NCBI GenBank assembly: GCA_004299275.1
Contig: SCSU01000052.1
Span: 1 to 51,014, forward strand
Direction: 5' to 3'
Length of the DNA: 51,014 nt
DNA from: Patescibacteria group bacterium
GTDB taxonomy: Bacteria; Patescibacteriota; Patescibacteriia; 2-12-FULL-57-11
Made by a program: the position numbers and the translations under genes. This document shows, one piece after another, positions 1 through 51,014 of this stretch. Each line of letters begins with the position of its first letter. Positions within the stretch are counted from its first letter, which is position 1. The notes under the pieces are model-generated. The model was given only the letters and a program-made list of their open reading frames with translations, was not told the origin of the DNA and did no database searches.

Positions 1-469
1 CTTCCGATCTAATTACTACGGCGCCGGCCAACAGCTCTGGAAGATTCTGCCGCGCGCCGCAATCACCGTTCATCGAGGAGAAAAACTGCCGCTGCACGGC
101 GGCGGCGCGGCGCTCAAAACCTGGATTCACGTCCGCGACGCGGCGCGGGGGGTGATTGCCGCGCTCGAGCGCGGGAGAGTCGGCGAGGTTTATCATTTCT
201 CCGACGCCGCCAATGTGCTCACCGTCGCCGAGGCGGTGCGGCGAATCAGCGCGGCGATGGGAGTCAATTTTGAAGAGGTGATCGAGATGGCGCCGGTCCG
301 GCTTGGCCAGGACCCGCGTTATCTCCTGGATTACAGCAAAGCCGGGCGCGAGCTCGGCTGGCGGCCGGAAGTAAAGTTTGACGACGGCCTTCGCGAATTA
401 ATCAGCTGGGTTCTGACCAATTGGACGACGATTAGCGGTTTGCCCCGAGAATATGTCCACCGGGCCTGA
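1..469 (+). CDS. NAD-dependent epimerase/dehydratase (dTDP-glucose 4,6-dehydratase-like), 5' truncated by window edge
   Basis: Frame is open from base 2 (FRSNYYGAGQQLWKILP...KTWIHVRDAARG...GEVYH...RLGQDPRYLLDYSKAGRELGWRP), which is the typical extended-SDR C-terminal half. Confidence 0.85.
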   Translation, partial: FRSNYYGAGQQLWKILPRAAITVHRGEKLPLHGGGAALKTWIHVRDAARGVIAALERGRVGEVYHFSDAANVLTVAEAVRRISAAMGVNFEEVIEMAPVRLGQDPRYLLDYSKAGRELGWRPEVKFDDGLRELISWVLTNWTTISGLPREYVHRA

Positions 470-1673
470 AATTGAGAAAAAATATTTTTCTGTTAGCCGC
501 GAGCGCGACCGCTGTATCGTCTGCGGCCGGGCCGGACTAACCGAAGTTTTGCCGCTTCCGGCCTTGCCGCTTACCGGGATTTTCTTACAGCCGGGCGAAG
601 ACCGCTCGCGCTATCCGAATTTTGACCAGGCCCTGCTTTTTTGCGACGAGTGCGGCCATGGGCAGCTCCGTTTTTTTATTGACCCCAAAGTCGTTTACGG
701 CAGTATTTACACGCACCGTTCCTCACGAAGCCCGATTGCCGCCGGCGGCAACGATTTTTTCGCTGCCTTTGTCGGCCAAGTCGCCGCCGGCCGCAATTTC
801 AACCGCGTGGTGGATATCGGCTGCAACGATTTATATCTGCTTGGCAAGTTTCGGGGCCGCGCGGCGGAACTCATTGGCATTGACCCCATCTGGCGGGGGA
901 AAGCGCCGCCGGAATCCGGCGGGGCGCGGGTCATCGGCAAATTCGCGGAGGAGGTTGATTTTGAGCGCGAGGCCGGCGGCGCCGACCTTGTTCTTTCGGC
1001 CCACACTTTTGAACACGTGGATTCCCCGCTCGCCCCGCTCGCGCGCGCCCTCGCCGCCGCCGCGCCGGGCGCGCTTTTCGTGATTGAAGTGCCGAGTTTG
1101 GACACCTTGCTCGCTAATCTGCGTTTTGACCAAGTGTTCCATCAGCACGTCAACTACTTCAGCCTAGCGTCGATGAGCCGGCTCATTCGCGAGCTCGGCG
1201 GCGAGTACCTCGCGCATACTTATAATTACGGCTACTGGGGCGGCACGATGCTCGTCGCTTTCCGTAAACCCGCCGGCCGTCCCGCTCCGCCGCCGGAGTT
1301 CAACCGGCCCGCTCGCGAGAGTATTGCCGAAAGTTACGCGCGTTTCCGCGAGCAGATGGACCTCGTCCGCCGCGCGCTTCTCGCGGCTCGCCACGAGACA
1401 ATCTACGGTTACGGCGCTGCGCAGATGCTGCCGACCTTGGCTTATCATCTTCGGAGCGACCTCTCATTTTTGGCCGGTCTGCTCGATGACGACCCGGCTC
1501 GGGGCGGTTTGACGTATCCGACGCTGCCGATTATCATACGAAATCCGGCGGACGATTTTTCGCTCGCTAATTCAACGGCGCTTTTGACTGCGCTGGACTC
1601 GGCGCGGCCGATACTTCGGCGCTTAATTGCTCTCGGCGCGCGCCGCATCATCCTGCCATTACCTATTCTGTAA
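453..1673 (+). CDS. NDP-sugar C-methyltransferase-like SAM-dependent methyltransferase
   Basis: N-terminal CxxC...CxxC Zn motif (CIVCG, CDECGHGQL), VDIGCND SAM motif, HTFEHV, FDQVFHQHVNYFS, GYGAA C-terminal domain. Confidence 0.85.
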   Translation: MSTGPEIEKKYFSVSRERDRCIVCGRAGLTEVLPLPALPLTGIFLQPGEDRSRYPNFDQALLFCDECGHGQLRFFIDPKVVYGSIYTHRSSRSPIAAGGNDFFAAFVGQVAAGRNFNRVVDIGCNDLYLLGKFRGRAAELIGIDPIWRGKAPPESGGARVIGKFAEEVDFEREAGGADLVLSAHTFEHVDSPLAPLARALAAAAPGALFVIEVPSLDTLLANLRFDQVFHQHVNYFSLASMSRLIRELGGEYLAHTYNYGYWGGTMLVAFRKPAGRPAPPPEFNRPARESIAESYARFREQMDLVRRALLAARHETIYGYGAAQMLPTLAYHLRSDLSFLAGLLDDDPARGGLTYPTLPIIIRNPADDFSLANSTALLTALDSARPILRRLIALGARRIILPLPIL

Positions 1674-1675
1674 CT

Positions 1676-2452
1676 ATGGACTTGGGACTAAAGGGCAAAC
1701 GCGCGCTAGTGACCGGCGCTGGCCGCGGCATCGGCCGCGCCATCGCGCTCGCGCTCTCCCGCGAGGGCGCCAAGGTCGCGGTTTTCTCGCGGAATGACGC
1801 GGACGTGAGCTCGCTCCTCGCGGCGATGGGCGGCGCGGCGGCCGGCCACTATGGGGGACCATTTGACCTGATGGCGCCGGGTGCGCCGGAGCGTTTGGCC
1901 GAGACGCTAAACGCCCGTTTCGGACTGCCGGATATCTTGGTGCATAACGTCGGTGGGACGCTCGAGGTGACCGACCCGTTTTGTTCGCTCGTGGATTGGC
2001 GCCGGGTCTTTCGATTCAATTTTGAGATCGCGGTTGAACTGGATCAGATTTTTATTCCGGCGATGCGCGAACGGCGATGGGGGAGAGTGGTGCATGTCGG
2101 CTCGACTTCTTCGATGGAGAATAACGGCCCGATTACCTACTGCGCCGCCAAGGCGGCGCTCGTCGCTTATTCGCGCAGTATGGGGCGCGTGCTGGCCAAA
2201 GACGGAGTAGTGATGTCTGCGGTGCTCCCAGGCGCCGTTTTTACCGAAGGCGGTTACTGGGACGAGGCCCTGCGCGAACGGCCGGAGCACGTGCAAAAAT
2301 ATCTCGCCGACCGGTGCCCCTTGGGCCGCTTCGGCCGGCCGGAGGACATCGCGGCGATGGTCGTTTTCCTTTGTTCTGAACTCGCGGAGTTCTGCCAGGG
2401 TTCAATCGTCCCGGTTGACGGCGGGCAGAGCCGGCATTTTTTTGCCCAATAA
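1676..2452 (+). CDS. SDR family NAD(P)-dependent oxidoreductase
   Basis: TGAGRGIG, YCAAK, PG, VDGG motifs; 258 aa. Confidence 0.9.
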   Translation: MDLGLKGKRALVTGAGRGIGRAIALALSREGAKVAVFSRNDADVSSLLAAMGGAAAGHYGGPFDLMAPGAPERLAETLNARFGLPDILVHNVGGTLEVTDPFCSLVDWRRVFRFNFEIAVELDQIFIPAMRERRWGRVVHVGSTSSMENNGPITYCAAKAALVAYSRSMGRVLAKDGVVMSAVLPGAVFTEGGYWDEALRERPEHVQKYLADRCPLGRFGRPEDIAAMVVFLCSELAEFCQGSIVPVDGGQSRHFFAQ

Positions 2453-2468
2453 AATTATTACAACCTCT

Positions 2469-3146
2469 ATGGAACGCGCTTCCAAAGAAATCCATAACCA
2501 AAAGCAGTTTGACCTCTACGCCGAGCTCGGTCCGGTTCGTTTGGGACCCTACACTTCCTATATCTGGCGCACCGACCCAAAGCATCTGCAATTTTTACTT
2601 TCCCGTTACCTGTTCGTGAGCAAGATGCTCGCGGGCAAATCCGAAGCGCTCGAGGTCGGTTGCGGCGACGCCTTGGGGACGCCGATAGTGCTCCAAACGG
2701 TAAAAAAAGTTTACGCCCTGGATTTCGAGCCGATCGTGATTGACGCCGCGCGGCATTGCATTGACCCAACGCTTAATTGCGAATTCGTGGTTCAGGACAT
2801 CACCGAAGCGCCGTTCGCCAAAAAGGTGGATGCTGTTTACTCGCTCGATTGTATTGAACACATACCGCCGGAAAAGAGCGAACGTTACTTTGCCAATGTC
2901 GCCGCTTCAATAAACAACGATGGCATCGCGATTATCGGCACGCCGAATATTACGGCTAATGCCTACGCCTCGGAGGGCAGCCGCACCTGTCATGTCAACC
3001 TCCAGAGCCACGAGACGTTGCGAGCCGCTCTCGCGGCGCATTTCAAGAATGTCTTTATCTATTCCATGAACGATGGTCTGGTGCATACCGGTTTTTACCC
3101 CATGGCCCATTACTTGCTCGGGGTCGGCGTCGGCAAAAAAATATGA
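2469..3146 (+). CDS. Class I SAM-dependent methyltransferase
   Basis: LEVGCGD, DAVYSLDCIEHI, IIGTPN; ATG at 2469 chosen because it follows the upstream stop. Confidence 0.85.
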   Translation: MERASKEIHNQKQFDLYAELGPVRLGPYTSYIWRTDPKHLQFLLSRYLFVSKMLAGKSEALEVGCGDALGTPIVLQTVKKVYALDFEPIVIDAARHCIDPTLNCEFVVQDITEAPFAKKVDAVYSLDCIEHIPPEKSERYFANVAASINNDGIAIIGTPNITANAYASEGSRTCHVNLQSHETLRAALAAHFKNVFIYSMNDGLVHTGFYPMAHYLLGVGVGKKI

Positions 3147-4942
3147 TGAATGTTTCCGAATACATCGCGGACTTTTTGGTGCGGCAGGGCATCGGACACG
3201 TCTTTGTCGTGACCGGCGGCGCCGTGGCCTGCCTGATTGATTCGGTCGCCAAGGACCGGCGGCTCGCTTACGTTTGCACTCAGCACGAGCAGGCGGCGGC
3301 TTTTGCCGTGGACGGCTATACGCGAGTGACCGGCAAGATGGGGGCGGCGATTGTGACCACCGGCCCGGGAGTCACCAACCTCGCGACCGGTGTCGCCAAT
3401 CTTTATTATGATTCGTTGCCGTCTATTTTTATCGCCGGTCAGGTTTCTACTTTTCGTCTGGCCGAGAACGCGCCCGGCGTCCGCCAGCTGGGTTTCCAGG
3501 AGGCGCCACATGTCGAATTGATGAGACCGATTACCAAGTACGCGGTTTTGGTGGCGGATCCCTCTCACATCCGTTACGAATTGGAAAAAGCGCTGTACCT
3601 GGCGGTGACTGGCAGGCCGGGTCCGGTTTTTCTGGACATTCCCGACGACGTCCAGCGCATGGAAATTGATCCCGAACGCATGGCGGGGTTCGAGCCGCCT
3701 CCAGCGCCGACCAAAGATTTATCCGGACTTTCTTTACAGGTTGATGAGGCGCTCCGACTGCTTGCGGCGGCGCGGCGGCCGATTGTCGTCTTGGGCGCGG
3801 CGGTCAAAATCGCGCGGCAACAGGCGCAGGCGATTGAATTTGTGGAAAAGTTTGGTTTGCCGACCGCCCTCACCTGGGCGGTTTGGGAACTTCTCCCGAC
3901 CGACCATCCGCTCCAGACTGGCGGCTTCGGCGTGAGTTCCACGCGCCGCGGCAACTTCGCCATTCAGAACGCCGATTTCGTGCTGTCAGTCGGCTCGCGG
4001 CTTGACACTCACGCGACCGGCACGCCCATCGCGACCTTCGCCCGCGAGGCGAAAAAAGTCATTGTTGAATTGGACGCCGCCGAGCTCAATAAATTCATGA
4101 GCGGCGGGATGCGCGTGGATGTGCCGATACTCTCCGACGTCCGTGATTTTTTTGTCGCTCTCCGCGACAAATTTACGGCCGTACAAGTCGGCGACATTAC
4201 GGAATGGCGGGCAAAAATCGCCGAGTGGCGCGAGCGTTACCCGGTTTGCCTGCCGGAGTTCCGCGAGAGCCGCGGCAGCGTCAACCCCTACGTTTTCCTG
4301 GAGATGCTCTCCGAGGAAACCGCGCCGGATGATATTATTATTCCCGATTGCGGCGGTAATCTAATCCAGACTTATCAAGGGTATCGCTTGCGGCGAGGCC
4401 AGCGGATATTTTCCGCCTTCAATAATTCCCCCATGGGCTACTCGCTGTCCGGCTCCATCGGCGCATGTTTCGCGAACGGCGGACGCCGGGTTATCTGCAT
4501 CACCGGTGACGGCGGCCTGCAGGTGAATATCCAAGAGCTCGGCACCGTGGCCCATCACCATCTGCCGATTAAGATTTTTCTTTTTAACAATCACGGTTAC
4601 GGGATTATCCAGCAGACTCAGGACGACTGGTACGGTTCGCGCTACATCGCCTCGCGGCCGCAGACGGGCCTGGCTGACCCCGATTATGTGAAGATCGCCG
4701 AGGCCTACGGCATCCGCGCCTGGACCGCGCGCTCGCATGACGACCTGCGCCAGATTATCCGGCTCACCCTGGCCCATCCGGGCCCGGCCCTCTGCAACAT
4801 GGAGTTCAGTCAGGACCAGCGCCTCCACCCGATGCTTAAAGCCGGCCGGCCGATTGAGGACCCCAATCCGCTTTTGCCGCGGGAACAATTTTTCCGCGAG
4901 ATGCTGGTCAAGCCGCTTGACAGCTCGCTCTGCGAAGACTAA
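3143..4942 (+). CDS. Thiamine diphosphate-dependent enzyme (acetolactate synthase-like / YerE-like carboligase)
   Basis: HEQAAAFA, TTGPGVTN, GRPGPVFLDIP, GDGG...NN ThDP-binding motif; sugar-cluster context. Confidence 0.9.
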   Translation: MMNVSEYIADFLVRQGIGHVFVVTGGAVACLIDSVAKDRRLAYVCTQHEQAAAFAVDGYTRVTGKMGAAIVTTGPGVTNLATGVANLYYDSLPSIFIAGQVSTFRLAENAPGVRQLGFQEAPHVELMRPITKYAVLVADPSHIRYELEKALYLAVTGRPGPVFLDIPDDVQRMEIDPERMAGFEPPPAPTKDLSGLSLQVDEALRLLAAARRPIVVLGAAVKIARQQAQAIEFVEKFGLPTALTWAVWELLPTDHPLQTGGFGVSSTRRGNFAIQNADFVLSVGSRLDTHATGTPIATFAREAKKVIVELDAAELNKFMSGGMRVDVPILSDVRDFFVALRDKFTAVQVGDITEWRAKIAEWRERYPVCLPEFRESRGSVNPYVFLEMLSEETAPDDIIIPDCGGNLIQTYQGYRLRRGQRIFSAFNNSPMGYSLSGSIGACFANGGRRVICITGDGGLQVNIQELGTVAHHHLPIKIFLFNNHGYGIIQQTQDDWYGSRYIASRPQTGLADPDYVKIAEAYGIRAWTARSHDDLRQIIRLTLAHPGPALCNMEFSQDQRLHPMLKAGRPIEDPNPLLPREQFFREMLVKPLDSSLCED

Positions 4943-4955
4943 GAAGACACTCATT

Positions 4956-6518
4956 ATGGCTCAAACTGACAACGCGCGAAAAAAGACAACGCTCCTCACC
5001 TTGCGGGCGATGAAGCAGCGGGGCGAGAAAGCGGTTTTTATCACCGCCTACGACTACCCCTTCGGCCTTTTTGCCGACCGCGCTGGCGTGGACATGATTT
5101 TGGTCGGCGATTCGCTGGCCATGACCACGCTCGGCCACGCGACCACTCTGCCGGTTACCATGGATGAGATGATCTCCCATGCCGCGGCGGTGCGCCGCGC
5201 GGTCAAGTATGCCTTCCTCATCGGCGACATGCCGTTTATGTCTTATCAGCCCTCGGACCGCGACGCCGTGCTCTCGGCCGGACGTTTTATCGCCGAGGCG
5301 GGCTGTGACGCGGTTAAGTGCGAGGGCGGTCGTCGAGTCGCGGCACGGGTCAAGGCCATGGTTGACGCCGGTATCGTCGTCATGGGCCACCTGGGGATGA
5401 CACCGCAGAATATGGCTCAAATCGGCGGCTACCGCGTACAGGGTAAAACCAAGGCGAGTTATGACGCGCTGCTTGATGACGCGCTGGCTCTGGAAGAAGC
5501 CGGAGCGTCATTTCTCTTGCTCGAAGCCATGCCCGCCGAAACCGCCGCTCTGATTCGCGATCGGCTTAAAATCCCGGTTTACGGCATCGGTGCCGGTGAC
5601 CAGGTGGACGGGCAGCTCGTGATTATCCATGACATTTTAGGGATGTTTGAACAGTTTAAGCCTAAGTTTGTGAAGCGTTTTGTGGAGGCGGGCGCGTTGA
5701 TCGAGGAAGGAATTACCCGCTACGCCTCCGAGGTGCGTTCCGGCAAGTTCCCGACGCGCGAAAATTTTTATGAAATTGACGGAGACGAGCTGCAAAAGAT
5801 TTGTTCCGCGCCGCGCGGCGAGGCGGCGCCGGTCTCGGCCGTCCAATTTTTACTTGGAAAAGAAATTAATCTCCTGGATCGTTATCCGCATTCTGCGCGC
5901 AACATTGCCGCGCGCGCCGATTGGCTGGCCGCTAAACCGGAAAACCGCGCCGTTGCCAAACAGTACGGCCGGGAATACTTCGACGGCACGCGCGACCAGG
6001 GCTACGGCGGTTACCATTACGACGGCCGTTGGATTCCGGTGGTGGAGCGTTTTATCGAGCACTATGGGCTCAGATCGGCGAGTTCCGTGCTGGATGTCGG
6101 TTCGGCCAAGGGGTTTTTCCTCCACGACCTCAGAATGCTTCGCCCGGGCATTTCGGTCGCCGGCCTTGATGTCTCGGAGTATGCTATTCAAAACGCCATG
6201 TGGGACGTGCGGCAATTTTTACAGGCGGGCAACGCCGTTTCCCTGCCGTATCCCGACAAATCTTTTGATTTGGTGGTGGCGATAAATACGCTGCATAATT
6301 TGAAACGCGAGGATTGCAAGCGCGCGCTCCGGGAGATTATGCGCGTCTCCCGCGGGCCGGCCTACATCCAAGTTGATTCGTATTTAAATCCCCGGCAAAA
6401 GGAAAATCTGGAGCGCTGGCAGCTCACGGCGGAGCTCATCTATTCGCCGGAAGAATGGCACCAACTTTTCCGCGAGGCGGGATATACCGGCGATTATTAT
6501 TGGACAATCATTGAGTGA
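4956..6518 (+). CDS. panB: Fusion: PanB-family ketopantoate hydroxymethyltransferase + class I SAM methyltransferase
   Basis: N-half ITAYDY, LVGDSLAM, DMPFMSY, VKCEGG, GHLGMTPQ, GIGAG, DGQLVIIHDILG; C-half FDGTRDQGYGGY, VLDVGSAKG, LPYPDKSFDLV, YTGDYYW; single ORF with no stop between the halves. Confidence 0.88.
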   Translation: MAQTDNARKKTTLLTLRAMKQRGEKAVFITAYDYPFGLFADRAGVDMILVGDSLAMTTLGHATTLPVTMDEMISHAAAVRRAVKYAFLIGDMPFMSYQPSDRDAVLSAGRFIAEAGCDAVKCEGGRRVAARVKAMVDAGIVVMGHLGMTPQNMAQIGGYRVQGKTKASYDALLDDALALEEAGASFLLLEAMPAETAALIRDRLKIPVYGIGAGDQVDGQLVIIHDILGMFEQFKPKFVKRFVEAGALIEEGITRYASEVRSGKFPTRENFYEIDGDELQKICSAPRGEAAPVSAVQFLLGKEINLLDRYPHSARNIAARADWLAAKPENRAVAKQYGREYFDGTRDQGYGGYHYDGRWIPVVERFIEHYGLRSASSVLDVGSAKGFFLHDLRMLRPGISVAGLDVSEYAIQNAMWDVRQFLQAGNAVSLPYPDKSFDLVVAINTLHNLKREDCKRALREIMRVSRGPAYIQVDSYLNPRQKENLERWQLTAELIYSPEEWHQLFREAGYTGDYYWTIIE

Positions 6519-7549
6519 ACATGCGTGCCGCAGTACTTATCGCTCCGGGCAAGCCGTTAGAAATTTGGGACGTCGTTTTGCCGGAACCGGGTCTTGGCCA
6601 AGTCCGGGTGCGTTTGCGCCGGAGCGGCATCTGCGGCAGTCAATTGCTCGAAGTTAGCGGTAGCCGGGGGGAGGACGCCTATCTGCCGCATCTCCTCGGT
6701 CACGAGGGTTCGGGAACAGTGATCTCCGTCGGCGCCGGCGTCACTAAGGTGCGTCCCGGTGACCGGGTTATTATTTCTTGGATGACAGGAGTTGGTCTGG
6801 ACGCCGGCGGCCTTCGGCTTACTGCCGGAACCCGAACGGTCAACGCCGGGCCGGTCGCCACGCTGGCGGAGGAGGCAATTGTGCCGGAGAACCGGCTAGT
6901 TCCTATCCCCGACGGTGTTCCGCTCCCCGACGCCGCGCTGGTCGGCTGCGCGCTGGCCACTGGCTGCGGCATCGTGCGCAATACTCTGCAATTACGCGCG
7001 GGACAATCAATCGCGGTATTTGGCGCCGGCGGCATCGGAATCAATGTTGTCCAGATGGCACGTTACTCGGGTGCCGGCCCGATAATTGCCATAGACGTTG
7101 ACCAAAAAAAGTTGGCGTGGGCTAAGGAATTCGGCGCCACCGAGGTGATTGACGCGCGCCGCGAAGATGTTCTCGGCGCGATTTACGCGTTCTCCGGCGG
7201 CGGCGTTGACGCGGCGGTCGCGACTGCCGGTTCCCGCTCTTCAATGGAGCTCGCTCTCGCCGCGGTCAAGCGCGGCGGCACGGCGGTAATTGCCGGGAAC
7301 CTCGCGGCCGGCGAACGCGTGAGCATTGACCCGTTTGATTTGATCAAAGGAAAGCGGCTTATCGGCACCTGGGGTGGAGAGAATAATCCGGACAGCGACT
7401 TTCCTTTTTATCTGGATCTCGTGAGGCAAGGAGCGCTGCGGCTTAAAGAACTTGCCAGTCACAGCTTTCCTTTGGAAGCGGTCAACGAGGCGCTGGCTGC
7501 GCTTCGCGCCGGCAACGCGCTGCGCGCTGTTGTTGATCTCGCGCCATAA
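6515..7549 (+). CDS. Zinc-binding (MDR) alcohol dehydrogenase
   Basis: GICGS, GHEGSG, GDRV, VGCA, FGAGGIG; alternative ATG at 6521. Confidence 0.88.
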   Translation: MNMRAAVLIAPGKPLEIWDVVLPEPGLGQVRVRLRRSGICGSQLLEVSGSRGEDAYLPHLLGHEGSGTVISVGAGVTKVRPGDRVIISWMTGVGLDAGGLRLTAGTRTVNAGPVATLAEEAIVPENRLVPIPDGVPLPDAALVGCALATGCGIVRNTLQLRAGQSIAVFGAGGIGINVVQMARYSGAGPIIAIDVDQKKLAWAKEFGATEVIDARREDVLGAIYAFSGGGVDAAVATAGSRSSMELALAAVKRGGTAVIAGNLAAGERVSIDPFDLIKGKRLIGTWGGENNPDSDFPFYLDLVRQGALRLKELASHSFPLEAVNEALAALRAGNALRAVVDLAP

Positions 7550-7551
7550 AT

Positions 7552-8268
7552 ATGCCCGAGCTCACCATTGTCGTCCCTTGTTACAACGAAGTAACGGTCA
7601 TTGCCAAGACGCTTTCAAACATTATGGACGCTTTGGCCGGACGCAGTCTGGAGGCCGAAGTTTTGGTTGTTGACGATTGCTCAACGGACAACACCGCCGG
7701 TGTGGTCGCGGCGTATCAGAACGCGCACCCGGACGCAATGGTTAAATTGCATCGGAATCCCGTGAACCGCGGCTCCGGTTACAGTTACGCCGCCGGCGCC
7801 GCGTTCGGAACCGGCCGGTGGTGCATATTGGTCCCGGGTGATAACGACCTGCCGGCAGATGCGCTTAGCGCCATTTTTAATCGTCTCGGTTCGGCGGAGA
7901 TTCTTCTGCCCTACCCGCGACTGGAGGATTTCCGGGAGCGGCCGCTGCTCAGGCGCGTAGTTTCGCGCGCTTATAACGCGCTGATTTGTTTTGCCGGCGG
8001 TATCAGGGTGCGGTACGTGCACAGCCCGCCGGTTTATCCGCGGGAGTTTATTGTTTCTTCAAAAATTTCGCCATCTGGTTTTGGATATTTTGCCGAATTG
8101 CTCTGTCTAGCCGTCAGGACTGGACTAACGGTTGCCGAGTTCCCGGTACCGGCCCTTTACGGCCAGCAAGAGGGCACCAGCGCGTTTCGTCTCGCCAACC
8201 TGCGTTCGGTTGCCGCGAGCATCGCCAGGATTTTTATGCGGCGCGTGCTTCCGCGCTCTCACGGTTGA
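7552..8268 (+). CDS. Glycosyltransferase family 2
   Basis: IVVPCYNE, VVDDCSTDNT, NRGSG, GDND. Confidence 0.88.
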   Translation: MPELTIVVPCYNEVTVIAKTLSNIMDALAGRSLEAEVLVVDDCSTDNTAGVVAAYQNAHPDAMVKLHRNPVNRGSGYSYAAGAAFGTGRWCILVPGDNDLPADALSAIFNRLGSAEILLPYPRLEDFRERPLLRRVVSRAYNALICFAGGIRVRYVHSPPVYPREFIVSSKISPSGFGYFAELLCLAVRTGLTVAEFPVPALYGQQEGTSAFRLANLRSVAASIARIFMRRVLPRSHG

Positions 8269-8293
8269 CAGCCGCCTCTCCAGCGGTTAATCT
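8265..8293 (+). promoter_or_regulatory. Putative sigma70 promoter (TTGACA-N17-TAATCT)
   Basis: Perfect -35, 17-bp spacer, weak -10, upstream of ATG 8327. Confidence 0.45.
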
Positions 8294-8326
8294 TTCTTCT
8301 TCTTTCAATGTTTTAATGTTTCGGTC

Positions 8327-9409
8327 ATGCTCGGGTGGGTAGATCACGCGGACTATCGCAAATGGCAGTCGCGTCAGGCGAAGGGAGACCTGCCGCCTGA
8401 TTTTTTATCGGGCCTGCGAGTTTTGGTTGTCGGCGCCGGTTCGATCGGCAAGCGGCATATCGGCAACCTCACGGCGCTTGGCATCGGCAACGTCGCCGTC
8501 GTTGAGCCGCGCGAAGACCGGCGGCGGGAGGCGCAAGAACGTTTTGGCGCGCTGCCGTTTTTTGCCACGGAGGAGCTGGCTTACGCGGCCGGCAGTTATG
8601 ACGCGGTCGTGGTGGCCAATCCGCCGGCGTTGCACGCCGCGAGCGGGGAACGCGCCTTGCTCGCTGGCGCGCACGTGCTCATGGAAAAAAGCATCACCGA
8701 CCGCGTGGAAACGGCGGAGCATTTTCTCCGCCTGGCTCGGCGCGCCGGCAAAGTCGTCGCGGTAAATTATGTCTACCGCTATGCCGACACGCTCAGAACT
8801 GTCGCGGAGCTCCTCTCCCGCGGCGAGATCGGCAAGATTTATTCGGCACAGATTGTTTTTTCGGAATGTTTGCTGGACTGGCATCCGGGCGAGCATCCGC
8901 GCGCCTGGTATGCCGGCCACAAGGACCTGGGCGGCGGCGAACTTTCTGACGAAAATCACGCCGTGGATATCGCGCGGTGGCTTTTTGGCGAGGTGCGCGA
9001 GGTAATGGCTTATGTCGGCCGGTTGGGTGAATTGACGCTGGACGCCGATGATTTCGCCGAAGTGACACTGACGCACCAAAACGGCATCATCTCGCAAATC
9101 CATCTGGACGCGCTCGGCCGTGAGCCGCGCAAAGAGATGCGGATTATCGGGGAGGCGGGGAGCATTTTTTGGGATTCCTATATGGGCGGGAACCGCGTGG
9201 AGCTTTTCCGCGCCGCGGACCGCCGGCGGGAAATTTTCCCCGGCGCGATGGCGCGTAACGACTATTTTGTCGAGCAGCTCCGCGATTTTTTACTCTGCGT
9301 TGCCCGCGGCGGCCGGCCGCTCGCGGGCGGCGACGAGGCGCTCGCGGCGTTAAAAATTTGCGCGGCGGCGGAGCGCTCCTCGCGCGAGGGCGTTAGGGCC
9401 CGACTTTAA
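8327..9409 (+). CDS. Gfo/Idh/MocA family oxidoreductase
   Basis: VVGAGSIGKRH, HVLMEKS, GGGELSDENHAVD. Confidence 0.88.
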   Translation: MLGWVDHADYRKWQSRQAKGDLPPDFLSGLRVLVVGAGSIGKRHIGNLTALGIGNVAVVEPREDRRREAQERFGALPFFATEELAYAAGSYDAVVVANPPALHAASGERALLAGAHVLMEKSITDRVETAEHFLRLARRAGKVVAVNYVYRYADTLRTVAELLSRGEIGKIYSAQIVFSECLLDWHPGEHPRAWYAGHKDLGGGELSDENHAVDIARWLFGEVREVMAYVGRLGELTLDADDFAEVTLTHQNGIISQIHLDALGREPRKEMRIIGEAGSIFWDSYMGGNRVELFRAADRRREIFPGAMARNDYFVEQLRDFLLCVARGGRPLAGGDEALAALKICAAAERSSREGVRARL

Positions 9410-9418
9410 TTGTTACTG

Positions 9419-9447
9419 TTGACACTCGCGGTGTCAGCCGGTATCTT
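9419..9447 (+). promoter_or_regulatory. Putative sigma70 promoter (TTGACA-N17-TATCTT) overlapped by inverted repeat TGACAC-N5-GTGTCA
   Basis: Consensus match with 17-bp spacer, 14 bp before ATG 9462; dyad at 9420-9436. Confidence 0.55.
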
Positions 9448-9461
9448 TCGGGCACTTGCCT

Positions 9462-11342
9462 ATGGCTATATTGGAAATTTTTGACCGGCGGATCGGCGCC
9501 GGCGAGCCCGTGCTCGTCATGGCCGAGATCGGCGTCAATCATCAGGGCAAGCTTGATTTGGCGCATCGCTTGATTGACGCTGCCGCCGACGCCGGAGTCG
9601 ACGTCGTCAAATTTCAAAAACGGAGCTTGTCCACGCTGTATCAGGAAAAATTGCTGGAAAATCCCAATCTCGGGGAGCAGGCTTTCCAGTATCTGCTGCC
9701 GATTTTGCGCGAGGCCGAGTTTGGCGAAAATGAATTTCGCGAATTGATGTCCCATGCCCGGAGCCGCGGGGTGCGGTTTTTATGCACGCCGTTTGACGAG
9801 GAGAGCGTTGACTTTCTAGAACGGCTGGGCGTGGTCGCCTACAAAGTGGCTTCGGCCGATCTGACCAACAATCTGCTGCTCCAGAAAATCGCTCGGGCAG
9901 GGAAGCCGATGCTCGTCTCCACGGCCATGGCGACGAGCGAAGAGATCCAGGGCGCGGTTGATTTTTTGCGTTCTTTGGGCGCGCGTTTCGCCCTGCTCCA
10001 CTGTGTGGCGGCCTATCCCGCGCCGCCCGAGGATTTGAATTTGCGCTTTATCACCGAACTGGAGCGGCGTTTCCCCGAGGTGCCCATCGGTTATTCTGGC
10101 CACGAACGCGGCATCGCCTGCACTTTGGCCGCGGTGTCGCTGGGCGCGGCGGTGGTCGAACGGCACATTACGCTCGACCGCTCCATGGAGGGGCCGGACC
10201 ACGCCGCCAGCTTGGAGCCGGACGATTTCCGCGCCATGGTCGCGATGATCCGCGAGATTGACCGGGCGTTGGGCGTGCCGCAGAAGATTTTGAGCCACAT
10301 GGAGCAGGCCAATCGCAAGGTCTTGGCTAAATCGCTGGTAGCGGCGCAAGACATCGCGGCTGGCACCGTGATTACCCGCGAGCTAGTTGCGGCTAAGAGT
10401 CCGGCCAAGGGTCTGCCGCCCTACCGTCTGCCGGAGCTACTCGGCCGTCGGACAACTCGCGCGATACCGCGCGATTCCTGCCTCTCACTCGAGGATTTCG
10501 GCGCGCCAACAGCGAGCTTTGCGCGGCCAGATTACCGGACGCCGTGGGCGCTCAAAACCCGTTTTTCCGAAATTGATTTTGCCGAACAGTTTGAGCCGCC
10601 GATGTTTGAATTCCACCTGTCGGACAAAGACATTGACGAACCATTCGTTCCCAAAAAACATTACCGCCAGCGCTTATTCGCGCACGCGCCGGATTACATG
10701 GGCCGGCGGGTCAAGGATCTGGCATCGCTCGATGATGACCACTGGGAGCGCTCCATCGCGTTTTGCCAGCAGGTGATTGACAAAGTGCATAGTTTAGCGC
10801 CATTTTTTGAGGGGCCGCCGGCTTTAGTGATCCACGTCGGCGGGGCCTCAATGGACCCGGTTTGTAAAAATCGGGAACGCCTGCTCGCGCGCTCGCTTGC
10901 GGCCTTCCGCCGGCTTCGGACGGACGGGATTATTTTGCTTCCGGAAAATTTGCCGCCCCACGGCTGGTATTTTTCCGGCCAGTGGTTTAACCACATTTTC
11001 GCCGAGGCCGAGGAGGTCGTTAACTTTGCCCGTGAATTGGGGCTGCGCATCTGTTTTGACACGGCCCACGCTCGCCTTGCCTGCAACGTTCTAAAAAAAG
11101 ATTACCGCCGGTTCGTGGAAACCGTCGCGCCGCTGACCGATTACGTGCAGGTATCCGACGCGGCGGGGTTCTCCCGCGAGGCGCTCCAGATCGGCGAGGG
11201 CGAAATTGATTTTGCCGAAACTTTTGATATCCTCAGACGCCACCCCGGCTGGCGCTGGTGCCCGGAGATTTGGGAAGGGCACCTCAATGGTTACCGCGGA
11301 TTTTTAACCGCGCTCGAACGGCTCAAGCCGTTTATCCCCTAA
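9462..11342 (+). CDS. neuB: N-acetylneuraminate synthase (NeuB) family protein with SAF domain and C-terminal xylose-isomerase-like TIM barrel
   Basis: AEIGVNHQG, VKFQKR, YKVASAD, HCVAAYP, GYSGHE, ERHITLDR, GPDHAASLEP; C-terminal PENLPP, ICFDTAH, SDA, PEIWEGH. Confidence 0.9.
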   Translation: MAILEIFDRRIGAGEPVLVMAEIGVNHQGKLDLAHRLIDAAADAGVDVVKFQKRSLSTLYQEKLLENPNLGEQAFQYLLPILREAEFGENEFRELMSHARSRGVRFLCTPFDEESVDFLERLGVVAYKVASADLTNNLLLQKIARAGKPMLVSTAMATSEEIQGAVDFLRSLGARFALLHCVAAYPAPPEDLNLRFITELERRFPEVPIGYSGHERGIACTLAAVSLGAAVVERHITLDRSMEGPDHAASLEPDDFRAMVAMIREIDRALGVPQKILSHMEQANRKVLAKSLVAAQDIAAGTVITRELVAAKSPAKGLPPYRLPELLGRRTTRAIPRDSCLSLEDFGAPTASFARPDYRTPWALKTRFSEIDFAEQFEPPMFEFHLSDKDIDEPFVPKKHYRQRLFAHAPDYMGRRVKDLASLDDDHWERSIAFCQQVIDKVHSLAPFFEGPPALVIHVGGASMDPVCKNRERLLARSLAAFRRLRTDGIILLPENLPPHGWYFSGQWFNHIFAEAEEVVNFARELGLRICFDTAHARLACNVLKKDYRRFVETVAPLTDYVQVSDAAGFSREALQIGEGEIDFAETFDILRRHPGWRWCPEIWEGHLNGYRGFLTALERLKPFIP

Positions 11343-11354
11343 TTACCGACATCT

Positions 11355-12305
11355 ATGGCCAGAATTCTCATCACCGGCGGCGCCGGCATGATCGGCTCGC
11401 ATCTCGCGGACGCCTTCCTCTCCCGCGGCGATTCGGTGACAGTTATGGACACGTTGGTCAGTGGCAAACGCGAGTTTGTGCCCGGCGGCGCGGCGTTCCT
11501 GCAGCGCGACATCCGCGATCCCTATTTGGATTTTTCCGGTTTTGACGGAGTGATGCACCTCGCGGCGGAGCCATACATCCCCGAGAGTTATATCCGGCCG
11601 CGCGAATTTTTTGACGTCAATGCTTTCGGGACGTTGAATGTTCTTTTTCAGGCCAAAAAAGCTGGCGTCAAAAAAATTATTTTTTACTCGTCGTCGGAGA
11701 TCTACGGTTCGGCCGTCACCGCGCCGATGGACGAGCGCCACCCGACCCTGCCGCATTCCACTTACGCGGTCTCCAAGCTCGCCGCTGACCGGCTGGCCTG
11801 GACGCTCTGGTACGAGCACCAAATACCGGTGGTGATCCAAAGACAGTTCAACGTCTACGGCCCGCGCTCGATGCAGCCCTATGTCATACCGGAGATAATC
11901 AAGCAGCTCCAGTCGGGCCGGACGGCGGTCCGCCTCGGCAACATCGAAGCGCGTCGTGACTTTACTTACGTTTCCGACGCGACGAGGGCGACGACTCTGC
12001 TCTGGGAGCGGGGACTGCCGGGCGAAGTGTATAACGTCGGCACCGGCGTGGCGCGCACCGTAGGGAGCATCGCGCGTGACATCGGGCGGCTGATGGGCCG
12101 GGAGATAACGGTGGAATTAGACGCAGAACGGCTGCGTCCGCTGGATGTTAACCACCTTGAGGCCGACGCGGGTAAAATCCGCTCGCTCGGGTGGTCGCCG
12201 CTGGTCGGCTGGGAGGACGGTCTCCGCCAGATGATTGCCTGGCATGGGGAGAATAGTCATCATTTTTCACCTGTCCGACCTTCGGGCTTGCCTGTCTTTG
12301 TATAA
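11355..12305 (+). CDS. NAD-dependent epimerase/dehydratase
   Basis: TGGAGMIGS, HLAA, SSSEIYG, YAVSK, FNVYGP, RDFTYVSD. Confidence 0.9.
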   Translation: MARILITGGAGMIGSHLADAFLSRGDSVTVMDTLVSGKREFVPGGAAFLQRDIRDPYLDFSGFDGVMHLAAEPYIPESYIRPREFFDVNAFGTLNVLFQAKKAGVKKIIFYSSSEIYGSAVTAPMDERHPTLPHSTYAVSKLAADRLAWTLWYEHQIPVVIQRQFNVYGPRSMQPYVIPEIIKQLQSGRTAVRLGNIEARRDFTYVSDATRATTLLWERGLPGEVYNVGTGVARTVGSIARDIGRLMGREITVELDAERLRPLDVNHLEADAGKIRSLGWSPLVGWEDGLRQMIAWHGENSHHFSPVRPSGLPVFV

Positions 12306-12307
12306 AT

Positions 12308-12889
12308 ATGGCCTCTAACACATTACCGCGGGATCAGCTGTTGTCAGTAGCGGCTAAAGTTCAGGCAGTTGTGCTTGACGGCGACGGAGTCATCTTTACC
12401 GGTCGGGTGCTGACGCATCCGCGTGATGGAGAATTTCTTAAAGAACGCAGCCACATTGATGGGCAGGGGATTTCGCTTTTGCGGGCCGCCGGGATGCGTA
12501 TTGCTTTTGTCACCGGCGAGAATTCCGGTTTCGTGGAACGGCTGGCGGAAAAATTGAACGGCTTGCCTTCGGTCCGCGCCGGCCATTGGCCGCCGGTTTT
12601 TTTGGCGGCGAACGAACAGGGGAGAGGTAAGGTGGAAGTTGTTCGCGGCTGGCTCCAGAGTTTTGAAGCTGATTTCCCGGTTTGCGCGGTGATGGGCGAC
12701 GACCTTTCTGATCTCGCGCTGCTTGAACTCGCGGGCCTGGCCGCGGCGCCGGCACAGGCCGAGGCCGTGATAAAAGAGCGCGCGCACTGGATTGCGCCGA
12801 GGCGCGGCGGTGACGGCGCGATCCGCGATTTGGCTGACCTCATCCTCGCCGCCCGGGGCGTGGATGTCCGCACGTTGCCACTCCGATAG
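12308..12889 (+). CDS. KdsC/YrbI-like HAD phosphatase (keto-deoxy acid phosphate phosphatase)
   Basis: LDGDGV motif I, DGQGI, VTG, MGDDLSD, GGDGAIRDLADLIL. Confidence 0.85.
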   Translation: MASNTLPRDQLLSVAAKVQAVVLDGDGVIFTGRVLTHPRDGEFLKERSHIDGQGISLLRAAGMRIAFVTGENSGFVERLAEKLNGLPSVRAGHWPPVFLAANEQGRGKVEVVRGWLQSFEADFPVCAVMGDDLSDLALLELAGLAAAPAQAEAVIKERAHWIAPRRGGDGAIRDLADLILAARGVDVRTLPLR

Positions 12890-12922
12890 CTCACTGTTAA
12901 TTCGTCGCAATACAAAAATCCG

Positions 12923-12947
12923 AGGCTCGGAACCACCGAGCTTTTTT
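12923..12947 (+). terminator. Putative Rho-independent terminator
   Basis: aggctcgg-aacca-ccgagctt hairpin followed by T6. Confidence 0.55.
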
Positions 12948-12984
12948 GCTGGAGGCAAGCACTTTGTTCTAACCCATCAAGTCC

Positions 12985-13013
12985 TTGACCGGCGGCGGCG
13001 GACCGGTTATTAT
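12985..13013 (+). promoter_or_regulatory. Putative sigma70 promoter (TTGACC-N17-TATTAT)
   Basis: 5/6 matches at both boxes, 17-bp spacer, upstream of neuA. Confidence 0.6.
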
Positions 13014-13045
13014 TGATAACCCATTTAAAAAAGTAAGTTTTACCT

Positions 13046-13774
13046 ATGAATGTGCTTGGCGTCATTACTGCCCGCGGCGGCTCAAAGAGCGTCCCCAAGA
13101 AAAACATCCGGCCGATGGCCGGCAAACCCCTGCTGGCTCATACCATTGAACAAGCTAAGGGCTCGGCGCGGCTCACGCGGGTCATCCTTTCAACTGACGA
13201 CCCCGAGATTGCCGCGGTCGGCCGGGAGTGGGGCGTTGAAGCGCCGTTTATCCGGCCGGCGGAGTTTGCTCTAGACCGGACGCCGGACCTGCCGGTTTTC
13301 GTCCACGCCCTAAATTGGCTTAAGGTAAACGAGGGTTATTTCCCGGATGTCGTCGTGCACCTGCGTCCGACTTCGCCGGGCCGGACCAGCGGGATGATTG
13401 ATGAGGCGGTGGATTTGCTCTTGGCGCATCCGGAAGCCGACTGCGTCCGCGGCGTGGCACTGCCGCATGACAATCCCTTTAAGATGTGGACGATTGGCAA
13501 CGATGGTTATTTAAAGCCGCTGTTAGCCGTCCCCGGCGTTGCCGAACCATACAACGCGCCACGGCAGGCGCTGCCCGAGGTTTGGTATCAGCTCGGCTAC
13601 GTTGACGCGATTTGGCCCAAGACGATTTTGGAAAAAAATTCCATGACCGGCAGCCGCGTCTACCCGCTCCGCCTCCAGGTCGCGGAGTATACGGATATTG
13701 ATTCGCTTTTTGACTGGCGGGTAGCGGAGATGTATCTGGAGGAACAGCAAAAAAAGACCGGCAACGCGGGCTAG
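13046..13774 (+). CDS. neuA: Acylneuraminate (nonulosonate) cytidylyltransferase
   Basis: ITARGGSKSVPKKN, GKPL, LSTDD, RPAEFALD, LRPTSP, DIDS. Confidence 0.92.
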   Translation: MNVLGVITARGGSKSVPKKNIRPMAGKPLLAHTIEQAKGSARLTRVILSTDDPEIAAVGREWGVEAPFIRPAEFALDRTPDLPVFVHALNWLKVNEGYFPDVVVHLRPTSPGRTSGMIDEAVDLLLAHPEADCVRGVALPHDNPFKMWTIGNDGYLKPLLAVPGVAEPYNAPRQALPEVWYQLGYVDAIWPKTILEKNSMTGSRVYPLRLQVAEYTDIDSLFDWRVAEMYLEEQQKKTGNAG

Positions 13775-13786
13775 TTTTCCTCTCTT

Positions 13787-15595
13787 ATGCCTCCGAAAGT
13801 TTTAATTATTGGGTTAGGGTCAATCGGCCGCCGGCATGTCCAGAACCTTCGCGCTTTGGGCGTGAATGATATTTTCGCTTTTCGCAGCCGCGGCGCGGCT
13901 GCCCGCCCGCTTGAGCCCGGGGAGCAGGTTCTGACCGTGCCGACTCTCGAGGCCGGACTGGCCCGGAAACCGGACATTGTTTTTGTCACCAACCCGACCG
14001 CTTTTCACCTCGCGACCGCCCGCGCGGCGGTCAGAGCCGGCGCCCATGTTTTTATCGAAAAGCCGATCAGCCATACGCCAAACGGCGTGGAGGAATTTTT
14101 AAGCGAGGCGGCCGCGGCCGGCCGTCATGTTTTTGTCGGCTTCAACTTTCGGTTCCATCCGACTATCCGTATTGCCCGCGAGCGGCTCCTTGCCGGCGCG
14201 ATCGGCCGGCCGGTGTCGGCGCGTTTTGCCATCGGCGAATATCTGCCCGACTGGCATCCTTGGGAGGACTATCGCACAAGCTACAGCGCGCGAGCTGAGC
14301 TCGGCGGCGGCGTGCTACTCACTCAAATCCACGACATTGATTTACTTAATTGGTTTTTTGGATTGCCTCGAGAGGTCACGGCTTCGTTGGGCACCTGCGG
14401 GGAGCTAGGCGTTGATGTTGAAGACGTCGCCGCTTTGATTTGCAATTATGAGCGACTGATTGCCGAAGTGCATCTGGATTATTTGGAAAAACCGGCGCGG
14501 CGGTGCTTCACCATCATCGGTACGGGAGGAAAAATGGAGTGGACGCAACAAGACGGCACGCTGCGTATCTGGCGCCACGGCGCAAGTGAGCCGGAAGAGC
14601 ACCGGGCGCCCCTGGGTTTTGAACGCAACGACATGTTTTTGGCGGAAGCGGCCCACGTGTTGGCGGTGCTCCGGGGAGAAGAAAGCTCCCTTATCTCCGG
14701 TGACGCCGGACGCGACGCGCTTAAAATCGCGGCGGCGGCGAAACGCGCTTCCGCCGAGCGCCGCATCTGTCCGCTTGTCGCGGGCGAAAGGGAGCATAAC
14801 CCCTTTGACCTTACTGGGCGCGTGGCTATCGTGACTGGCGCGACCGGACTATTAGGGCGAGAATATGCTGACGAACTCTCGCGCGCCGGCGCGACCGTCG
14901 TCGCCACAGATCTGAGTCAGGGGCGCTGTGTGGAGCTCGCCGCTTCGCTGTCGGCGGCAACCGGCGGCAAAGTCATCGGGCTCGCCGCCGACATCACTAA
15001 CAGCGAAGAGGTAGACCGGCTGGTCGCCGAAACGGAGAGGCGCTTCGGCCGGATTGATATTTTGGTCAATAACGCCGCGATGAACCCCGTCCCCGGTTTG
15101 GCGATTTTTGAAAAATCTTTCGCGCCTTTTGAGGAATATCCGCGCGAACTTTGGGAACGGGAGCTCGCGGTAAACGTTACTGGCCCCTTTTTGCTCTGCC
15201 AGCGCGTCGGCGCGCTCATGGCGCGGCAGGGGAGGGGTTCGATTATCAACATCTCTTCCACCTACGGTAATGTCGCGCCGGACCATCGCATATACGGTCC
15301 CGGCAAATACAAATCCGTCGGCTATGCCGTAACCAAATCCGCGGTGCTTAATTTGACGCGTTATCTTGCTGCTTACTGGGGGCCGAAAGGGGTCCGGGTG
15401 AATACGCTGACCCCGGGCGGCGTTGGTGCCGGACAAGACCCGGACTTCCGGCGCCAATATGCCGACCGGACCATGCTCGGGCGGATGGCCGAGAAGAACG
15501 AATACCGCGGCGCGATTCTCTACCTCGCTTCGGATGCCTCGAGTTACATGACCGGCGCGAATCTTATCGTTGACGGCGGCTGGACCGCGTGGTAA
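13787..15595 (+). CDS. Fusion: Gfo/Idh/MocA oxidoreductase + PtmA-like SDR
   Basis: N-half GLGSIGRRH, IEKP, GGGVLLTQIHDID; C-half TGATGLLG, NNAA, ISSTYG, YAVTK, GANLIVDGGWTAW; single ORF. Confidence 0.88.
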   Translation: MPPKVLIIGLGSIGRRHVQNLRALGVNDIFAFRSRGAAARPLEPGEQVLTVPTLEAGLARKPDIVFVTNPTAFHLATARAAVRAGAHVFIEKPISHTPNGVEEFLSEAAAAGRHVFVGFNFRFHPTIRIARERLLAGAIGRPVSARFAIGEYLPDWHPWEDYRTSYSARAELGGGVLLTQIHDIDLLNWFFGLPREVTASLGTCGELGVDVEDVAALICNYERLIAEVHLDYLEKPARRCFTIIGTGGKMEWTQQDGTLRIWRHGASEPEEHRAPLGFERNDMFLAEAAHVLAVLRGEESSLISGDAGRDALKIAAAAKRASAERRICPLVAGEREHNPFDLTGRVAIVTGATGLLGREYADELSRAGATVVATDLSQGRCVELAASLSAATGGKVIGLAADITNSEEVDRLVAETERRFGRIDILVNNAAMNPVPGLAIFEKSFAPFEEYPRELWERELAVNVTGPFLLCQRVGALMARQGRGSIINISSTYGNVAPDHRIYGPGKYKSVGYAVTKSAVLNLTRYLAAYWGPKGVRVNTLTPGGVGAGQDPDFRRQYADRTMLGRMAEKNEYRGAILYLASDASSYMTGANLIVDGGWTAW

Positions 15596-15630
15596 ATTAG
15601 GCGCGTTTTTTCGCCAATCATTGTTATTTT

Positions 15631-16680
15631 ATGTCCAGACAAATGATGATCGGCTCGACGCCGGTCGGCGACGGTTTGCCCTGCTACCTCATCGCTGAAG
15701 CCGGGGTTAACCATAACGGCGACCCAGAGATCGCCCGTGCGCTTATAGACCGCGCGGCGGAGGTTAAAGCCAGCGCGGTCAAATTTCAAAAACGCACGAT
15801 CCCCGAGATTTTGGTGCGCTCGGCGCTGGAGAAACCTTATTTGAGTTCCACCGCGCTCGGGCCGACTTACGGCGAGCACCGGGAAAAACTGGAACTCTCC
15901 GAGGCGGTTTATTACAAACTTTTCGCGGCCGCGGCGGAGCGGGGCATCCACTTTTTGGCCAGCGGCTGGGACAAAACCGCGGTGGACTTTTTGGATAGCT
16001 TGGGCGTGCCGGCTTTTAAGGCCGCCTCAGCCGATGTTACCAACCTGCCGCTGCTTGAGCATATTGCCCGCAAGAGTAAGCCCGTCATTCTTTCCACCGG
16101 CATGAGTTCAGTAGAGGAGATTGACGAAGCCGTAGAGACCGTGCTCGCGCACAACGAAAATTTAATTCTTCTCCACTGCGTTTCCACTTACCCCTCGCCC
16201 AACGACAGCATCAACCTCCGGGTGATGGAGACGCTCCGCCGCCGCTACAACTTGCCCATCGGCTACTCCGGTCATGAGCGCGGTATCGCGATTTCCGTCG
16301 CGGCGCGCGCGCTCGGCGCGGTGGTGATAGAAAGGCATTTTACTCTGGACCGCGCGATGCGCGGACCTGACCACGCCGCCTCGCTCGAGGTCGCCGGCCT
16401 CCAAAAACTGGTCCAGTATGTCCGTACCGTGGAGCAGGCCTTGGGCTCGGCCGAAAAGGGCATCCAAAGCGATGAGGCGCCGATGAGGAACAAATTGGCC
16501 AAGAGCGTGGCCAGCGCCGCGCGGATTCCCGCCGGCGCCGTAATCAGCGCGGCGATGCTCACGATCAAGGGTCCCGGCGACGGCCTGAAGCCCAAATATC
16601 TCCGCGCGCTTATCGGCAAAATCGCGCAGCAGGACATCGAGGCCGATACGCTGATTCCGCCGGAGGCGCTCCATTGGTAG
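15631..16680 (+). CDS. neuB: N-acetylneuraminate synthase (NeuB) family protein with SAF domain
   Basis: IAEAGVNHNG, VKFQKR, LSTGMS, HCVSTYP, GYSGHE, ERHFTLDR, GPDHAASL, KGPGDGL. Confidence 0.92.
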   Translation: MSRQMMIGSTPVGDGLPCYLIAEAGVNHNGDPEIARALIDRAAEVKASAVKFQKRTIPEILVRSALEKPYLSSTALGPTYGEHREKLELSEAVYYKLFAAAAERGIHFLASGWDKTAVDFLDSLGVPAFKAASADVTNLPLLEHIARKSKPVILSTGMSSVEEIDEAVETVLAHNENLILLHCVSTYPSPNDSINLRVMETLRRRYNLPIGYSGHERGIAISVAARALGAVVIERHFTLDRAMRGPDHAASLEVAGLQKLVQYVRTVEQALGSAEKGIQSDEAPMRNKLAKSVASAARIPAGAVISAAMLTIKGPGDGLKPKYLRALIGKIAQQDIEADTLIPPEALHW

Positions 16681-16682
16681 CT

Positions 16683-17642
16683 ATGCGGAGCAATTTTTGG
16701 GACAATCGCCGGGTTTTTGTCGTCGGCGGCGGCGGCTATCTGGGCATTGAGCTTGTCCGGGCGCTGGCTCAGTATGGCGCCCGAGTGACGGTGTTTGACC
16801 GCGCGGACTGCCGGCCGGCTTTCGCCGGTTTCCCCGGCGCGCCGGTCGCGGTCAAAGTCGGCGACCTGCTCCGGGGCGATCTCGCGGCCTCACTCGCCGA
16901 GGTTCAGCCGGAGACCTGTTTTCATCTCGCGGGTCTCCCGGGCGTGGCTGCCTCGCAGGCTGACCCCGGCGCCGCGTTTGAGGCGAATGCCCGCGGCGTT
17001 TGGCTCTTTTTGCTCGCCGCCAAAGTTCAGCCGGGCATCCGCGAGATAGTTCTCGCCTCAAGCAACCACGTCTACGGCGAACAGGAAATTTTGCCGACCG
17101 GCGAGGACTCACCGCTCCGGGGCGCGAGCACTTATGCCGTCTCCAAAATCTGCGGCGATTACGCCGCCCGCGCTTTTGTCCAGTACGGCCTGCCTATTGC
17201 TCTCGCCCGCATCACCAACACTTTCGGCGCCGTTGACCCGCACTCGGAGCATATAATCTCGAGCACGATTCGCGCGGTGCTCGCCGGGCGGCGGCCGGTC
17301 ATCCGCGGCAACGGCAAAGACAGCAAGGGCTTCCTTTACTATAAAGACACGATTAACGCGTTCCTGACTCTGGCCGAGGAGCTCCAAGCCAAGCGCCTCT
17401 TCGGCGAAGCGTTCAATTTTGCGCCCGACTCACCGATAACGGTTTTGGAACTCACGCGCGTTATTGCCCGCGTCCTGGGCCGGCCGGATTTAGAACCGGC
17501 AATCCAAGGCGACCCCAACGGACCTTTTGAACGCGAATATCTTTCAATTGAAAAGGCGCGCCGCGTTTTGGGTTGGTCGCCAAGTTGGCGGCTCGAAGAC
17601 GCGGTCCGGGAGGCAGCCGCCGCGTCCGGCCCCGCGCATTGA
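16683..17642 (+). CDS. NAD-dependent epimerase/dehydratase (CDP-sugar type)
   Basis: FW.NRRVFVVGGGGYLG, FHLAG, SSNHVYG, YAVSK, GEAFNF. Confidence 0.85.
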   Translation: MRSNFWDNRRVFVVGGGGYLGIELVRALAQYGARVTVFDRADCRPAFAGFPGAPVAVKVGDLLRGDLAASLAEVQPETCFHLAGLPGVAASQADPGAAFEANARGVWLFLLAAKVQPGIREIVLASSNHVYGEQEILPTGEDSPLRGASTYAVSKICGDYAARAFVQYGLPIALARITNTFGAVDPHSEHIISSTIRAVLAGRRPVIRGNGKDSKGFLYYKDTINAFLTLAEELQAKRLFGEAFNFAPDSPITVLELTRVIARVLGRPDLEPAIQGDPNGPFEREYLSIEKARRVLGWSPSWRLEDAVREAAAASGPAH

Positions 17643-17645
17643 TTT

Positions 17646-19022
17646 ATGACTTCGCGAACCATCTTTATCACCATCTCGCGCGGCGGCACCGCGCGAAATA
17701 TTTTACAGACGGATGCTTTTCGCCTTCTCCGCGAGAGCGGCGCTCGTTTGGTCATTTTGAGCCCGGCTTGGCAGGACGAGCGTTTTCGCCGGACTTTCGG
17801 CTATCCGGGCGTGGAGTTCGCGCCTCTTTATGAGCCGCCCTGGAGTTTTTGGGACTACCTTTTTGTCGGTTTGCACAAAGCGCTGGTTTACAACGCCAGC
17901 ACCGAGATGCGCGATCGTTACGGGATTTATTCGCCGGACGAGGCCAATGTTCTCCGGTATTGGGCGAAGCGCCTCGTGTTCCGGCCCCTGCGGAACATCG
18001 GCGCGCTCAAAGAGTGGGCGCGCGCGCTGGACGCGGCGGTGATCCGCGACCGGCACTACGGTGAGCTCTTTAGCCGGTACCGTCCGGCCGCCGTTTTTTC
18101 CACCAGCGTCATCGAGGACATGGATGTTGCCGTGCAAAAACAAGCGCGTGCCCGCGGGGTGCCGATTATCGCCATGCCCAAGTCCTGGGACAATCTCTCC
18201 AAAATCAGCTGCCGCGTAAAACCAGACCGCCTGCTGGTCTGGGGGCCGTACTCGGAAGAAGAAGCGGCGCGATTCCAGAACATCCCCTCCGCCGAGGTGG
18301 AGATTTGCGGCATTCCGCAGTTTGACCTTTACTCGCGGCCGGAAATTTTTGTCAGCCGCGAGGAGTTTTGCCGCGCCTTTGCTCTCGACCCGCAAAAAAA
18401 AATCATCCTCTACGCCTCCGAGGGCAAGGTGGCCAAGCATGACCCGGAAATGGTCCTAATGCTGGCCCGGGCCGCCGCCGCGCGCACTCTCGGCGCGCCG
18501 GCGCAGATTTTAATCCGGCCGCATTTTATCTACCCGGGTGATAAGGAAAAATTCGCGAGCGTCGCCTCCTTGCCGGGCGTTTTTATTGATAATTTTTATC
18601 AGCCCTCGGCGTGCTTTCGCGACCGCTGGGATTACAGCGTGGAGCAGATGAAACACTTGGCCAACCTCCTCCACCATGCCGACGTTTTGGTCACTTCCAA
18701 TTCAACCCTGACCCTCGATGCCTCGGCAATGGACAAGCCGACGGTCAACGTCGCTTTCGATGGCCGCGAGAAAAAACCCTTTACCGCCTCCATCGCCAAG
18801 TGGTACACGACCGAGTACTATCGTCAAGTGGTCGCGACCGGCGCGCCGTGGCTCGTCGGCTCCGAGGAGGAACTTTTGGCCGCGGTCCGCGCTCTCCTCG
18901 CTGACCCTTCGATTCGCCGCGCCGAGCGGCGGCGGCTGGCCGACTATTTTTGCGGTCCGCGCGACGGCCGGGCCGGGGAGCGTGTCGGACAAGCGGTTAT
19001 TGAGTTTGTTAATGGCGTATGA
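17646..19022 (+). CDS. GT-B fold protein, CDP-glycerol glycerophosphotransferase-like (candidate nonulosonate transferase)
   Basis: SWDNLSK, GIPQFDLY, IRPH, STLTLDASAMDKPTVN, DGRAGERV; paralog of the next gene. Confidence 0.65.
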   Translation: MTSRTIFITISRGGTARNILQTDAFRLLRESGARLVILSPAWQDERFRRTFGYPGVEFAPLYEPPWSFWDYLFVGLHKALVYNASTEMRDRYGIYSPDEANVLRYWAKRLVFRPLRNIGALKEWARALDAAVIRDRHYGELFSRYRPAAVFSTSVIEDMDVAVQKQARARGVPIIAMPKSWDNLSKISCRVKPDRLLVWGPYSEEEAARFQNIPSAEVEICGIPQFDLYSRPEIFVSREEFCRAFALDPQKKIILYASEGKVAKHDPEMVLMLARAAAARTLGAPAQILIRPHFIYPGDKEKFASVASLPGVFIDNFYQPSACFRDRWDYSVEQMKHLANLLHHADVLVTSNSTLTLDASAMDKPTVNVAFDGREKKPFTASIAKWYTTEYYRQVVATGAPWLVGSEEELLAAVRALLADPSIRRAERRRLADYFCGPRDGRAGERVGQAVIEFVNGV

Positions 19023-20410
19023 AAACACTCTTCATCATGTTAAGCCGGGGATTCGCGGCGCGGAACATTCTGCGCACGGAGGTTTTTCGGATTTTAAAAG
19101 AACAAAAAGATCTTCGGGTGGTTGTGTTCGTGCCCTTTAATATTCCCGATTACTTTCGCGAGGAGATGAGTCACCCGCGGGTAATTCTGGAGGAGACCGC
19201 CGAAATTCAATACGGACTTTTCCGCCGCAGGATCTGGAGCGAGCTCCTGCATCACCTGGTCTACACCAGCACTTCGCAATTTATGACTCGTTACCCCGGA
19301 CGCCTTAATCTTGGGCGCCGACGCCGGGTGGCGGGAACGCTGGGTTTTTTCTTTTTAAACCTGATTTTTTCGGCGCAGTCGCGGGTCGGCTTCCTTAAAA
19401 CTTTTTATAGATGGGTTGAGATGAATCTGTTCCCGGACAAAAACTATGACCATTTTTTTCGGAAATACGCCCCGGACCTTGTCTTCGCCGCGACCGTGGC
19501 GGCCAAACGTGACATTGCCATGATTAAAGCCGCGCGGCGCTTCGGCGTCCCCGTGGTCGGCATGACCCGTGGCTGGGACAATTTGGACCGTTTTTTTCTG
19601 CCGGTGGTTCCCGACCGCCTGATCGTTCAGAACACGCTGATGACAGATTTAGCGGTTCGGCTGCACGCCGTTCCCGAGGCGAAGGTGACCGTCGTCGGTT
19701 TTCCGCAATTTGACCTCTACGCCGACCCGAGCGTCTATCGTCCCCGGGAAGATTTTTTGCGCTCCCTGGGCCTTGACCCGGCGCGGAAATTAATTTTCTA
19801 CGGTTCTGAGGGGCAGTGGTGGGGGCCACATGACGAACACATTGTCCGAATTCTCCACCGTCTGGTGCAGGAGAACGCTTTTCCGTTTCCCTGTTCGCTG
19901 ATTATCCGCCCGCATTTTTCGGATTACACCGCGGAACGTTTTAAAGAATTAGTCGGCGCGCCCAATACCTATATTGACGCGACTTTTCGAATCACCAAAT
20001 TTTTTGCCGACCTGTGGGACCCATCAAGGGAAGAGATGCTGAAATTGGCGAATGAGTTCAGGCACTGCGACGTGCTGGTTTGCATGGCTTCAACGCTCGC
20101 GCTCGAAGCGGCGCTTTTTGACAAGCCCGTCGTCAATGTGGATTTCTACGCCGACAGCGAGCCGGATAATGGGCCGTACTTTGGCCGTTGGTACGATTCT
20201 TCGCACTATCGCGGCGTGGTCGAGACCGGCGGGGTGCGGCTGGCGCGGAACCCGGATGAGCTGCATAAATTTATTAGCTCGTATCTGACTGACAGCTCGC
20301 TCGACCGCGCCGGACGCGCGACGCTCGCGGAACGCTACTGTTTTTCAAAAGACGGCCGGGCCGGCGAGCGTATCGCCAAACTGTTGCTTCAGGAGCTCAA
20401 GATGACCTAG
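19019..20410 (+). CDS. GT-B fold protein, CDP-glycerol glycerophosphotransferase-like (paralog 2)
   Basis: GWDNL, GFPQFDLY, IRPH, STLALEAALFDKPVVN, DGRAGERI. Confidence 0.65.
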   Translation: MKTLFIMLSRGFAARNILRTEVFRILKEQKDLRVVVFVPFNIPDYFREEMSHPRVILEETAEIQYGLFRRRIWSELLHHLVYTSTSQFMTRYPGRLNLGRRRRVAGTLGFFFLNLIFSAQSRVGFLKTFYRWVEMNLFPDKNYDHFFRKYAPDLVFAATVAAKRDIAMIKAARRFGVPVVGMTRGWDNLDRFFLPVVPDRLIVQNTLMTDLAVRLHAVPEAKVTVVGFPQFDLYADPSVYRPREDFLRSLGLDPARKLIFYGSEGQWWGPHDEHIVRILHRLVQENAFPFPCSLIIRPHFSDYTAERFKELVGAPNTYIDATFRITKFFADLWDPSREEMLKLANEFRHCDVLVCMASTLALEAALFDKPVVNVDFYADSEPDNGPYFGRWYDSSHYRGVVETGGVRLARNPDELHKFISSYLTDSSLDRAGRATLAERYCFSKDGRAGERIAKLLLQELKMT

Positions 20411-20412
20411 CG

Positions 20413-21264
20413 ATGTCGATTATGCCCTTAGAAAAAACATCAGAACAGCGCGGTCAGACGCAGTTTGAAGACAAATGGCGGACAGCCAATGATGTCCCCA
20501 AAGGGCCGGAAGAATGGACAGTATTCGTGCCGCCCGGGGCGAAACCGGCCACTCAGCGGCAATTTTCTCTTTTTTGGTATTCGGACTTTATTCGGCAGGC
20601 GATTCGCGGCAAAGGATATTCGCGCGGTCTCGAGCTCGGCTGCGGACGGGGAACCGCTTCCCTTTATCTCTCCAAGTACGACAAAATTAAAATGACGCTC
20701 GTGGATATTTCCCCGAGCGCGATTGAGCTGGCACGGCGCAATTTTTCCGCCGCGGGCGAGGAGGGAGAGTTTGTTTGCGCCGACGCGGCGGCGCTCCCAT
20801 TCCCCGACGGGGGCTATGACCTCGTGGTTATGATTGGGCTTCTGGAGCATTTTGCCGATTATCAGCCGATTCTCCGCGAATGTTTCCGCGTGCTCCGCCC
20901 CGGCGGCGCCGTCGTGACTTTAAACATTCCGGCCAAGCGTTCGGTGCAGGACCTGAACCGACTTTGGAAAACGTTGTTGCGCCTGTTTACCACCGTCGCG
21001 CCTCGTCCAGACTATTACCGCAACGCCGATACGCCGGCTGATTATGCGCGCGCCGCTCGCGAATCCGGGTTTAAAGAAGTCGCTATCACTTTTGTTAATC
21101 CTTTTGCTTTGTTCGCGCCGGCGCCAGAGTGGTTTGATCGCCTGGTCGCGCGGGCCGATAACCTGGTCGCGCGCCTGCGGCTTTTGTGGCGTCCGCAGCC
21201 CCTGGTCACCGGCTCGCGCCTCGCCCAAGCGCATTTTTTGGTTGCGGAAAAACCGCGTTCGTAA
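20413..21264 (+). CDS. Class I SAM-dependent methyltransferase
   Basis: LELGCGRG, VDIS, ADAAALPFPDGGYD, LLEH, RVLRPGG. Confidence 0.88.
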   Translation: MSIMPLEKTSEQRGQTQFEDKWRTANDVPKGPEEWTVFVPPGAKPATQRQFSLFWYSDFIRQAIRGKGYSRGLELGCGRGTASLYLSKYDKIKMTLVDISPSAIELARRNFSAAGEEGEFVCADAAALPFPDGGYDLVVMIGLLEHFADYQPILRECFRVLRPGGAVVTLNIPAKRSVQDLNRLWKTLLRLFTTVAPRPDYYRNADTPADYARAARESGFKEVAITFVNPFALFAPAPEWFDRLVARADNLVARLRLLWRPQPLVTGSRLAQAHFLVAEKPRS

Positions 21265-21291
21265 GCGCTTAACTCCAATGCTGCCTCCTCG

Positions 21292-21320
21292 TTGACGGAG
21301 GCGGAGTTTGTTAGTATGCT
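21292..21320 (+). promoter_or_regulatory. Putative sigma70 promoter (TTGACG-N17-TATGCT)
   Basis: Consensus-like boxes with 17-bp spacer, 22 bp before ATG 21343. Confidence 0.55.
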
Positions 21321-21342
21321 CACACCTGCTATTCGTTTTTTT

Positions 21343-22164
21343 ATGATAAAGAATTATCTTCGGAAAAGCTGGCTGGCGATCCGACTCTACCGCACCGTCA
21401 AAAACGCGGTGGTCTTCCCGCTCCGTTTCACGCCCTTAAGGACGCTGCAGCTCAAGAACATGCCGCTTACCGACCTCTTGCGGCCGTGGAAGCTCCGTCT
21501 GATGATTGCGGTTTCGTCCCACACCAAGAACGGTTACCCCCGTCTGGCGAATATTTACGATTTAGCGACGGACGTCGAGCGCCGCGGCCTCGGCGGCGCC
21601 TTCGTCGAGTGTGGCACATGGAAAGGCGGCACGACGGCCATAATGGGCGCGGTGGCGCATCGCTTCGGCGATCGGCGCGCTACCTGGTACCTGGATTCAT
21701 TCGAGGGGATGCCTCAACCGGCGCCAGAGGACGGCGGCGAGACCGAGGAGATTGCCGGCGACGCGCTGAAGGCCTCGGTTGACGATGTAGAAAAACTAAT
21801 TTTCGGCAAGCTTGGTCTGCCGCCGGCGCACAACCGAATTATCAAAGGATGGTTTGAGGAGACGCTGCCGCGCGTCAAAAACGAAATCGGACCGATTGCG
21901 CTTTTGCGCCTTGACGCCGATTGGTACGAAGCGACGAAGTTAATCCTAAACGAGCTCTACGCTCAGGTTGTTCCGGGCGGTTGGCTGATTTTTGACGATT
22001 ACGGCCGCTGGCCGGGCTGTAAGACTGCCGTTGACGAGTTCTTCGCGGCGCGGCGTCTCGCGCCAAAACTCAGTTTCGTCGGTAACCGCGGCGGGGTCTA
22101 TGGCGATCGCCTCGCGCCGATGTATTTTAAGAAGCCCGAGGTTCAGGGAACCAAACATGGATAA
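21343..22164 (+). CDS. TylF/MycF/NovP-related sugar O-methyltransferase
   Basis: GAFVECGTWKGG, DSFEGMP, KGWFEETLP, LLRLDADWYE, GGWLIFDDY. Confidence 0.9.
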   Translation: MIKNYLRKSWLAIRLYRTVKNAVVFPLRFTPLRTLQLKNMPLTDLLRPWKLRLMIAVSSHTKNGYPRLANIYDLATDVERRGLGGAFVECGTWKGGTTAIMGAVAHRFGDRRATWYLDSFEGMPQPAPEDGGETEEIAGDALKASVDDVEKLIFGKLGLPPAHNRIIKGWFEETLPRVKNEIGPIALLRLDADWYEATKLILNELYAQVVPGGWLIFDDYGRWPGCKTAVDEFFAARRLAPKLSFVGNRGGVYGDRLAPMYFKKPEVQGTKHG

Positions 22165-22936
22165 TTTGCGTTCACTCCCGATCGCTGAACTCAGGCGCCG
22201 CGCGCAAGGCACGGCGCCGCTGGCTGGCCGCGAACCGCTGCTCGGCCGCACTTTTCGTTTTTTTTCCGTGTACCTGACTTGGATCTTCATCCGCCTGCCG
22301 ATCACTCCGAATCAGATTACGGCGGTCAGCGTCCTTTTTTTCTTTTTGGGCATCGGGTTGTTCGCCTGGAACAATCTCACGCCGCAGCTTGTCGGCTGCG
22401 CGATTATTTATTTTTCCACCGTTCTCGACGCGTCGGACGGCGAGGTAGCGCGGCTTAAATATCCAAAAAATATCGCCGGCGGCATCTACGCCGAACCGGT
22501 GAGCCACGACTTCCAGTACGCCTTTATGTATTTTCCGCTGACCCTCGGAGCTTACAGCGCGACTGGGACGCTCGTCACCGTACTCTTCGGCGCCGTTGCG
22601 GTGGTCGCTAAACTGCTCTTTCGACTCATTGGCGCCCGCGAGACGCAACTCTCAATGTGGATGAAGATTGAAAGTTCCGCAGGCGCCGTCAGCGCCAAGG
22701 ATTTCCAGGTGGCATTTAACCCCGATGTCGGTCGGTTCCATAAGTTTTACCGTTTCATCAACCGGACTTTTATGGGCTCGGGCAATCATGTTATTCTGCT
22801 GACAATTTTCGCCTTATTGCGGCGCCTGGATTTGTTTCTGTTGCTTTTTGCGGTTTATAACAGCGCGGTTCTGGCCGTGACTTTCGTCAATCAGCTGCGG
22901 CGGCTGCCAAAACCAAAGGCGGAGGGAGCATTATGA
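22157..22936 (+). CDS. CDP-alcohol phosphatidyltransferase family membrane protein
   Basis: ITPNQIT, LDASDGEVAR signature, several hydrophobic segments; ATG 22157 overlaps the upstream gene end. Confidence 0.85.
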   Translation: MDNLRSLPIAELRRRAQGTAPLAGREPLLGRTFRFFSVYLTWIFIRLPITPNQITAVSVLFFFLGIGLFAWNNLTPQLVGCAIIYFSTVLDASDGEVARLKYPKNIAGGIYAEPVSHDFQYAFMYFPLTLGAYSATGTLVTVLFGAVAVVAKLLFRLIGARETQLSMWMKIESSAGAVSAKDFQVAFNPDVGRFHKFYRFINRTFMGSGNHVILLTIFALLRRLDLFLLLFAVYNSAVLAVTFVNQLRRLPKPKAEGAL

Positions 22937-23691
22937 GCGCGACGCCGACTGGTGTCATTCTCGCCGCGGGGATGGGCACGCGGCTCGGGGAACTCACGGC
23001 TGGCATTCCCAAACCGCTCCTACCCGTCGCGGGCCGGCCGCTTTTGGACTACGGCATCTGCTGGATGCGCGCCGCCGGAGTCAAGCGCGTGGTCGTGGTC
23101 GGCGGTTACCGGATTGAACAGCTGCGGGAGTTTTTGGCCGCGCGCCATCCCGATGTTATCTTGGCGGAGAACAAGGAATACGCTACGACTCAGCGCATGG
23201 CTAGCTTGCTCGTTGCCGCGCCGCATATAAGCGGCGACTTGCTGGTCCAGGACGGAGACTATATTTTTACCGTAGCCGCGGCCGCGGCTCTGGCCGGAAA
23301 AATGCCGCCGCGGATTGTCCTCCACGGCACCCGCCGTCCCGATGCCTGCTGGTCGGCGATGGATGTAATTATCAGCACCGCCGCCGATAGCGTTACCGAA
23401 ATCCGTAAGACCGCCGGCACCCAGCCGCTGGGCGAAGGAGAGTATTATTTCAACAGCCAAATTTTTATGCCCGCGAGCGAGGTCGGAGAGTTTATGAGAT
23501 ACGCCGAACGCACTTCAGCGAGCCGCGGCGGCCTGGCGCATGTTGAAGACACGCTGCAGGATTATATTCGTTCCGGCCAGAGCGTTGGTGTGCGCCCGGT
23601 GGAGTCCGGCTTTTGGGTGGAAGTGGACAATCCCGCAGAACTCGAAGCGGCTCGACGTTTCGTCGCTGCCTTTCACGATGATATTCCCTGA
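22933..23691 (+). CDS. Sugar/alcohol-phosphate nucleotidyltransferase (LicC/IPCT-like)
   Basis: ILAAGMGTRL, PKPLL, VGGY, QDGD, WVEVDNPAEL. Confidence 0.85.
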   Translation: MSATPTGVILAAGMGTRLGELTAGIPKPLLPVAGRPLLDYGICWMRAAGVKRVVVVGGYRIEQLREFLAARHPDVILAENKEYATTQRMASLLVAAPHISGDLLVQDGDYIFTVAAAAALAGKMPPRIVLHGTRRPDACWSAMDVIISTAADSVTEIRKTAGTQPLGEGEYYFNSQIFMPASEVGEFMRYAERTSASRGGLAHVEDTLQDYIRSGQSVGVRPVESGFWVEVDNPAELEAARRFVAAFHDDIP

Positions 23692-23693
23692 AC

Positions 23694-24266
23694 ATGACAG
23701 CATTCAAAATCGGAATTGATTTCGACGGCGTCATTGCCGATACCAGTTCGCTTAAACAGGAACAGGCGCGGTTGTTATATGGTGTCAGTATTCCGCCGCA
23801 TCAGTTTAAGGAGCAGCTGGTTACCGGTATGGGAATCCTGACACAACCGCAGTATCGCGCGCTGATGCGCCGAGTCTGCGGCACGCGCGAGGTCGGTCTC
23901 CGCATGGCGCCTCTCCCCGGAGCCGTCCCGAGCTTGCGGCGCCTCTTGGACGGTGGCCACCGCTGCACCGTAATCACTTCGCGCGAAGCGGAGGAGCTTG
24001 CGATTGCCAGCGAGTGGTGCGCGGCGCGGGGACTCGCGCCGGAGTTCGTGTCCGTGGGTTACGCCAAGCCCAAGGTCGAGGTGGCTCGGGGATTGGATGT
24101 CTATATCGATGATGATCTGCAGAAACTCCTGCCGCTTGTCGGCAACACGCCGAATCTGTTTCTTTTTCATCAGAGTTACAACGCGCACGAGGCCGAGCCG
24201 CCCGAGATACGCCGGGTGAGCTCTTGGGCGGAATTAGACGGACATCTTACGCGCCTCGGCGCCTGA
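23694..24266 (+). CDS. HAD-superfamily phosphatase (5'(3')-deoxyribonucleotidase-like)
   Basis: IGIDFDGVIADT, VITSR, K, YIDDD, YN, RVSSW. Confidence 0.8.
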   Translation: MTAFKIGIDFDGVIADTSSLKQEQARLLYGVSIPPHQFKEQLVTGMGILTQPQYRALMRRVCGTREVGLRMAPLPGAVPSLRRLLDGGHRCTVITSREAEELAIASEWCAARGLAPEFVSVGYAKPKVEVARGLDVYIDDDLQKLLPLVGNTPNLFLFHQSYNAHEAEPPEIRRVSSWAELDGHLTRLGA

Positions 24267-24272
24267 CGGCTT

Positions 24273-25328
24273 ATGGAAGACCAGCTCCAGCGGCCGCAGC
24301 CGTTTGAAGACGCGCACTTCAGCCCCGTCGCGGAGATTTTTGGTTTGCGCGGCGGCGTAAATTCGGAGATCCGCTATGTGCGCCTGCCGTCCGGTTTGCT
24401 TACGGTTACCGCGCGTTATGGCGCGAAGAAAAAAGGTTTTTTGCGCGCCGAGGCCAATACCTGGAGTGAAGATATCGTCGCCTATCAGGAGGAACTTTTG
24501 CGCCGCGGCGTGCCGCTGCCGCCGATTGAAGGAATTATCATTGAATTTGACCAAGCCAGCCAAAAGGCGGTTATCGCCAAAACCTCTCCCTGGACCGGCC
24601 ATGACGTCAGCCACCTGATTCAGCACACGCCGCTCGGCAATGACGACAAAATACTTGGCGGCATTGTCGGGCAGATGTGCGCGATTCTGGTGATGGTCTG
24701 CGCCGAACGCCATCGTGGTTACGAGACCGAAATCGGCATAGACTCGCGCTGCAGCAACTTTACCATTGACGCGTCGGGCAAGATGTGGTTCGTTGACCTT
24801 TTCCCTCCGCGTTATCGGAAAGCCGGCGCGCCGCTCCTCGAATGGCCGACGCCGCTGACGGAAGAGGGGAGAGGACTGGGACTCTTTAAACACTACGACG
24901 CGCGCGGAATTACCCTGACGACGATTGCCCAGCTCTCGCGCGTCCTGCCGGCGCAGAAATCTTTTTTTGAGGAACGGGTGCTCGACGGCCTCGCGCCGGC
25001 TTTTAGTCCAGCCGAATTAGCGGCAATGCGGATGGAACTCTCCCGCGCTCCCTGGCGGCAATTGCGTGACCTTCTCGGCGCGACACAGGATACATCCGGC
25101 CGTAAGGACGCGGTCGAGGCAATTTTTGCCTGCCGCGACGCTGTCGTCTTTGGTGTTCCTTATGGAGTTTACGGCCTGCGCGAAGCCGCGCTCGAACTGG
25201 CCGCGGCGGGCCGCTTTTCCGCCCCCGCGTTGGAGGAGTTTTTCCGCGATTCGCATTTTGAGGACTCGCTCCCGAGCTCCGTAATTGATGATCTGACTCA
25301 TCGTCTGCGGCGCGCGGTTGAAGTTTGA
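24273..25328 (+). CDS. Hypothetical protein with probable protein-kinase-like phosphotransferase fold
   Basis: LLRRGVPLP, catalytic-loop-like GIDSRCSNF and DFG-like FVDLFPP; co-transcribed with the NTP transferase. Confidence 0.5.
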   Translation: MEDQLQRPQPFEDAHFSPVAEIFGLRGGVNSEIRYVRLPSGLLTVTARYGAKKKGFLRAEANTWSEDIVAYQEELLRRGVPLPPIEGIIIEFDQASQKAVIAKTSPWTGHDVSHLIQHTPLGNDDKILGGIVGQMCAILVMVCAERHRGYETEIGIDSRCSNFTIDASGKMWFVDLFPPRYRKAGAPLLEWPTPLTEEGRGLGLFKHYDARGITLTTIAQLSRVLPAQKSFFEERVLDGLAPAFSPAELAAMRMELSRAPWRQLRDLLGATQDTSGRKDAVEAIFACRDAVVFGVPYGVYGLREAALELAAAGRFSAPALEEFFRDSHFEDSLPSSVIDDLTHRLRRAVEV

Positions 25329-25357
25329 TCCTGTTTTTGTAGAATTCGTCTGAGTTT

Positions 25358-26008
25358 ATGAGCAAACCAACAAATGTCCCATGGCATACCTACGCGAAAT
25401 TCGGCGGCATAAAATATGTCCGAATAGTCGTTCGATCTCTGCACAAACTATTGTTAATGAGAGAGCCGGTGTGGAAAGATATTTCATATTTCAAATCAGA
25501 AGCAAAAAAATATCCACAGTTCACTAAAGGATACAGACATTGGAGTAAATATTACATACTTTATAAAATTGTCCGAAAACTGAAACCAAGATTTGTTCTT
25601 GAGTGCGGAAGCGGCATCTCCACAGCGATTATCATCTCTGCGCTTCGAGAAAATGGGGGAGGATTGCTTGTCTCCCTTGATGAATCGCCTGAATATGGAA
25701 ATGTCGTGAGAGATATTGTTGGAAGCGAGGTGGAAACGCACATCTCGCCTTCAGTTGAGGCCACATACGAAGGGTTAACGGGGACGAAATACGCGCAGAT
25801 ACCTGATTATCCCTACGATTTTATTTTCGTTGATGGGCCACAGACCCAGACCGTTGACCTTGATGCTTTTTATGTTTTAGAAAAAAATCCTATAGCCAAA
25901 GTTTTGATTGATTGTCGCGTAGCTACGGTACGGGCTTTGAAGCAGAGGTTCGGCGGATTATTTAATCCCTGGGTGAATTTAGGTTTTATAAACTTTCATC
26001 GAAAATAA
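25358..26008 (+). CDS. Class I SAM-dependent methyltransferase (low-GC gene)
   Basis: VLECGSGIST, LVSLDE, YDFIFVDGP; visibly AT-richer than its neighbours. Confidence 0.8.
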   Translation: MSKPTNVPWHTYAKFGGIKYVRIVVRSLHKLLLMREPVWKDISYFKSEAKKYPQFTKGYRHWSKYYILYKIVRKLKPRFVLECGSGISTAIIISALRENGGGLLVSLDESPEYGNVVRDIVGSEVETHISPSVEATYEGLTGTKYAQIPDYPYDFIFVDGPQTQTVDLDAFYVLEKNPIAKVLIDCRVATVRALKQRFGGLFNPWVNLGFINFHRK

Positions 26009-26033
26009 TTATTGTAGGTTGTGATTTCCCTCC

Positions 26034-26062
26034 TTGACAGGAGATGACGCATCGATAATAAT
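26034..26062 (+). promoter_or_regulatory. Putative sigma70 promoter (TTGACA-N17-AATAAT)
   Basis: Perfect -35, 17-bp spacer, 5/6 -10. Confidence 0.55.
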
Positions 26063-26091
26063 AAAACGCAATTCTTTTCGTTAATTTTTCT

Positions 26092-26892
26092 ATGATTCGT
26101 TCGGTTGGCATTTTGGGAGTCGGTTTTGTCGGCGGTGCGACCAAGCGTTACTTTGAGAAGGTCGGGATGCCGGTCGCGGCCCACGACCCTGGCAAGGGGC
26201 TCCACGACCTCGCCGGCGTCAACGCCGCCGACGCGGTTTTTATTAGCGTTCCCACGCCTTATGATGAGCAGAAAGGCGGTTTTGACCTTTCCATGGTCCG
26301 GGAGGCAATCGGTAGTATCACTGGAGAAAAAATAGTAATAATCAAATCCACGGTGCTCCCGGGCACGACCGAAAAATTGCAGCTGGAATTTCCCCAGCAT
26401 AAATTTCTTTTTAACCCCGAGTTTCTGACGCAGATTACGGCCGACCAGGACATGCAATTCCCCGACCGGCAGATAGTCGGCTACACCGAAAAAAGTTACA
26501 CCGTCGCCGCCGACCTCTTGGCGATTCTGCCGCTCGCGCCCTACGAGCGCCTGATGCCGGCGACCGCCGCCGAAATGGTTAAGTATTACGGTAACACCTG
26601 GTTTTCCACTAAGGTAACTTTTGCCAACCAGATGTATGACCTCTCTCTGAAGTTGGGGATTGATTACGACCTAATCCGCGACGCGGTGGCGGCGGACAAA
26701 CGCATCGGCCGTTCGCATTTGGAAGTTTTTCACAAGGGCTACCGCGGCTACGGCGGCGCGTGCTTGCCTAAGGACACTCGCGCCTTGATTCAGCTCGGCG
26801 ACCAGCTCGGCGCGGAGATGGCTCTGCTTAAACTTGTTGACCAGTTAAATAACGACTTGCACCGGAAGCAGGGGCTCGAACCGCCGAAGTGA
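26092..26892 (+). CDS. UDP-glucose/GDP-mannose dehydrogenase family protein (short form lacking the C-terminal domain)
   Basis: GVGFVG, SVPTP, IKSTVLPGTT, NPEFL, AEMVKY, GYGGACLPKD; ends at 266 aa. Confidence 0.88.
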   Translation: MIRSVGILGVGFVGGATKRYFEKVGMPVAAHDPGKGLHDLAGVNAADAVFISVPTPYDEQKGGFDLSMVREAIGSITGEKIVIIKSTVLPGTTEKLQLEFPQHKFLFNPEFLTQITADQDMQFPDRQIVGYTEKSYTVAADLLAILPLAPYERLMPATAAEMVKYYGNTWFSTKVTFANQMYDLSLKLGIDYDLIRDAVAADKRIGRSHLEVFHKGYRGYGGACLPKDTRALIQLGDQLGAEMALLKLVDQLNNDLHRKQGLEPPK

Positions 26893-26967
26893 CGCGCAAT
26901 TCATTGAAGCGCGTCATCTTGAGCGAGACACGTTAAACGGGATGAGTCAAAAGATCTAGATTCCATT

Positions 26968-27951
26968 ATGACCACGGCCGTGACCGGCGGCGCCGGGTTT
27001 ATAGGTTCGCATTGCGTCCGCGCGCTGCTCGCGAGAGGGGAGCGCGTTTTTGTGATTGACGACTTAAACAATTACTACGCTCCGGAAATAAAAAAAGAAA
27101 ACTTGACTCCTTTTTTAGGAAATCCAAATTTTACTTTTGTCCAAGCCGACATCCGCGATCGCGCCGCGGTTGGCGAATTTTTCGCCGCGGCTAAACCCGC
27201 TCGGCTTTTGCATTTGGCCGCCCGCGCCGGGGTTAGACCCTCGATCGAGGACCCGGCACTCTATTACGACGTTAATGTTACCGGCACGAGCGTGGTGCTC
27301 GAGGCGGCGCGGAGAGCTGGCGTCAAAAGCGCGGTGTTGGCTTCCAGTTCTTCAGTCTACGGCGAGCGAAGTGACAATCAGCCGTTCCGCGAGTCGGACG
27401 AACTCGGCGCCTCGAGCTCTCCCTACGGCGCCTCCAAACGGCTGATGGAAATTATCGCCGCCGAGTGGCGGGAGCGCACCGGCATCCCCGCGACCTGCCT
27501 AAGATTTTTTACGGTCTACGGCCCGGCTCAGCGGCCGGATATGGCGATTCACAAATTCGTCCGGGTAATGGAAAAAGGAGAAGCGCTCACCGCCTACGGC
27601 AACGGCGAAAGCCGCCGCGACTATACCTACATCGCGGACACGGTCCGAGGCATCCTCGCGGCGTTGGATAACCCCCGCGACTTTCGCGTTTACAACTTAG
27701 GCAGCGGCCGGGAAAAGAGCGTGACCTTAAAAGATTTAATCGCCTTAATTGAAAAGACGCTCGGAGTGCGAGCGCGAATTGATTGGCAGCCGTTCCAGCC
27801 GGGTGATGTGAGCGCGACACTGGCTGATATCTCTTTGGCCCGCGCCGAGCTCGGTTACGATCCGACTACGACTTTAGAGGAGGGGTTAGAAGAGTTTGTA
27901 AAATGGTATCGGGAGACAAGATTGGATCTCCCGCGGGAGATCCAATCTTGA
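26968..27951 (+). CDS. UDP-glucuronate 4-epimerase-like NAD-dependent epimerase
   Basis: TGGAGFIGS, HLAARAGVRPS, ASSSSVYG, YGASK, RFFTVYGP.QRPDMA, QPGDV. Confidence 0.9.
   Translation: MTTAVTGGAGFIGSHCVRALLARGERVFVIDDLNNYYAPEIKKENLTPFLGNPNFTFVQADIRDRAAVGEFFAAAKPARLLHLAARAGVRPSIEDPALYYDVNVTGTSVVLEAARRAGVKSAVLASSSSVYGERSDNQPFRESDELGASSSPYGASKRLMEIIAAEWRERTGIPATCLRFFTVYGPAQRPDMAIHKFVRVMEKGEALTAYGNGESRRDYTYIADTVRGILAALDNPRDFRVYNLGSGREKSVTLKDLIALIEKTLGVRARIDWQPFQPGDVSATLADISLARAELGYDPTTTLEEGLEEFVKWYRETRLDLPREIQS
27917..27950. repeat. Palindromic element family A, copy 1 (34-bp perfect palindrome)
   Basis: caagattggatctcccgcgggagatccaatcttg; encodes the last residues and most of the stop of the epimerase; lies between convergent genes. 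Confidence 0.9.
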
Positions 27952-27962
27952 TTTTGAGAGTG

Positions 27963-29330
27963 TTACTGTCCTCTGGCTCTTACCACCGTATTCAGCGTTT
28001 TGAGCAGAATCAGCCAGTCTAAAAGATAGGAGCGATTTTTCAGATAAAAAAGGTCGTACTGCAGTTTGAGCCGGTGTTCCTCGGCTGTCGCGTAGTAGGA
28101 GTGGTTTACCTGCGCCCAGCCGGTAAGCCCCGGCCGGACCAAGAGCCGCATTGGGTAATAAGGCATGTCGGCGACGAGTCCTTGGACAAATTCCGGCCGC
28201 TCGGGCCGCGGGCCGATAAAGCTCATTTCGCCCGTGAGGATATTCCAGCACTGCGGCAATTCGTCCAAGCGGGTCAGCCGCAGAATCCGGCCAACGCGAG
28301 TTACGCGTCCGTCGCTTTTTTCCGCGAATTGCGCGCCGCTTTTTTCCGCGTCCACCGACATGGTGCGGAATTTTTTAATCCGGAATATCCTGCCGTCGCG
28401 GCCGACGCGCTCCTGGGCGAAAAAGGTCGGACCGCGGTCTTCGAGCCAGACCAGCGCGGCGACGATCGGCGTCAGAGCCAGCGTGGTGGCGCCGAGAATT
28501 AGAGCCAGCGCGATGTCCGTGCCGCGTTTCAGTTTTTCATAAAATCTTTTGCTGGATTCCTGAAGGTTTTCCAAAAACCAGACGCGGGTGATGGCCGAGA
28601 TGGGCACGCGCCGCGTGATTTGTTCGTAAAAGCCGATGATGTCCAAAAAGTTTATTTTAAGAAAAATGCTCTCGTAGAGCTGTCGCGTGAGTTCCGTGGA
28701 AGTTCGCGGGCTCATGGCGAGCACCACCGTGTCGGCGCGCTCCTCGCGGAGATATTCGGCAAATCCCTCGAGCGTCCGGCGCACCGGCACGCCCGGCGCG
28801 TTCGTGCCGTCCAGAGTAATCGCGCCGGCGACATCCAGGCCAACCAGGGGATTAGCCGTGAGACGGGTGATGAGCTCGCGGGCCTCATCGGTGAGTCCGA
28901 CAAAAACAATCCGGCGCCGGAATTTACCGCCCGCGAGCAACCGGAGCGAGACGAGCCGCCAGGGGACGAGCAGCGCGAAGCTCGCGAGCAGAACCAGGAA
29001 AAGGGTGGTTTTGGGCGAGATGCCGATGCCGGGGACGAGGTAAAAGAAAGCGACGGCCACCGCGGCGGCCGCAGCAGTGGCGGTAATAAGTTCGCCGAAA
29101 AGTTCAGTCCGGTCCCGGCCGAGTGTGAGGTCGTAGAGTCCGAGAGCGGCGAAAATAATTATCCAGAGAATAAAAATCGCCGCGAACGGCGGCCAGTGTT
29201 CGGCAAAGACAAAAGTTCCCTCGCCGGCCAGCCGGCGGGCCACCAGAGCCAAAACCAACGCCAAGAAAAAAACGGCCAGGTCGCCGAACACGAGTCCGAG
29301 GCGTCTTAGTGTGACAATCGCGCGGTCCAT
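27963..29330 (-). CDS. Polyprenyl-phosphate glycosylphosphotransferase (initiating sugar transferase, WcaJ/WbaP-type)
   Basis: N-terminal TM block, CoA-binding-like domain, C-terminal KR..D, KFRTM, RLDELPQ, GEMSFIGPRPERP, PGLTGWAQV. Confidence 0.92.
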   Translation of the reverse strand: MDRAIVTLRRLGLVFGDLAVFFLALVLALVARRLAGEGTFVFAEHWPPFAAIFILWIIIFAALGLYDLTLGRDRTELFGELITATAAAAAVAVAFFYLVPGIGISPKTTLFLVLLASFALLVPWRLVSLRLLAGGKFRRRIVFVGLTDEARELITRLTANPLVGLDVAGAITLDGTNAPGVPVRRTLEGFAEYLREERADTVVLAMSPRTSTELTRQLYESIFLKINFLDIIGFYEQITRRVPISAITRVWFLENLQESSKRFYEKLKRGTDIALALILGATTLALTPIVAALVWLEDRGPTFFAQERVGRDGRIFRIKKFRTMSVDAEKSGAQFAEKSDGRVTRVGRILRLTRLDELPQCWNILTGEMSFIGPRPERPEFVQGLVADMPYYPMRLLVRPGLTGWAQVNHSYYATAEEHRLKLQYDLFYLKNRSYLLDWLILLKTLNTVVRARGQ

Positions 29331-29428
29331 GTGTATTAATCTCTTATCGCGGGACTGGTATTTTTCCGCCTAATCAGGTAGTTTTTAACGGCAGCGGCGT
29401 TGAATAACCGTAAGCTAGCAGAAATATT

Positions 29429-30136
29429 ATGAAGTTTCAACCCTCTAAACGTTTTTTGGCGATTACGGGCTCGGTCGTTTTAACCGCGGCTCTGATTGCC
29501 GGTTTTTCTCTGGCCGCGCCGCGTCTGGCGCTTGGGGGGAAAGAGCGGGCGCTGATTCAGCAAATTGAAAGCAAGCCGGAGGCCAAAGAGGCCTACGCCG
29601 CGATTCTGGAGCATCAAAAGAAAAAAGCCGGCGACGCGGACAACCCCACTTGGTATATCGCCATCGGCAACAATTGGGTGTTGATTGGCGACCTGTTGGG
29701 CAATCAGACGGCGCGGGACAAAGCCATTGCCGAATATGAGCAAGGCATCGCCCGTCTTGGGAAAAAAAATACCACTTTGATAAATAACGCGGGGAACGCT
29801 TATCGCGCTTCGGGACGCTACGGCGAGGCGGAGGCCAAGTACCGCCAGGCGATAGAGGCGAATAGCGGCGAACCGACCGCCTATGAAAATCTGATTGATC
29901 TTTACCGGATGGATTTAAAAAAACCGCCGGCGGAGATAATTAAAGTTTTCCAACTGGCGCTAGACCGGCTGATTGAAAACGCCCGTATCATTCAGCTCTT
30001 GGCTGAGTATCTCGTCTCTGTCGGCCGCGAACGCGACGCCCTGCAATACTATTATTTGCTGGAAAAGCGCCACCCGGAGCAGTTCGCCTCGGTCATCGCC
30101 GATTTGGAGAGAAAGGTAAATCAGGAAAAAAAGTGA
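29429..30136 (+). CDS. Membrane-anchored tetratricopeptide-repeat protein
   Basis: N-terminal hydrophobic segment; TPR-like NNAGNAYRASGRYGEAEAKYRQAIEAN. Confidence 0.7.
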   Translation: MKFQPSKRFLAITGSVVLTAALIAGFSLAAPRLALGGKERALIQQIESKPEAKEAYAAILEHQKKKAGDADNPTWYIAIGNNWVLIGDLLGNQTARDKAIAEYEQGIARLGKKNTTLINNAGNAYRASGRYGEAEAKYRQAIEANSGEPTAYENLIDLYRMDLKKPPAEIIKVFQLALDRLIENARIIQLLAEYLVSVGRERDALQYYYLLEKRHPEQFASVIADLERKVNQEKK

Positions 30137-30160
30137 AGGGGGAGTACAATTAATACCGCT

Positions 30161-32395
30161 ATGAAGGGAGCAGGAGGCGAGGCCGCCAAAAGATTTTTAT
30201 TTATTATCGCTGCAGTCGCGGTGATTGCCTTGGTGTTCAACCCGGCCGCGACTATCGCGTCTAGCGCGCCCCGAACTCACCGTCTCGGTGAACTGCTTAT
30301 TAAATACCGTGGCCAGAGCACGGTCAATAAAATAATTTTTGACAGCGAGGTGGCGGCTGACGGCGCGCTCGCGGCTTATAAAAAAAATCCATTGGTGGAA
30401 ACGGCGAGCCGGAATGCTTTGGTCAAAATCGCGGCCGAGGCGCCCTTCCCCGACGACGAGCAGTTTTACCAGCAGTGGTATCTCCAAAAAATTCGCGCGC
30501 CCGAGGCCTGGAAGACAACGCAGGGTTCAAGGACGGTGGTGGTGGCGGTATTGGACACCGGCGTGGACACCAATCACCCCGACCTTCGTAACAATATCTG
30601 GACCAACCCGCGCGAGATTTTGGACGGTCTAGACAACGACGGCAACGGCTACCCCGACGACACGAACGGCTGGAATTTTATTGACCAAACCGGCGATCCG
30701 CGGCCGACTTTTACGGGCGGCTGGACCGACGCCGGCGTCCACCACGGGACGATGGTGGCCGGCTTGATCGGCGCGGTCGGCAATAACTCGATCGGTGTCG
30801 CCGGCACCGCCTGGTACGTGCGGCTCATGCCGATTCGGGTTTTAGACAGCATGGGCGTCGGCGACGTGTTGGACGTGACCCGAGGCATTGATTACGCCGT
30901 AAAAAACGGGGCGCAAATTTTGAACCTATCCTTTGTCGGGCTGGAGCGCAACGACTTGCTGGACGCGGCGATTGCCCGCGCCCATGCCGCGGGAGTGCTC
31001 GTGGTCGCCGCGGCCGGCAACGACAGCGCGAACGGCGGGCTCAACCTTGACGCTAACCCGCAATATCCGGTGTGCTCTGACGGCGGTCCGGGGAATAATA
31101 ATGTGATTGGCGTTACCGCCACCACCGAGACGGACCTAAAGGCCTCGTTTTCCGGTTACGGAACCCATTGCGTTGACCTGGCCGCGCCGGGAGTGAGCAT
31201 CTTTTCCACCAGGTTTGAGAATCCCTCCTTACCCAATTTTCAAAAGGCCTACGGCGGTTATTGGCAGGGCTCCTCGCTCGCCGCGCCGCTCGTGACCGGA
31301 GCCGCCGCCCTGATTAAGTCGCTGAACCCCGCGCTCGGCAACGACCAGATTCGCGATATTTTAATGGCCTCGGCCGATAAAATTGACGGGCAGAATCCCG
31401 AGTTCTCGGGCAAGCTCGGCGCCGGCCGGCTGAATTTGGCCGTGGCGCTCAAATCCGTTGCCGGTAATCTGCCGGCCGCCGGCCTGTCACGCGCCTACCT
31501 CGGCGTGGCCGCGTCCGCCGGCGTTCCCGGGGAGGTAAAACTTTTTGACCGCAACGGCGGATTTGTCCGTTCCTTTTTGGCCTACGAGGCGCCCTTTAAG
31601 GGCGGGCTCACGGCCGCGGCCGGGGACCTCGACGGCGACGGCCATGAGGAAATCGTAACCGCGCCGCAGAGCTCCTACGCGCCATGGGTGAGGATTTTTG
31701 ATTCGGCCGGGATTAAGCGCGCTGAATTTTTGGCCTACGCCGCCTCGTGGCGCGGCGGGGTCAACGTGGCCGTGGGCGACGTTGACGGCGACGGCCGCGC
31801 GGAGATCGTGACCGGCGCGGGCAAGGGCGGCGGGCCGCACGTCAAAGTTTTTGATGGCCAGGGCCGGACGCGGGCGTCGTTTTTCGCCTATGACCAAAAA
31901 TTCCGTGGCGGGGTCAACGTGGCCGTGGGCGACGTTGACGGCGACGGCCGCTCCGAGATTGTGGCCGGACCGGGCGCCGGCGGCGGGCCGCACGTCCGTG
32001 TTTTTAACGGAGACGGCAGTTTGAAGACCGAGTTTTTTGTGGGTAAAAAAGAGGACAGCCGCGGCTTGCGCGTGGCGGTCGGCGACACCCAGGCCCAGGG
32101 CATCGGCGGCATCGGAGTTTTTCCGGCGGCCGGCGTGGCCAACACTCTTTATCTGATGAATATCCTGGGCGTGCTCTACGGCGTGGTGGAGGTCGCGGCC
32201 TCAACGCAGAATTTTCCTTTCGCTTTGGGCGATATCGATGGCCGCGGCCGGGCGTTCCTGCTCGTCTCCGTCCCGACTAAAGAGGGGATGAGCTTGTCGG
32301 TCTATGACACCGACGGCCGCGAGCGGGCTTATGCCCTGACTTACGTCAAAAAGAAAATGTCTCCGCCCAATCCTTTCGTGGTGCGGAGACCGTAG
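30161..32395 (+). CDS. S8 (subtilisin-like) serine peptidase with C-terminal FG-GAP/VCBS repeats
   Basis: Signal/TM segment; VLDTG, HGTMVAG, AAGN, GSSLAAP triad motifs; repeated GDxDGDG...GGGPHV units. Confidence 0.9.
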   Translation: MKGAGGEAAKRFLFIIAAVAVIALVFNPAATIASSAPRTHRLGELLIKYRGQSTVNKIIFDSEVAADGALAAYKKNPLVETASRNALVKIAAEAPFPDDEQFYQQWYLQKIRAPEAWKTTQGSRTVVVAVLDTGVDTNHPDLRNNIWTNPREILDGLDNDGNGYPDDTNGWNFIDQTGDPRPTFTGGWTDAGVHHGTMVAGLIGAVGNNSIGVAGTAWYVRLMPIRVLDSMGVGDVLDVTRGIDYAVKNGAQILNLSFVGLERNDLLDAAIARAHAAGVLVVAAAGNDSANGGLNLDANPQYPVCSDGGPGNNNVIGVTATTETDLKASFSGYGTHCVDLAAPGVSIFSTRFENPSLPNFQKAYGGYWQGSSLAAPLVTGAAALIKSLNPALGNDQIRDILMASADKIDGQNPEFSGKLGAGRLNLAVALKSVAGNLPAAGLSRAYLGVAASAGVPGEVKLFDRNGGFVRSFLAYEAPFKGGLTAAAGDLDGDGHEEIVTAPQSSYAPWVRIFDSAGIKRAEFLAYAASWRGGVNVAVGDVDGDGRAEIVTGAGKGGGPHVKVFDGQGRTRASFFAYDQKFRGGVNVAVGDVDGDGRSEIVAGPGAGGGPHVRVFNGDGSLKTEFFVGKKEDSRGLRVAVGDTQAQGIGGIGVFPAAGVANTLYLMNILGVLYGVVEVAASTQNFPFALGDIDGRGRAFLLVSVPTKEGMSLSVYDTDGRERAYALTYVKKKMSPPNPFVVRRP
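31754..31951 (+). repeat. Identical 45-bp intragenic repeat (FG-GAP units, period 153 bp)
   Basis: ggcggggtcaacgtggccgtgggcgacgttgacggcgacggccgc at 31754-31798 and 31907-31951. Confidence 0.85.
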
Positions 32396-32406
32396 CCGAC
32401 GATTTT

Positions 32407-32838
32407 ATGCCCCATCCCATCAGCATTCCGCTTTTTTTCCGCCAGGCGGCCGCCTACGCCGCGGTCGGATTTTTTTCCATGCTGGCTGATGTCTTTTTTT
32501 TCGGTTGGCTGACTTTCGGTCTAAAAGTACATTATCTGGCCGCCAACCTTTTTTCGTTTATCGTCATCGGCTCGCTGAATTTTTTGGCCAACCGCCGTTT
32601 TACTTTTAACCATCGCGGCGTTCCCGGGGTTTCGCAATACCTGAAATTTTTCGCGGTGGTGGGTATCGGCCTGTTGCTCAACACCGCCCTGCTCGCTTTT
32701 TTTGTGGAAATAATTTCTCTCCACAAAATTCTGGCCAAACTTTTCGCGGCTGCGGTCACTTTTTTTTGGAACTTCGGCATGAATCGTTTTTGGACCTTTG
32801 CGGCAGCTCCCCGAAGAGCCGAGCAGGAGATTGTTTAG
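32407..32838 (+). CDS. GtrA family protein (lipid-linked sugar flippase-like)
   Basis: 4 TM segments, NFLANRRFTF, WNFGMNRFWTF. Confidence 0.88.
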   Translation: MPHPISIPLFFRQAAAYAAVGFFSMLADVFFFGWLTFGLKVHYLAANLFSFIVIGSLNFLANRRFTFNHRGVPGVSQYLKFFAVVGIGLLLNTALLAFFVEIISLHKILAKLFAAAVTFFWNFGMNRFWTFAAAPRRAEQEIV

Positions 32839-32886
32839 CGTTTATTTTTTTGGTATAGTGGGTCGAGAAATCCAGGACGGGTTATG

Positions 32887-33032
32887 CCCGGCAGTGAAAC
32901 GCCGACAGCGGGCTGGACACAGACCTTGAGGGTCTGTAAAAACGGACCTTCAAGGTCTGGGCTAAAATTGTAAACAATATTCGCTCGTCGAACCCCGCCA
33001 AGCGGGGTTCGAGTCGGCGTTCTACTGCCGGG
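32887..33032 (+). mobile_element. Non-autonomous TIR-bounded structured element (MITE-like or cis-RNA), copy 1
   Basis: cccggcagtgaaacgccgac ... gtcggcgttctactgccggg termini; internal cgaaccccgc/gcggggttcg hairpin; homologous copy at 46464-46673. Confidence 0.65.
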
Positions 33033-33033
33033 T

Positions 33034-34050
33034 ATGCCTACTACTCCAATTTTCGGAAAAAAGAACGTGCTTGTGACCGGTGGCGCCGGTTTTATCGGCT
33101 CGCACCTTTGCGAGCGCCTGCTTAAGGAAGCCAAGGTCATCTGTCTGGACAATTTTGTCAATTCCAACGTCCGTAACATCGAGCACTTGCTCCAGCTCCC
33201 GGACTTTGAGTTTATCCGCGCCGACATCAATCAGCCGATAGATTTGGATTCTTTTAAGGAGCTCGAAAAGTTTAAAGTTAAGTTTCAAGGAGTGCAGGAA
33301 ATTTATCATCTGGCCTGCCCGACCTCCATTAAAAATTTTGAGGAGTTTAAGATTGAGACGCTCCAAGCCAGCTCTGTCGGCATGTGCAATGTTCTGGAAT
33401 TGGCGGTCAAACACAAAGCGAAATTGCTTTTCACTTCAAGTTCGGTGGTTTACGGCGGTCGGCGGGCGAACGACAAATATTTCCGCGAGGAGGACATCGG
33501 TCTCGTGGACCAGCTCTCGCCGCGCGCCTGTTACGACGAAGGCAAGCGCTTTGGAGAGACGATGGTGGAGACCTACCGGCAAACGCACGGCCTGGACGCC
33601 AAAATTGCGCGCGTTTTTCGCACCTACGGCCCACGCCAACGGCTGTTTGACGGCGAGATGGTGCCGGACTTCATTACCAACGCCATTGACGGCAAAGATT
33701 TGGTAATTTACGGGGACGAAAATTTCCGCACTTCACTTGTATATGTTTCCGATTTGGTGGATGGGCTTATAAAGCTCATGAAGGCGCAACGGAATATCGG
33801 GCCGGTGAATTTGGGGGCGGACAGCGACGTCAAAATTATGGAAGTGGCGGAGATGATTGTGAAGTTATTGGGTTCAAAATCAAAAATAGTTTTTGAACCG
33901 TCGCTCCTGTTCTTGACCGAACTCGGTGTTCCGGATATCCGCAAGGCCAAGGAATTTTTGGGCTGGCTGCCGCTCGTGCGACTCCAAGACGGGCTCAAAA
34001 AGGGGATAGATTACGCCCAGGCGCAAAAGACATTGGTGGGGATTGGTTAA
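33034..34050 (+). CDS. UDP-glucuronate decarboxylase (UDP-xylose synthase)-like epimerase/dehydratase
   Basis: TGGAGFIGSHLC, IYHLACPTS, PRACYDEGKR, TYGPR, YVSDLVDGL. Confidence 0.85.
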   Translation: MPTTPIFGKKNVLVTGGAGFIGSHLCERLLKEAKVICLDNFVNSNVRNIEHLLQLPDFEFIRADINQPIDLDSFKELEKFKVKFQGVQEIYHLACPTSIKNFEEFKIETLQASSVGMCNVLELAVKHKAKLLFTSSSVVYGGRRANDKYFREEDIGLVDQLSPRACYDEGKRFGETMVETYRQTHGLDAKIARVFRTYGPRQRLFDGEMVPDFITNAIDGKDLVIYGDENFRTSLVYVSDLVDGLIKLMKAQRNIGPVNLGADSDVKIMEVAEMIVKLLGSKSKIVFEPSLLFLTELGVPDIRKAKEFLGWLPLVRLQDGLKKGIDYAQAQKTLVGIG

Positions 34051-34051
34051 T

Positions 34052-34717
34052 ATGAAAGTCATTGCCGTCATACCCGCTTGGAATGAGGAGCGGACCATTC
34101 GCGAGGTGGTCCGTTCTGTTTCTGCTTACGCTCTGCCGCTCGTCGTGGACGACGGTTCTGCCGACCGGACCGCCGAACTGGCGCTTGCGGCCGGTGCGCG
34201 CATGGTCCGGCACGCGGTCAACCGCGGGCTCGGCGCGGCGCTCGGCACCGGGCTCAAGGCAGCGCTCATGCTCGGCGCGGAGATAATTTTCACTTTTGAC
34301 GCCGACGGCCAGCACGATGCGGCGGATATCCCAGCGGTGCTCGCGCCAATCCGCGAGAGGCGGGCGGACGCGGTTATCGGCAGCCGTCTGCTCGCGCCGC
34401 AAGGCATGCCCTGGATTCGGCACATCGCCAATAAGCTGGGAAATCTTGCCACCCTCGCGCTTTTCGGCGCGCGGGTCAGCGATTCGCAATCCGGTTTCCG
34501 CGCTTTTTCGCGGCTGGCGGCCGAGGGGTTGACTATCCGCACCGACGGCATGGAGGTCTCGTCGGAAATCGCGGCGCAGATTCGCGAGAACGGCTGTCGC
34601 TTGGTCGAAGTCCCCATCCGCGCGGTCTACACCGACTACTCGCTGTCCAAGGGTCAAAGTTTTTTCGTGGGATTGTGGACACTGGGGAAATTATTTATTC
34701 ATCGAGTACGGCGCTGA
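34052..34717 (+). CDS. Glycosyltransferase family 2 (DPM1-like polyprenol-phosphate sugar synthase)
   Basis: IPAWNEE, VDDGSAD, NRGLG, FDADGQH, DSQSGFRA, EVPI; followed by DUF2304. Confidence 0.9.
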   Translation: MKVIAVIPAWNEERTIREVVRSVSAYALPLVVDDGSADRTAELALAAGARMVRHAVNRGLGAALGTGLKAALMLGAEIIFTFDADGQHDAADIPAVLAPIRERRADAVIGSRLLAPQGMPWIRHIANKLGNLATLALFGARVSDSQSGFRAFSRLAAEGLTIRTDGMEVSSEIAAQIRENGCRLVEVPIRAVYTDYSLSKGQSFFVGLWTLGKLFIHRVRR

Positions 34718-34718
34718 T

Positions 34719-35093
34719 ATGAATTTTCTCCTCATTCAACTCCTAATCGTCTTGTTTGTTTCCTTCGCGGCCGTGGGCGTGGTGCGACGGTTTTTGCGCG
34801 GCGAGCTCCGGCGGGCAGCCGCGGCCGGCTGGCTCGCGCTTTGGGCCGCGGTCGCGGCGGCGGTTTTGGCGCCCAAGACCACCGAACTTTTAGCCCGCCT
34901 CCTCGGCGTCGGGCGGGGAGTGGACGTGGTGCTTTATCTCTCGGTGGTGGGTCTTTTTTATCTGCAATTTAGAACCATGCTTCGGTTGGAAAAGATGGAC
35001 CGCGCGATTACGGCCGCGGTCCGCGCCGCCGCGCTCGGTGATCTGGCTCGCGAACAGCCCGAAATCAAACCTAGCGCTCATTCGCGCGAATGA
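34719..35093 (+). CDS. DUF2304 family membrane protein
   Basis: LARLLGVGRGVDVVLY motif, 3 TM segments, coiled C-terminus, adjacent to a DPM1-like GT2. Confidence 0.8.
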   Translation: MNFLLIQLLIVLFVSFAAVGVVRRFLRGELRRAAAAGWLALWAAVAAAVLAPKTTELLARLLGVGRGVDVVLYLSVVGLFYLQFRTMLRLEKMDRAITAAVRAAALGDLAREQPEIKPSAHSRE

Positions 35094-35447
35094 GCGAATG
35101 ACATGCGCGGGGGGTCTTGACAGGGCGCGAAGGTTCCGGTTGGGGTATGTTAGAGACATATGGATGTGAATAAATGGGAGCGTCTCTATAAGGCCCTGGC
35201 TAATAAAAGGCGGCTGGGCATCATTAGTTCCCTGTCGCGTCATCGGGAGCTTAGCGTCGCCGAGATTTCCGAACAATTGCATCTATCCTTCAAGGCGACC
35301 TCAAAACATTTAAACATCTTGAAAACAGAGGATCTTGTGCAAAATGAACAAAGGAGTCGGCAGGTTTTTTATTGGCTGGGTCCTGACCAACCACCGGCGG
35401 TGCGATGTTACCTCGACGACAATCTAGCGCACATTCGCGCGAATGAG
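35071..35447. repeat. 24-bp direct repeats (palindrome family B core CATTCGCGCGAATG) bracketing the ArsR gene
   Basis: ctagcgctcattcgcgcgaatgag (35071-35094) and ctagcgcacattcgcgcgaatgag (35424-35447), 1 mismatch. Confidence 0.85.
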
Positions 35448-35468
35448 GGTAAGGCGAAGAAGGGATGA
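35160..35468 (+). CDS. ArsR/SmtB family winged-helix transcriptional regulator
   Basis: KALANKRRLGII, ELSVAEISEQLHLSFKATSKHLNILK, QVFYWL. Confidence 0.85.
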   Translation: MDVNKWERLYKALANKRRLGIISSLSRHRELSVAEISEQLHLSFKATSKHLNILKTEDLVQNEQRSRQVFYWLGPDQPPAVRCYLDDNLAHIRANEGKAKKG

Positions 35469-36538
35469 ACAAAATCGCGGTCATAATCTTAAGCTACAAC
35501 CACGAGCAGTTTCTGCGCGATCTTTTCGCGTCCCTTGGCCGCCTGAGCTATCCGCGCGAGTCACTCAAAATTTTTTTCCTCGACAACGCCTCGGCCGACG
35601 GCTCGGCCGCGCTCGCCCCGAGACTCCTTGCAGAGTTAAATTTTGAGCATGAATTTATAGAAAAAAAGGAGAATCTCGGTTTTGCCGGCGGCAATAACCT
35701 CTGTATCCGCCGCGCGCTGGACGAGAGTTTTGATTTCGTCTATCTGCTGAATCCCGATACGGAAGTGGAACCAGATTTTTTGGAACGGGCGGCGGCCGCG
35801 ATGGGCGACACCAGCGTCGGCGCGGCGCAGTCGCTCTTGCTCATGGGCGACGACCATCAAGTTATTAATTCCGTCGGCAACGCTTTCCATTATCTTGGTT
35901 TCGGTTATTGCCTCGGCTATCGCGACCGGCGGGACTCGCCGGTCTACGCCCAACTCGCGTCAAAAATGCCGGAGATCACGTATGCCTCCGGCGCCGGCGT
36001 GCTTTTGCGTGCCGGGGCGCTCCGGCAAGTCGGGCTCTTTGACGAAACGCTTTTTGCCTATCACGAGGACGCCGATCTCTCGCTCCGGTTATTTTTGGCC
36101 GGCTGGCGGATAGTTCTCGCCCCGCGGTCGGTGGTTTATCATCACTACCAATTTTCGCGGAGCATTAAAAAATATTACTGGATGGAACGGAATCGCTTTA
36201 TTGTTCTTTGGAAATGCCTGCGGCTCCGGACCTTGTTGTTGGTTTTGCCGATGCAGCTCGTTCTCGAAGCCGGGTTGCTGCTTTTTTCTTTTCGTACCGG
36301 CTGGTGGCGGGAGAAGCTCCGCGCCTGCGTTTGGTTTTTGAACCCGCACAATCTCGCCGCGCTCTGGCGCAGCCGGCGGGCAATCCAAAAATCGCGCCGT
36401 TTGCCGGATCGCGAACTGGCGCGGCGCTTTACTTCGGTAATTTCCTATCAAGAAATTGACAACATTTTACTGCGGCGAATCGGCAACCCGCTCATGACCG
36501 CTTACTGGCGCGCGGTTCGGCCGCTGATTAGGTGGTAA
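35465..36538 (+). CDS. Glycosyltransferase family 2
   Basis: IILSYN, DNASADGS, NLGFAGGNN, LLNPDT, FAYHEDAD. Confidence 0.92.
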   Translation: MNKIAVIILSYNHEQFLRDLFASLGRLSYPRESLKIFFLDNASADGSAALAPRLLAELNFEHEFIEKKENLGFAGGNNLCIRRALDESFDFVYLLNPDTEVEPDFLERAAAAMGDTSVGAAQSLLLMGDDHQVINSVGNAFHYLGFGYCLGYRDRRDSPVYAQLASKMPEITYASGAGVLLRAGALRQVGLFDETLFAYHEDADLSLRLFLAGWRIVLAPRSVVYHHYQFSRSIKKYYWMERNRFIVLWKCLRLRTLLLVLPMQLVLEAGLLLFSFRTGWWREKLRACVWFLNPHNLAALWRSRRAIQKSRRLPDRELARRFTSVISYQEIDNILLRRIGNPLMTAYWRAVRPLIRW

Positions 36539-36545
36539 GTTGGTT

Positions 36546-36579
36546 CGAGATTGGATCTCTTGCAGGAGATCCAATCTCG
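36546..36579. repeat. Palindromic element family A, copy 2 (34 bp, intergenic between convergent genes)
   Basis: cgagattggatctcttgcaggagatccaatctcg. Confidence 0.9.
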
Positions 36580-36580
36580 C

Positions 36581-37903
36581 TCATACCCACCCAAGCATTA
36601 GCCCGTTCGCGGCGAAGGCCGCGCCGACGACTAGGGTATAGATTGTGAGCGCGCGGCGGAGGCGCGAGGGCAGAGTTGTATCAGTAATCTCTGCCGCGGT
36701 GATGAGAACAGCGAGCAGAACCGCCGACAGGATAAAAATCGGCTTGGCGTTGCCGCGTTCGAGCGAGCCAAAGCGGACAGTGTTCGCGATAAGCGCCGCG
36801 AGCGAACCGAGGAAAAATATAGCGAGCAAACCGTCGCCATCCGTCAGTTTTTTTCGCGCTCGAAGCAGAAAGCGCGCCAGGGCGAAAAGAAAGACGGGCG
36901 CGAGCGCGGCGCCGAGCCATACCGCTCGCTGTGCCAACCGCAGCCTTGGCGAAAGCTGGCGCTGCGCCAACCGCAGCCTTGGCGAAGGTTGGTCAGGATT
37001 TTTAAGCAAGTCGTCGTAGTCAGTAACAGTCGCGGCAAACACGACCGACCAAAATGAGTTGGAACCTGCGGGCCAAAAGGGCGAGAAGAAAATGTTGCTG
37101 TCCAGGGTCGTAAAAAAATTCGGCGGCAGGATACCCGGTGCTTTTTTTGCCTCAAAGGTGTTCGTAAACGGGCCGCCGAATTGCTTGGCGCTTGTCACAA
37201 GCCAAGGCGAGGCGATGGCGAGCGCTGTCACTGCTAAGAGCAGAGTGGAAATCAATAGTTTGCCAAGATTGGATCTCCTCGGGAGATCCAATCTTGAGGC
37301 AAAACGATAAATCTGCCAAACGACGATGGAAAAAAGGCCGAGGAAGGCCGTGACTTTGGTGAGGAGCGCGAGGCCGATAATTACTCCCGCGGCCAAGGCC
37401 GAGCTTTTTTTGTCTGGGTCTTTTTGATTGGCAGCGTAAAATAGAGCCAAGAGCAGCAAGAGATGCGCCAGTCCTTCGTTAGAAAAAAATGTTGAGGCGG
37501 TCAGCGCCACCGGCAGAGCGGCAGTGAGGAGAAGTGTGAGCGCCGGAGCCGCCGCTTGTTTGGTTCTCTTAAAACTCCACCAGCCGAGCAGGAAAAATGT
37601 CAGCAAGCCGAACGCCGCCGGCAGATAGGGGAGCGTTTTTTTCGCGGCCTCTGCGCCACCGCTCAGAGTTATTATTGGCGCGGCGATGGCGTAAAAAAGC
37701 GGCTCATGCCAAGCCACGTAAGTTTCCTCAAGCGTCGGCAGGCGCCCGGCGGTTGCCAGTATTTCGGCATAACGGAGATGCGCCCCGCCGTCATAGCCCC
37801 AGTAAGGGTTCCAGACCGAGGCGTTATGGAGACGCAGGAAGATGCCAGCCGCGAGTGCGGCGGCGGCCAAGCCCCACCAAAACCATTTTTGCCATGAAGC
37901 CAT
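36581..37903 (-). CDS. GT-C fold (ArnT/PMT-like) polytopic membrane glycosyltransferase
   Basis: GYDGGAHLRY first-loop acidic motif, HEPLFY, SNE, GLALLTK; about 10 hydrophobic segments. Confidence 0.7.
   Translation of the reverse strand: MASWQKWFWWGLAAAALAAGIFLRLHNASVWNPYWGYDGGAHLRYAEILATAGRLPTLEETYVAWHEPLFYAIAAPIITLSGGAEAAKKTLPYLPAAFGLLTFFLLGWWSFKRTKQAAAPALTLLLTAALPVALTASTFFSNEGLAHLLLLLALFYAANQKDPDKKSSALAAGVIIGLALLTKVTAFLGLFSIVVWQIYRFASRLDLPRRSNLGKLLISTLLLAVTALAIASPWLVTSAKQFGGPFTNTFEAKKAPGILPPNFFTTLDSNIFFSPFWPAGSNSFWSVVFAATVTDYDDLLKNPDQPSPRLRLAQRQLSPRLRLAQRAVWLGAALAPVFLFALARFLLRARKKLTDGDGLLAIFFLGSLAALIANTVRFGSLERGNAKPIFILSAVLLAVLITAAEITDTTLPSRLRRALTIYTLVVGAAFAANGLMLGWV
36927..36992. repeat. 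Tandem 2 x 33-bp in-frame hairpin element (family D)
   Basis: cgctgtgccaaccgcagccttggcgaaagctgg / cgctgcgccaaccgcagccttggcgaaggttgg; encodes QPSPRLRLAQR-QLSPRLRLAQR. Confidence 0.88.
37264..37296. repeat. Palindromic element family A, copy 3 (33 bp, in frame in CDS)
   Basis: caagattggatctcctcgggagatccaatcttg; translated within SRLDLPRRSNLG. Confidence 0.9.
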
Positions 37904-37930
37904 ACGAAAGGTAATGTATCGTAATTGGTG

Positions 37931-37979
37931 AGTAGTTAGTAGTAGGTAGTACGTAGAACATAGTACGTAGAACGTAGAC
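37931..37979. repeat. Degenerate heptamer tandem array (7 x NNTAGWN) in a divergent intergenic region
   Basis: agtagtt agtagta ggtagta cgtagaa catagta cgtagaa cgtagac. Confidence 0.7.
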
Positions 37980-37999
37980 TATAAAACACAGCAGATGGT

Positions 38000-39112
38000 A
38001 TGAAGATTGCCGTTGTTGTCACCACTTTTCCGCCTTATCACGGCGGGATGGGGAATGTTGCGGAAGCACAGGGGCGTCTGCTGGTCCAGGCCGGGCACGA
38101 GGTGACGGTTTTCACAACCGTCGCCGGCGCGGCGGCAGGCGGCTACGTTTTGCGGCGCCTGCGGCCGCTCCTCCGCATCGGGAACGGTGCCCTGATACCG
38201 CAGCTTTTTTGGCGGCTCCGCGGGTTTGACGCCGTCCTGCTCCACTGGCCGGCTTTCGGGTTGCTTGAGGCCGCACTGGTCTGGCGCGCGATTTTTGGCC
38301 ACCGCAGCCGTTTTTTTGTTTATTATCACATGGATGCGGCGGCCGCCGGCGTTCGCGGTTTAATCTTTGCCCTCTACAACCGGATGCTGCTGCCGCTCCT
38401 TTTACGCGCCGCCGACCTAATTTTGGTATCCTCGCGCGACTACGCGGCCCAAGGGTTGCTCGGAAAAGCGCCGGAGGCGGTGCGCCAAAAAATTCGCGAA
38501 ATTCCGCTCGCGGTGGACACGGAATTTTTTTCTCCCGGCGGCTGCGGCTCCGGGGAGCGCGAGCATTTTGGATTGGCTGAAAAAAATATTTTATTTGTCG
38601 GCGGCATGGACCGCGCTCACGATTTTAAGGGTGTGCCGATTCTGCTTAGCGCTTTCGCCGCCGCGGCTATCCCCGACGCGCGAGTGCACTTGGTTGGAGA
38701 CGGCGAACTTCGGGAGTCATATGAACGACAAGCTCAGGAGTTGGGACTCGCGACAGCGGCGCGTTTCCACGGCCGGCTCAAGCGGGATGAGCTCCTGACG
38801 CTTTATCGCTGTTCTGGCCTCCTGGTCTTGCCATCGCTAAATCAGTCCGAGGCCTTTGGTCTAACACTTTTGGAAGCAATGGCCGCGGGCAAACCGGTGA
38901 TTGCCTCTAATCTTCCCGGCGTGCGCACCGTGGTTACGGACGATGTCGGCTGGCTCGCGCCACCGGGCGATACGCTGGCCTTAGCTCGCCTCTTGGAGGA
39001 AGTTTGGCGCGCTCCGGAACGGCTTTTGGCCAAAGGCCAGGCCGCGCGACGGCGAGTTTTGGAAAATTACAGTTTAGAATGTCTGCGGCGGGTGTTACGC
39101 GAAATTATATGA
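38000..39112 (+). CDS. Glycosyltransferase family 4
   Basis: FPPYHGG, LFVGG...KG, EAFGLTLLEAMAAGKPVIAS. Confidence 0.92.
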   Translation: MKIAVVVTTFPPYHGGMGNVAEAQGRLLVQAGHEVTVFTTVAGAAAGGYVLRRLRPLLRIGNGALIPQLFWRLRGFDAVLLHWPAFGLLEAALVWRAIFGHRSRFFVYYHMDAAAAGVRGLIFALYNRMLLPLLLRAADLILVSSRDYAAQGLLGKAPEAVRQKIREIPLAVDTEFFSPGGCGSGEREHFGLAEKNILFVGGMDRAHDFKGVPILLSAFAAAAIPDARVHLVGDGELRESYERQAQELGLATAARFHGRLKRDELLTLYRCSGLLVLPSLNQSEAFGLTLLEAMAAGKPVIASNLPGVRTVVTDDVGWLAPPGDTLALARLLEEVWRAPERLLAKGQAARRRVLENYSLECLRRVLREII

Positions 39113-40296
39113 AGTTACTTGTCGTCTCTTCGCTCTGGCCGCCGGCCGGCGGCGGGGCGGAAATTGTCGCGCGCCGCACCGCTCGTCTCCTCGCCGCGAG
39201 GGGAGACGAGGTTATTGTGGTTAGGAGCGCTCGGCCGGACGAACCAAGGTATCGAGAGCAAGATGAAGAGGGAATGAAGGTTATTTGTTACCGACCTTGG
39301 AATGTTGGAACCGTTTTTAATTTATCAAAATTTGGTTTACCGCGCCGAACGCTCTGGCACATGCTCGACGCCACCAATTTTTTAAGCGCCAAGATTTTCC
39401 GCCGGATTTTGGAAAAAGAACGGCCGGATGCCGTGATCTCCCACGGACTTAAAGGTCTGGGTTACCTTCTACCCCGCACCGCCAAAAAATTCGGCACCAA
39501 GACGATTCACGTGCTCCACGACGTCCAGTTGATTGAACCATCGGGTATTGCCGAGCTTGATGTTGTGCCGACCGCGAGCAGGCGACTGTGGAGCGCCTAT
39601 ACCCGCAAACTTTTCGGCTCGCCCGACGCGGTGCTCTTTCCCTCTCATTGGCTTATGGAACTTTCAAAAAAGTGGGGATTTTTTCCAGAATCATCCTGCC
39701 GTGTGGTTAGAAATCCGGTTGAGAGCGTGACGAGGTCAGACCTCCTCGGGAGGTCTGACCTCGTGCCAGCGGCTCGCTCGCGTACAGCCCGCACGCTTCT
39801 TTTCCTCGGACAGCTTGAGCGTCACAAAGGAATCCGCGAACTGCTCCAGGCGGCGCGGGTAATTTCCTCCGACTATCGTCTGCTCGTCGTCGGTGACGGC
39901 GCGCTCGCGGATTTGGTAAGAGCGGAAGCCGCGCGCAATCCGCGCGTGAGCTATCTGGGCCGGCGCGAGGGAGCGGCGCTCGAGGAAGTTTGGACTGAGA
40001 CAGATTTAGTCATCGTGCCTTCCATTTGCGCCGAAAACGCGCCCAACGTGATTCAGGAAGCCGCGAACCGCGGCTTGCCGGTTATCGCCAGCCGCACGGG
40101 CGGCATTCCGGAGCTCGTTAAAGAAGGGGAGACCGGCATCTTGGTGCCGCCAGGCGACGTTTCTGTTTTGAGTCAGGCGATTGAGGCGCAATTAGGGAAA
40201 ACAGTGAATGACGAAATGAGGCAAGCGATGAGCGATCTGGCGCGGAGCTGGAGCAGTGAGCTGTTTCTTGGCGAATTAAAGGCCGTAATTGCCTAA
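39109..40296 (+). CDS. Glycosyltransferase family 4
   Basis: GGAE, FLGQLERHKG, ENAPNVIQEA..GLPVIASRTGGIPE; ATG 39109 overlaps the upstream stop. Confidence 0.9.
   Translation: MKLLVVSSLWPPAGGGAEIVARRTARLLAARGDEVIVVRSARPDEPRYREQDEEGMKVICYRPWNVGTVFNLSKFGLPRRTLWHMLDATNFLSAKIFRRILEKERPDAVISHGLKGLGYLLPRTAKKFGTKTIHVLHDVQLIEPSGIAELDVVPTASRRLWSAYTRKLFGSPDAVLFPSHWLMELSKKWGFFPESSCRVVRNPVESVTRSDLLGRSDLVPAARSRTARTLLFLGQLERHKGIRELLQAARVISSDYRLLVVGDGALADLVRAEAARNPRVSYLGRREGAALEEVWTETDLVIVPSICAENAPNVIQEAANRGLPVIASRTGGIPELVKEGETGILVPPGDVSVLSQAIEAQLGKTVNDEMRQAMSDLARSWSSELFLGELKAVIA
39731..39763. repeat. Palindromic element family A variant, copy 4 (33 bp, in frame in GT4)
   Basis: cgaggtcagacctcctcgggaggtctgacctcg; translated within TRSDLLGRSDLV in the interdomain linker. 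Confidence 0.88.
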
Positions 40297-40298
40297 AT

Positions 40299-41114
40299 AT
40301 GAGAAAGTCGTGCCGGACGATGACTAATTGGTTGGCGCTCACTTTGCTTGGAGCGCTGGTTTTGACCGGTTGGGATTGTTCTGTTTCCCTGCCCCCAACC
40401 AATCAAGCGCACATTCGCGCGAATGTGCGCTTGAAGGAAGAAGTTTTGCCGCCTTACGCCAGCCGGCGTTTTTATACTATAGAGAATAATGAGACGGCGA
40501 ATTTTCTTGTCCTAAAAATTGAGCCGGCGCTTTGGTCCTGGGGTCTGGCGGAAGACCCGGCAAAACCCAAGTCCGTGGCCGCCTGGCGTGAGGCGAGCGG
40601 CGCGACAGCGGTTTTGAACGCTGCCTATTTTACCGAGAGCGGCGAGCCCAGCGGTTACTGGAAAAATACGCCGACAGTTCCCGTGAGCGCCATATCTTGG
40701 CCGAAGAAGGGGAGCGGTTACACCGGCACGGTGATGATTAAAGACGGCGCGCTCGCGCTCGCCTATCTTCCGTCAGACGCACCGGATCCGGCGAAATCTG
40801 ACGCGATTTTTCTCACCTTCCCGACGCTCATTGCCGACGGCCGGCCGCTGGTGGAAAAAGAAACCGGTCTCAAAAGCCGGCGCACGGCTCTGGCTGAAGA
40901 CCAGAGCGGCACGGACTACATTATTATTACTGAGGAGGGAATTGTTTCGCTCCACCAGTTCTCCCGCTGGCTTTCCGAGCAACCGGAGCGTTTTACGCGC
41001 GCCGTAAATCTGGACGGCGGGCCGTCAACCGGCCTGTCGCTCAAGGACGGCGGAGAGGCGCTGGAAATACCTTCCGCGCCAGTGCCGAATGTGCTCCTCT
41101 TGCGACGAAGGTAG
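40299..41114 (+). CDS. Phosphodiester glycosidase (NAGPA-like) family exported protein
   Basis: Signal/lipoprotein-like N-terminus, LNAAYF, RRTALA, AVNLDGGPST. Confidence 0.8.
   Translation: MRKSCRTMTNWLALTLLGALVLTGWDCSVSLPPTNQAHIRANVRLKEEVLPPYASRRFYTIENNETANFLVLKIEPALWSWGLAEDPAKPKSVAAWREASGATAVLNAAYFTESGEPSGYWKNTPTVPVSAISWPKKGSGYTGTVMIKDGALALAYLPSDAPDPAKSDAIFLTFPTLIADGRPLVEKETGLKSRRTALAEDQSGTDYIIITEEGIVSLHQFSRWLSEQPERFTRAVNLDGGPSTGLSLKDGGEALEIPSAPVPNVLLLRRR
40403..40434. repeat. Palindrome family B, full 32-bp copy inside CDS
   Basis: tcaagcgcacattcgcgcgaatgtgcgcttga (QAHIRANVRL). Confidence 0.88.
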
Positions 41115-41115
41115 T

Positions 41116-41256
41116 CCCTCGACCTGCCTACTCCGCCAGTTGGCGGATTCGGCAGGCAGGCAAGCTCGGGAACTATAATGAACCCAACCACGCCCCGACG
41201 TAACGTCGGGGCGGTATTCGGGCGAACGTAATAAAGTCTCCGAGTGTAATCGAGGG
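41116..41256. repeat. Composite nested hairpin repeat cluster
   Basis: Outer ccctcga..ctcggg / ccgag..tcgaggg arms enclosing cctgcct..aggcagg (itself enclosing tccgccagttggcgga) and ccccgacgtaacgtcgggg. Confidence 0.7.
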
Positions 41257-41291
41257 GCCGCCTTTTATTTTCCTTCGTTTGATTTCCTCCG

Positions 41292-41320
41292 TTGCCCTGG
41301 TCAGGTTCGTGTGATATAAA
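41292..41320 (+). promoter_or_regulatory. Putative extended -10 sigma70 promoter (TTGCCC-N17-TATAAA, TG motif); strong SD AGGAGG before ATG 41359
   Basis: Direct sequence match; ggcaggaggaggatgaaATG. Confidence 0.55.
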
Positions 41321-41358
41321 TTTCGCGCTCGTTAGATGACGGGCAGGAGGAGGATGAA

Positions 41359-42381
41359 ATGAGGAGTCGGCAGTCAGCCGAGACAGCCGGAAAGCTGGCG
41401 CTTCGGCGCATCGAGGAGCTGGACAGCGACCCGCGGGAAAGACTCGGCGAGTTGAGCCGCTACCTGCGGCACTTCCGCGGCTATCCGATTCTCCGCGAGC
41501 AGGCGGATTTCGACGCGCTCCACCGGCAATACCGGTTGGCCAAGGGTGAGCAAAAGACGCGTGCCCGCGACTTGCTGGTCTACGGCAACATCCGGCTCGT
41601 GGTCTGGGTGGCGCGGCGCTACGTTGGGCGAGGTGTGCCGCTCTCTGACCTGCTACAGGAGGGCGTGCTCGGAGTGATGCGAGCGATTGACCTCTTTGAT
41701 CAGTCGCGAGGCACGCGTTTCAGCTCCTATGCCGTGTCGAGCATCCGTCGGCGCATCCGTCGGGTGATTGAAGACGCCAACGAGCGCGGCGCCTTCCGGA
41801 TTCCGAAACATTTGCAGACGAAGATGCGTCAGATTTCGCAGGTGGAAAACCATCTGACGAAAATCCTCGGCCGCCCGGCCACGAATCGCGAGATCCTCGA
41901 CCGCTTGGGTGAATCGCCGGCAAAGACCGCGCTGACGGTGCGGATTGCCGACATTCTTTACTACCAGCGGCGGTGGAAACGCGGCAACGGCAAACAGTCG
42001 CTGGACGCGCCGCTCCTCGCGGAAGGGCTCGATACGCGCACGCTCCATGACGTGGTCGGTGACCTCGGGAAGAATACCGAGGTTCTTCTCGAGGCGCAGA
42101 TGCTCCTCGAAAATCACGAACGCGCGCTCGAGAATCTGGTGCGGAGCGCGGCGCGGGTAAACGCCCGCGACGGGATGCTCCTGAGCAAACGGTTGGGGCT
42201 CGGCAATTTCGAGTCAGCAACGCTCAAGGAGACCGGCGCGGAGGTCGGGGTATCGCGCGAGCGGATTCGGCAGATCGAACGGTGCGCGGCGGCTCGAGTT
42301 GGGCTGACCGTGAGTGAGCTCTGGGAAATCGTCGCCGCGCGCGAACGGCTGGTGAAGCTCGTCTCACTGCTCGCCGGTTAA
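41359..42381 (+). CDS. Divergent RpoD-like sigma-70 family factor
   Basis: Region 1.2-like YLRHFRGYPIL; region 2 NIRLVVWVARRY..RG..DLLQEG.LG.MRAIDLFD.SRG.RFSSYA; region 3 SLDAPL; region 4 TLKETG..VGVSRERIRQIE. Confidence 0.88.
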   Translation: MRSRQSAETAGKLALRRIEELDSDPRERLGELSRYLRHFRGYPILREQADFDALHRQYRLAKGEQKTRARDLLVYGNIRLVVWVARRYVGRGVPLSDLLQEGVLGVMRAIDLFDQSRGTRFSSYAVSSIRRRIRRVIEDANERGAFRIPKHLQTKMRQISQVENHLTKILGRPATNREILDRLGESPAKTALTVRIADILYYQRRWKRGNGKQSLDAPLLAEGLDTRTLHDVVGDLGKNTEVLLEAQMLLENHERALENLVRSAARVNARDGMLLSKRLGLGNFESATLKETGAEVGVSRERIRQIERCAAARVGLTVSELWEIVAARERLVKLVSLLAG

Positions 42382-42406
42382 GAGCGACGCCTGTCGCTCT
42401 TTTTTT
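42380..42406 (+). terminator. Rho-independent terminator
   Basis: aagagcgac-gcct-gtcgctctt hairpin running into a T7 tract right after the stop. Confidence 0.8.
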
Positions 42407-42478
42407 GTTGGACAACGGCGGCCAGAAGTTGTAGCGTAGCGGCGGGTTCTTTACCGACGACCCGGGAAGGAGGATTCA

Positions 42479-43900
42479 ATGGAGGTTTTTTGCCAGATCG
42501 CCGAAGGCGATGTGTCCGAGGATTTCTGCAGCCGCGAACAGGGGAAACCGGAGTGTCAGGGGTGCGTGGCGCCGACTCGTCGTTGTACGGCCTGCAAAAA
42601 ATCCGGCCACCTGGTTGAGCCGCGCCTGGGGCTCTGCGCCGTCTGTCAGCGGGCGAAGGGCAACGGAACAGTAGAGCAGCGCCGGAGCGTGGAGCACCTC
42701 CTCGAGGAACGAACGGCAGCCTTGCGCAAGATTTCGTCTTCGCGCCGGTTCTCGGCCGCCGCTGAACCCGTAGTTGCGCCAGAACCGGCAACCATCGGTT
42801 CGTCAGTCATCGAGGCGATTGATGGGCTGAGTGATCGCAAACGGGAGGTGCTCCGGCTGCTGCTCGGACTGGACGGCGGCGGCGTCCGCACACTGCCGGA
42901 GACGGCCGAAAAGCTTGGCGTCTCCCCGCGCGCGATTTACATGGCGAAGTACGAAGCCGTTAGTTTGCTCCGCGGCCGCGTCTCGGAGCAGGAGCTCGAG
43001 GCGATCAGGCGTTCTATCCCGCGGGGCAAGCGGGAGCGGAGGCGGGCGGTTCCAGCGCCGCCGCCTATGAGCGCCAGTCCGGTCCAAGAGCCAGTTCCGG
43101 TATCGGTTCCGCTCGCTGACGGAGTTGTCGCCATTTCTCAATCGTCAGCGATGCCAGCGGCGGCGAAAGCAACGAAGGCGACTTTGTCGCCGGCGGCGAG
43201 TAAGCCGGAACGCGGACCAAAGGCGGCCGACGCCGCGGCGAAACCGTTGCGAGAGGGCAGAGGGACCGTTTCCCGTTTGCGCGCCAACGACTTGTCCGCG
43301 GCGGTCATCAAGGCGATAGGTCGGTTGCCGGAATTGCAGGCGCGGATTATTCGTCTGCGTCTCGGGATCGGCATTGCCCGGAAGCGTTACCTCCACGAGA
43401 TTGCCAAGGAACTGTGTGTCTCCGAACGCACAGTTCTTCATCACCAGGAGCGGGCGACCGTTGCTCTGCGTCAGTTGCTCACGGACGACGCTTACGCGCG
43501 CGTGTTTAGGATCCTGCGCAGCAGACCGGATCGGCACGAAGCCGGTCGCCGGAGAAGTCACGGGGTCGCCACGAGCGCTCGCCGCGCTGACCAAAACACC
43601 CGGTTTTTCTCCGACGATGATAGGCAGGCGATGCAGAAGCTGCTTTCCCTGCCTGACGCGGGGAAGGGAGAGGTTTTCACTGATCAACGGAGTGAGTCTT
43701 TCGGTTCGGCCGCCGCGATCAGCCGACTGCTCCAGGTTGACCCGCGTCGCCTCAAGTCGTTCCTCACCGTCCACAAGCGCCGCATCCGCCTGCGTTCCGC
43801 GCGGAACGCCAAGGGGGAGACGATACTCTGTTGGTCGTTCACGGATATACAGGGGATCCTCACCTCGTGGATCAGGGCGCAGTTGGCGAAGTCCTCTTAG
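42479..43900 (+). CDS. Uncharacterised protein: 8-Cys Zn-binding N-terminus + two sigma-70 region 4 HTH domains + possible C-terminal HTH
   Basis: C5,C17,CxxC,CxxC,CxxC; LSDRKREVLRLLLGLDGGGVRTLPETAEKLGVS; LPELQARIIRLRLGIG...LHEIAKELCVSERTV; SD gaaggagg upstream. Confidence 0.75.
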   Translation: MEVFCQIAEGDVSEDFCSREQGKPECQGCVAPTRRCTACKKSGHLVEPRLGLCAVCQRAKGNGTVEQRRSVEHLLEERTAALRKISSSRRFSAAAEPVVAPEPATIGSSVIEAIDGLSDRKREVLRLLLGLDGGGVRTLPETAEKLGVSPRAIYMAKYEAVSLLRGRVSEQELEAIRRSIPRGKRERRRAVPAPPPMSASPVQEPVPVSVPLADGVVAISQSSAMPAAAKATKATLSPAASKPERGPKAADAAAKPLREGRGTVSRLRANDLSAAVIKAIGRLPELQARIIRLRLGIGIARKRYLHEIAKELCVSERTVLHHQERATVALRQLLTDDAYARVFRILRSRPDRHEAGRRRSHGVATSARRADQNTRFFSDDDRQAMQKLLSLPDAGKGEVFTDQRSESFGSAAAISRLLQVDPRRLKSFLTVHKRRIRLRSARNAKGETILCWSFTDIQGILTSWIRAQLAKSS

Positions 43901-43905
43901 TTCAC

Positions 43906-43940
43906 CGCAGGCGGCGCAGACGCGCAACCTGCGTTTTTTT
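43906..43940 (+). terminator. Putative Rho-independent terminator
   Basis: cgcagg...cctgcg stem followed by T7. Confidence 0.6.
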
Positions 43941-44023
43941 ATTTTTAAGTCATCCGCGTTTTTTGGCGGAGTCAAATTTTTTCCAGCTATTCTTTACTCA
44001 CTATCCTGCCTTTGGCGGGACCC

Positions 44024-44046
44024 CGCCCCGACGTAACGTCGGGGTG
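44024..44046. repeat. ccccgacgtaacgtcgggg palindrome, second copy (first at 41191-41213)
   Basis: Identical 19-bp core on both sides of the sigma island. Confidence 0.85.
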
Positions 44047-44062
44047 GCTCACGACCAACGAC

Positions 44063-44131
44063 TCACCTTCGATATTCAAAAATCATCACTTTGCCGCCGG
44101 CGATCGGCCAAACCGCGTCGGCGGTTTTTTG
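44063..44131 (-). pseudogene. Diverged duplicate of the last 23 codons of the 44280-46409 gene
   Basis: QKTADAVWPIAGGKVMIFEYRR* versus QKTADSFWSIASGKVMIFEYRR*; 10 mismatches in 69 nt by manual alignment. Confidence 0.8.
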
Positions 44132-44204
44132 CCCGCGCCAGTGCCGAATGTGCTCATATTAAAAAAAGTGAGTCGTGAGTTGTGAGTCGCGGGTAGTTTT
44201 TTCT

Positions 44205-44240
44205 CTCCGCCAAAAAACGCTATAGCATTTTTTGGCGGAG
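44205..44240. repeat. Hairpin ctccgccaaaaaa...ttttttggcggag flanked by inverted heptamer arrays
   Basis: 13-bp stem; gtgagtcgtga (44168) is complementary to tcacgactcac (44273). Confidence 0.65.
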
Positions 44241-44279
44241 TCGAATTTTTTCCACTACACACTACTCTCTATTCACGAC

Positions 44280-46409
44280 TCACCTTCGGTATTCAAATAT
44301 CATCACCTTGCCGCTGGCGATTGACCAAAAGCTGTCGGCGGTTTTTTGCGCTTCGGCATCGAGTTGCGGAAAGCGTTTCCAGTAGTCGTGGAGCATCAGG
44401 TAAACCGTATCCACGCCGTAATCGTCCAGCACTTTTTGCATCAGCTCGCGCGTCGGACCATTGTATGTCGCCTCGAGATAGTAGCCGTAAAGCTTGAGAC
44501 TGCCAGATGGGTGTGAGTAATAGAATTCGTCTTTAACGTAGCGGGAAAAACCGTAGCGCCAGATTTCCGCCGCCGCCGCGGTTTGGTTGGCGAGAACAAC
44601 ATAACTGCCGCTTGCCCGTGTGTGGAGGAAATCCACGGCTTCCACGGTCGCCGCGGAAACGCTCCGGTTGCCGGTTTTTTCTTCCGGGTCAACTCGGGGA
44701 TAGGCCAGATAGACTGCGGCGGGGACGGCGAGCGACAAGGCCAGCGCGAGAGCCAGACGGCGGTAGGGAGTTCGCAAAAATTTTTCGGCAATGAGGATTG
44801 CTCCCGAGAGAGCGAGAGGAAAAAGGAAGATTCCGGCGAGGCCGACAAAGCGGACGGGGAAAATCGCTTGTTCATAACCGATAATGCCCGGGAGTTTGAC
44901 GGCAGCGGCAAGCAGGAAGCCGCCCGCCGCGGTCGCGAGCGCGCCGGCGATGAAGACGCCGGCTAGCCGACGTTCACCCTGCTTCTTTCGGAGCGCGAAA
45001 AGTAAGGCGAGCAGCAGCACGATTAGCGGCAAATAAGTCCGCGCTGAATAGATGAGCGTGCGTCCGGGAGAAAAGGTGCGCAAGGTTGGCGCCGGAAAGA
45101 CGGTTTGCGCGAGCTGGGTGAGCCGTTCGCGGCCGCCTTGGAGCGAGAGCGCTGGCGCGAGGCGGCTTTGGGAGAAAAAGGCCGCGGTGGGGAAGATGAG
45201 CAATGCCGCGAGGCAGGTGGTAACGAATCCTCGGCGGAGCCGAGGATTTTTTACGCGCGCTCGGGAGTAGGCGAGCGCGAGCAGGAGCAAGGCGGGAACG
45301 CCGGCGAGTGGATGGACGGCGAGCGCGGCTAGCGCGGCGGCAAGAGGTAAGAGCCAGCGTTCTTTTTGCTGGATGGCGCGGAAGGCAAAAACCGCCGCAA
45401 GCAGGGCGAGGGCATTGGCGATGCCTTGCGGCGTGGTAGCGATAAAGTCTGCAAGCGGTCCGAAGGCGGCCAATAAAATTGCCAAGGGGAGAGAGGTGGT
45501 AAGTAGAGCGGCAGAGACGAGCGCGAGCCAGCCGACAGCCGGACCGGCAAAACGATTGACCTCATGGAGCGGCAGAGCGGTCAGCCGCGAGAACGACACT
45601 AAATCAACATAGGCGCCGATGTAGTAGGGTGTTTTGGGAAGCACGGCGCCGTTCGCGGCAATCTCGCGCATGGCCGCCTCGTGGATAAAGGGGTCAAAGC
45701 CGTAGCCGATTTTATAAATCGCGGCGCCGGCAAAAAGTCCGAGACCGAGAGTGAATGCGGCGAGAATGGCGGCGAGCCGCCGTTCGGTGAGTTTTGTTCC
45801 GAGGGTGACAGCGGCAAAGACAGCCAAGCCGAGGAGCGGCAAAAATCGCGGCGAGACAACTTCCCATGGCGTGCGGATGGCTTCGACTGTTCCCGAGTTA
45901 AAAAGAATTACGGCCGCTAAAACGAGTGAGGTTAAACCAATAAGAGCGACAAGCAATTCAAGTTTCGAGGTCCCGAGTTTCGAGATTGGATCTCCCCCGC
46001 CTACGCTAAAGCTTCCTCCTTCGCTTGCGCTACGGCGGACAGGTCGGCGGGCAGGCGTGGAGATCCAATCTCGTCCAGCTGCACCCCAAGCAAAAAAACC
46101 GGCAACCGCGCCGAGCGCGAGTAAGGCGACGATTGCGAACAAATTCCATTGCCAGAGGTAATAGACAGCCGTGGCGGCAATGGTCCACGAGGCGACGACC
46201 AAGAGCGCGCCGCGAATAACCAAGGTCAGACCTCCTGCAGGAGGTCTGACCTTGGACGCCACCGCGCTGGAAAGCAAAAACCCGTACAAAAGCATTGCCG
46301 GCACTCCCAAAAAAGGCGTATGAAACACAGCGGCATTCAAGGCCAGAGCGGCTACCGCGAGCGCCACCCCCATGCTATAGTGTTTGCGATTAAGGCGCAG
46401 AAATTTCAT
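44280..46409 (-). CDS. Large polytopic membrane protein, probable GT-C fold
   Basis: 709 aa, many hydrophobic segments, GYGFDPFIH loop motif, soluble C-terminal domain; carries two in-frame repeat insertions. Confidence 0.6.
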   Translation of the reverse strand: MKFLRLNRKHYSMGVALAVAALALNAAVFHTPFLGVPAMLLYGFLLSSAVASKVRPPAGGLTLVIRGALLVVASWTIAATAVYYLWQWNLFAIVALLALGAVAGFFAWGAAGRDWISTPARRPVRRSASEGGSFSVGGGDPISKLGTSKLELLVALIGLTSLVLAAVILFNSGTVEAIRTPWEVVSPRFLPLLGLAVFAAVTLGTKLTERRLAAILAAFTLGLGLFAGAAIYKIGYGFDPFIHEAAMREIAANGAVLPKTPYYIGAYVDLVSFSRLTALPLHEVNRFAGPAVGWLALVSAALLTTSLPLAILLAAFGPLADFIATTPQGIANALALLAAVFAFRAIQQKERWLLPLAAALAALAVHPLAGVPALLLLALAYSRARVKNPRLRRGFVTTCLAALLIFPTAAFFSQSRLAPALSLQGGRERLTQLAQTVFPAPTLRTFSPGRTLIYSARTYLPLIVLLLALLFALRKKQGERRLAGVFIAGALATAAGGFLLAAAVKLPGIIGYEQAIFPVRFVGLAGIFLFPLALSGAILIAEKFLRTPYRRLALALALSLAVPAAVYLAYPRVDPEEKTGNRSVSAATVEAVDFLHTRASGSYVVLANQTAAAAEIWRYGFSRYVKDEFYYSHPSGSLKLYGYYLEATYNGPTRELMQKVLDDYGVDTVYLMLHDYWKRFPQLDAEAQKTADSFWSIASGKVMIFEYRR
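45981..46073. repeat. Triple-nested in-frame repeat (family A 33 bp containing family D 30 bp containing family D 30 bp)
   Basis: cgagattggatctcc[cccgcctacgctaaagcttc[ctccttcgcttgcgctacggcggacaggtc]ggcgggcagg]cgt ggagatccaatctcg = 93 bp. Confidence 0.85.
46220..46255. repeat. Palindromic element family A variant (36-bp perfect palindrome, in frame)
   Basis: ccaaggtcagacctcctgcaggaggtctgaccttgg (SKVRPPAGGLTLV). Confidence 0.88.
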
Positions 46410-46463
46410 AAATAATATACCTTCGGCATTGTAGCACGAGCGCGTTTAATTTATGGTGTGTGG

Positions 46464-46673
46464 CCCGGCAGTGAAACGCCGACAGTTTAGTAAACGTCAT
46501 CTCGACCAGCGTGGAGAGAACTTCAATTCGGCGATGACGATTGAGAATTGAAGATCCCTCGGCTTCGCTCGGGATGACAGTAAAGTCTAGAATCCAACCT
46601 AATATAGTAAAAACGAATGTTCGCTGGCTGAACCCCACCTGGCGGGGTTCGGAGTCAGCGTTCTACTGCCGGG
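46464..46673 (+). mobile_element. Non-autonomous TIR-bounded structured element, copy 2, carrying a REP-like insert
   Basis: Same termini and inner gaacccc/ggggttc hairpin as 32887-33032. Confidence 0.65.
46496..46578. repeat. REP/REPIN-like element family C (GTCAT...ATGAC), copy 1
   Basis: gtcatctcgacc..gtggagagaacttcaattc...gaattgaagatccctcggcttcgctcgggatgac. Confidence 0.85.
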
Positions 46674-46713
46674 TGGGTGATAGGGAATAGGGGATAGAGT
46701 AAATAAACAATGT

Positions 46714-48324
46714 ATGGAAAAATTTTCGCGCAGGCAAAAAATTCTGCTGGCAATAATCGCTTTCGCCTTTTTTTTCTCGTCGTCCCTGCTCTCTTTCGCC
46801 AACCTTATTCGTCCAGCCGGCATCTCGCCGCATTTTGACTGGCCGGATGAGACGATGAACGCCTTTTTTGCCAAGCGATTTGCCGAGTTCGGCTCTTTGC
46901 GCGCGCCGCTTTTTTTCGGTAGCGAGCTGGTGCGGCCGCGGAGCTTTAACGTGCAAAACGGCGCTCTCGTGCCCGGCGGTTTCCTCGGCCTGCCGCTTTT
47001 ATACGGCGCGGTGATTAAATTTTTCGGAGTGAACGCGTCGCTGTTTGCCACGCCGTTCCTCGCCGCGCTGGCGCTCCTCGCCTTTGGCGGATTAGTTCGC
47101 CGTCTTTTGGGCGCCCGTATTGCGCTCCTCGCCGTGCTCCTTGCCGCGGCGCACCCGGCAGTCTGGTATTACTCGAGCTACAGTTATCTGCCGAATGTTC
47201 CCTATATCGCGTTTCTATTATTTTCCGCGTATTTAGCCGTCGCCGGATTTTCTTCAGCGCAAAAGAAAAAAAAGCTGTTCCTTATCGCGGCCGCCGGCGC
47301 TCTGCTCGGCATCGCGCTCGCTATCCGCACTAATGAAATACTTTGGATTGCCGCGGCGTTAATACTTGCTTTGGCGTTCACCGACGTTTGGCGTCAAGCG
47401 CGGCCGGTTGCGCTTTTCCTCACCGCCGCCGTGATTTTTTTCGCGCCAATTTTTTGGTATCAGTGGCAGACTTTCGGCAGTGCGCTCACTACTGGCTATT
47501 CGCGTTTCACCGAAACAGGCGTCGCGGCGCCGACGGAATTCGCCGCCGCCGCCGCCTCGCCGCTCAAGATCGCTTTTTCCGCCCTGCTCCTGCCTTACGG
47601 GTTTCATCCGCGCGTTATCTGGTACAACTTCTGGCGCTCCTGGCTCGCCTTGGCACCCTGGGCCAGCGTGCCGTTCTTTTTGGCGGCTGCCGCTTGGTTT
47701 TTGCGCAAAAAAAAGCAGCCGGCCGAGCGCGCTTTTTCCGCGGTTATTACCGTGGCGACGGTCTGGCTCCTCGCCGCCTACGGCAGCTGGATGCTCGCTG
47801 ACCCGCTCATGCTTAAGTTAAATACTATTGGCTTGTCGCACGTCCGTTACTGGCTGCCGTTTGTTTTTTTTGACGCGGTGATTCTCGCTTGGGCCCTGGC
47901 GCGTCTTAAAGAGCGGGGGAGAGTGTGGCATTTGGCGACCGGCATTTTTCTTGCCGCCTACCTCGCGTTTTCCGCTTGGCTGGTTTTTTGGAAAGCGCCG
48001 GAAAGTTTGCTTTACGTCGCCGAGCGCGTTCGTCTTTACAACGTCGCCGCGAAAACTATCGTGGAAAAAACCGAACCAAACGCGGTAATCATCACCGACC
48101 GCACGGACAAAGAAATTTTTCCCGACCGGGCGGTAGTAGCCGGTCTTCAGCTCGGCGACCTATCTACAGTCTGTAGCATTTCTGGTCCGGTTTATGTTTA
48201 TACCGTCATGACCGATTTGGAAGATAATGTAGCGGATACCTCTTGGGTGGTTCTGCCTCGTGCCGGTTACGCTCTTTGGCTAGTTGCGGATTCTACCGAC
48301 CGGTGCACCGCTGACACAGACTGA
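46714..48324 (+). CDS. GT-C fold (family 39-like) membrane glycosyltransferase
   Basis: FDWPDE first-loop motif, GIALAIR.NE, RYWLP, many TM segments. Confidence 0.7.
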   Translation: MEKFSRRQKILLAIIAFAFFFSSSLLSFANLIRPAGISPHFDWPDETMNAFFAKRFAEFGSLRAPLFFGSELVRPRSFNVQNGALVPGGFLGLPLLYGAVIKFFGVNASLFATPFLAALALLAFGGLVRRLLGARIALLAVLLAAAHPAVWYYSSYSYLPNVPYIAFLLFSAYLAVAGFSSAQKKKKLFLIAAAGALLGIALAIRTNEILWIAAALILALAFTDVWRQARPVALFLTAAVIFFAPIFWYQWQTFGSALTTGYSRFTETGVAAPTEFAAAAASPLKIAFSALLLPYGFHPRVIWYNFWRSWLALAPWASVPFFLAAAAWFLRKKKQPAERAFSAVITVATVWLLAAYGSWMLADPLMLKLNTIGLSHVRYWLPFVFFDAVILAWALARLKERGRVWHLATGIFLAAYLAFSAWLVFWKAPESLLYVAERVRLYNVAAKTIVEKTEPNAVIITDRTDKEIFPDRAVVAGLQLGDLSTVCSISGPVYVYTVMTDLEDNVADTSWVVLPRAGYALWLVADSTDRCTADTD

Positions 48325-48350
48325 TAATTTGCCGGACAGCAGGGTGCGTT

Positions 48351-48938
48351 ATGCAACAAGCAATAATTAAACGCATTGGCTGGTTAGCGGTTGCGCTCGC
48401 GCTCGCATTTTTTGTCATTTCCGAAATTGGCATTCAGAGAACGCAAACATTGGAGACGGATTTTTTGTCGGGTAATCGCTCTTTTTCCGCTCTCGGTCCG
48501 CCGACGCGGATTGACGGACGCGACGCCACTACCGGCAACACAAAAATCGTCGGCGAGCCGGTGTATTTTGACGTTCGCTTGCCGGTGCTGACCGAACGCG
48601 CAAGCGTGACAATTGTTTGGGACAAAACGCCGACATTGCCAGACCCGCAAATCGGCGTGGTTCTCGGCGGCTTTGACGAACCTGACCAGCGCTTCGCGCT
48701 TTATCCGCCTGAGGCAGTTCGAAGTGATGTCGGGACGTTGGATGTCGGGACGTTGGACGTCCGGCGCTGGACGTCCAACGTCCAAGTTGACCTCCGCGGC
48801 GTGCCGCGGCGCGACGGGGGAGTACGCTTCCTTATCTCCATTCCCGGCGCGTCTTCCACCACGCCGTTTTTCCTCGGCCCTGTACAGATTGCCGCTTCAC
48901 GCCCGCCGTTCGGTGAGGTGTTGAGGAGATTTAAATAA
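48351..48938 (+). CDS. Hypothetical membrane-anchored protein
   Basis: N-terminal TM segment, 195 aa, co-oriented; contains an in-frame repeat insert. Confidence 0.65.
   Translation: MQQAIIKRIGWLAVALALAFFVISEIGIQRTQTLETDFLSGNRSFSALGPPTRIDGRDATTGNTKIVGEPVYFDVRLPVLTERASVTIVWDKTPTLPDPQIGVVLGGFDEPDQRFALYPPEAVRSDVGTLDVGTLDVRRWTSNVQVDLRGVPRRDGGVRFLISIPGASSTTPFFLGPVQIAASRPPFGEVLRRFK
48726..48783. repeat. In-frame 36-bp hairpin (ggacgttggacgtcc-N6-ggacgtccaacgtcc) with overlapping 15-bp tandem duplication
   Basis: Encodes DVGTLDVGTLDVRRWTSNVQ. Confidence 0.8.
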
Positions 48939-48940
48939 TT

Positions 48941-49123
48941 GTCATCTCGACCCTTGTGGAAAGAACTTCAATTCGTCAATGCAATAAGAATTGAAGATCC
49001 CTCGGCTTCGCTCGGGATGACACGGTTTCCGTCATAAAACATCCGTCATCTCGACCCTTGTGGAGAGAACTTCAATTCGTCAATGATAAGAATTGAAGAT
49101 CCCTCGACTTCGCTCGGGATGAC
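48941..49123. repeat. Two tandem copies of REP/REPIN-like family C (48941-49021, 49045-49123)
   Basis: Near-identical to 46496-46578. Confidence 0.88.
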
Positions 49124-49132
49124 AGAGAACCT

Positions 49133-49324
49133 ATGAATCTAAAAACACAGATTTCAGAAATATCCAAACACCTCGCCGCGCCGGTAGCCGCGCTGGCCTT
49201 TGGTTCCCTTTTTTTGGAACTGCTCGCCCCGGGCATCGTCTCGCGTTGGCTTCCATTGCCGCTCTTTTTCTTTAGCTTGCTTTTGTTGGCGCTTGTGGCA
49301 CACTTATTCGCAAATTCGGATTGA
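49133..49324 (+). CDS. Small hypothetical membrane protein
   Basis: 63 aa, two hydrophobic segments, co-oriented with its neighbours. Confidence 0.5.
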   Translation: MNLKTQISEISKHLAAPVAALAFGSLFLELLAPGIVSRWLPLPLFFFSLLLLALVAHLFANSD

Positions 49325-49345
49325 TTCGTTATTCGCAACCTCTGT

Positions 49346-49756
49346 ATGACTGGCTGCATTTTTTGCAAAATCGCGTCCAAGCAGATTCCCGCCAATGTTG
49401 TTTATGAAGACAAAATGACGCTTGCCTTTTTGGACATCCATCCGGTGAATCCCGGGCACACTTTAGTCATTCCCAAAGAACACGCGCCGACGTTGCTTGA
49501 ATCATCTCGCGAGTCAGCGCACGCGGTCGTGGACACGGTGCAAAAAATTACGCCAGCCATTCTCGCCGCGGTCGGTTCGCCGGCATTTAACCTCGGGGTC
49601 AACACCGGTTCAGCGGCCGGACAGGCCGTCCATCACTTCCATCTCCACATTATGCCGCGTTTTGACGCCGACGGCCGCGAGCTTTGGCACGGACGCGAAA
49701 CGGTGCCGGGCGAGCTCGAGGCCGTGGCGGCGAAAATCAAGGAGCGGTTAGAATAA
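49346..49756 (+). CDS. HIT family protein
   Basis: CIFCKI, FLDIHP.NPGHTLVIPK.H, AGQAVHHFHLHIMPR histidine triad. Confidence 0.93.
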   Translation: MTGCIFCKIASKQIPANVVYEDKMTLAFLDIHPVNPGHTLVIPKEHAPTLLESSRESAHAVVDTVQKITPAILAAVGSPAFNLGVNTGSAAGQAVHHFHLHIMPRFDADGRELWHGRETVPGELEAVAAKIKERLE

Positions 49757-49830
49757 TTGTGGAAAAAGTGCTGGTACCTAAAACTCAGCAGGTGCGTAAA
49801 AATGGGTACCGGTGGTATTGGTGATTTTTT

Positions 49831-50847
49831 ATGAAATTACTTGTTTGCGGCGGCGCGGGGTTTATCGGCTCCAATTTTATCCGGCACATCCTTACGGCGC
49901 GCGAGGATGTCCAAGTGATAAATTACGATAAGCTGACTTACGCCGGGAATTTGGACAACCTCGCGGCGGTAGCGGAAAATTCCCGCTATCGCTTTGTCCA
50001 AGGCGACATCAGCGACGCCGAGGCAGTAGATTCGGTTTTTGCCGAACACCAGCCGGACGCGGTGGTCAATTTCGCCGCCGAGACGCACGTGGACCGCTCC
50101 ATTCACCTCGGCTCGCGCGAGTTTGTGCTGACCAATGTTGTCGGCGTGCAAACACTACTTGACGCTTGCCGTCGCCATGGCACGAAAAAGATAGTCCAGA
50201 TTTCAACTGACGAGGTCTACGGTTCGCTCGCGCTCGACGAAACGCGAAAATTCATCGAAACAACGCCGTTCGCTCCTAATCCGCCCTACGCCGCGGCCAA
50301 GGCCGGCGGCGACCTCATCTGCCGCGCCTACTTCCAAACTTTCAAAGTCCCGGTGATCGTTACCCACTGTTCCAACAACTACGGGCCATATCAGTTTCCG
50401 GAAAAGCTGATTCCGTTTTCCATCTTTAAAGCGCTGGCCGATGAACCAGTGCCGATTTACGGCGACGGTCTTTATGTGCGCGACTGGATCCACGTGCTGG
50501 ACCATTGCCGGGCAATCCAGGCGATTTTGGAGCGGGGGAGTGCCGGCGAGGTCTACAACATCGGCGCGGACAACGAACGAGCGAACCTTGACGTGGTCAA
50601 GATGATTCTGGCCGAACTGGGCAAACCGGAAACGCTGATGGAACAAGTTGCCGATCGGCCCGGGCATGACCGCCGCTACGCCATTGATGCCTCAAAAATT
50701 ACCCGCGAGCTCGGCTGGCGGCCGAACTATACGCGGGAAAAATTCGCCGACGGTTTGCGCGAAACAATCAGCTGGTATCGGGAGAACACCGCTTGGGTGG
50801 AAAAATTGCGAAAAAGACAAGCGGAAATTAACGCGCACATTCGGTGA
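49831..50847 (+). CDS. rfbB: dTDP-glucose 4,6-dehydratase
   Basis: GGAGFIGSNF, DKLTYAGN, FAAETHVDRSI, STDEVYG, CSNNYGPYQFPEKLIP, DRPGHDRRYAID. Confidence 0.95.
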   Translation: MKLLVCGGAGFIGSNFIRHILTAREDVQVINYDKLTYAGNLDNLAAVAENSRYRFVQGDISDAEAVDSVFAEHQPDAVVNFAAETHVDRSIHLGSREFVLTNVVGVQTLLDACRRHGTKKIVQISTDEVYGSLALDETRKFIETTPFAPNPPYAAAKAGGDLICRAYFQTFKVPVIVTHCSNNYGPYQFPEKLIPFSIFKALADEPVPIYGDGLYVRDWIHVLDHCRAIQAILERGSAGEVYNIGADNERANLDVVKMILAELGKPETLMEQVADRPGHDRRYAIDASKITRELGWRPNYTREKFADGLRETISWYRENTAWVEKLRKRQAEINAHIR

Positions 50848-50851
50848 GCAC

Positions 50852-50883
50852 GAGATCGGATCTCCTGCAGGAGATCCGATCTC
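50852..50883. repeat. Palindromic element family A, intergenic copy (32-bp perfect palindrome)
   Basis: gagatcggatctcctgcaggagatccgatctc. Confidence 0.88.
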
Positions 50884-50901
50884 TGGCGAACCAGAAGTTG
50901 T

Positions 50902-51014
50902 ATGCCAGAACTCATAACCACCTCCATCCAAGGTCTAGATGTCCATTTGCAAAAAGTCGTCGGCGACTCGCGCGGTATTTTGGCGGAGATGCTCCAGGGC
51001 GGCGTTGAAAATCC
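50902..51014 (+). CDS. Probable dTDP-4-dehydrorhamnose 3,5-epimerase (RmlC-like), 3' truncated
   Basis: MPELITTSIQGLDVHLQKVVGDSRGILAE has the D.RG..E motif; follows rfbB. Confidence 0.65.
   Translation, partial: MPELITTSIQGLDVHLQKVVGDSRGILAEMLQGGVEN

Follow-up and report, generated by a model that had tools for sequence, protein, structure and literature searches.

The 51,014-nucleotide contig analysed here (the window) stems from a groundwater bacterium of the Patescibacteria group, whose 1.0-Mb genome is assembled in 73 contigs and estimated to be 100 % complete. It raises the question of why a ketopantoate hydroxymethyltransferase (PanB) domain, fused to a methyltransferase, is encoded within a glycan gene cluster between a thiamine diphosphate (ThDP)-dependent enzyme and a Zn-dependent alcohol dehydrogenase. 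On balance, we consider it probable that the product of this module is an acyl-branched nucleotide sugar, formed by a YerE-type route in which PanB replaces the aldolase.

The fusion ORF (4956–6518, on the forward strand as are all genes of the module) begins with ATG at 4956, 14 bases past the stop of the ThDP gene, and its frame stays open up to the stop codon at 6516–6518, yielding a protein of 520 amino acids. Pfam profiles assign to it a full-length PanB domain (4956–5810; PF02548, Pantoate_transf, E 1.2e-104, 349.8 bits, profile positions 1–258 of 259), followed in frame by a variable linker and a class I SAM methyltransferase domain (5811–6518; Methyltransf_11/25/31/23/12). Since the same two-domain build is found in four further protein clusters (P0003–P0006; 502–523 aa, 59–75 % identical), the stop-free fusion described in the initial annotation is not an assembly slip, and the search for its recurrence across genomes proposed there gave a positive answer. 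As to a stop or frameshift between the domains, contigs from a further sample taken in the same study run without indel over 5566–5757 and 5805–6482 and leave 5758–5804 uncovered. The linker varies between about 15 and 30 residues among the fusion proteins compared. With four other protein clusters the fusion is rare; of 17,264 matches in a representative library, the 150 best include none that covers both halves. Stand-alone homologues of the fused methyltransferase (217–228 aa, 50–52 % identical) begin where the linker ends; the fusion was most likely born by the joining of two adjacent genes, which does not imply substrate channelling.

The PanB half scores as an ordinary family member, passing the curated NCBIfam cut-offs of TIGR00222 (310.6 versus 207.55 bits) and NF001452 (345.3 versus 272 bits), and shares 43 % identity with the E. 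coli enzyme, lacking any insertion able to hold a nucleotide sugar. There are 42 positions with an identity of 95 % or more both in panC-adjacent PanBs and in the ThDP-linked clade described below, and the window's domain keeps each of them; they include the equivalents of E. coli D45, D84, K112, E114, H136 and E181, active-site residues with metal and carboxylate ligands among them. Nine substitutions are specific to the clade, and its changes at positions 50, 108, 122, 179, 182, 200, 212 and 214 (E. coli numbering) are fixed. As four of the nine (179, 182, 212 and 214) are common to a sister clade from non-glycan contexts, the clade changes alone do not show a new substrate, and the argument that active-site changes prove a smaller substrate is weakened. 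For the E. coli enzyme (KPHMT), passages of PMC7610986 report that mutations at 212 and 214 change the substrate scope, and passages of PMC7610986 and PMC11331486 that it acts as a class II aldolase, combining 2-oxo acids with formaldehyde to give 4-hydroxy-2-oxo acids.

Scans of genomes and metagenomes for PanB neighbourhood retained 160 loci. A ThDP gene directly adjoins PanB in six of these, which include the four PanBs most similar to that of the window (58–63 %), and panC is near none of the six. On viral contigs, the ThDP gene adjoins PanB on the same strand in 80 of 81 loci, the contig of the sole exception ending 341 bases upstream of PanB. A FastTree analysis of 287 PanB rows yields one clade of 126 (support 95) that comprises, without exception, the five fusions, the six ThDP-adjacent loci and the 115 top database matches, and none of the 47 panC-adjacent or 113 other locus rows; IQ-TREE on 71 rows recovers the same clade (36 rows, SH-aLRT 95). 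Among clade members with visible neighbours (6/6 metagenome and 80/81 viral loci being ThDP-adjacent), panC adjoins none. The phylogenetic comparison with housekeeping PanB recommended in the initial annotation thus places the window's PanB in a clade of its own. Among 597 relatives from species-representative genomes, identity does not exceed 55 % in the top 80, none of which is fused. A PanB match occurs in 220 of 401 genomes from the phylum of locus L017 (labelled Chloroflexi; best 55 %), with no ThDP gene within 1.5 kb in any of the 25 best PanB loci of these genomes; one genome marked as unpublished (G632) is counted in this tally, and no conclusion is drawn from it.

Profile searches of the 73 contigs returned the Pantoate_transf match of the window as the sole one in the whole genome, and no match for panC (Pantoate_ligase), panE (ApbA), panD (Asp_decarbox), ilvD (ILVD_EDD_N), ilvC (KARI_C) or an ilvE-type, i.e., class IV, aminotransferase (Aminotran_4). 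The absence of panC/panD/panE and ilvC/ilvD first noted for the window is therefore correct and extends to the entire 1.0-Mb genome; neither the three pan genes nor the ketoisovalerate supply that a role in pantothenate synthesis calls for was found there. SHMT is present. Separate clade, ThDP adjacency and missing pan pathway support the earlier proposal that this PanB was recruited from pantothenate synthesis to a glycan cluster.

The ThDP enzyme (3143–4942; TPP_enzyme_N/M/C) is a YerE/JanthE-like carboligase with a canonical GDG motif. Its best PDB relative is JanthE (8rph; E 2.7e-112, residues 3–587 aligned with 8–600) at 379.5 bits, compared to at most 271.8 bits for the next PDB chains and 271 bits for acetolactate synthases; the second match, 5ahk, is presumably PpYerE. 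With the ALS equivalog TIGR00118 it scores 385.9 bits, under the cut-off of 538.35. A true acetolactate synthase (IlvB/IlvG/IlvI) was rejected on the basis of this score, the nearness of JanthE and the lack of ilvC and ilvD. The YerE type assigned at the outset holds, since the three-domain enzyme is nearer to a characterised YerE-like enzyme than to acetohydroxyacid synthases and is encoded together with genes for a nucleotide-sugar 4,6-dehydratase and reductases. By homology, its acceptor is predicted to be a ketone (NDP-4-keto sugar). Passages of PMC12188165 describe JanthE as a YerE-like lyase accepting 2-oxo acids of various lengths, including 4-hydroxy-2-oxovalerate, and state that its physiological substrates are unknown. 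In the ThDP tree, two enzymes of PanB-less genomes (G140 and G135) nest inside a mostly PanB-linked clade, so that such an enzyme can work without PanB; the direction of the idea that PanB was inserted into a resident cluster, derived from the syntenic PanB-less cluster of G140, was withdrawn after this placement. PanB and PEP mutase share a fold superfamily, and a phosphonate module (PEP mutase, decarboxylase and alcohol dehydrogenase) was rejected because the Pantoate_transf match is full-length and the ThDP enzyme three-domain and ALS-like.

The neighbours are as originally described, according to Pfam. Upstream of the ThDP gene are a sugar C-methyltransferase-like protein (453–1673; Zn-binding Methyltransf_13 plus Methyltransf_23), a classical SDR (1676–2452; adh_short_C2, E 2.3e-41) as candidate reductase of a branch or ring ketone, and a class I SAM methyltransferase termed MT2 (2415–3146; Methyltransf_25/11). 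The fusion is followed by the Zn-dependent alcohol dehydrogenase (6515–7549; ADH_N plus ADH_zinc_N), a candidate acyl-branch reductase, and by a GT2 glycosyltransferase (7552–8268; Glycos_transf_2) that is conserved after it. Homologues of the C-methyltransferase-like protein (34 % over 337 aa, there with Methyltransf_14 too) and of the SDR (45 %, directly beside PanB) occur in the PanB–ThDP locus L100; MT2 has homologues directly after PanB in locus L084 (40 %) and after a dehydratase in genome G309 (38 %). The window opens with the C-terminal half of an NDP-sugar 4,6-dehydratase (2–469; GDP_Man_Dehyd/Epimerase; positions 179–314 of TIGR01181, dTDP-glucose 4,6-dehydratase), the gene being cut by the contig end. 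As its N-terminal half (homologue residues 4–178) is found on the minus strand of contig C2 (G000:C2:3-530) and the window continues with residues 180–331, contig C2, reversed, precedes the window. Directly upstream of the module, GmhA/GmhB-HldE genes for NDP-heptose supply accompany this dehydratase, and downstream two NeuB genes, a CMP-transferase and GFO/IDH/MocA oxidoreductases are encoded. No aldolase family was detected by Pfam among the 30 ORFs of 2–32395 or the 15 ORFs of contig C2.

In the proposed route, the PanB domain would hydroxymethylate C3 of a free 2-oxo acid to a 4-hydroxy-2-oxo acid, with 5,10-methylene-tetrahydrofolate or formaldehyde as source of the hydroxymethyl group. 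The substrate is likely pyruvate or 2-oxobutanoate rather than ketoisovalerate, since no route to the latter was seen in the genome. The ThDP enzyme would then decarboxylate the product and join the acyl anion to an NDP-4-keto-6-deoxy sugar at its ring ketone; this sugar is probably a heptose provided by the GmhA/GmhB-HldE genes and the upstream 4,6-dehydratase. Reduction of the branch carbonyl, the task of YerF, may fall to the SDR and/or the Zn-dependent alcohol dehydrogenase; the methyltransferases (PanB-fused domain included) may methylate hydroxyls of the branch or ring, and the GT2 enzyme would pass the sugar on. The same cluster also carries an E1 alpha/beta pair, a type said in passages of PMC12247030 to install only C2 branches, from pyruvate; beside this pair, a YerE-like enzyme likewise using pyruvate would be redundant.

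The initial annotation had let PanB act on a ThDP-derived keto acid or sugar branch, an order of steps that is probably the reverse of the real one. If the ThDP enzyme first added a pyruvate-derived acetyl branch and PanB then hydroxymethylated the sugar-bound methyl ketone, with methylation and reduction thereafter, the adjacency of both genes would fit, being compatible with either order, and an alpha-hydroxy ketone might in principle chelate the metal like a 2-oxo acid. Such a sequence is nonetheless unlikely in view of a PanB half that exceeds the panB equivalog cut-offs, keeps all conserved positions and, at its given identity to the E. coli enzyme, has no room inserted for a nucleotide sugar. 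Furthermore, the erwiniose authors concluded, in passages of PMC9306805, that the aldol step comes first, the ThDP enzyme rejecting pyruvate. Given the ordinary PanB score, the kept residues and the aldol-first precedent of erwiniose, action of PanB first and on a free 2-oxo acid is the more economical order.

A variant of this PanB-first route, to which we accord a small chance, assumes a C-methylation that precedes the PanB step, the fused methyltransferase (or MT2) modifying the 2-oxo acid at C3 in the manner of SgvM; pyruvate would thereby yield a branched 4-hydroxy-2-oxo acid in a cell unable to make ketoisovalerate. The lack of ilvC, ilvD and ilvE-type genes would agree with this, as would the methyltransferases of some kind that accompany PanB in L084, L100 and the window, and the B12-binding radical SAM enzyme (of a family that includes C-methylases) encoded directly upstream of PanB–ThDP in phage loci L083 and L085. 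However, PanB-less clusters also encode stand-alone homologues of the fused methyltransferase: in the small related genomes G140, G193 and G309 they are found together with, and precede, homologues of the alcohol dehydrogenase (43–45 % identical), and in G140 the order ThDP–methyltransferase–alcohol dehydrogenase–GT2 recurs. Both enzymes are therefore independent of the PanB product, a point that also weighs against the main reading. In addition, none of the 81 viral PanB–ThDP loci contains a homologue of either the fused methyltransferase or MT2. PDB profile and fold searches place the fused methyltransferase nearest to generic small-molecule and sugar O-methyltransferases; in the fold search (model mean pLDDT 79), the sugar O-methyltransferases AtmM and RebM rank 2–3 and the keto-acid C-methylase SgvM 49, which, at TM values of about 0.5 throughout, may point away from a C-methylase.

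A pantoate-like hydroxy acid, formed by PanB and subsequent SDR or alcohol dehydrogenase reduction, could alternatively O- or N-acylate a sugar such as a nonulosonic acid made downstream, with the ThDP enzyme supplying or trimming the acid. The downstream NeuB, CMP-transferase and GFO/IDH/MocA genes are in line with this reading, and so is locus L097, where the PanB–ThDP pair lies within a NeuB/NeuC/CMP-transferase cluster. It is quite improbable, however, because neither a ligase nor an acyltransferase or carrier protein was found by Pfam within 453–8268, an ALS-type product could not reach ketoisovalerate in a genome devoid of ilvC and ilvD, the ThDP enzyme is nearest to a ketone-accepting lyase, and the operon starts with a 4,6-dehydratase, the source of a ketone acceptor. 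That an ordinary housekeeping PanB for pantothenate or CoA is found in a glycan cluster by mere chance would suit its score above the equivalog cut-off, but is hardly credible with no panC, panE or panD in a genome estimated as complete, a PanB-type match in just 6 of the 400 further genomes sampled from the phylum (each at 45 % identity or less) and a clade without panC-adjacent members.

Beyond the PanB-for-aldolase route itself, one may tentatively speculate that the ThDP-linked PanBs form a new subfamily with changed substrate that, paired with a YerE-like lyase in a two-gene cassette, has spread among phages and uncultured microbes. Donors could then be of the 4-hydroxy-2-oxobutanoate type, made from pyruvate or 2-oxobutanoate, the fused methyltransferase might act on the free keto acid prior to transfer (by O-methylating its new hydroxyl or C-methylating C3), and the surface might bear a methoxy- or methyl-substituted acyl-branched heptose of an undescribed kind. 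If the PanB-for-aldolase route is correct, many 'panB' plus 'acetolactate synthase' annotations in genomes of phages and candidate phyla would denote a glycan gene pair, with consequences for how such organisms are reconstructed metabolically and how viral auxiliary metabolic genes are read. A folate- or formaldehyde-dependent donor-acid synthesis would join the known scheme for carbon-branched sugars. The cluster also shows a 1-Mb genome devoting well over 5 % of its DNA to an elaborate surface glycan.

In the literature, nothing was found that links PanB/KPHMT with YerE, a branched-chain sugar or 4-hydroxy-2-oxobutanoate, the survey by Krug et al. 2024, which reportedly covers more than 200 YerE-like clusters, lying outside the scope of this search; the sole paper found with both KPHMT and YerE handles them in separate sections. 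The initial remark that no described pathway with this architecture was known is to be qualified, as the 'unifying scheme' for acyl-branched sugars provides a precedent, with PanB in the aldolase's place. According to passages of PMC9306805 and PMC12247030, the clusters for erwiniose, caryophyllose and gastriose encode an aldolase that forms a gamma-hydroxy-2-oxo acid; the YerE-like ErwE accepts 4-hydroxy-2-oxobutanoate, -pentanoate and -hexanoate and not pyruvate, and a reductase and sometimes a SAM methyltransferase act thereafter.

Compared to housekeeping PanB (KPHMT of E. coli, 1m3u, and M. tuberculosis, 1oy0), the window's domain has the same fold and family and keeps the shared invariant residues, but differs in its separate clade, its C-terminal methyltransferase fusion and a genome without pantothenate pathway. 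YerE/YerF of Yersinia pseudotuberculosis (yersiniose A) represent an ALS-related ThDP- and flavin-type lyase, whose acceptor for the acyl anion is a nucleotide 4-keto sugar, and the subsequent reductase. YerE itself uses pyruvate as donor for a C2 branch without any donor-making enzyme, and the window is likened to it through JanthE only. The latter (Janthinobacterium sp. HH01) is a full-length relative of the window's ThDP enzyme and uses 2-oxo acids from short to long, with ketones as acceptors; it differs by a CDG motif in place of the canonical GDG. With the unifying-scheme clusters (ErwI/ErwJ-ErwE-ErwF; MMAR_2331/2332; MygI/MyGE/MygF), in which the donor is a gamma-hydroxy-2-oxo acid according to passages of Steitz et al. 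2022 (PMC9306805), the window has in common NDP-keto-sugar genes, a YerE-like ThDP enzyme, an NAD(P)H reductase and an optional SAM methyltransferase. Whereas a dedicated C–C bond-forming enzyme of the HpcH/BphI aldolase type is encoded there beside the ThDP enzyme, this position is occupied in the window by a PanB of a separate clade fused to a methyltransferase. Unlike in the erwiniose-type pathway, the acceptor is likely a heptose instead of CDP-3,6-dideoxy-4-keto-glucose, and the host is a groundwater bacterium with a 1-Mb genome.

The open reading frame at 4956–6518 starts with an ATG 14 bases past the stop of the preceding gene and continues for 520 codons to its own stop. Its product consists of a full-length ketopantoate hydroxymethyltransferase (PanB; residues 1 to ~272, PF02548, E 1.2e-104), which scores above the curated cut-offs of TIGR00222 and NF001452 and shares 43 % identity with E. 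coli PanB, and, following a variable linker, a class I SAM methyltransferase (residues ~296–520). Upstream are encoded (i) a C-methyltransferase-like protein (453–1673), (ii) an SDR (1676–2452), (iii) a further methyltransferase (2415–3146), and (iv) a ThDP enzyme with three ThDP domains (3143–4942), and downstream a Zn-ADH (6515–7549) and a GT2 transferase (7552–8268); the Pfam scan matches the initial annotation for all neighbours named there (C-methyltransferase, SDR, methyltransferase, ThDP enzyme, Zn-ADH). The window opens contig C67 of a 1.0-Mb genome (73 contigs, completeness estimate 100 %), the sampled genomes of the phylum all being ~0.7–2 Mb in size, and its DNA is also present in groundwater metagenome runs. 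Genome size and habitat suggest a bacterium of the candidate-phyla-radiation type.

The window also harbours two NeuB-family (nonulosonic acid synthase) genes (9456–11342 and 15631–16680), the first encoding a 628-aa protein with a C-terminally fused xylose-isomerase-like TIM barrel (AP_endonuc_2), with genes for a KdsC-like phosphatase and a PseF-like cytidylyltransferase in between. At 13787–15595, a GFO/IDH/MocA oxidoreductase and a full SDR domain are fused in a 602-aa protein. Two adjoining TagF-like genes (CDP-glycerol glycerophosphotransferase family; 17646–20410), the second a weak match, are followed at some distance by genes for an NTP transferase and an NT5C-like nucleotidase (22933–24266). 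The UDP-glucose/GDP-mannose dehydrogenase frame at 26092–26892 (only 266 aa) begins at position 74 of the N-terminal domain profile, lacks the C-terminal UDP-binding domain and may be truncated. Glycosyltransferases and PMT_2-type membrane transferases make up the rest, around a subtilase (Peptidase_S8) with FG-GAP repeats (30161–32395) and two adjoining sigma-70-like genes (41359–43900).

That no stop separates the two domains, as initially annotated, is borne out by the open frame, by four further fused protein clusters and by a contig from a groundwater metagenome run (X1, possibly the source sample) covering 3143–7549 with one base difference and no indel; the initial observation is confirmed. 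A second sample from the same study yielded contig pieces over 5566–5757 and 5805–6482, likewise indel-free. The four other clusters with the same two-domain build (P0003–P0006; 502–523 aa, 59–75 % identical) were among the best 120 of 7378 matches (8000 candidates scored from a 5.8-billion-protein collection), the other 115 listed being PanB only (286–342 aa). No fused form was found among the best 80 loci of a species-genome scan or the best 80 of a metagenome scan, and of 17,264 matches in a library of 1.84 billion representatives, the best 150 included none that covered both halves. The fusion thus recurs and is rare.

A role of the fusion's PanB in pantothenate synthesis is rejected, since no pathway partners were found in the genome. 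The fusion is the only Pantoate_transf match, and family searches of the whole genome yielded no match for pantoate ligase, ketopantoate reductase (ApbA), aspartate decarboxylase, dihydroxy-acid dehydratase, ketol-acid reductoisomerase or class IV (branched-chain) aminotransferase; the same searches found each family in 8 to 14 of 14 control genomes. SHMT, whose product is 5,10-methylene-THF, was found. PanB-type matches occur in 6 of 400 other sampled genomes of the phylum, all at 35–45 % identity. The PanB half is therefore a family member by sequence, yet without the physiological context of the family.

Phylogenetic analysis places the fusion's PanB apart from housekeeping PanB, in a clade without panC-adjacent members. 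In a FastTree analysis of 287 PanB rows, rooted on E. coli (root not inferred), this clade of 126 rows (local support 95) comprises all five fused proteins, all six ThDP-adjacent loci and all 115 unfused top database matches, and excludes all 47 panC-adjacent and all 113 other locus rows. IQ-TREE (LG+C20, short search), applied to 71 rows including 12 added viral ones, recovered the clade with 36 rows (SH-aLRT 95): 18 of 18 ThDP-adjacent rows, the 5 fusions and 13 rows without known context. Clade members with visible context are thus ThDP-linked, the 115 database proteins being without context. All 42 positions at least 95 % identical in panC-adjacent PanBs are also kept in this clade, and nine positions are fixed differently (E. 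coli numbering: 33, 50, 108, 122, 179, 182, 200, 212 and 214). Variants I202A, I212A and V214G of the E. coli enzyme (KPHMT) are described in a review as altered in accepted substrate range (PMC7610986); therefore, positions 212 and 214 bear on specificity. The changes at 179, 182, 212 and 214 are common to a sister clade of 43 loci, whose sampled members (L003, L020, L037, L099), as well as L014 outside it, all have non-glycan contexts. T50, C108, R122 and Y200 are the only marks of the ThDP-linked clade.

None of the 43 sister-clade PanBs has panC nearby. In L003 (6605–12291), PanB lies within a 2-oxoacid dehydrogenase operon (E1 alpha, E1 beta, E2, PanB, E3), and L037 and L099 share a 421-aa protein without Pfam match that is encoded after PanB. 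In the phylum of locus L017 (record titled Chloroflexi), ~21 of 220 PanB-matching genomes carry two or three copies, typically one 51–55 % and one 47–49 % identical to the window's PanB.

Genomic linkage was assessed in the 160 loci retained from the two scans (genomes and metagenomes), searched with the window's proteins and E. coli PanC. A ThDP gene directly adjoins PanB in six of them (L083, L084, L085, L093, L097, L100), including the four PanBs closest to the window's (58–63 %); a PanC match near PanB was detected in none of these six and in 45 other loci. According to Pfam scans, all six represent sugar-nucleotide clusters: (i) L084 has the order ThDP-PanB-methyltransferase-SDR, with a SIS domain gene and RmlA/B/D-like genes, (ii) L100 carries ThDP-PanB beside SDR and C-methyltransferase genes, together with a homologue of the fused methyltransferase, Zn-ADH, E1 alpha/beta, SIS and HAD genes, (iii) L083 and L085 contain RmlC-like genes and, in L083, a DegT aminotransferase, and (iv) in L097 the PanB-ThDP pair lies within a NeuB/UDP-GlcNAc 2-epimerase/CMP-transferase cluster. 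Directly 5' of PanB-ThDP, a B12-binding radical SAM protein is encoded in L083 (8392–9891) and L085 (3990–5522). These two metagenome contigs are probably phage, because L085 and viral contig locus L214 have identical PanBs and L083 contains a PhoH gene. A search of viral contigs with aligned clade members as query returned 146 relatives; in the 81 loci analysed, 80 retained from this search and one additional, PanB is 51–64 % identical to the window's, above any species-representative genome, and a ThDP gene lies beside it on the same strand in 80 of the 81 (57 upstream, 23 downstream), the sole exception being cut 341 bases upstream of PanB.

The ThDP enzyme itself reaches 385.9 bits against the equivalog of the acetolactate synthase large subunit (cut-off 538.35). 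Among relatives of solved structure, 8rph is by a wide margin the best match (E 2.7e-112, 379.5 bits, aligned 3–587 vs 8–600), as compared to at most 271 bits for acetolactate synthases. This structure is JanthE, a YerE-like lyase reported to couple 2-oxo acids of varied length, including 4-hydroxy-2-oxovalerate, to aldehydes and ketones, with physiological substrates stated as unknown (PMC12188165). At the position of the canonical GDG motif in the window's enzyme, JanthE carries CDG.

In the erwiniose, caryophyllose and gastriose systems, the ThDP gene has an aldolase gene next to it, and this aldolase is described to form a gamma-hydroxy-2-oxo acid, which a YerE-like enzyme transfers to a nucleotide 4-keto sugar prior to action of a reductase; a putative Rhodopseudomonas cluster also has a SAM methyltransferase gene, and ErwE uses 4-hydroxy-2-oxobutanoate, -pentanoate and -hexanoate but refuses pyruvate (Steitz et al., PMC9306805). 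Gamma-hydroxy-2-oxo acids are exactly the product class of PanB, and E. coli KPHMT has been used as a class II aldolase for them (PMC7610986, PMC11331486). Based on this scheme, the ErwE donor range and the PanB product class, PanB is probably the donor-making enzyme, the ThDP enzyme would then introduce the branch, and SDR, Zn-ADH and methyltransferases would serve in tailoring. The initial annotation had PanB hydroxymethylate a ThDP-derived keto acid or sugar branch, followed by methylation and reduction; its placement of PanB outside vitamin synthesis with a YerE-like partner stands, while the ErwE precedent suggests that PanB acts before the ThDP enzyme. Pyruvate or 2-oxobutanoate is the more likely PanB substrate over ketoisovalerate, for which the lack of ilvC, ilvD and a branched-chain aminotransferase leaves no visible source.

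The window's first gene is the C-terminal half of a 4,6-dehydratase, the N-terminal half being located at the end of contig C2 of the same genome. Upstream of the split gene, C2 encodes, in order, an E1 beta/E1 alpha pair (527–2576 of the C2 locus L213, minus strand, immediately before the window's first gene), an epimerase, a GmhA-like SIS protein (3641–4321, minus) and a 699-aa HAD, cytidylyltransferase-like and PfkB triple fusion (GmhB/HldE-like; 4481–6580, minus); DegT and RmlD-, RmlC-, RmlB- and RmlA-like genes lie farther upstream. The GmhA- and GmhB/HldE-like genes together with the 4,6-dehydratase point to a nucleotide-heptose dehydrated to a 4-keto sugar as the likely acceptor. With the E1 alpha/beta pair and the YerE-like enzyme, the cluster combines two different ThDP branching systems. 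Since the E1 alpha/beta type is described to install C2 branches from pyruvate only (PMC12247030), a second pyruvate-using enzyme would be redundant beside it, consistent with the YerE-like enzyme using another donor, made by PanB.

With respect to the origin of the fusion, linker length and sequence vary across the five fused forms, and methyltransferase homologues that stand alone start exactly at the linker end. Fused P0006 groups with unfused P0007 (71-row tree, support 95); therefore, fusion or fission happened more than once, or a separate methyltransferase gene comes after that for P0007. In G140, G193 and G309, three of the genomes sampled from the phylum, a stand-alone homologue of the methyltransferase domain (50–52 % identical) precedes a Zn-ADH homologue (43–45 %), the order in G140 (dehydratase-SDR-methyltransferase-ThDP-methyltransferase-ADH-GT2) being that of the window without PanB. 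Methyltransferase and ADH are therefore independent of PanB's product, and the fusion is best explained as two adjacent genes joined. Profile and fold searches with the methyltransferase domain return generic class I methyltransferases, with AtmM and RebM, which act on sugars as O-methyltransferases, near the top and the keto-acid C-methylase SgvM in 49th place (all TM ~0.5). A ThDP match at E 1e-60 or better is present in 31 of 401 genomes of the phylum (the window's own included); 10 others match at at least 36 % identity, none of them with a PanB match on the same contig. Insertion of PanB into a resident cluster is undercut by the ThDP tree, in which a 13-row clade (support 100) contains the G140 and G135 enzymes nested among 11 PanB-linked members; loss of PanB in these two genomes is equally possible.

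A literature search, outside of which lies the survey of >200 such clusters by Krug et al. 2024, retrieved no publication linking PanB/KPHMT with YerE-type enzymes. New elements are the fusion to a methyltransferase, the syntenic relatives lacking PanB, a heptose as the likely acceptor and the additional branching system of E1 type. An aldolase is a defining feature of published acyl-branched sugar clusters, and Pfam scans of 30 ORFs at 2–32395 and 15 ORFs of C2 gave none; the window's cluster is otherwise predicted to work alike.

Follow-up and report, generated by a model that had tools for sequence, protein, structure and literature searches.

Two related inserts with shared ends and unlike interiors precede glycan genes in the window (the whole stretch of 51,014 nt analysed here), which raises the question of whether they belong to a mobile element or are structured RNAs of gene leaders. 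The original prediction left this choice undecided, naming an undescribed MITE and a structured cis-acting or non-coding RNA as options. Its observation as a whole is partly confirmed by the present analysis, and its interpretation is partly supported.

Direct reading and a pattern search confirm all sequence details given before for the two copies, namely coordinates, ends, motif, hairpin, palindrome and flanks; all features described for the window are on the forward strand. Copy 1 is a gene-less element (MITE) of type A, 146 nt long (32887–33032). Its left terminal inverted repeat, of the GTGAAAC type, is an exact 20-mer (32887–32906), CCCGGCAGTGAAACGCCGAC, identical in both copies, and its right terminal inverted repeat, of the GTTCTAC type, occupies 33013–33032; the right ends of the two copies read GTCGGCGTTCTACTGCCGGG and GTCAGCGTTCTACTGCCGGG. 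Between the ends of copy 1 lie a nested REP-like palindrome doublet identified by fold prediction, termed module A (40 nt with an 18-bp stem, 32920–32959), and a scaffold defined in alignment A1 (32976–33010), in which the motif AATATTCGCT (AATRTTCGCT, 32976–32985) is followed by the hairpin GAACCCCGC...GCGGGGTTC (GAACCCC/GGGGTTC, 32990–33010). The copy is framed by TATG at 32883–32886 and 33033–33036, and (T)ATG likewise precedes most copies in the genome. The upstream TATG holds a start codon of host origin, now placed at the head of the element (“ATG#1”, 32884–32886), while the downstream one contains the ATG (33034–33036) of an NAD-dependent epimerase/dehydratase gene (33034–34050; Pfam Epimerase, E 1.8e-43), 1 nt short of which copy 1 stops, as had been noted.

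Copy 2, a gene-less element of type C, measures 210 nt (46464–46673) and is flanked by TGG at 46461–46463 and 46674–46676, a weak repeat of 3 nt only. It harbours a nested fold-back repeat of family C, CGTCATCTCGACC...CTCGGGATGAC (84 nt, 46495–46578; grouped by blastn), and the hairpin GAACCCCAC...GCGGGGTTC (46630–46650; direct reading and fold). Copy 2 lies off a start codon, with the ATG of the downstream gene, also a glycan gene (PMT_2 by Pfam, E 7e-07), 40 nt further on at 46714. Outside both elements, at 48941–49125, stand two free repeats of the family nested in copy 2 (48941–49022 and 49044–49125; blastn, 87% identity).

With up to three mismatches allowed, the end pattern yields four matches in the window, where 0.01 are expected and none of 100 shuffles reaches four, and 39 in the whole genome compared to none for a reversed-pattern control. 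The search for further termini was thus fruitful, and the description as a two-copy element has to be abandoned: the 1.0-Mb Patescibacteria genome holds about 30 copies, 22 of them complete, plus ends cut by contig breaks. The G-T and A-C pairs at stem positions 10/11 are indeed present in both window copies, but they are retained in 19 of the 22 complete copies and are therefore a family trait rather than special to this pair.

Insertion takes place overwhelmingly at (T)ATG start codons, with the element pointing the same way as the host gene, and generates a short duplication of mostly 4 bp. T or C plus the ATG opening a co-oriented gene follows 22 of the 30 gene-side ends, with (T)ATG repeated on the other flank; one of the 30 adjoins a tandem copy, and seven copies, window copy 2 among them, are off start codons. 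Start codons make up only 357 of the 938 non-intragenic TATG sites, and the chance of finding at least 22 of 29 copies there is P = 3.9e-5, both figures resting on crude ORF calling and hence on a rough baseline. The host ATG ends up on both sides of the insert, where the downstream ATG leaves the host gene intact and the upstream ATG heads the element. Host genes include secA, glyA, clpP, map, valS, ribonucleotide reductase, and the window epimerase gene, and in the host proteins the Pfam domains start within residues 1–20 (SecA_DEAD and SHMT, for example, each from residue 4); thus, the downstream ATG is the true start. Since the upstream ATG is lost in three start-sited copies (C8, C15:20165, and C39:8628) and the frame it opens, of 9 to 50 or more codons, is unconserved, it is dispensable for the host genes. 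A search for a sigma-70-like promoter within the element found none.

The interior differences between the copies are later nestings of other hairpin repeats in a repeat-rich genome, which is the sense in which the predicted “swappable cargo” is borne out. The cargo of copy 1 is a REP-type palindrome tied to a Y1 transposase: module A recurs as a free-standing palindrome at more than 20 further genomic sites and flanks a Y1 (IS200/RAYT-like) transposase gene on contig C45. The cargo of copy 2 is tied to a GIY-YIG gene, as family C, with 51 long copies in the genome, flanks another such gene on contig C13.

Elsewhere in the class, the outer 14 nt of the left end are kept, and exact matches to the 14-mer ends, GA/AG asymmetry included, turned up in 18 of 400 further genomes sampled. 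Identical 4-nt flanks border 21 of the 30 complete copies examined there, and their sequences vary (TATG, CAGG, CTTA, CACG, CAAG, TCAA, and ATGA). An ATG with an ORF of more than 100 codons follows 14 of the 20 copies of at least 100 nt; read by N-terminal sequence only, without Pfam, the host ORFs resemble dnaA, efp, murA, rpsB, scpB, and parA. Ten miniature copies (31–71 nt) are off start codons, one copy (L209) is inverted relative to its gene, and copies also adjoin tRNA genes or sit in frame inside a gene that by reading is pheT-like.

Versions of about 312 nt carry a single gene for a GIY-YIG nuclease of ~90 residues between the same ends, again at start codons; in L229 and L233 (312–317 nt) the enclosed ORF matches PF01541 with E 2e-15. 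An alignment of six sequences shows no variation in the catalytic-core columns (Y, Y-I-G, R, H, and E), and the nearest solved proteins by sequence are SLX1 (E 2.7e-4) and UPF0213 BH0048 (E 3.6e-3). Nuclease homologues at E ≤1e-12 are present in 173 of 401 genomes, often decayed by stops and frameshifts. CC-initial inverted ends border 20 of the best 30 nuclease loci, with ATG on both flanks in 14 of these and upstream only in three more. In coding copies the upstream ATG takes one of two forms: it is joined to the nuclease ORF in frame, or it starts a short ORF whose end coincides with the ATG of the nuclease itself. Among 19 cases, seven have an open frame leading from the upstream ATG into the nuclease. 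In the coding elements L254 and L255, a shift by one base means that the second ATG is not rebuilt. The suggestion of oriented ends holds, as the GA/AG asymmetry tells left from right and the left end lies 5′ of the nuclease gene in six of seven coding elements with GTGAAA-type ends, L256 being reversed.

The home genome contains six single-domain GIY-YIG nuclease genes. The genome also has a 289-nt coding element, C62:12527–12815, with the layout TATG[CCCGGTGCGACAAC...GTTGTAGCACCGGG]TATG, which occupies the start of a topA-like gene (by reading, without Pfam) and has its nuclease ORF in frame with the upstream ATG. A coding copy with the exact window ends (CCCGG[CT]AGTGAAACGCCGAC) was sought in the assembly and not found; the C62 element, the only coding relative there, shares 11 of 20 positions with the left end, as read by eye. 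Element interiors are unconserved between genomes. The window MITEs share only the terminal 14–22 nt with coding elements elsewhere, and a search of them for a nuclease-gene remnant found none left.

The empty-site comparison is equally informative. Epimerase orthologues of five relatives align from residue 1 and start with a bare tATGCC, with no element ahead and the same GtrA-like gene upstream. A covariance-model search found the element absent in all six relatives of the family, which represent the whole order as sampled, and present in 6 of 150 genomes from the rest of the class; copy 1, which is among the source sequences of this model (R1), scores 155 bits.

Because the same ends enclose a nuclease gene elsewhere and a related coding copy exists in this genome, the window elements are probably non-autonomous MITEs of a very small mobile element with a GIY-YIG nuclease gene. 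The MITE option is upheld by the multiple copies, terminal inverted repeats, duplicated flanks, empty site, and coding forms with the same ends in other genomes. The full form would span about 290–320 bp and consist of two imperfect ~20-bp inverted ends and one single-domain GIY-YIG gene of ~90 residues.

A literature search found no description of a GIY-YIG start-codon element; in the part of the literature it covered, the closest system is Ssn/SRM, whose authors liken the repeat-gene-repeat layout of Ssn nucleases and NTS/SRM repeats to an insertion sequence (Chenal et al, 2025, Nat Commun, PMC11893778). As in the family described here, the sole protein is a small single-domain GIY-YIG enzyme, and its gene is bracketed by oriented hairpin repeats, which are also scattered genome-wide; the Ssn repeats occur in hundreds of copies (PMC11893778). 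By analogy, the system could be a domesticated one, its repeats serving host GIY-YIG single-strand nucleases as sites to bind and cut during recombination or DNA uptake; the repeats would then multiply through recombination, or through template switching where short stretches of homology exist, rather than by transposition. The six nuclease genes of the home genome fit this idea, as does the resemblance of new sites to the donor junction, with CC after TATG in 9 of 22 start-sited copies compared to 63 of 548 ATG-start genes genome-wide. We nonetheless regard it as unlikely: the precisely defined inverted ends, whose two 4-nt flanks are identical but vary in sequence from copy to copy, resemble insertion events, a coding unit that sits on start codons, but of a different gene from one genome to the next, behaves like a selfish element, and the frequent decay of the nuclease genes argues against a kept host function. 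Moreover, the sections of the Ssn paper drawn on here do not report mutually inverted ends, a constant unit size (about 290–320 bp here), duplicated 4-nt flanks, a position on start codons in host-gene direction, or gene-less derivatives and empty sites (PMC11893778).

The nuclease could also be a passenger. If the window copies were ordinary MITEs of a classical DDE transposase whose gene escaped assembly, was lost, or lies on another replicon, the inverted ends and the 4-bp duplication would fit, as these are the textbook signature of DDE transposition; the assembly comprises 73 contigs, many broken at these repeats, so a DDE partner could be missing. Such a partner is very improbable, however, as whole-genome searches yielded just three candidates, a DDE_Tnp_1 gene and two rve-like genes that match weakly and stay under the Pfam cut-off, and their inverted repeats differ, with ATAGGACCTACGCA at DDE_Tnp_1 and a 37-nt repeat starting CAAGACCCGATC at one rve-like gene; no bracketing repeat was read at the second rve-like gene (L185). 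Genome-wide searches with the DDE_3, OrfB_IS605, and IS110 profiles gave no matches. Across 401 class genomes, with end pairs 31–317 nt apart, no transposase-sized gene lies between the ends among the matches listed, and the ~90-residue nuclease is the sole gene type seen there. As for the autonomous copy whose search had been proposed, the candidate found is the GIY-YIG form in other genomes.

The ends also pair as a stem. In the terminal arms, 410 of 418 stem cells pair compared to 393.9 ± 2.1 with partners shuffled, a value that 0 of 2,000 shuffles reach under a control that leaves the relatedness among copies in place. Compensated changes occur at stem positions 1, 6, 7, 8, and 19 and at one pair of the hairpin (GC 8, CG 2, AU 1), and from genome to genome both sides of the inner stem vary together (GCCGAC, TTTGAC, TTCGAC, and TTCGAT). 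The proposed covariation analysis thus reveals compensated changes, but these do not prove selection on the hairpin, because both ends of a transposon ordinarily change in parallel between genomes. Single-side stem changes, counted by hand in 12 sequences, comprise five G-U and seven A-C or C-A cells without strand bias and therefore give no sign of selection on one RNA strand. Rfam returned no match at the gathering score, the best sub-threshold hit reaching 20.6 bits where the cut-off is 45. A host-selected structured leader RNA, acting as cis-regulator or small RNA for downstream translation and spread only secondarily, is the least probable reading despite the 5′ leader position (co-oriented in 22 of 30), the extremely stable fold of copy 1 (−106.6 kcal/mol, z −11.9), the compensated changes, and a terminal stem adjoining both ATGs, and this branch of the original prediction is unsupported as an account of the element's origin, given the empty Rfam search, functionally unrelated downstream genes, absence in six of six family relatives including the orthologous epimerase site, interiors wholly different between copies and between genomes, copies next to tRNA genes and in frame within the pheT-like gene, the unbiased single-side changes, and the protein gene that the same ends enclose elsewhere.

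Correia elements of Neisseria, whose target duplication is TA, are not known to be linked to start codons. They resemble the window elements in being gene-less, multi-copy, and about 100–150 nt long, with inverted ends and a short target duplication, and in lying in leaders and folding into a long hairpin. In contrast, the element described here targets the start codon, its orientation follows the gene, and its parent encodes a GIY-YIG nuclease rather than any known type of transposase. A review of such bacterial MITEs within transcripts (Delihas, 2011, PMC3184786) also treats Neisseria REP2 and Borrelia IR repeats, which directly adjoin numerous genes on their upstream side and provide or contain the ATG at which these begin; as described there, REP2 lacks terminal inverted repeats and has its own promoter and ribosome-binding site (PMC3184786), whereas the ATG here is a duplicate of the host's own start and no sigma-70-like promoter was found. 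In REP/RAYT and TIRYT (“TIRtron”) systems, palindromic or inverted repeats are spread genome-wide and bracket the mobilising gene (Di Nocera et al, 2013, PMC3733652). Module A, which flanks a Y1 transposase gene, fits this kind; the window scaffold ends, in contrast, flank neither of the two Y1 genes of the home genome, and the gene between them elsewhere encodes a GIY-YIG nuclease rather than a tyrosine (HUH) transposase.

For the small GIY-YIG element favoured here, landing on a start codon would allow it to take over the transcription and translation start signals of the host gene to express its nuclease. The nuclease may recognise the hairpin formed by both ends, to which the GA/AG mismatch at positions 10–11 would give polarity, and would then drive excision or insertion; we know of no GIY-YIG enzyme that performs strand transfer. 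The gene-less copies, those of the window included, would have been moved in trans, and copy 2 belongs to the minority of copies situated away from start codons. An RNA-level effect on the downstream gene is possible because the element sits within the gene leader. Host expression could be kept by translating ribosomes that enter at the upstream ATG, unwind the terminal stem, and reinitiate at the second ATG; alternatively, the stem may loop the insert out.

On direct reading, the two elements of the window (contig C67 of a 1.0-Mb genome in 73 contigs, 56.7% G+C) span 32887–33032 (copy 1, 146 nt) and 46464–46673 (copy 2, 210 nt). Their 20-nt left end, CCCGGCAGTGAAACGCCGAC, is identical, and the reverse complements of their right ends differ from it at 2 and 3 positions; four end matches are found in the window, with 0.01 expected. 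Both contain an AATRTTCGCT motif and a GAACCCC/GGGGTTC hairpin, and they enclose different interiors, a 40-nt palindrome in copy 1 and an 84-nt unit of the repeat family C in copy 2. Copy 1 is flanked by TATG/TATG and stops 1 base short of the ATG of a NAD-dependent epimerase/dehydratase gene. Copy 2 is flanked by TGG/TGG and lies 40 nt before a PMT_2 glycosyltransferase gene, so that glycan genes lie downstream of both. In all these points the original prediction is borne out. Its description as a two-copy element falls short of the genome, in which the ends match 39 times at ≤3 mismatches (0 for the reversed-pattern control); 22 elements are complete, and further ends are cut by contig borders. 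No Pfam family matches the 708-aa ORF upstream of copy 2 (44280–46409, minus strand) at E ≤0.001.

The genome contains about 30 dispersed copies without coding capacity, with a canonical length of 146–149 nt. Common to all copies (alignment A1) are a 20-bp terminal stem, the motif GCTAATAAT..AAAGAATGTTCGCT, and a GAACCCCGC/GCGGGGTTC hairpin located just before the right arm. The terminal inverted repeats have 20-nt arms, in which 410 of 418 stem cells are paired over 22 copies. The middle occurs in four types: the palindrome of copy 1 (type A), an unrelated and more diverged 50 nt (type B), the family C fold-back of copy 2 (type C), and an insert within the 3′ hairpin (type D). The type A palindrome stands free at more than 20 other loci and is also found on both sides of a Y1 (IS200/RAYT-like) transposase gene on contig C45; it is thus an independent repeat of REP type. 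The 51 long copies of family C in the genome include two at 48941–49125 of the window. The swappable cargo proposed earlier is therefore real, as the same palindrome and family C occur as independent repeats elsewhere in the genome. The cargo is best read as other small repeats nested in, or replacing, the interior of the scaffold formed by ends, motif, and hairpin, and nested repeats of other families sit in both window copies.

The REP/RAYT and TIRYT systems, as far as their description is available (PMC3733652), match the palindrome nested in copy 1 but do not match the scaffold. The 203-aa Y1 transposase gene on C45 (C45:959–1701, L031) lies between ACAGACCTTCAAGGTC-type palindromes, with one more in frame within the gene (L031 1424–1441), and a second Y1 gene (C55:10054–10275, L032) is bracketed by a palindrome of a different family (CGAGATTGGATCTCGCGAGATCCAATCTCG). 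A Y1/TIRYT partner was rejected on these grounds, since the palindromes around both Y1_Tnp genes are different from the scaffold ends, and one of them is the copy 1 cargo. Family C fold-backs occur on both sides of a small GIY-YIG gene (C13:5118–5336, within C13:4963–5540, L247). Family C starts with CGTCAT, as does the NTS repeat published for Neisseria, and this second nuclease may therefore have family C as its hairpin partner.

Comparison with relatives reveals the empty site of copy 1. At this one locus, compared base by base, five relatives of the same family start the epimerase gene with ...tATGCC and lack the element. Their epimerase orthologues are 67–72% identical, align from residue 1, and keep the GtrA-like gene upstream. 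A pattern search of the family's six other genomes does not find the element, save two strays with 2 mismatches in one of them (G006), and a covariance model built from 12 copies finds no element in these six either; the same seven genomes represent the order. Orthologues of the gene after copy 2 are 38–40% identical and too distant for an empty-site comparison at base level. Contigs of three DNA runs, which are blind to rare variants, yield against 30500–50400 only repeat-induced joints and contig breaks at the elements, with no clean empty-site joint. Of the two readings proposed earlier, that of a MITE is correct. Copy 1, with its empty site demonstrated, is a textbook insertion at a start codon, and copy 2 is an off-target copy.

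A preference for start codons is seen across the genome. Out of 30 right, gene-side ends, 22 are succeeded by T or C and then by the ATG of an ORF with the same orientation; a further one adjoins a tandem copy. The seven at other places comprise four at TAGG.. sites, two on C40, and that of window copy 2. The host genes include secA, glyA (SHMT), clpP, methionine aminopeptidase, valS, ribonucleotide reductase, xseA, and holB, as well as genes for a type II/IV secretion ATPase, VKOR, and a LOG-like protein, and a 3,082-codon ORF with a T4SS_pilin match within its first 330 residues. A further host ORF reads like rpmH by eye (MPKRTYQPKKRH...). The Pfam domains of the host proteins begin within the first residues. 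In a crude gene call, start codons make up only 357 of the 938 non-intragenic TATG sites, and against this rough baseline the 22 of 29 copies at starts are not due to chance (P = 3.9e-5). Further, CC follows TATG in 9 of the 22 start-sited copies versus 63 of 548 ATG-start genes genome-wide, an excess which hints at a likeness between target and donor junction.

Most copies have (T)ATG as their upstream flank, which is mutated in three start-sited ones (TAAG, TCTG, and ATAA). Having been lost in three copies, the upstream ATG (ATG#1) is not essential. A conserved upstream peptide, or a translational hop from ATG#1 to the host ATG downstream of the element (ATG#2), is not supported because of these losses and because the frame opened by ATG#1, ranging from 9 to 50 or more codons, is not conserved. 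Leaderless mRNA was likewise discarded as a general explanation, as a −10-like motif at fixed distance before TATG starts shows only a weak and broad enrichment. The ATG-start context of this organism is itself unusual in the crude gene call, with T at −1 in 357 of 548 genes and C in a further 17%; TATG starts are seldom preceded by Shine-Dalgarno-like motifs, which are commoner at the other ATG starts. The off-start copies are surrounded by short GGGTATA or GGGGATAG-type repeats (e.g., gtgatagggaataggggatagag), found at 46677–46700 of the window, at C27:10420–10455, and downstream of elements on C3, C28, and C56, and four of the seven are followed by TAGGG.AT.

Related copies occur outside this genome. 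The covariance model matches 6 of 150 other genomes of the class, and the exact 14-nt ends CCCGGTAGTRRAAC are present in 18 of 400 other genomes sampled in the class, distributed over many families. These copies keep the outer 14 nt together with the GA/AG asymmetry at positions 10–11, and the inner stem varies between genomes with compensation (GCCGAC, TTTGAC, TTCGAC, TTCGAT). Of 30 complete copies, 21 have the same 4 nt on both flanks, most often TATG but also CAGG, CTTA, CACG, CAAG, TCAA, and ATGA; these flanks represent a true 4-bp duplication with TATG preferred. Among the 20 copies of at least 100 nt, 14 precede an ATG that begins an ORF of more than 100 codons; the N-termini of these ORFs read, by inspection, like dnaA, efp, murA, rpsB, scpB, and parA. 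One copy is inverted on its start codon, and a tandem array is made up of three. The ten miniature copies (31–71 nt), comprising little beyond the two arms, all lie off start codons. One of them, 71 nt long with CACG/CACG flanks, sits in a gene reading like pheT (G131:C1:56416–56486, L227), an in-frame insertion as 71 + 4 = 75 nt. The 31-nt copies consist of two 14-nt arms and a 3-nt loop (L224–L226; G055:C1:84000–84030, G055:C1:102089–102119, and G055:C4:73715–73745) and are all flanked by CTTA/CTTA (TAAG on the other strand) within a larger AAGCTATAAGC-type repeat. In public collections, a scan of genome contigs for the exact ends returned at least 103 matches, which are single, look like chance, and come from unrelated phyla of high GC; a metagenome scan returned 11 loci, none of them with a right-end partner.

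The longest copies, of 312–317 nt, are coding. Each contains one ORF of 89–99 residues, read from the left to the right end, which encodes a GIY-YIG nuclease (PF01541, E 2e-15) to which NCBIfam assigns no family. The 14-nt ends of L229 and L233, which are copies of this length, are exactly the same, and two such copies in genome G039 are decayed. In a sample of 401 genomes from across the phylum, 173 have nuclease homologues at E 1e-12 or better, frequently several each. Among the 30 best nuclease loci, on which the end analysis is based, 20 have inverted ends beginning with CC, in subfamilies CCCGGTAGTGAAA.., CCCCGTAGAGAAA.., and CCCAGTAATACAAC.., and the remaining 10 have different ends or none detected. 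An ATG is present on both flanks in 14 of the 20, upstream only in three, and on neither side in three. The downstream ATG opens an ORF in the 10 of the 14 that were checked (e.g., MPELPEVE, which reads like fpg). In 7 of 19 loci the upstream ATG is open and in frame with the nuclease, which in three of the seven has no ATG of its own; in the remainder it opens a frame of a few codons whose stop adjoins the nuclease ATG. An internal mismatch 9–11 nt from the tips recurs in all end subfamilies. In the coding elements L254 (G681) and L255 (G629), the insertion point lies deeper in the start codon by one base, with flanks TGG/TGG and TGT/TGT. Consequently, the second ATG is not rebuilt; disruption of the host gene, or its dependence on read-through that starts at the upstream ATG, may result.

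This genome has six nuclease homologues, three of them nested beside tRNA genes and one flanked by family C. The best (58% identity) lies in a 289-nt element at C62:12527–12815, which reads caccTATG[CCCGGTGCGACAACTTCGAG ... CTCGAAGTTGTAGCACCGGG]TATGtcc. Its second ATG opens an ORF that by eye reads like topA (MSKNLVIVESPTKAKTIARF...), and the nuclease frame continues from the upstream ATG (MPGATTSSVFFVYVLES...) to a stop codon within the right arm. Of 20 end positions, the C62 element has 11 in common with the window elements; the 73 contigs of the assembly contain no coding copy whose ends are exactly those of the window elements, and no remnants of a nuclease gene were found inside the window MITEs. 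At C15:23191–23441, a right end and TATG are followed in tandem by a 227-nt element in which both ends are of the right-end (AG) type. This element looks hybrid or rearranged, since its outer bases (CCCGGTGC) agree with those of the C62 coding element; in the hybrid copy (C15:23215), C62-like outer bases are joined to scaffold-like inner bases. Taken over all genomes, the element is bounded by terminal inverted repeats, flanked by duplications, and present in multiple copies, with an empty site, coding relatives, and a strong bias in start-codon placement and orientation.

The closest published system found, going by the available part of its description, is Ssn, in which single-strand-specific GIY-YIG nucleases are associated with NTS/SRM hairpin repeats (PMC11893778). 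Like Ssn/SRM, the coding relatives, though not the window copies, combine a single-domain GIY-YIG protein of 89–99 aa with inverted ends on both sides. In its available portions, the Ssn account remarks on the IS-like layout and reports no duplications, start-codon targeting, or gene-less derivatives with empty sites (PMC11893778). Some of the nuclease genes may have a domesticated, Ssn-like role, but such a role leaves the insertion signatures unexplained. Functional look-alikes are the Correia elements, which are MITEs present in transcripts, and the ATG-carrying REP2 repeats, as portrayed in the accessible part of PMC3184786. No description of an element of the present kind was found in the full-text literature outside subscription-only papers and supplements, and the family looks undescribed in print and mechanistically unusual.

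Copy 1 together with its flanks folds at −106.6 kcal/mol (z −11.9), and a structured cis-acting or noncoding RNA was the second origin that the original prediction had considered. Such an origin is not supported. A structured RNA leader selected by the host fits poorly with host genes that are unrelated to one another, with the absence of the element from relatives, with interiors that are not conserved, and with changes on a single side of the stem that show no strand bias. Moreover, Rfam 15 gives 0 matches at gathering score in the whole window, the best sub-threshold match over the elements being istR with 20.6 bits versus a cut-off of 45, and ARAGORN detects no tRNA-like gene. A search for sigma-70-like promoter sites within 32600–33200, using an E. 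coli-type consensus that may not be that of the host phylum, gives 0 sites.

Mobilization as a classical MITE by a DDE transposase is highly improbable: the partner could be missing from a fragmented assembly, but among the end pairs listed from 401 genomes of the class, all 31–317 nt apart, none encloses such a gene. In this genome, searches with PF00665, PF01609, PF13358, PF01385, and PF01548 retrieve no transposase with the same ends. No DDE, IS110, or TnpB partner was found with these five families; the DDE_Tnp_1 match and one rve-like match have unrelated inverted repeats. The loci C5:11700–12980 (L184) and C52:14880–15890 (L186) are ordinary insertion sequences unrelated to the window elements, one rve-like with 37-nt inverted ends and the other of DDE_Tnp_1 type with 14-nt ends (ATAGGACCTACGCA).

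In a bolder reading, given somewhat less than even confidence, the window elements are relics of what may be the smallest class of self-contained DNA transposons (~280–320 bp). The sole enzyme of this class would be the ~90-residue GIY-YIG nuclease acting on the hairpin formed by the ends of the element itself. The elements would live as parasites of start codons, with nuclease expression driven by the promoter and initiation site of the host gene, which itself survives through the duplicated ATG. By landing on a start codon, the element would inherit transcription and an initiation site for a nuclease gene too tightly packed to have its own; the distance from the element tip to the nuclease ATG is about 25–30 nt. 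The duplication would restore the host start. The nuclease may act on a hairpin or cruciform formed by the two arms, with the conserved mismatch providing the polarity of the structure, and the window copies would have been moved in trans. GIY-YIG enzymes cut DNA and are not known to join it, and they have no known role in prokaryotic transposition. The joining step may need host repair, ligation, or template switching at short flank homology.

If the nuclease moves these elements, it would represent a new enzyme class and set a new size minimum for DNA transposition. It would also provide a natural context for Ssn-type single-strand nucleases, which are already of biotechnological interest. 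For the annotation of Patescibacteria, the family explains repeatedly mis-called starts, short ‘MPGSET...’ phantom ORFs, and contig breaks at gene starts. The gene-less copies precede at least 21 genes, many of them essential, and the ~20-bp GC-rich stem placed against each start could impose a shared translational control. As one repeat family touches secA, glyA, clpP, map, valS, and ribonucleotide reductase, and probably, judged by eye, rpmH and topA, the effect of a 20-bp stem beside a translation start is directly testable. If the proposed mechanism is true, a selfish element enters essential genes of a streamlined 1-Mb genome without killing the cell, by landing on the start codon and rebuilding it.

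Follow-up and report, generated by a model that had tools for sequence, protein, structure and literature searches.

A probable alternative sigma factor of RpoD descent with two serines in place of the tryptophan dyad in a Patescibacteria genome

The window, that is, the whole stretch of 51,014 nucleotides of Patescibacteria DNA that we analyzed, carries at 41359..42381 (forward strand) a sigma-70 family gene whose product of 340 amino acids has lost the tryptophan dyad (W-dyad) of region 2.3-2.4 to two serines, and the glutamine that follows it to arginine. We favor the explanation that this protein is a specificity-shifted alternative sigma, probably with weak melting activity of its own and a stringent choice of promoters. 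Judging from the sequence and from its predicted structure, it is most likely a functional alternative sigma rather than a decaying RpoD, since its full fold is confidently modeled, 40 of 45 conserved columns are kept, the gene comes with a ribosome-binding site and a terminator of its own, and the protein belongs to a separate clade. The rebuilt helix has most likely changed the promoter repertoire rather than disabled the sigma.

The W-dyad is treated as a hallmark of promoter opening by RpoD-type sigmas. Here a sigma clearly descended from RpoD has replaced both the dyad and the -12 reader, which offers a natural experiment in how much of this helix is required. From the promoter motif of the protein, should it be active, one could read the effect of arginine for Gln/Trp on -10 recognition. 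The protein also draws attention to a so far undescribed clade of CPR alternative sigmas, with adjoining or fused multi-HTH partners and sometimes helicases. Full-text literature searches gave next to nothing on transcription control in CPR bacteria, and listed no account of such sigmas in them.

The sigma gene and its rebuilt region 2.3-2.4 helix

The gene was taken from the list of open reading frames, and its frame is open throughout. On inspection of the sequence, a ribosome-binding site, AGGAGGAGG (41346..41354, forward strand), precedes the ATG at 41359, and an intrinsic-terminator-like hairpin with a 9-bp stem and a T-run (42380..42401, forward strand) lies directly 3' of the stop codon. 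A housekeeping-type promoter may lie at 41292..41320 (forward strand), where we read by eye TTGCCC, 17 nt and TATAAA, with TG one base 5' of the -10; this candidate is absent from the output of our consensus scan because the scan demands T at position 6. From its N-terminus, which is region 1.2-like, the protein runs through sigma2, a sigma3 that contains an insertion, and sigma4 to a C-terminal helix of ~30 aa.

Both its domains and its fold place the protein in the sigma-70 family. Pfam matches to Sigma70_r2 (PF04542; 63 bits versus a cut-off of 24) and Sigma70_r4 (PF04545; 31.4 versus 24.1 bits) exceed their cut-offs, and the AlphaFold2 model (mean pLDDT 87.6, with 38 family sequences as input) has the full sigma2-sigma3-sigma4 fold, its top Foldseek matches being sigmaS and sigmaA chains (probability 1.00, 283-341 columns). 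No match at E<=0.01 was obtained to the Pfam models of region 1.1 (PF03979), region 1.2 (PF00140), or region 3. The lack of region 1.1 had been stated in the sequence-only reading of this DNA and is thereby borne out; sigma3 and the linker appear to be present despite the missing Pfam match, because the fold match spans ~300 columns of sigmaS/sigmaA. The same reading had described the core-binding motif and the -35 recognition helix as conserved, and both are indeed found in the translation and in the alignments. In the region 2.2 motif DLLQEG (residues 97-102; 41647..41664, forward strand), D97, Q100, E101, and G102 are invariant or nearly so; in the region 4.2 helix SRERIRQIE (residues 299-307; 42253..42279, forward strand), R300, E301, R302, I303, R304, Q305, and E307 are invariant across the sigma-family alignment (A1).

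RpoS and RpoD models give the best NCBIfam matches to the protein (E 1e-41 to 1e-38), every one of them scoring far under its cut-off. For group 1 (RpoD/SigA), the scores are 131.6 versus 354 (TIGR02393) and 111.8 versus 555 (NF004208); the RpoD-like matches of our homolog search carry both region 1.1 and region 1.2, for which this sigma has no match, and at the W-dyad and Gln positions of group 1 it has SS and R. Group 2 (RpoS, mycobacterial SigB, cyanobacterial SigB-E) supplies the best matches in both sequence and fold (NCBIfam RpoS 7.7e-41, PDB SigB 6.4e-28, Foldseek sigmaS), and resembles it in lacking region 1.1, in being dispensable beside RpoD, and in its conserved region 4.2. Group 2, however, keeps WW and Gln, which are replaced here, and this sigma has in addition a region-3 insertion, a C-terminal extension, and a clade of its own; its scores against the group 2 models are 140.5 versus 378.7 bits (TIGR02394) and 123.3 versus 464 (NF005920). 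Members of group 3 (sigma-28/FliA with QR, sigma-32 with HW, Bacillus SigF/SigB) share the sigma2-sigma3-sigma4 layout, have lost the W-dyad, and still initiate, but their sequence similarity to this protein is lower than that of group 2. Among the best 25 NCBIfam models, which include no FliA model, TIGR02980 (SigBFG) scores 88.9 versus 234.35 and TIGR02392 (RpoH) 97.2 versus 323.1. Unlike group 3, moreover, this sigma comes from RpoD-like CPR stock, in a clade that mostly retains the second Trp. Sigma-70 domains are also what it has in common with MzaA, the sigma of the MZA anti-phage system (NCBIfam 3e-36, PADLOC 2.5e-25); its score is nevertheless 125.5 bits versus a cut-off of 800 (NF041931), and the match covers only the sigma part (model positions 469-695) of a protein of ~700 aa.

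Region 2.3-2.4 (41716..41757, forward strand) reads RFSSYAVSSIRRRI in the translation, versus KFSTYATWWIRQAI at the same stretch in the RpoD of the same genome. This bears out the sequence-only reading of an RpoD-like sigma from which the W-dyad is absent. The longer reading of that RpoD, on contig C7, is KFSTYATWWIRQAITR, and the solved SigB/SigA chains read fkfstyatwwirqaitr at this stretch in the HMMER alignments. The dyad is replaced by S127 and S128 (codons TCG and AGC, 41737-41742), Gln by R131, and Ala and Thr by R132 and R134; region 2.4 is strongly basic (IRRRIRR). Two aromatic residues of the helix, F121 and Y124, are both kept. We take their equivalents in E. coli to be F427 and Y430, and the E. 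coli numbers of motif positions other than W433/W434 are generally ones that we assume. Counted from presumed ancestral codons, the SS..RRR.R codons would lie at least ~8 nucleotide changes away from the WW..RQA.T codons, so that the replacement of the dyad is presumably old.

We surveyed the motif in 157 sequences, comprising 148 best representatives, the query, five matches from the homolog search, and three paralogs from the same genome. The dyad is WW in 112 of them and its second position is W in 148, leaving nine without a second Trp; SS occurs once, in this sigma alone, and a SigF/SigG-like row (P0191) has PM. The Gln position is Q in 134 sequences and R in four. The family alignment of 38 rows, with positions given in E. 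coli numbering, gives a finer picture of the alternative sigmas. The first Trp varies freely within their clade (W 22, H 5, N 3, K 2, Q 2, G 2, S 1, R 1), while the second position is W in 35 rows and otherwise S (this sigma), G (P0126), or A (P0148). The Gln position is Q in 26 rows, A in 4, R in 3, H in 3, S in 1, and N in 1; the F427-equivalent is F in 32/38 and the Y430-equivalent Y in 34/38. The rows with Arg at the Gln position are exactly the three without the second Trp, and none of the other 35 has it. A shift in specificity, one of several possibilities raised from the sequence, is the best reading, and this coincidence of Trp loss with Gln-to-Arg in the same three of 38 rows counts in its favor.

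These three rows may have had one origin or several. P0126 is 45% identical to the sigma of another genome (G195) that keeps W and Q, and 33-34% identical to the other two rows; it pairs with the G195 sigma at SH-aLRT 98, which hints at more than one origin. On a tree built without the motif columns, the dyad state changes three times. In an AU test, monophyly of the three was not rejected (p-AU 0.586; the held tree was 3.59 lnL better), which leaves one origin possible, so that the co-variation of W and Q may reflect a single event. The pattern speaks for a working alternative in either case: given one origin, because the state was kept while the proteins diverged to ~33% identity, and given several, because the same pair of changes has recurred. 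A search of metagenome contigs with P0126 did not return its own contig (best match 35%), nor did a search of genome contigs with P0148, where the best match was a short unrelated stretch.

The clade and the genome setting

Beyond five proteins at 31-37% identity, the word-indexed homolog search returned generic RpoDs. An exhaustive search of 1.84 billion representatives gave 45 proteins under E 1e-30, and no full-length homolog of this sigma above 37% identity. The named sources of homologs are Candidatus Falkowbacteria, the Parcubacteria group, and Candidatus Jacksonbacteria, and the genomes of relatives measure 0.6-1.6 Mb. A quick tree (LG+G4, 77 rows) splits a clade of 43 rows that includes this sigma from RpoD-like rows, among them the RpoD of the same genome, at SH-aLRT 98. 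Features of the clade are the region-3 insertion and the extension of ~30 aa after region 4 (alignments A1 and A3), both of which this sigma has; its terminal branch is 1.16, versus a median of 0.66. The clade is RpoD-derived and confined, as far as seen, to small CPR/Patescibacteria-like genomes. Genomes with a clade member also encode an ordinary RpoD (G001, G018, G041). The distribution is patchy within the taxonomic family: of its six other genomes, one (G001) has a clear ortholog and one (G003) a distant relative (1e-20), and the rest have matches only at the level of their own RpoD.

Conservation was checked over the 45 columns that are at least 80% conserved in the 38-row alignment. This sigma keeps 40 of them, departing from the family consensus by T123S, W128S, A136V, P174A, and L196I, and 10 of the 38 members depart at more conserved columns than it does. 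Damage, if it is damage, is limited to one helix face. As regards simple decay, none of the homologs exceeds 37% identity, 35 of the 38 distant members retain the second W, and the rest of the sigma is not decayed.

The window is contig C67 of a genome of 1.0 Mb in 73 contigs, 100% complete by markers. Seven proteins of this genome match sigma region 2, namely, the canonical WW RpoD on contig C7, the sigma described here, two tandem paralogs on contig C23 (dyads HW and WW), and three of ECF type. We take this sigma to be an accessory regulator, because the genome has its housekeeping WW RpoD at another locus. A large surface-glycan island makes up the window, with two NeuB synthases, a cytidylyltransferase, many epimerases and methyltransferases, transferases of the GT2, GT4, and PMT types, an initiating sugar transferase, and an S8 protease.

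Within this island, the sigma and the gene that follows it (the partner) occupy a cassette of 2.85 kb. The last 28 nt of a NAGPA-family gene (41074..41101, forward strand) recur beyond the cassette, 93% identical, at 44133-44160, and the segment at 43956..44132 is a copy of the spacer and 3' end of a convergent gene for a 709-aa membrane protein, whose original lies at 44225-44349; this copy contains a 51-nt hairpin-repeat insertion. With N for the end of the NAGPA-family gene and M for that of the 709-aa gene, the order is N, cassette, M', N', short spacer, M, as expected from tandem duplication of a convergent-gene junction. The cassette is in one copy of the junction only, and the second copy looks empty. 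GC content is 0.628 in 42001-44000 versus 0.58-0.59 beside it. Taken together, the GC content, the layout of the junction, and the patchy distribution suggest that sigma and partner are an accessory, transferable gene pair. As possible ends of the cassette we considered a hairpin at 41187-41214 and 44020-44047 and a 47-nt element at 41115-41161; both were rejected, being short repeats dispersed over many contigs. A defense or phage origin was rejected too: PADLOC gave only MzaA, via the sigma domain, and no other family in either the sigma or its neighbor, and PHROGs gave only generic sigma families.

Groundwater metagenome runs carry the DNA of the window, and there is no RNA dataset with it among the listed runs. 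No population variation was seen over 41206-44000, where the contigs of two possible source runs are identical; a third possible source run gave only short, unlike pieces.

The adjoining gene and its Cys8 module

The partner gene (42479..43900, forward strand) encodes 473 aa, has its own ribosome-binding site, and is followed by a terminator-like hairpin at 43918..43936 (forward strand). Its product begins with a zinc-type module of eight cysteines, here called Cys8 (residues 1-62; Pfam/NCBIfam and alignments), and continues with a sigma-r4-like HTH (~105-175), a disordered Pro/Ala linker (183-267), a second sigma-r4-like HTH (~265-335), and a winged-helix-like C-terminal domain (409-472). The eight cysteines are invariant in the alignments (A4, A7, A10) and follow the pattern C-x11-C-x8-C-x2-C-x6-C-x2-C-x13-C-x2-C. 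The protein does not qualify as a ZAS, with no anti-sigma domain or zf-HC2 signature at E<=0.01 in Pfam and NCBIfam. The AF2 model (pLDDT 62) is too weak in its Cys8 part for a fold search, the best score of the module in the Protein Atlas is 0.81 with TM <0.5, and a word search with the single Cys8 sequence matched only the neighbor protein itself.

A Cys8 profile matched in 10 of 401 genomes of the class at E<1e-4, and in 21 at E<=0.01. The Cys8 gene adjoins a sigma of the clade in 6 of 10 genomes: the sigma lies directly upstream on the same strand in four (G000, G001, G018, G195), the two are divergent in G003, and in G362 the Cys8 gene is divergent from a fusion of a DEAD/HA2 helicase and a sigma, 1249 aa in length. 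In the other four (G072, G120, G123, G231), no sigma was found in the flanks examined, which were checked by the region-2.2 motif and by the Pfam domains of some neighbors only. Moreover, eight family members (P0132, P0135, P0137, P0138, P0141, P0147, P0186, and P0190) have, as read by eye, a partner body of the G001 type fused to the sigma C-terminus; in the one fusion tested, residues 394-763 of P0137 match residues 157-468 of the G001 partner at E 1e-17. These adjoining genes and fused bodies give indirect support to the part of the sequence-only reading that linked the sigma to the next gene. In this window, however, the partner body shows no homology to the fused one (E 0.074) and only the Cys8 module is in common: the Cys8 gene lies 3' of the sigma as in G001, G018, and G195, but its body differs from the partner bodies there. 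In G001 and G195, the partner gene is followed by one for an SF2 helicase; nothing like it lies beside the sigma here, and elsewhere in this genome there is only a generic match to it (E 6.4e-11, contig C6).

The Cys8 module is not specific to sigmas, since it also heads ParB proteins, tyrosine recombinases/integrases, and other HTH proteins (23 proteins). From these sequence associations, a functional tie between sigmas of the clade and such partners is likely; that it would act through the Cys8 module is only a guess. A complex prediction for the sigma with residues 1-175 of the neighbor and two Zn scored 0.00, which speaks neither way. A candidate regulon motif upstream of the neighbor gene, TGGACA-N17-TAGCGT, is not recurrent: it has two matches in the genome, and looser forms of it are patternless, which counts against the explanation that we favor.

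Promoter opening without the tryptophan dyad

One option in the sequence-only reading was that the missing WW means a deficiency in melting, a premise not supported by the active sigmas described in two papers. According to the excerpted text of PMC10216364, the wedge of sigma-32 is H107 in place of W433, transcription and open-complex activity fall in the order WW > HW > QR (QR being that of sigma-28), and the weaker the wedge, the more slowly open complexes form; the W-dyad is a common feature of group 1, and other sigmas use other, mostly bulky, residues. In the excerpt of PMC6648896, the dyad positions of sigma-E are R76 and I77, where Trp substitutions are harmful, and the wedge is N80. 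As far as these excerpts go, sigmas outside groups 1 and 2 normally do without the W-dyad (sigma-32 HW, sigma-28 QR), and its absence does not by itself make a dead sigma, because sigma-32, sigma-28, and sigma-E work with non-Trp wedges. The two serines are smaller than any dyad residue named in either excerpt; being small and polar, unlike the bulky residues of PMC10216364, they make a real loss of melting possible.

In the mechanism that we favor, the sigma would bind core RNA polymerase through its unchanged region 2.1-2.2, and the holoenzyme would dock at a TTGACA-like -35 read through the unchanged region 4.2. The aromatics F121 and Y124, taken to hold the flipped -11 base, are retained, and the face toward the -12/-11 fork has been rebuilt from W-W to S-S, from Gln to Arg, from Ala to Arg, and from Thr to Arg. 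Arginines at the Gln, Ala, and Thr positions would alter the base preference at -12/-13 and may take over contacts with the fork. With no aromatic wedge, spontaneous melting would be slow or weak and a near-ideal or easily melted -10 would be needed, giving a stringent choice of promoters as in group 3 and group 4 sigmas. Alternative sigmas reportedly melt promoters poorly, and this is said to make them stringent in their promoter choice. The sigma would have arrived as, or sits in, the two-gene cassette with the predicted Cys8/double-HTH DNA-binding protein, within the surface-glycan island.

Two other explanations, a decoy role and relaxed selection, we consider very unlikely. We know of no natural decoy sigma, the role that had been proposed from the sequence alone, in which the protein would bind core polymerase and/or TTGACA-type -35 elements and never melt, so sequestering polymerase or occluding promoters. 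Intact core-binding and -35-reading motifs with the wedge absent would suit such a brake, as would the lack of any CarD/TRCF-RID-type helper domain in a genome 100% complete by markers; a pure decoy, however, would have no use for the -11 pocket aromatics, for a complete sigma3, or for the linker, all of which are conserved, and Gln-to-Arg together with Trp loss in three members is a pattern of re-specification, not of loss. Non-Trp wedges are, besides, functional in other sigmas in the excerpted text of PMC10216364, and nothing points to a decoy. Relaxed selection on a horizontally acquired, drifting accessory gene, with the SS/RRR helix as its first visible damage, would be compatible with a singleton sigma on a long branch, with its patchy distribution in the taxonomic family, and with the GC content and position of the cassette in one copy of a duplicated junction whose other copy looks empty. 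Against it stand the open frame, the retention of 40 of 45 conserved columns, and the concentration of the changes on one functional face of a confidently modeled fold.

It is also possible, though unlikely, that the sigma needs the product of the next gene in order to initiate at all, the two making up a two-component initiation factor in which the Cys8 module and two sigma4-like HTHs would add promoter contacts or stabilize the fork. Adjacency to clade sigmas in six of ten genomes and the eight fusions argue for such dependence; the strong terminator between the sigma and its neighbor argues against it, as do the unrelated partner body in this window, the occurrence of the Cys8 module on ParB, integrases, and other HTH proteins, and the four genomes in which the partial check of the flanks found no sigma beside the Cys8 gene. 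Relatives that keep WW likewise have partners, which means that the partner does not account for the loss of WW. Distinctly unlikely as a whole is the fuller proposal of a two-part initiation device peculiar to CPR bacteria. It would have a group-2-type sigma give up its aromatic wedge and -12 reader and open promoters solely upon binding of the Cys8 protein to DNA nearby or to the C-terminal helix of the sigma, a partnership that sister lineages would have hard-wired by fusing sigma and partner, or joined to SF2 helicases. If true, a sigma-70 scaffold would here serve for promoter opening assisted by a helper. Initiation factors that are bipartite or depend on helpers include sigma-O with RsoA in B. 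subtilis, gp55 with gp33 in T4, and the mycobacterial CarD/RbpA. In these a second protein supplies sigma4-like or fork-stabilizing functions, and the neighbor gene product here has two sigma4-like HTHs; the differences are that no CarD-type domain was found in this genome and that this sigma has a sigma2 and a sigma4 of its own.

The apparently duplicated gene junction and its surroundings

The sigma-partner cassette (the genes for the alternative sigma and its Cys8/double-HTH neighbour) lies between two convergent genes whose 3' ends are each present twice in the window. The order along it is N, cassette, M', N', spacer, M, with N and N' (41074-41101 and 44133-44160) derived from the upstream NAGPA-family gene, and M' and M (43956-44132 and 44225-44349) from the gene for a 709-aa membrane protein. 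This arrangement suggests that the gene junction was duplicated in tandem and that just one of the copies contains the cassette. Two short dispersed repeats are found here as well: an element of ~47 nt (41115-41161), with copies on at least 10 other contigs of the genome, and one of ~60 nt around the palindrome CCCCGACGTAACGTCGGGG (43995-44055, also 41187-41214), with copies on at least eight. Across 41100-41196, these repeats increase contig depth ~9-fold. They resemble REP-like or terminator elements.

Almost the entire window is a surface-glycan island (1-40300 and 44280-51014). Two NeuB-type nonulosonic acid synthases are encoded there, one of them as a fusion with an AP_endonuc_2 TIM barrel, and so is a fusion of ketopantoate hydroxymethyltransferase with a methyltransferase. 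The island also encodes a CMP-sugar transferase, numerous epimerases, transferases of the GT2, GT4 and PMT-like types, and an S8 protease that carries FG-GAP repeats.

Directly downstream of the sigma-partner pair of another genome of the class, G018, lies a 147-aa ORF (L029:4652-5095, minus strand), a candidate small IS200-type transposase that resembles this type by eye.

Other sigma factors

The 1-Mb genome to which the window belongs has seven sigma region-2 matches in total. On its contig C23, two tandem RpoD-like paralogues (21907-23058 and 23070-24620, both plus strand) carry the dyads HW and WW and are sisters in the tree (SH-aLRT 100); together with an ECF sigma (26359-27024, minus strand), they all fall inside 5 kb. 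In genome G362, a 1249-aa protein (L056:1123-4872, minus strand) consists of a DEAD/Helicase_C/HA2/OB helicase with a sigma-70 (r2, r3, r4) fused at its C-terminal end, and its gene is divergent from a Cys8 + HTH_3 gene.

The Cys8 module and the neighbour protein

The bodies behind the N-terminal Cys8 module (P0270-P0291; L054:3721-5103, plus strand) differ widely, all being of DNA-handling types: ParB_N + HTH_ParB (11 proteins, with the module as two tandem copies in G003), tyrosine recombinase (two proteins), FtsK-gamma, HTH_3 and S25-like winged helix. Among those with a named source, the sources are CPR-type throughout.

In the final helix of the neighbour protein (residues ~453-473; window 43835-43900), the string LTSWIRAQLA recalls WWIRQAI of sigma region 2.4, which the adjoining sigma itself has lost; this likeness of short strings may well be chance.

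Follow-up and report, generated by a model that had tools for sequence, protein, structure and literature searches.

ZAS anti-sigma factors such as RsrA and ChrR, which work with ECF sigmas, carry an N-terminal Cys-rich zinc domain and are encoded directly downstream of their sigma gene, often in overlapping frames. WhiB7-type Wbl activators join a metal-cluster domain that binds sigma region 4 to a DNA-binding tail. Among single domains, the tetra-helical HTH of sigma-70 region 4 and LuxR-GerE and the winged helices of excisionases and MerR proteins are the relevant points of reference. The window analysed here, a stretch of 51,014 nucleotides, makes up contig C67 of a genome (G000) of 1.0 Mb in 73 contigs and encodes a 473-residue protein that can be set against each of these.

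The protein resembles ZAS factors in that its presumed zinc domain is N-terminal and its gene lies immediately downstream of a sigma gene, in the window and at five other single-module loci. It differs in lacking the H-x3-C-x2-C motif (residues 1-60 contain a single His, H44, placed eight residues before C53) and in giving no zf-HC2 match up to E = 1. Its module is modelled as beta-hairpins and knuckles with one long helix rather than as a helical anti-sigma domain, its partner sigma is not of the ECF type, and its C-terminal parts are DNA-binding rather than sensors or membrane anchors. Because the ZAS motif and fold were both looked for and neither was found, we conclude that it is not a ZAS anti-sigma factor.

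The likeness to WhiB7 is one of architectural logic: a small, presumably Cys-ligated metal domain is joined to a DNA-binding element and would work with a sigma. Unlike Wbl proteins, which have four Cys in a C-Xn-C-X2-C-X5-C arrangement, the protein has eight at another spacing (Table 1); no Whib family matches it up to E = 1, there is no sequence relationship, and the lineage is a different one. Both of its sigma4 domains exceed the Pfam gathering thresholds. Unlike sigma-70 factors, it has neither region 2 nor region 3, and its region 4 copies are embedded with a Cys module and a winged helix. The absence of region 2, which the sequence-only reading had already pointed out, means that it is not a sigma factor: Pfam finds no Sigma70_r2 in it up to E = 1, and none of the seven region 2 matches in the genome falls within its ORF.

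Architecture of the module protein

The ORF at 42479-43900 is genuine and encodes a multi-domain DNA-binding protein. It had been credited with its own ribosome-binding site, candidate promoter and terminator. The Shine-Dalgarno sequence and the downstream hairpin are both present. The string put forward as promoter, TGGACA-N17-TAGCGT, does occur at 42409-42437, but a consensus scan of 41100-44400 returned no sigma-70-type promoter-like site, so the promoter is unsupported. Used whole as the query of a word-indexed search, the protein recovered only itself. NCBIfam gave partial matches to sigma models only, with one superfamily model barely above its cut-off and all specific models far under theirs.

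Table 1. Features of the sigma/module gene pair (positions in the window; residues are those of the module protein)
Feature	Position	Strand	Details
Partner alternative sigma-70 family gene	41359..42381	+	340 aa; region 2 E 2.2e-17, region 4 E 1.4e-7, weak region 3
Intrinsic-terminator-like hairpin between sigma gene and module gene	42380..42401	+	9-pair stem, then T run
Shine-Dalgarno GGAGG	42469..42473	+	5 nt 5' of the module gene ATG; read from sequence
Module gene (ORF)	42479..43900	+	473 aa; ATG start; eight-Cys module, sigma4, linker, sigma4, winged-helix X domain
Eight-Cys module, residues 1-60	42479..42658	+	C-x11-C-x8-C-x2-C-x6-C-x2-C-x13-C-x2-C
First sigma-70 region 4 type HTH, residues 110-160	42806..42958	+	Sigma70_r4_2, 25.9 bits (cut-off 25.7)
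Pro/Ala/Ser-rich linker, residues 181-262	43019..43264	+	49% P+A+S
Second sigma-70 region 4 HTH, residues 279-332	43313..43474	+	Sigma70_r4, 38.9 bits (cut-off 24.1), E 6e-10
X domain, residues 383-466	43625..43876	+	beta-hairpin, HTH, wing, helix; one copy of a repeat family
Intrinsic-terminator-like hairpin 3' of module gene	43918..43936	+	

The eight Cys that had been noticed in the first 56 residues occupy positions 5, 17, 26, 29, 36, 39, 53 and 56, and only two more (313 and 451) occur elsewhere in the protein. Their spacing points to what is most likely a binuclear zinc module with two Cys4 sites. In an AlphaFold2 (AF2) model built from a 64-row alignment, residues 1-60 reach a pLDDT of about 90; the chain forms short beta-hairpins and CxxC knuckles, and a long helix starts from C53/C56 and runs to about residue 91. 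No Pfam family covers residues 1-100 and no NCBIfam family covers the module. A profile search of PDB sequences gave no match (best E 0.42). Compared by fold, the module found nothing significant in the PDB with Foldseek (best E 1.9), in a wide structural search (best Z 4.0, mostly helix) or among the viral models of the BFVD fold library. With no significant match, the fold lends no support to a protein-binding role.

The two region 4-like HTHs split by a Pro/Ala-rich linker, on which the sequence-only reading had dwelt, are borne out by Pfam and by the composition of the linker. Sigma70_r4 covers two stretches of the protein, the better being residues 279-332, and a six-frame search of the genome places the region 4 matches at 42815-42946 and 43313-43474. 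The two copies are 33% identical to each other. In BLAST comparisons with the proteins of the module loci they gave only weak matches, to the sigma4 of the L091 module protein and to its adjoining sigma, and none to any sigma of their own genome. These comparisons indicate that neither copy arose recently from a sigma of this genome.

The C-terminal segment, previously described as HTH-like, is a real domain, which we call X. AF2 predicts it with a pLDDT of 93.3 as two helices (411-418 and 422-431) and, after them, a wing formed by a beta-hairpin. Its best fold matches are winged helices of the excisionase/MerR type (Xis, the terminase small-subunit N-domain and the MerR N-domain) at Z 5.0-7.0, a range that the tool calls middling: 6hn7_B (Z 7.0, rmsd 3.3, 65 aligned), 2kvv (6.4), 4j2n (5.5), 7lxs (5.5), 3gpv (5.4) and 8c3t (5.0). 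The best Foldseek E value was 0.077. The model thus suggests a DNA-binding winged helix, which differs from the excisionase/MerR group in an extra N-terminal beta-hairpin and in its occurrence as six to nine tandem repeats in helicases. Pfam has no family for X: there is no HTH_17 or MerR match at threshold, and a scan of 17 repeat copies gave only MerR_1, in one copy, at E 0.016. By sequence, PDB entry 8vd6 ('CAP REPEAT') matched the X profile but was dismissed, its score being made up of five weak matches, each of 28 residues, to a repeat protein.

A jackhmmer search with residues 356-473 found nine tandem X copies in the C-terminal half of the G195 SF2 helicase and six in the G001 helicase, both encoded beside a module gene. 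Two to three copies end the module proteins P0002, P0003 and P0006, and one lies in the G018 module protein. The X profile matched no protein of the window's own genome other than this one. The architecture is uncatalogued, as had been supposed. In the part of the literature open to full-text search we found no paper describing the module or the X repeat, and neither has a curated family or a solved structure that we could find.

The cysteine module as a family-defining domain

An exhaustive HMMER search with the protein returned 106 proteins at E <= 1e-3. A profile made from five module copies (alignment A1) recognises 77 of these, the query included; 28 of the remaining 29 are similar in the sigma4 region only. 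The last of the 29, the 1872-residue P0004 (FAZ1_cons), was a false positive, with no module by profile. Tandem pairs of the module occur in 34 of the 76 other proteins, which brings the total to 111 copies with the query's own. The eight Cys, Gln21 and Arg34 are invariant in alignment A1 and at least 98% conserved across the 111 copies, and the window's protein carries this same signature at the fixed spacing. These results show the module to be a conserved, autonomous and uncatalogued domain, and the invariant part by which the family is defined. Source records name its proteins only as 'hypothetical protein'.

Among the relatives that carry the module are Candidatus Kaiserbacteria and Candidatus Uhrbacteria. 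A scan with a degenerate DNA pattern gave at least 120 stretches. Among those listed, four clearly match the module profile (L056, L091, L092 and the incomplete L157) and 107 do not match it. Nine weak matches (E 1e-5 to 8.5e-4) were attributed to chance, since any sequence chosen by the pattern has the core motif built in.

The module is fused to a variety of domains. Pfam was run at E <= 1e-4 on the 76 module cluster representatives (77 scanned with P0004) and identified FtsK_gamma in 17, Bac_DnaA_C in four, Sigma70_r4 in four (one of them also with DnaA_C), ParB_N with HTH_ParB in two, phage integrase domains in two (P0105 and P0091), GerE in one and weak winged-helix-like matches in two; 45 had no family. 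One further genomic member carries an XRE-type HTH. In the nearest relatives of the window's protein (P0002, P0003, P0006 and P0019) the module is followed by one to three sigma4 copies.

This census bears on the proposal that the protein is a sigma mimic, a decoy or anti-sigma whose two sigma4 domains would compete with genuine sigma factors for -35 elements or for the beta-flap tip of RNA polymerase. The proposal accords with two bona fide region 4 HTHs in a protein without region 2, with the presence of as many as three sigma4 copies in P0002, P0003 and P0006, and with a gene that adjoins a sigma gene. The sigma4 domains are dispensable in the family, however, being only one of many interchangeable heads, with FtsK_gamma, DnaA_C, ParB and GerE in their place in other members, and this weakens the sigma-mimic proposal. 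The low identity of the two copies and their lack of derivation from any sigma of the genome also speak against it, and we consider it very improbable. The weight that the sequence-only reading had placed on the sigma4 pair is not supported; the module, not the pair, defines the family.

Every recognised fusion partner is a DNA-binding domain, and tandem modules recall DNA-reading zinc fingers. Both observations fit an ordinary transcription factor or nucleoid-associated protein, in which the Cys module would serve zinc-stabilised dimerisation, extra DNA binding, or metal or redox sensing. Adjacency to a sigma gene would then reflect a shared regulon, the sigma transcribing the module gene or the module protein controlling the sigma gene, with no direct contact between the two.

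Linkage to a dedicated alternative sigma factor

The sigma encoded upstream of the module gene can be aligned over regions 2-4 with RpoS/RpoD models. The genome's housekeeping sigma is a different protein, of 397 residues with regions 1.1-4, whose gene adjoins dnaG on contig C7, and the window's sigma is therefore an alternative one. It had been described as 'WW-less', and it indeed lacks the region 2.3 aromatic pair that the sigmas of relatives keep. Together with its long branch, this loss indicates that the local pair might be decaying.

Fourteen module loci had enough flanking sequence to be tested for linkage: the window, nine plus one from searches of species-representative genomes, and three from the DNA-pattern scan (the fifteenth, L157, is incomplete). 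At 11 of the 14 a sigma-70 family gene lies beside the module gene or is separated from it by no more than a single gene; no sigma lies nearby at L027, L028 and L029. By a rough estimate that takes seven sigma genes to the Mb and neighbourhoods of 6 kb, about 4% of loci would show adjacency by chance; since the loci are related, the counts are not independent and we claim no formal test. The sigma gene is directly upstream on the same strand at six of eight single-module loci (the window, G001, G018, G195, L091 and L092) and divergent at four of six double-module loci. At four of the six upstream loci (L023, L025, L091 and L092) the stop-to-stop frames of sigma and module overlap.

Eighteen sigmas were placed in a maximum-likelihood tree, where the six encoded upstream in tandem with a module gene, the window's among them, form one clade with 96/96 support. 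The G003 and Kaiserbacteria sigmas form another (99/95), and the partners of double modules fall in other groups. Branches of the five housekeeping sigmas measure 0.06-0.15, those of the partner sigmas 0.46-1.9. No shared 7-mer stood out in front of the six tandem sigma genes, with one observed and a mean of 2.1 after shuffling.

Module and partner sigma are jointly present or jointly absent in all seven genomes of the window's family, two of the four module-less genomes being only 78-79% complete. Each of these four has a single match to the partner-sigma profile, at 226-232 bits, which is a housekeeping-type score (the G000 housekeeping sigma gets 227 bits). A housekeeping-sigma query (E <= 1e-8) found only two sigma genes in G001 and in G018, the housekeeping one and the one adjacent to the module.

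By position, by phylogeny and by presence and absence, module genes are thus shown to be linked to a dedicated, fast-evolving alternative sigma. The earlier suggestion that protein and sigma form a unit holds, as do the two points on which it had been staked: the segments score as Sigma70_r4, and homologs co-occur with a sigma. The locus is a sigma with a co-encoded partner, and the partner is built from two uncatalogued domains.

The explanation by a plain regulator gains from the three loci without a sigma and from the terminator-like hairpin between the two genes in the window, owing to which their expression may be uncoupled there. It leaves unexplained the overlapping frames at four loci, a sigma phylogeny that mirrors module subtype and gene arrangement, and the finding that within the family module and partner sigma strictly occur together or not at all. 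Overlapping frames and the mirrored phylogeny favour a physical partnership over mere co-regulation, and we regard the plain-regulator explanation as possible but on the unlikely side.

We tentatively prefer, at slightly less than an even chance, to see the protein as a cytoplasmic, multi-headed DNA-binding regulator that would act as the zinc-module partner of a dedicated alternative sigma, in an uncatalogued family of Patescibacteria-type bacteria with genomes of roughly 1 Mb. The module would couple the protein to the partner sigma or to the holoenzyme, as an adaptor, a co-activator or an anti-sigma-like partner. The protein would be anchored on DNA by its two sigma4 HTHs and its X domain, probably at several short sites that the flexible linker keeps together.

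The pair in its genomic neighbourhood

Apart from the pair, the window carries a gene cluster for surface-glycan biosynthesis: two NeuB genes, epimerases, many glycosyltransferases and PMT_2. No helicase, ParB or integrase is found there. Elsewhere the module gene keeps other company. Directly downstream of it in G001 and G195 comes a ResIII-type helicase bearing X repeats, and a DEAH/HA2-type helicase occurs in the G001, G003, G447 and G362 neighbourhoods; in G362 this helicase is fused to a partner-type sigma in a single 1249-residue protein. A ParB gene is next door at four module loci, and at four of the six tandem loci the gene just before the sigma gene encodes RNase III. The fusion of helicase and sigma, together with the X domain common to neighbouring helicases, ties the neighbourhood together. 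None of RNase III, helicase or ParB is next to the window's pair, which appears to be a minimal two-gene version relocated into the surface-glycan cluster.

Several features of the pair suit a mobile or conflict (defence-like) cassette, in which sigma, module protein, SF2 helicase and RNase III would move between genomes and act on invading or own nucleic acids. The distribution is patchy: the module is present in ten of 401 species-representative genomes of the class and two of 401 of the phylum, G000 included. The two genes have a GC content of 0.636 and 0.638 against 0.56-0.59 in the flanking genes, duplicated fragments of flanking genes bracket the pair, and the location of the module varies among genomes of one family. 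The integrase fusions P0105 and P0091 and the partial similarity of neighbouring helicases to restriction/PbeA-type helicase models point the same way. Against a cassette, PADLOC has no family for the module protein, and nor does PHROGs; the module was not found in phage records, plasmid records, an IMG/VR scan or the viral fold models; and no integrase, transposase or tRNA adjoins the pair in the window. We judge a mobile cassette quite unlikely. Compared for synteny as a sign of insertion, the flanks point neither way: the NAGPA-like one was not found in five relatives with the query used, and the 709-residue one is present in all five, on contigs other than the module's. A hairpin on either side of the pair (41193-41211 and 44026-44044) was considered as a terminal repeat or cassette boundary and rejected because it is a genome-wide element.

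In the reading that we prefer, with the protein as partner of a dedicated sigma, the window's pair is the minimal version of a larger neighbourhood that relatives show, made up of RNase III, sigma, module protein and X-repeat SF2 helicase. An extension of this reading, conceivable although we would sooner expect it to fail, is an undescribed sigma-coupled system of Patescibacteria. The zinc module would be a universal adaptor that docks varied DNA-binding heads (sigma4, FtsK-gamma, DnaA-C, ParB, XRE and winged helix) onto an alternative sigma or the holoenzyme, the system would also include the X-repeat SF2 helicase and an RNase III, and the window would hold a minimal, relocated pair.

Patescibacteria-type bacteria have genomes of about 1 Mb with very few recognisable regulators. 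To this setting the present analysis adds a defined Cys module that occurs in at least 76 sequence clusters, a winged-helix repeat that module proteins have in common with helicases, and a gene pair with a dedicated sigma, which in G001 and G018 is the only non-housekeeping sigma detected. Should the module not dock on the sigma, it would still merit a family entry of its own, as a new zinc domain found in DNA-binding proteins; if it does dock, the family would represent a new class of sigma adaptor or anti-sigma.

Repeats around the sigma-target pair

Three direct repeats bracket or lie 3' of the pair formed by the partner sigma and the target gene with its eight-Cys module and two sigma4 domains (Table). 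One copy of the 75-nt repeat duplicates the 3' end of a gene for a 709-aa membrane protein. Combined with the pair's higher GC, the repeats suggest a local insertion or rearrangement. A GC-rich palindromic hairpin also occurs twice in this region and recurs genome-wide; when ≤1 mismatch is allowed, it matches 14 times forward and 16 times in reverse (~19 sites), against 0 for the control. This hairpin resembles a REP-like or terminator element. The window also carries a glycan cluster that includes two NeuB-family (sialic/nonulosonic acid synthase-like) genes.

Coordinates and locations of the features described in the text
Feature	Location	Remark
Partner sigma	window 41359-42381
Direct repeat, 28 nt	window 41074-41101 / 44133-44160	93%
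Direct repeat, 75 nt	window 44058-44132 / 44275-44349	87%
Direct repeat, 30 nt	window 43956-43985 / 44225-44254	93%
Palindromic hairpin, 19 nt	window 41193-41211 and 44026-44044	also on many other contigs of the genome
NeuB-family gene 1	window 9456-11342	fused to a xylose-isomerase-like TIM barrel
NeuB-family gene 2	window 15631-16680
RNase III gene	L021 6101-6952	same strand as partner sigma
RNase III gene	L025 9700-10557	same strand as partner sigma
RNase III gene	L091 3222-4028	same strand as partner sigma
RNase III gene	L092 3186-3965	same strand as partner sigma
Helicase-sigma fusion gene	L026 1123-4872	genome G362; 1249 aa
Sigma, 517 aa	contig C23 (L167)	with region 1.1
ECF-like sigma, 173 aa	contig C23 (L167)
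Third region-2/region-4 match	contig C23 (L167)

Neighbours and relatives of the module genes

An RNase III gene (Ribonucleas_3_3 plus dsrm) lies directly upstream of the partner sigma in four of the six tandem loci; the window has none at this position. In genome G362, a single protein joins a DEAH/HA2 helicase to a C-terminal portion of the sigma-70 family (r2, r3 and r4), and its gene is divergent from a double-module gene.

One tandem locus, L091, lies on a 14-kb contig whose record is titled uncultured Gammaproteobacteria bacterium. The sigma and the module-sigma4 protein encoded there cluster closely (100/99 with L092) with their counterparts in the small-genome lineage, and the taxonomic label may stem from mis-binning.

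Eight further long proteins matched in the HMMER search (P0037, P0045, P0051, P0053, P0073, P0084, P0087 and P0095; 303-1706 aa) each possess at least three sigma-70 region-4-like stretches without the Cys module, and are arrays of stand-alone sigma4 domains.

Sigma genes of the window and its genome

Further sigma genes are clustered on contig C23 of the window's own genome, within a stretch that also encodes a tyrosine integrase, an AbiEii-like toxin and an NYN-domain protein. The genome has seven region-2 matches, which is many for a 1-Mb genome.

In region 2.3, relatives of the window's partner sigma keep an aromatic pair or a lone Trp (WW, NW or HW), where the window's protein reads YAVSSIRRRI. 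Its terminal branch in the sigma tree (1.69) is the longest within its clade. This sigma may be degenerate or functionally shifted.

Follow-up and report, generated by a model that had tools for sequence, protein, structure and literature searches.

A REPIN-like hairpin holding a two-level repeat unit lies in frame in a membrane protein gene of an ultra-small Patescibacterium

Small palindromic repeats within genes are among the few routes to new protein sequence in one step. Elements of the IS200/IS605 group insert 3′ of a short target and leave no target-site duplication. Rickettsia palindromic elements (RPEs) are about 100–150 bp long and have no known transposase, and to our knowledge nesting of modules is not a described feature of them. 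Their description is said to go back to Ogata et al. in 2000. Similar to the elements reported here, RPEs are palindromic repeats that sit in frame in conserved genes, within a small genome, where they add a peptide and leave the gene unbroken; by contrast, the modules studied here measure 30–36 bp and one of the two families is accompanied by a RAYT-like gene. RPEs are mentioned in passages of PMC3733652 and PMC1779305.

REP/REPIN–RAYT systems are described in parts of PMC3733652, PMC3337134 and PMC3116915, and intragenic REPs that add 20–30 amino acids, uvrB included, are already on record in a passage of PMC3733652. Mitochondrial GC clusters and hairpin elements, among which the Allomyces double-hairpin elements are cited, are likewise GC-rich, have conserved stems and sometimes lie in coding or rRNA genes, but they are organellar, occupy AT-rich genomes and target AG; in the two sources (PMC4478555 and PMC2800124) the word 'nested' is absent, and these elements lack a two-level unit that is phylum-wide and has a fixed junction. 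Single-strand transposition of the IS200/IS605 type (PMC6006769) shares with the present system a Y1 HUH enzyme and, presumably, hairpin recognition on single-stranded DNA, whereas the elements described here carry no gene. Our locus resembles known repeat insertions in bacterial genes, with pieces that additionally nest in one another.

The locus lies in a window of 51,014 nucleotides (the whole stretch of DNA that was analysed) from an ultra-small groundwater Patescibacteria bacterium with a 1-Mb genome and a 73-contig draft assembly (Table 1). Between positions 45981 and 46073, perfect 15-nt inverted arms 63 nt apart enclose a 30-nt hairpin module that is split by a second module. A preliminary description of this sequence had proposed layers of 33 + 30 + 30 bp; the layering is real, and each layer has contiguous relatives elsewhere. 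At no more than three mismatches, the left arm occurs at 10 places in the window, compared with 1.53 expected, and none of 100 shuffles reached 10. Removing the inner 30 nt by script left a 30-mer that matches the contiguous copy at C63:1283–1312 in 29/30 positions (E = 3.9e-9), so the outer module is genuinely interrupted. Contiguous modules of the inner type stand at C10:48119–48148, C69:15163–15188 and C15:8655–8680, so that both 30-mers have free-standing homologues.

Table 1. Positions of the nested element, its parts and its host reading frame in the window
Feature	Position	Strand	Description
Host ORF	44280..46409	(-)	709 aa; polytopic membrane protein, family specific to Patescibacteria
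A-type (REPIN-like) left arm	45981..45995	.	CGAGATTGGATCTCC; the 15-mer is itself a mini-hairpin
Outer D-type module, 5′ part	45996..46013	+	6-nt stem strand, TAC, GC, TAAA, GCT
Inner D-type module	46014..46043	+	30 nt; TCCTCC/GGCGGA stem (one mismatch), TTCGC-TTGC-GCTAC loop, CAGG tail
Outer D-type module, 3′ part	46044..46055	+	TC, stem strand GGCGGG, tail CAGG
A-type hairpin residual loop	46056..46058	.	3 nt, CGT
A-type right arm	46059..46073	.	exact reverse complement of CGAGATTGGATCTCC; 15 nt, 100% complementary
Second repeat in host ORF	46220..46255	.	perfect 36-nt palindrome of the A superfamily, encoding KVRPPAGGLTLV

Because the assembly is a draft of 73 contigs, and contigs of other runs break at a nearby perfect palindrome, an assembly artefact or a chance palindrome had to be considered. 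We give this explanation almost no credence: in each of two groundwater runs, which may be the source samples of the genome, a single 2224-nt contig covers positions 45600–46249 with 0 differences and so spans all 93 nt. The arm and module families also stand far above chance, and the fold energy z-score of the element is −5.2 as DNA and −4.3 as RNA. Contig ends showed no excess of repeats (3 and 1 of 146), and a role of repeats as the cause of contig breaks was rejected on that ground.

Where the 5′ part of the outer module gives way to the inner module can be placed only to within 2 nt. The inner unit, previously placed at 46016–46045 with a possible TC duplication, can equally be read as 46014–46043 with no duplication. 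No target-site duplication was found around the A hairpin either, which, together with the nature of the inner 'TC' as an alignment ambiguity, sets the element apart from MITEs, which combine terminal inverted repeats with such a duplication. Junctions without duplication fit insertion of the IS200/IS605 type.

Across the 93 nt the 709-aa ORF is uninterrupted. As first proposed, the gene gains about 31 residues between hydrophobic segments: the encoded peptide, RDWISTPARRPVRRSASEGGSFSVGGGDPIS, occupies residues 113–143 and is flanked by hydropathy windows at 87–112 and 147–175. The element has a length of 3n and is stop-free in three of the six reading frames, one of which is used by the host ORF. 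The host protein had no Pfam match, and a GT-C-like fold is only a lead. Its homologues, at no more than 48% identity (38–48% for the nearest), are without the 31-residue segment; the loop itself is not alignable, and without the insert it would be shorter than the loop of every homologue, which speaks against the history favoured below. The sole 100% match (P0001) is an identical, truncated sequence. Plain translation of the insert would be a simpler reading than splicing or translational bypass, since its length is 3n, it is stop-free in the frame used, and inserts in UvrB, LigA and LeuRS are likewise in frame. The description of this locus as 'direct evidence' of peptide accretion went too far, as the evidence is at the DNA level (an open frame) and the phenomenon already has precedents.

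The outer layer belongs to a family that is, as far as compared, lineage-specific. Its unit of 15 nt is self-complementary (CGAGAT-TGG-ATCTCG) and arranged as inverted doublets. Genome-wide there are 38 A-type arm pairs, with loops of 0 nt (four pairs), 3 nt (23), 4 nt (eight), 5 nt (one), 63 nt and 66 nt; loops of 3–5 nt thus account for 32 of the 38, and the two long loops are the present element and C31:3963–4058. The A-superfamily pattern occurs 35 times here; none of 40 relatives, including six of the same family, has a single copy. Perfect A-superfamily hairpins number 53, of which 29 lie within crude ORFs of at least 100 aa; another 7 are at the edges of ORFs, and 17 fall between them.

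Two genes for Y1 transposases, on contigs C55 and C45, score above the Pfam Y1_Tnp cut-off; in both proteins the HUH motif reads MPNHFHL, and the identity between the two is 48%. The C55 gene has doublets of the A-type 15-mer, direct doublets among them, at both ends and one inside (L014 1273–1302, 1898–1925 and 1986–2015), whereas the C45 gene is flanked by a different hairpin family. Similar to REP/REPIN–RAYT systems, short palindromic units thus occur in tens of copies in a single lineage, form hairpins as inverted doublets and flank a cognate Y1/HUH gene. Unlike in those systems, the units are only 15 nt long and carry neither a GTAG nor a CGTC end tetranucleotide; the copies are not mainly extragenic, more than half of the perfect ones lying in crude ORFs; the Y1 proteins reach 46.1 and 42.8 bits against the NCBIfam RAYT model NF047646, below its cut-off of 80; and the host is a Patescibacterium in which a second repeat type nests in the REPIN apex. 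A full-text literature search found no paper on a REP/RAYT system in Patescibacteria. The arrangement on C55 suggests that its RAYT-like Y1 (HUH) transposase is the likely mobilising enzyme of the A hairpin. No Y1 gene of the genome is flanked by D-type modules. Among the 16 genomes whose two-level copies of the D-type unit ranked highest, Y1_Tnp was detected in 12 (and was undetected in the other 4), compared with 193/401 overall; this association is weak, related genomes being non-independent.

The earlier suggestion that these elements preferentially target hairpins has support. Four D-type units lie inside A-type hairpins (on C7, C22, C31 and C67), all at the junction of the CTCC arm end with the CGN loop and all in one shared orientation; by a rough Poisson estimate, the chance of at least three such cases is about 6e-8. 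D-type units also lie inside other D-type units. In the C31 composite, which is 96 nt long, the inner module sits in the tetraloop and the stems are unlike those at 45981–46073. D-type units beside the repeat 'tccctcgR ... GCTCGGGAac' were rejected as hairpin-apex cases, as folding pairs their 3′ flank with the downstream arm. States with 0, 1 and 2 inserts, which had been expected as variants of one site, were seen at different loci only: A hairpins occur bare, with one module (C7:33313–33375) and with two (C67 and C31). Neither an empty site nor an allele with one module turned up for this locus among homologues of at most 48% identity or in the Logan contigs of one study; the same contigs, which are uninformative on rare alleles, contained no skip joints at the locus.

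The two inner layers together form a 60-nt two-level unit that recurs outside this genome. Among 401 genomes searched, at least 15 from other families of the class contain full-length matches at 80–88% identity, and alignment of these units shows a fixed architecture. When 150 further genomes from across Patescibacteria were scanned with a covariance model of the unit, 27 matched, and copy number ranged from 0 to 14 per genome. All four helices covary: across 14 genomes, 95.1% of cells were paired, 7 of 16 pairs had changed on both sides and none of 500 shuffles scored as high, whereas sliding the partner columns left 33–49% paired. With 30 sequences, in an alignment fitted to the model, 94.6% of cells were paired.

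Such conservation raises the possibility that the D-type unit is no selfish DNA but a structured signal of use to the host, in RNA or single-stranded DNA, that a conserved factor binds and selection maintains, its location in this ORF being incidental or regulatory. The phylum-wide conservation, covarying stems and conserved loop motifs, together with the lack of an evident dedicated transposase, would agree with this. However, the copies point either way with respect to genes and lie in intergenic as well as coding DNA, and their number varies as widely as noted above. Stem mismatches, compared with the aim of telling constraint on RNA from constraint on DNA, show no strand bias (10 G-T versus 16 A-C, or 10 A-C without the terminal pair), and a search of Rfam 15 over 45800–46300 returned no family, only weak miRNA and sRNA chance matches (E ≥ 0.32). 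We think a host signal very unlikely. On the reverse strand, D-type modules contain GTAG/GAAG inside the hairpin and not at its end. On C15 a D-type module adjoins duplicated tRNA halves; its interpretation as an intron was rejected.

The preliminary description had proposed three separate insertions, of the A hairpin, the outer 30-mer and the inner 30-mer, each aimed at the preceding loop. In agreement with this, modules of both the outer and the inner type stand alone in the genome, loci such as the one-module site on C7 represent intermediate states, a CTYC motif (CTCC, CTTC) precedes both junctions, and the near-identity of the outer module to the local C63 single copy would also fit a local module-into-module event. 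Moreover, the covariance model found no second good two-level copy in the genome (the next best scored 37.9 bits), so a donor for a pre-formed 60-mer is missing. But the module-in-module geometry and its junction recur in many unrelated genomes, which implies either that the 60-mer spreads as a unit or that a strictly site-specific process rebuilds it. The C63-type sequence is furthermore a class-wide consensus, its positions 1–20 matching at 100% in more than ten other genomes, so the C63 match is no proof of local origin. Three insertions are therefore unlikely. Because the inner layers exist as one 60-nt unit with covarying stems in many genomes, two events or even one would suffice, and on this evidence the locus would need at most two insertions.

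A single event would be the arrival of a ready-made 93-nt composite, A arms and 60-mer together, from another locus. The sibling composite on C31 lends this some plausibility, and REPIN-type hairpins move as whole hairpins according to PMC3337134. The assembly, however, contains no second copy of the exact composite, and the C31 sibling differs in its stems and in the position of its inner module, making this route quite improbable.

The 93 bp are a composite of two kinds of small hairpin repeat, carried in frame in a loop between transmembrane segments, and we consider it somewhat probable that they were acquired in two steps. Layer 1 (33 bp) is a lineage-specific, REPIN-like inverted doublet of two 15-nt mini-hairpin units, and layers 2 and 3 (60 bp) are most probably a single two-level D unit in which one module encloses another. 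The A hairpin would have inserted into the gene first, and a D-type unit would then have entered its single-stranded apex at the CTCC/CGN junction. Only copies that have a length divisible by three, are free of stops and lie in a tolerant loop would survive in genes, which would explain why every layer keeps the frame; the outcome here would be the 31 extra residues. The anatomy, the repeat families, the RAYT association of A, the conserved and covarying 60-mer, the recurrent junction and the in-frame insertions in other genes are observed directly; the order of events, single-strand hairpin-guided transposition, the enzyme moving D and translation of the insert are what we infer from these patterns.

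Gain of peptides through repeats is general in this genome. We checked insertions in UvrB, LigA and LeuRS against solved homologues: in the UvrB alignment RREIGSPAEIRSQKS faces a gap of exactly 15 aa, and LigA and LeuRS have about 28 and about 26 extra residues, respectively. A hairpin also lies in the tail of DnaK. Pure insertion is not the whole story, because two further hairpin-coded segments replace residues instead of adding them.

A broader generalisation, which we offer tentatively and regard as somewhat doubtful, is that a phylum-wide self-nesting module of 26–30 nt, with conserved TWCGC-N4-GCTWC loop motifs and free, covarying stems, inserts at fixed single-stranded positions of hairpins, including its own and those of lineage-specific REPINs, to give recursive elements, and that essential genes have repeatedly fixed such elements in frame. 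If so, mobile DNA that targets hairpins in this way would form an undescribed class and would steadily supply ultra-small genomes with new peptide segments. If our reading of the locus is right, the candidate phyla radiation has a REPIN/RAYT-like system at work, with hairpins in frame in the essential UvrB, LigA and LeuRS genes and the DnaK tail of a 1-Mb genome, and another module, which is phylum-wide, inserts itself at set positions of other hairpins. Such nesting would lend itself to testing whether single-strand transposition targets hairpin loops. The conserved 60-nt unit offers a handle for tracing repeat exchange among Patescibacteria. The repeats are also a likely source of many spurious low-complexity 'hypothetical proteins' in Patescibacteria annotations.

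We found that the outer layer of the 93-nt element, the REPIN-like hairpin of family A, is repetitive: if up to three mismatches are allowed, its arm is found at 10 places in the window, against 1.5 expected. Homologues of the window's proteins carry the name Patescibacteria. The element lies in a 1.0-Mb genome (73 contigs, C-numbered here; 56.7% G+C) and supplies the codons for residues 113-143 of a membrane protein, between hydrophobic windows 87-112 and 147-175. Two groundwater runs, perhaps of the source samples, each have one contig that covers the complete structure with 0 differences, and single-strand folding of the region far exceeds that of shuffled controls (z -5.2 for DNA, -4.3 for the mRNA strand). 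Excising by script the inner 30 nt named in the preliminary description left a 30-mer that matches a single copy on C63 at 29/30 positions; therefore, the outer module is truly interrupted, and the nested structure is real. Free-standing relatives of the inner 30-mers were found in the same genome, and homologues of the host protein lack the segment; neither of the two refuting conditions named in the preliminary description therefore holds. What had been taken for a TC duplication is merely a 2-nt ambiguity of the GCT/TC junction.

Features of the window and of other contigs of the same genome (L, extracted loci)
Feature	Location	Strand or locus	Description
Family A arms	window 45981-45995 and 46059-46073		15 nt each, perfectly complementary, spacing 63 nt
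Host ORF	window 44280-46409	minus	709 aa, open
Second palindrome in host ORF	window 46220-46255		perfect, 36 nt, A superfamily, coding for KVRPPAGGLTLV
D variant	window 41123-41160		38 nt; palindrome replaces mini-stem and loop
ArnT-like membrane protein	window 36581-37903		in-frame A hairpin (RLDLPRRSNL), tandem SPRLRLAQR repeat
Group-1 glycosyltransferase-like protein	window 39004-40296		in-frame A hairpin (RSDLLGRSDL)
A hairpin, C67 (window contig)	window 45981-46073		two D modules
A hairpin, C31	C31:3963-4058	L058	two D modules, the further one in the tetraloop of the first; 96 nt; intergenic (crude ORF call)
A hairpin, C7	C7:33313-33375	L057	one D module, 30 nt; 63 nt total
A hairpin, C22	C22		20-nt palindrome
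Single D copy	C63:1283-1312
tRNA-like gene	C15:1-460		duplicated 5' and 3' fragments, each adjoining D-type modules
RAYT-like gene	C55	L014 1252-2015	invaded by its own repeat
UvrB	C6:15081-17138	L053-L055 set	exactly 15-residue gap in homologue opposite RREIGSPAEIRSQKS
LigA (NAD-dependent DNA ligase)	C7:29135-31207	L053-L055 set	~28 extra residues around hairpin
LeuRS	C36:5857-8412	L053-L055 set	~26 extra residues, 378-403
DnaK	C69:13351-15243		D-type module in sense frame within C-terminal tail (YSASAKATAD...)

Our key result is that the two inner layers together make up one unit of a wide family. Searching 401 genomes of the class by BLAST with the 60 nt (a D module interrupted by a second one) showed that at least 15 genomes from other families have matches over the full length, at 80-88% identity. 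Many more matches are confined to the inner module or cover the outer half, at positions 1-20 and often with 100% identity. The aligned copies have common junctions, with covariation in the two stems and the two 2-bp mini-stems: across 14 genomes, pairing holds in 95.1% of cells and 7/16 pairs are changed on both sides, whereas 0/500 shuffles scored as high and slid partners reached 33-49%. A covariance model built from these copies was run on a phylum-wide sample of 150 other genomes and detected the two-level unit in 27 of them, where copy number reaches 14; in the genome of the window, it recovered the window copy and one weak match only. Pairing in 30 sequences was 94.6%, in an alignment fitted to the model. 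Mismatches are mostly transitions, strand bias is absent and Rfam has no corresponding family. This nested, phylum-wide unit is the new, unexplained component of the finding. About 5/27 copies in other genomes lie within ORFs of at least 280 aa, and the two reading frames used are those also seen at the window locus. Of the 16 genomes whose two-level copies are the best, only 12 show a Y1 gene, versus 193/401 overall. Four loci of other genomes (L021 in genome G086, L080 in G486, L075 and L029) carry additional insertions in the outer tetraloop, among them one 90-nt copy and one locus with a partial third level.

Because the 60-mer is found as a unit well outside this genome, two events, or one, suffice, and the three successive insertions originally proposed are unsupported. 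We keep such a stepwise history as the main rival, since the assembly contains no donor copy of the 60-mer and the outer module is almost identical to the local single copy on C63; that copy, however, also equals the class-wide consensus. We confirm the observation; its first interpretation is partly supported, with arrival of the inner layers as a unit the preferred reading.

The D module comprises a 6-nt stem strand, TWC, GC, four loop bases, GC, TWC, the complementary stem strand and a CAGG-like tail. Loop-core matches with at least 5/6 stem pairs number 25 in this genome, against 3-9 in local shuffles, and the stem sequences vary among copies with complementarity kept. In longer forms, the first module encloses a further module or a different palindrome, at the tetraloop (C13; C16, C27 and C52; C31) or, at the window locus, after GCT and before TC in the 3' loop strand. 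The 38-nt variant is part of a longer composite repeat (tccctcgR ... GCTCGGGAac, ~14 genome copies). The tRNA-like gene on C15, absent from the ARAGORN list, may mark an integration or rearrangement site. ARAGORN lists only 20 tRNA genes here, and the introns of four are implausibly long; either the assembly lacks part of the tRNA set or some of the set is disrupted.

Among 38 inverted pairs of family A arms in the whole genome, the loop is 3-5 nt in 32 and absent in four; only the window locus (63 nt) and the C31 hairpin (66 nt) have long loops. The A superfamily accounts for 53 of 250 perfect hairpins (arms of at least 12 nt); its arms end in GAYCTCC, and paired changes among subfamilies preserve arm complementarity. 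Each 15-nt arm forms a small palindrome of its own (stem 5-6 bp, loop 3 nt), which makes the usual 33-nt element an inverted doublet of mini-hairpins. In this genome the superfamily pattern is present 35 times; in each of 40 relatives, six of the same family among them, it has 0 occurrences. The expansion is recent and lineage-specific.

Two Y1_Tnp (HUH) genes are present, on C55 and C45 (48% mutual identity; motif MPNHFHL), and both proteins match the NCBIfam REP-associated tyrosine transposase model at sub-cut-off scores. Family A 15-mer doublets lie at the 3' end of the C55 gene, upstream of its start and, once, within its coding sequence, which is the REPtron/REPIN-RAYT layout as described in PMC3733652 and PMC3337134. 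The C45 gene is flanked by another hairpin family. Y1 genes in three other genomes also have genome-specific flanking hairpins, one of them with a small GC hairpin nested at its apex. The outer layer is of a known kind, REPIN-like and with a RAYT-like partner; a full-text literature search found no description of such a system in Patescibacteria and, as far as that search shows, it is newly seen there. The C-terminal codons of the C55 gene are an inverted doublet (VRDWISRDPIS), and its interior has one direct doublet (IKIGSREIGSRKP), where the paralogue has different residues.

D-type units lie within four A-type hairpins (C7, C22, C31 and C67), all with the junction arm end CTCC/loop CGN and in a single orientation. 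As family A is lineage-specific, these entries must be recent. With A-type loops making up ~0.02% of the genome and ~30 D-type units, the probability of at least three chance hits is ~6e-8, a rough value that assumes independence. Apices of single-stranded hairpins as targets would be compatible with Y1 transposase chemistry, judging from the IS200/IS605 mechanism. This mechanism is the subject of PMC6006769. D-type units beside the composite repeat were ruled out as apex cases. The C7 hairpin lies directly upstream of a pilin-like gene (motif GFTLMEVL) or in its leader; the true start codon of this gene may be at the hairpin's end.

When ORFs are called crudely (869 in total, 85.6% of the genome), 29/53 perfect A-superfamily hairpins fall within them, in all three frames. 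Three of the six frames of the 93-nt element are stop-free and the host gene reads one; the preserved frame is therefore an outcome of selection, and a special mechanism is unneeded. We compared the hairpin segments of UvrB, LigA and LeuRS with solved homologues, and the extra residues are tabulated. In LeuRS, a third hairpin family additionally supplies a DVEHPN-type segment. In-gene peptide gain was previously described for Rickettsia RPEs. Similar to the gain predicted here, intragenic REPs add 20-30 residues, with uvrB among the genes, according to PMC3733652. Opposite the second palindrome in the host ORF, homologues carry at least the same number of residues, so this palindrome, which does not lengthen the protein, looks like a replacement. 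Because LeuRS 729-739, a hairpin-coded segment, likewise adds no length and the host-protein loop without the insert would be shorter than in every homologue compared, replacement or conversion may occur besides insertion. Contigs of two public runs end within the second palindrome.
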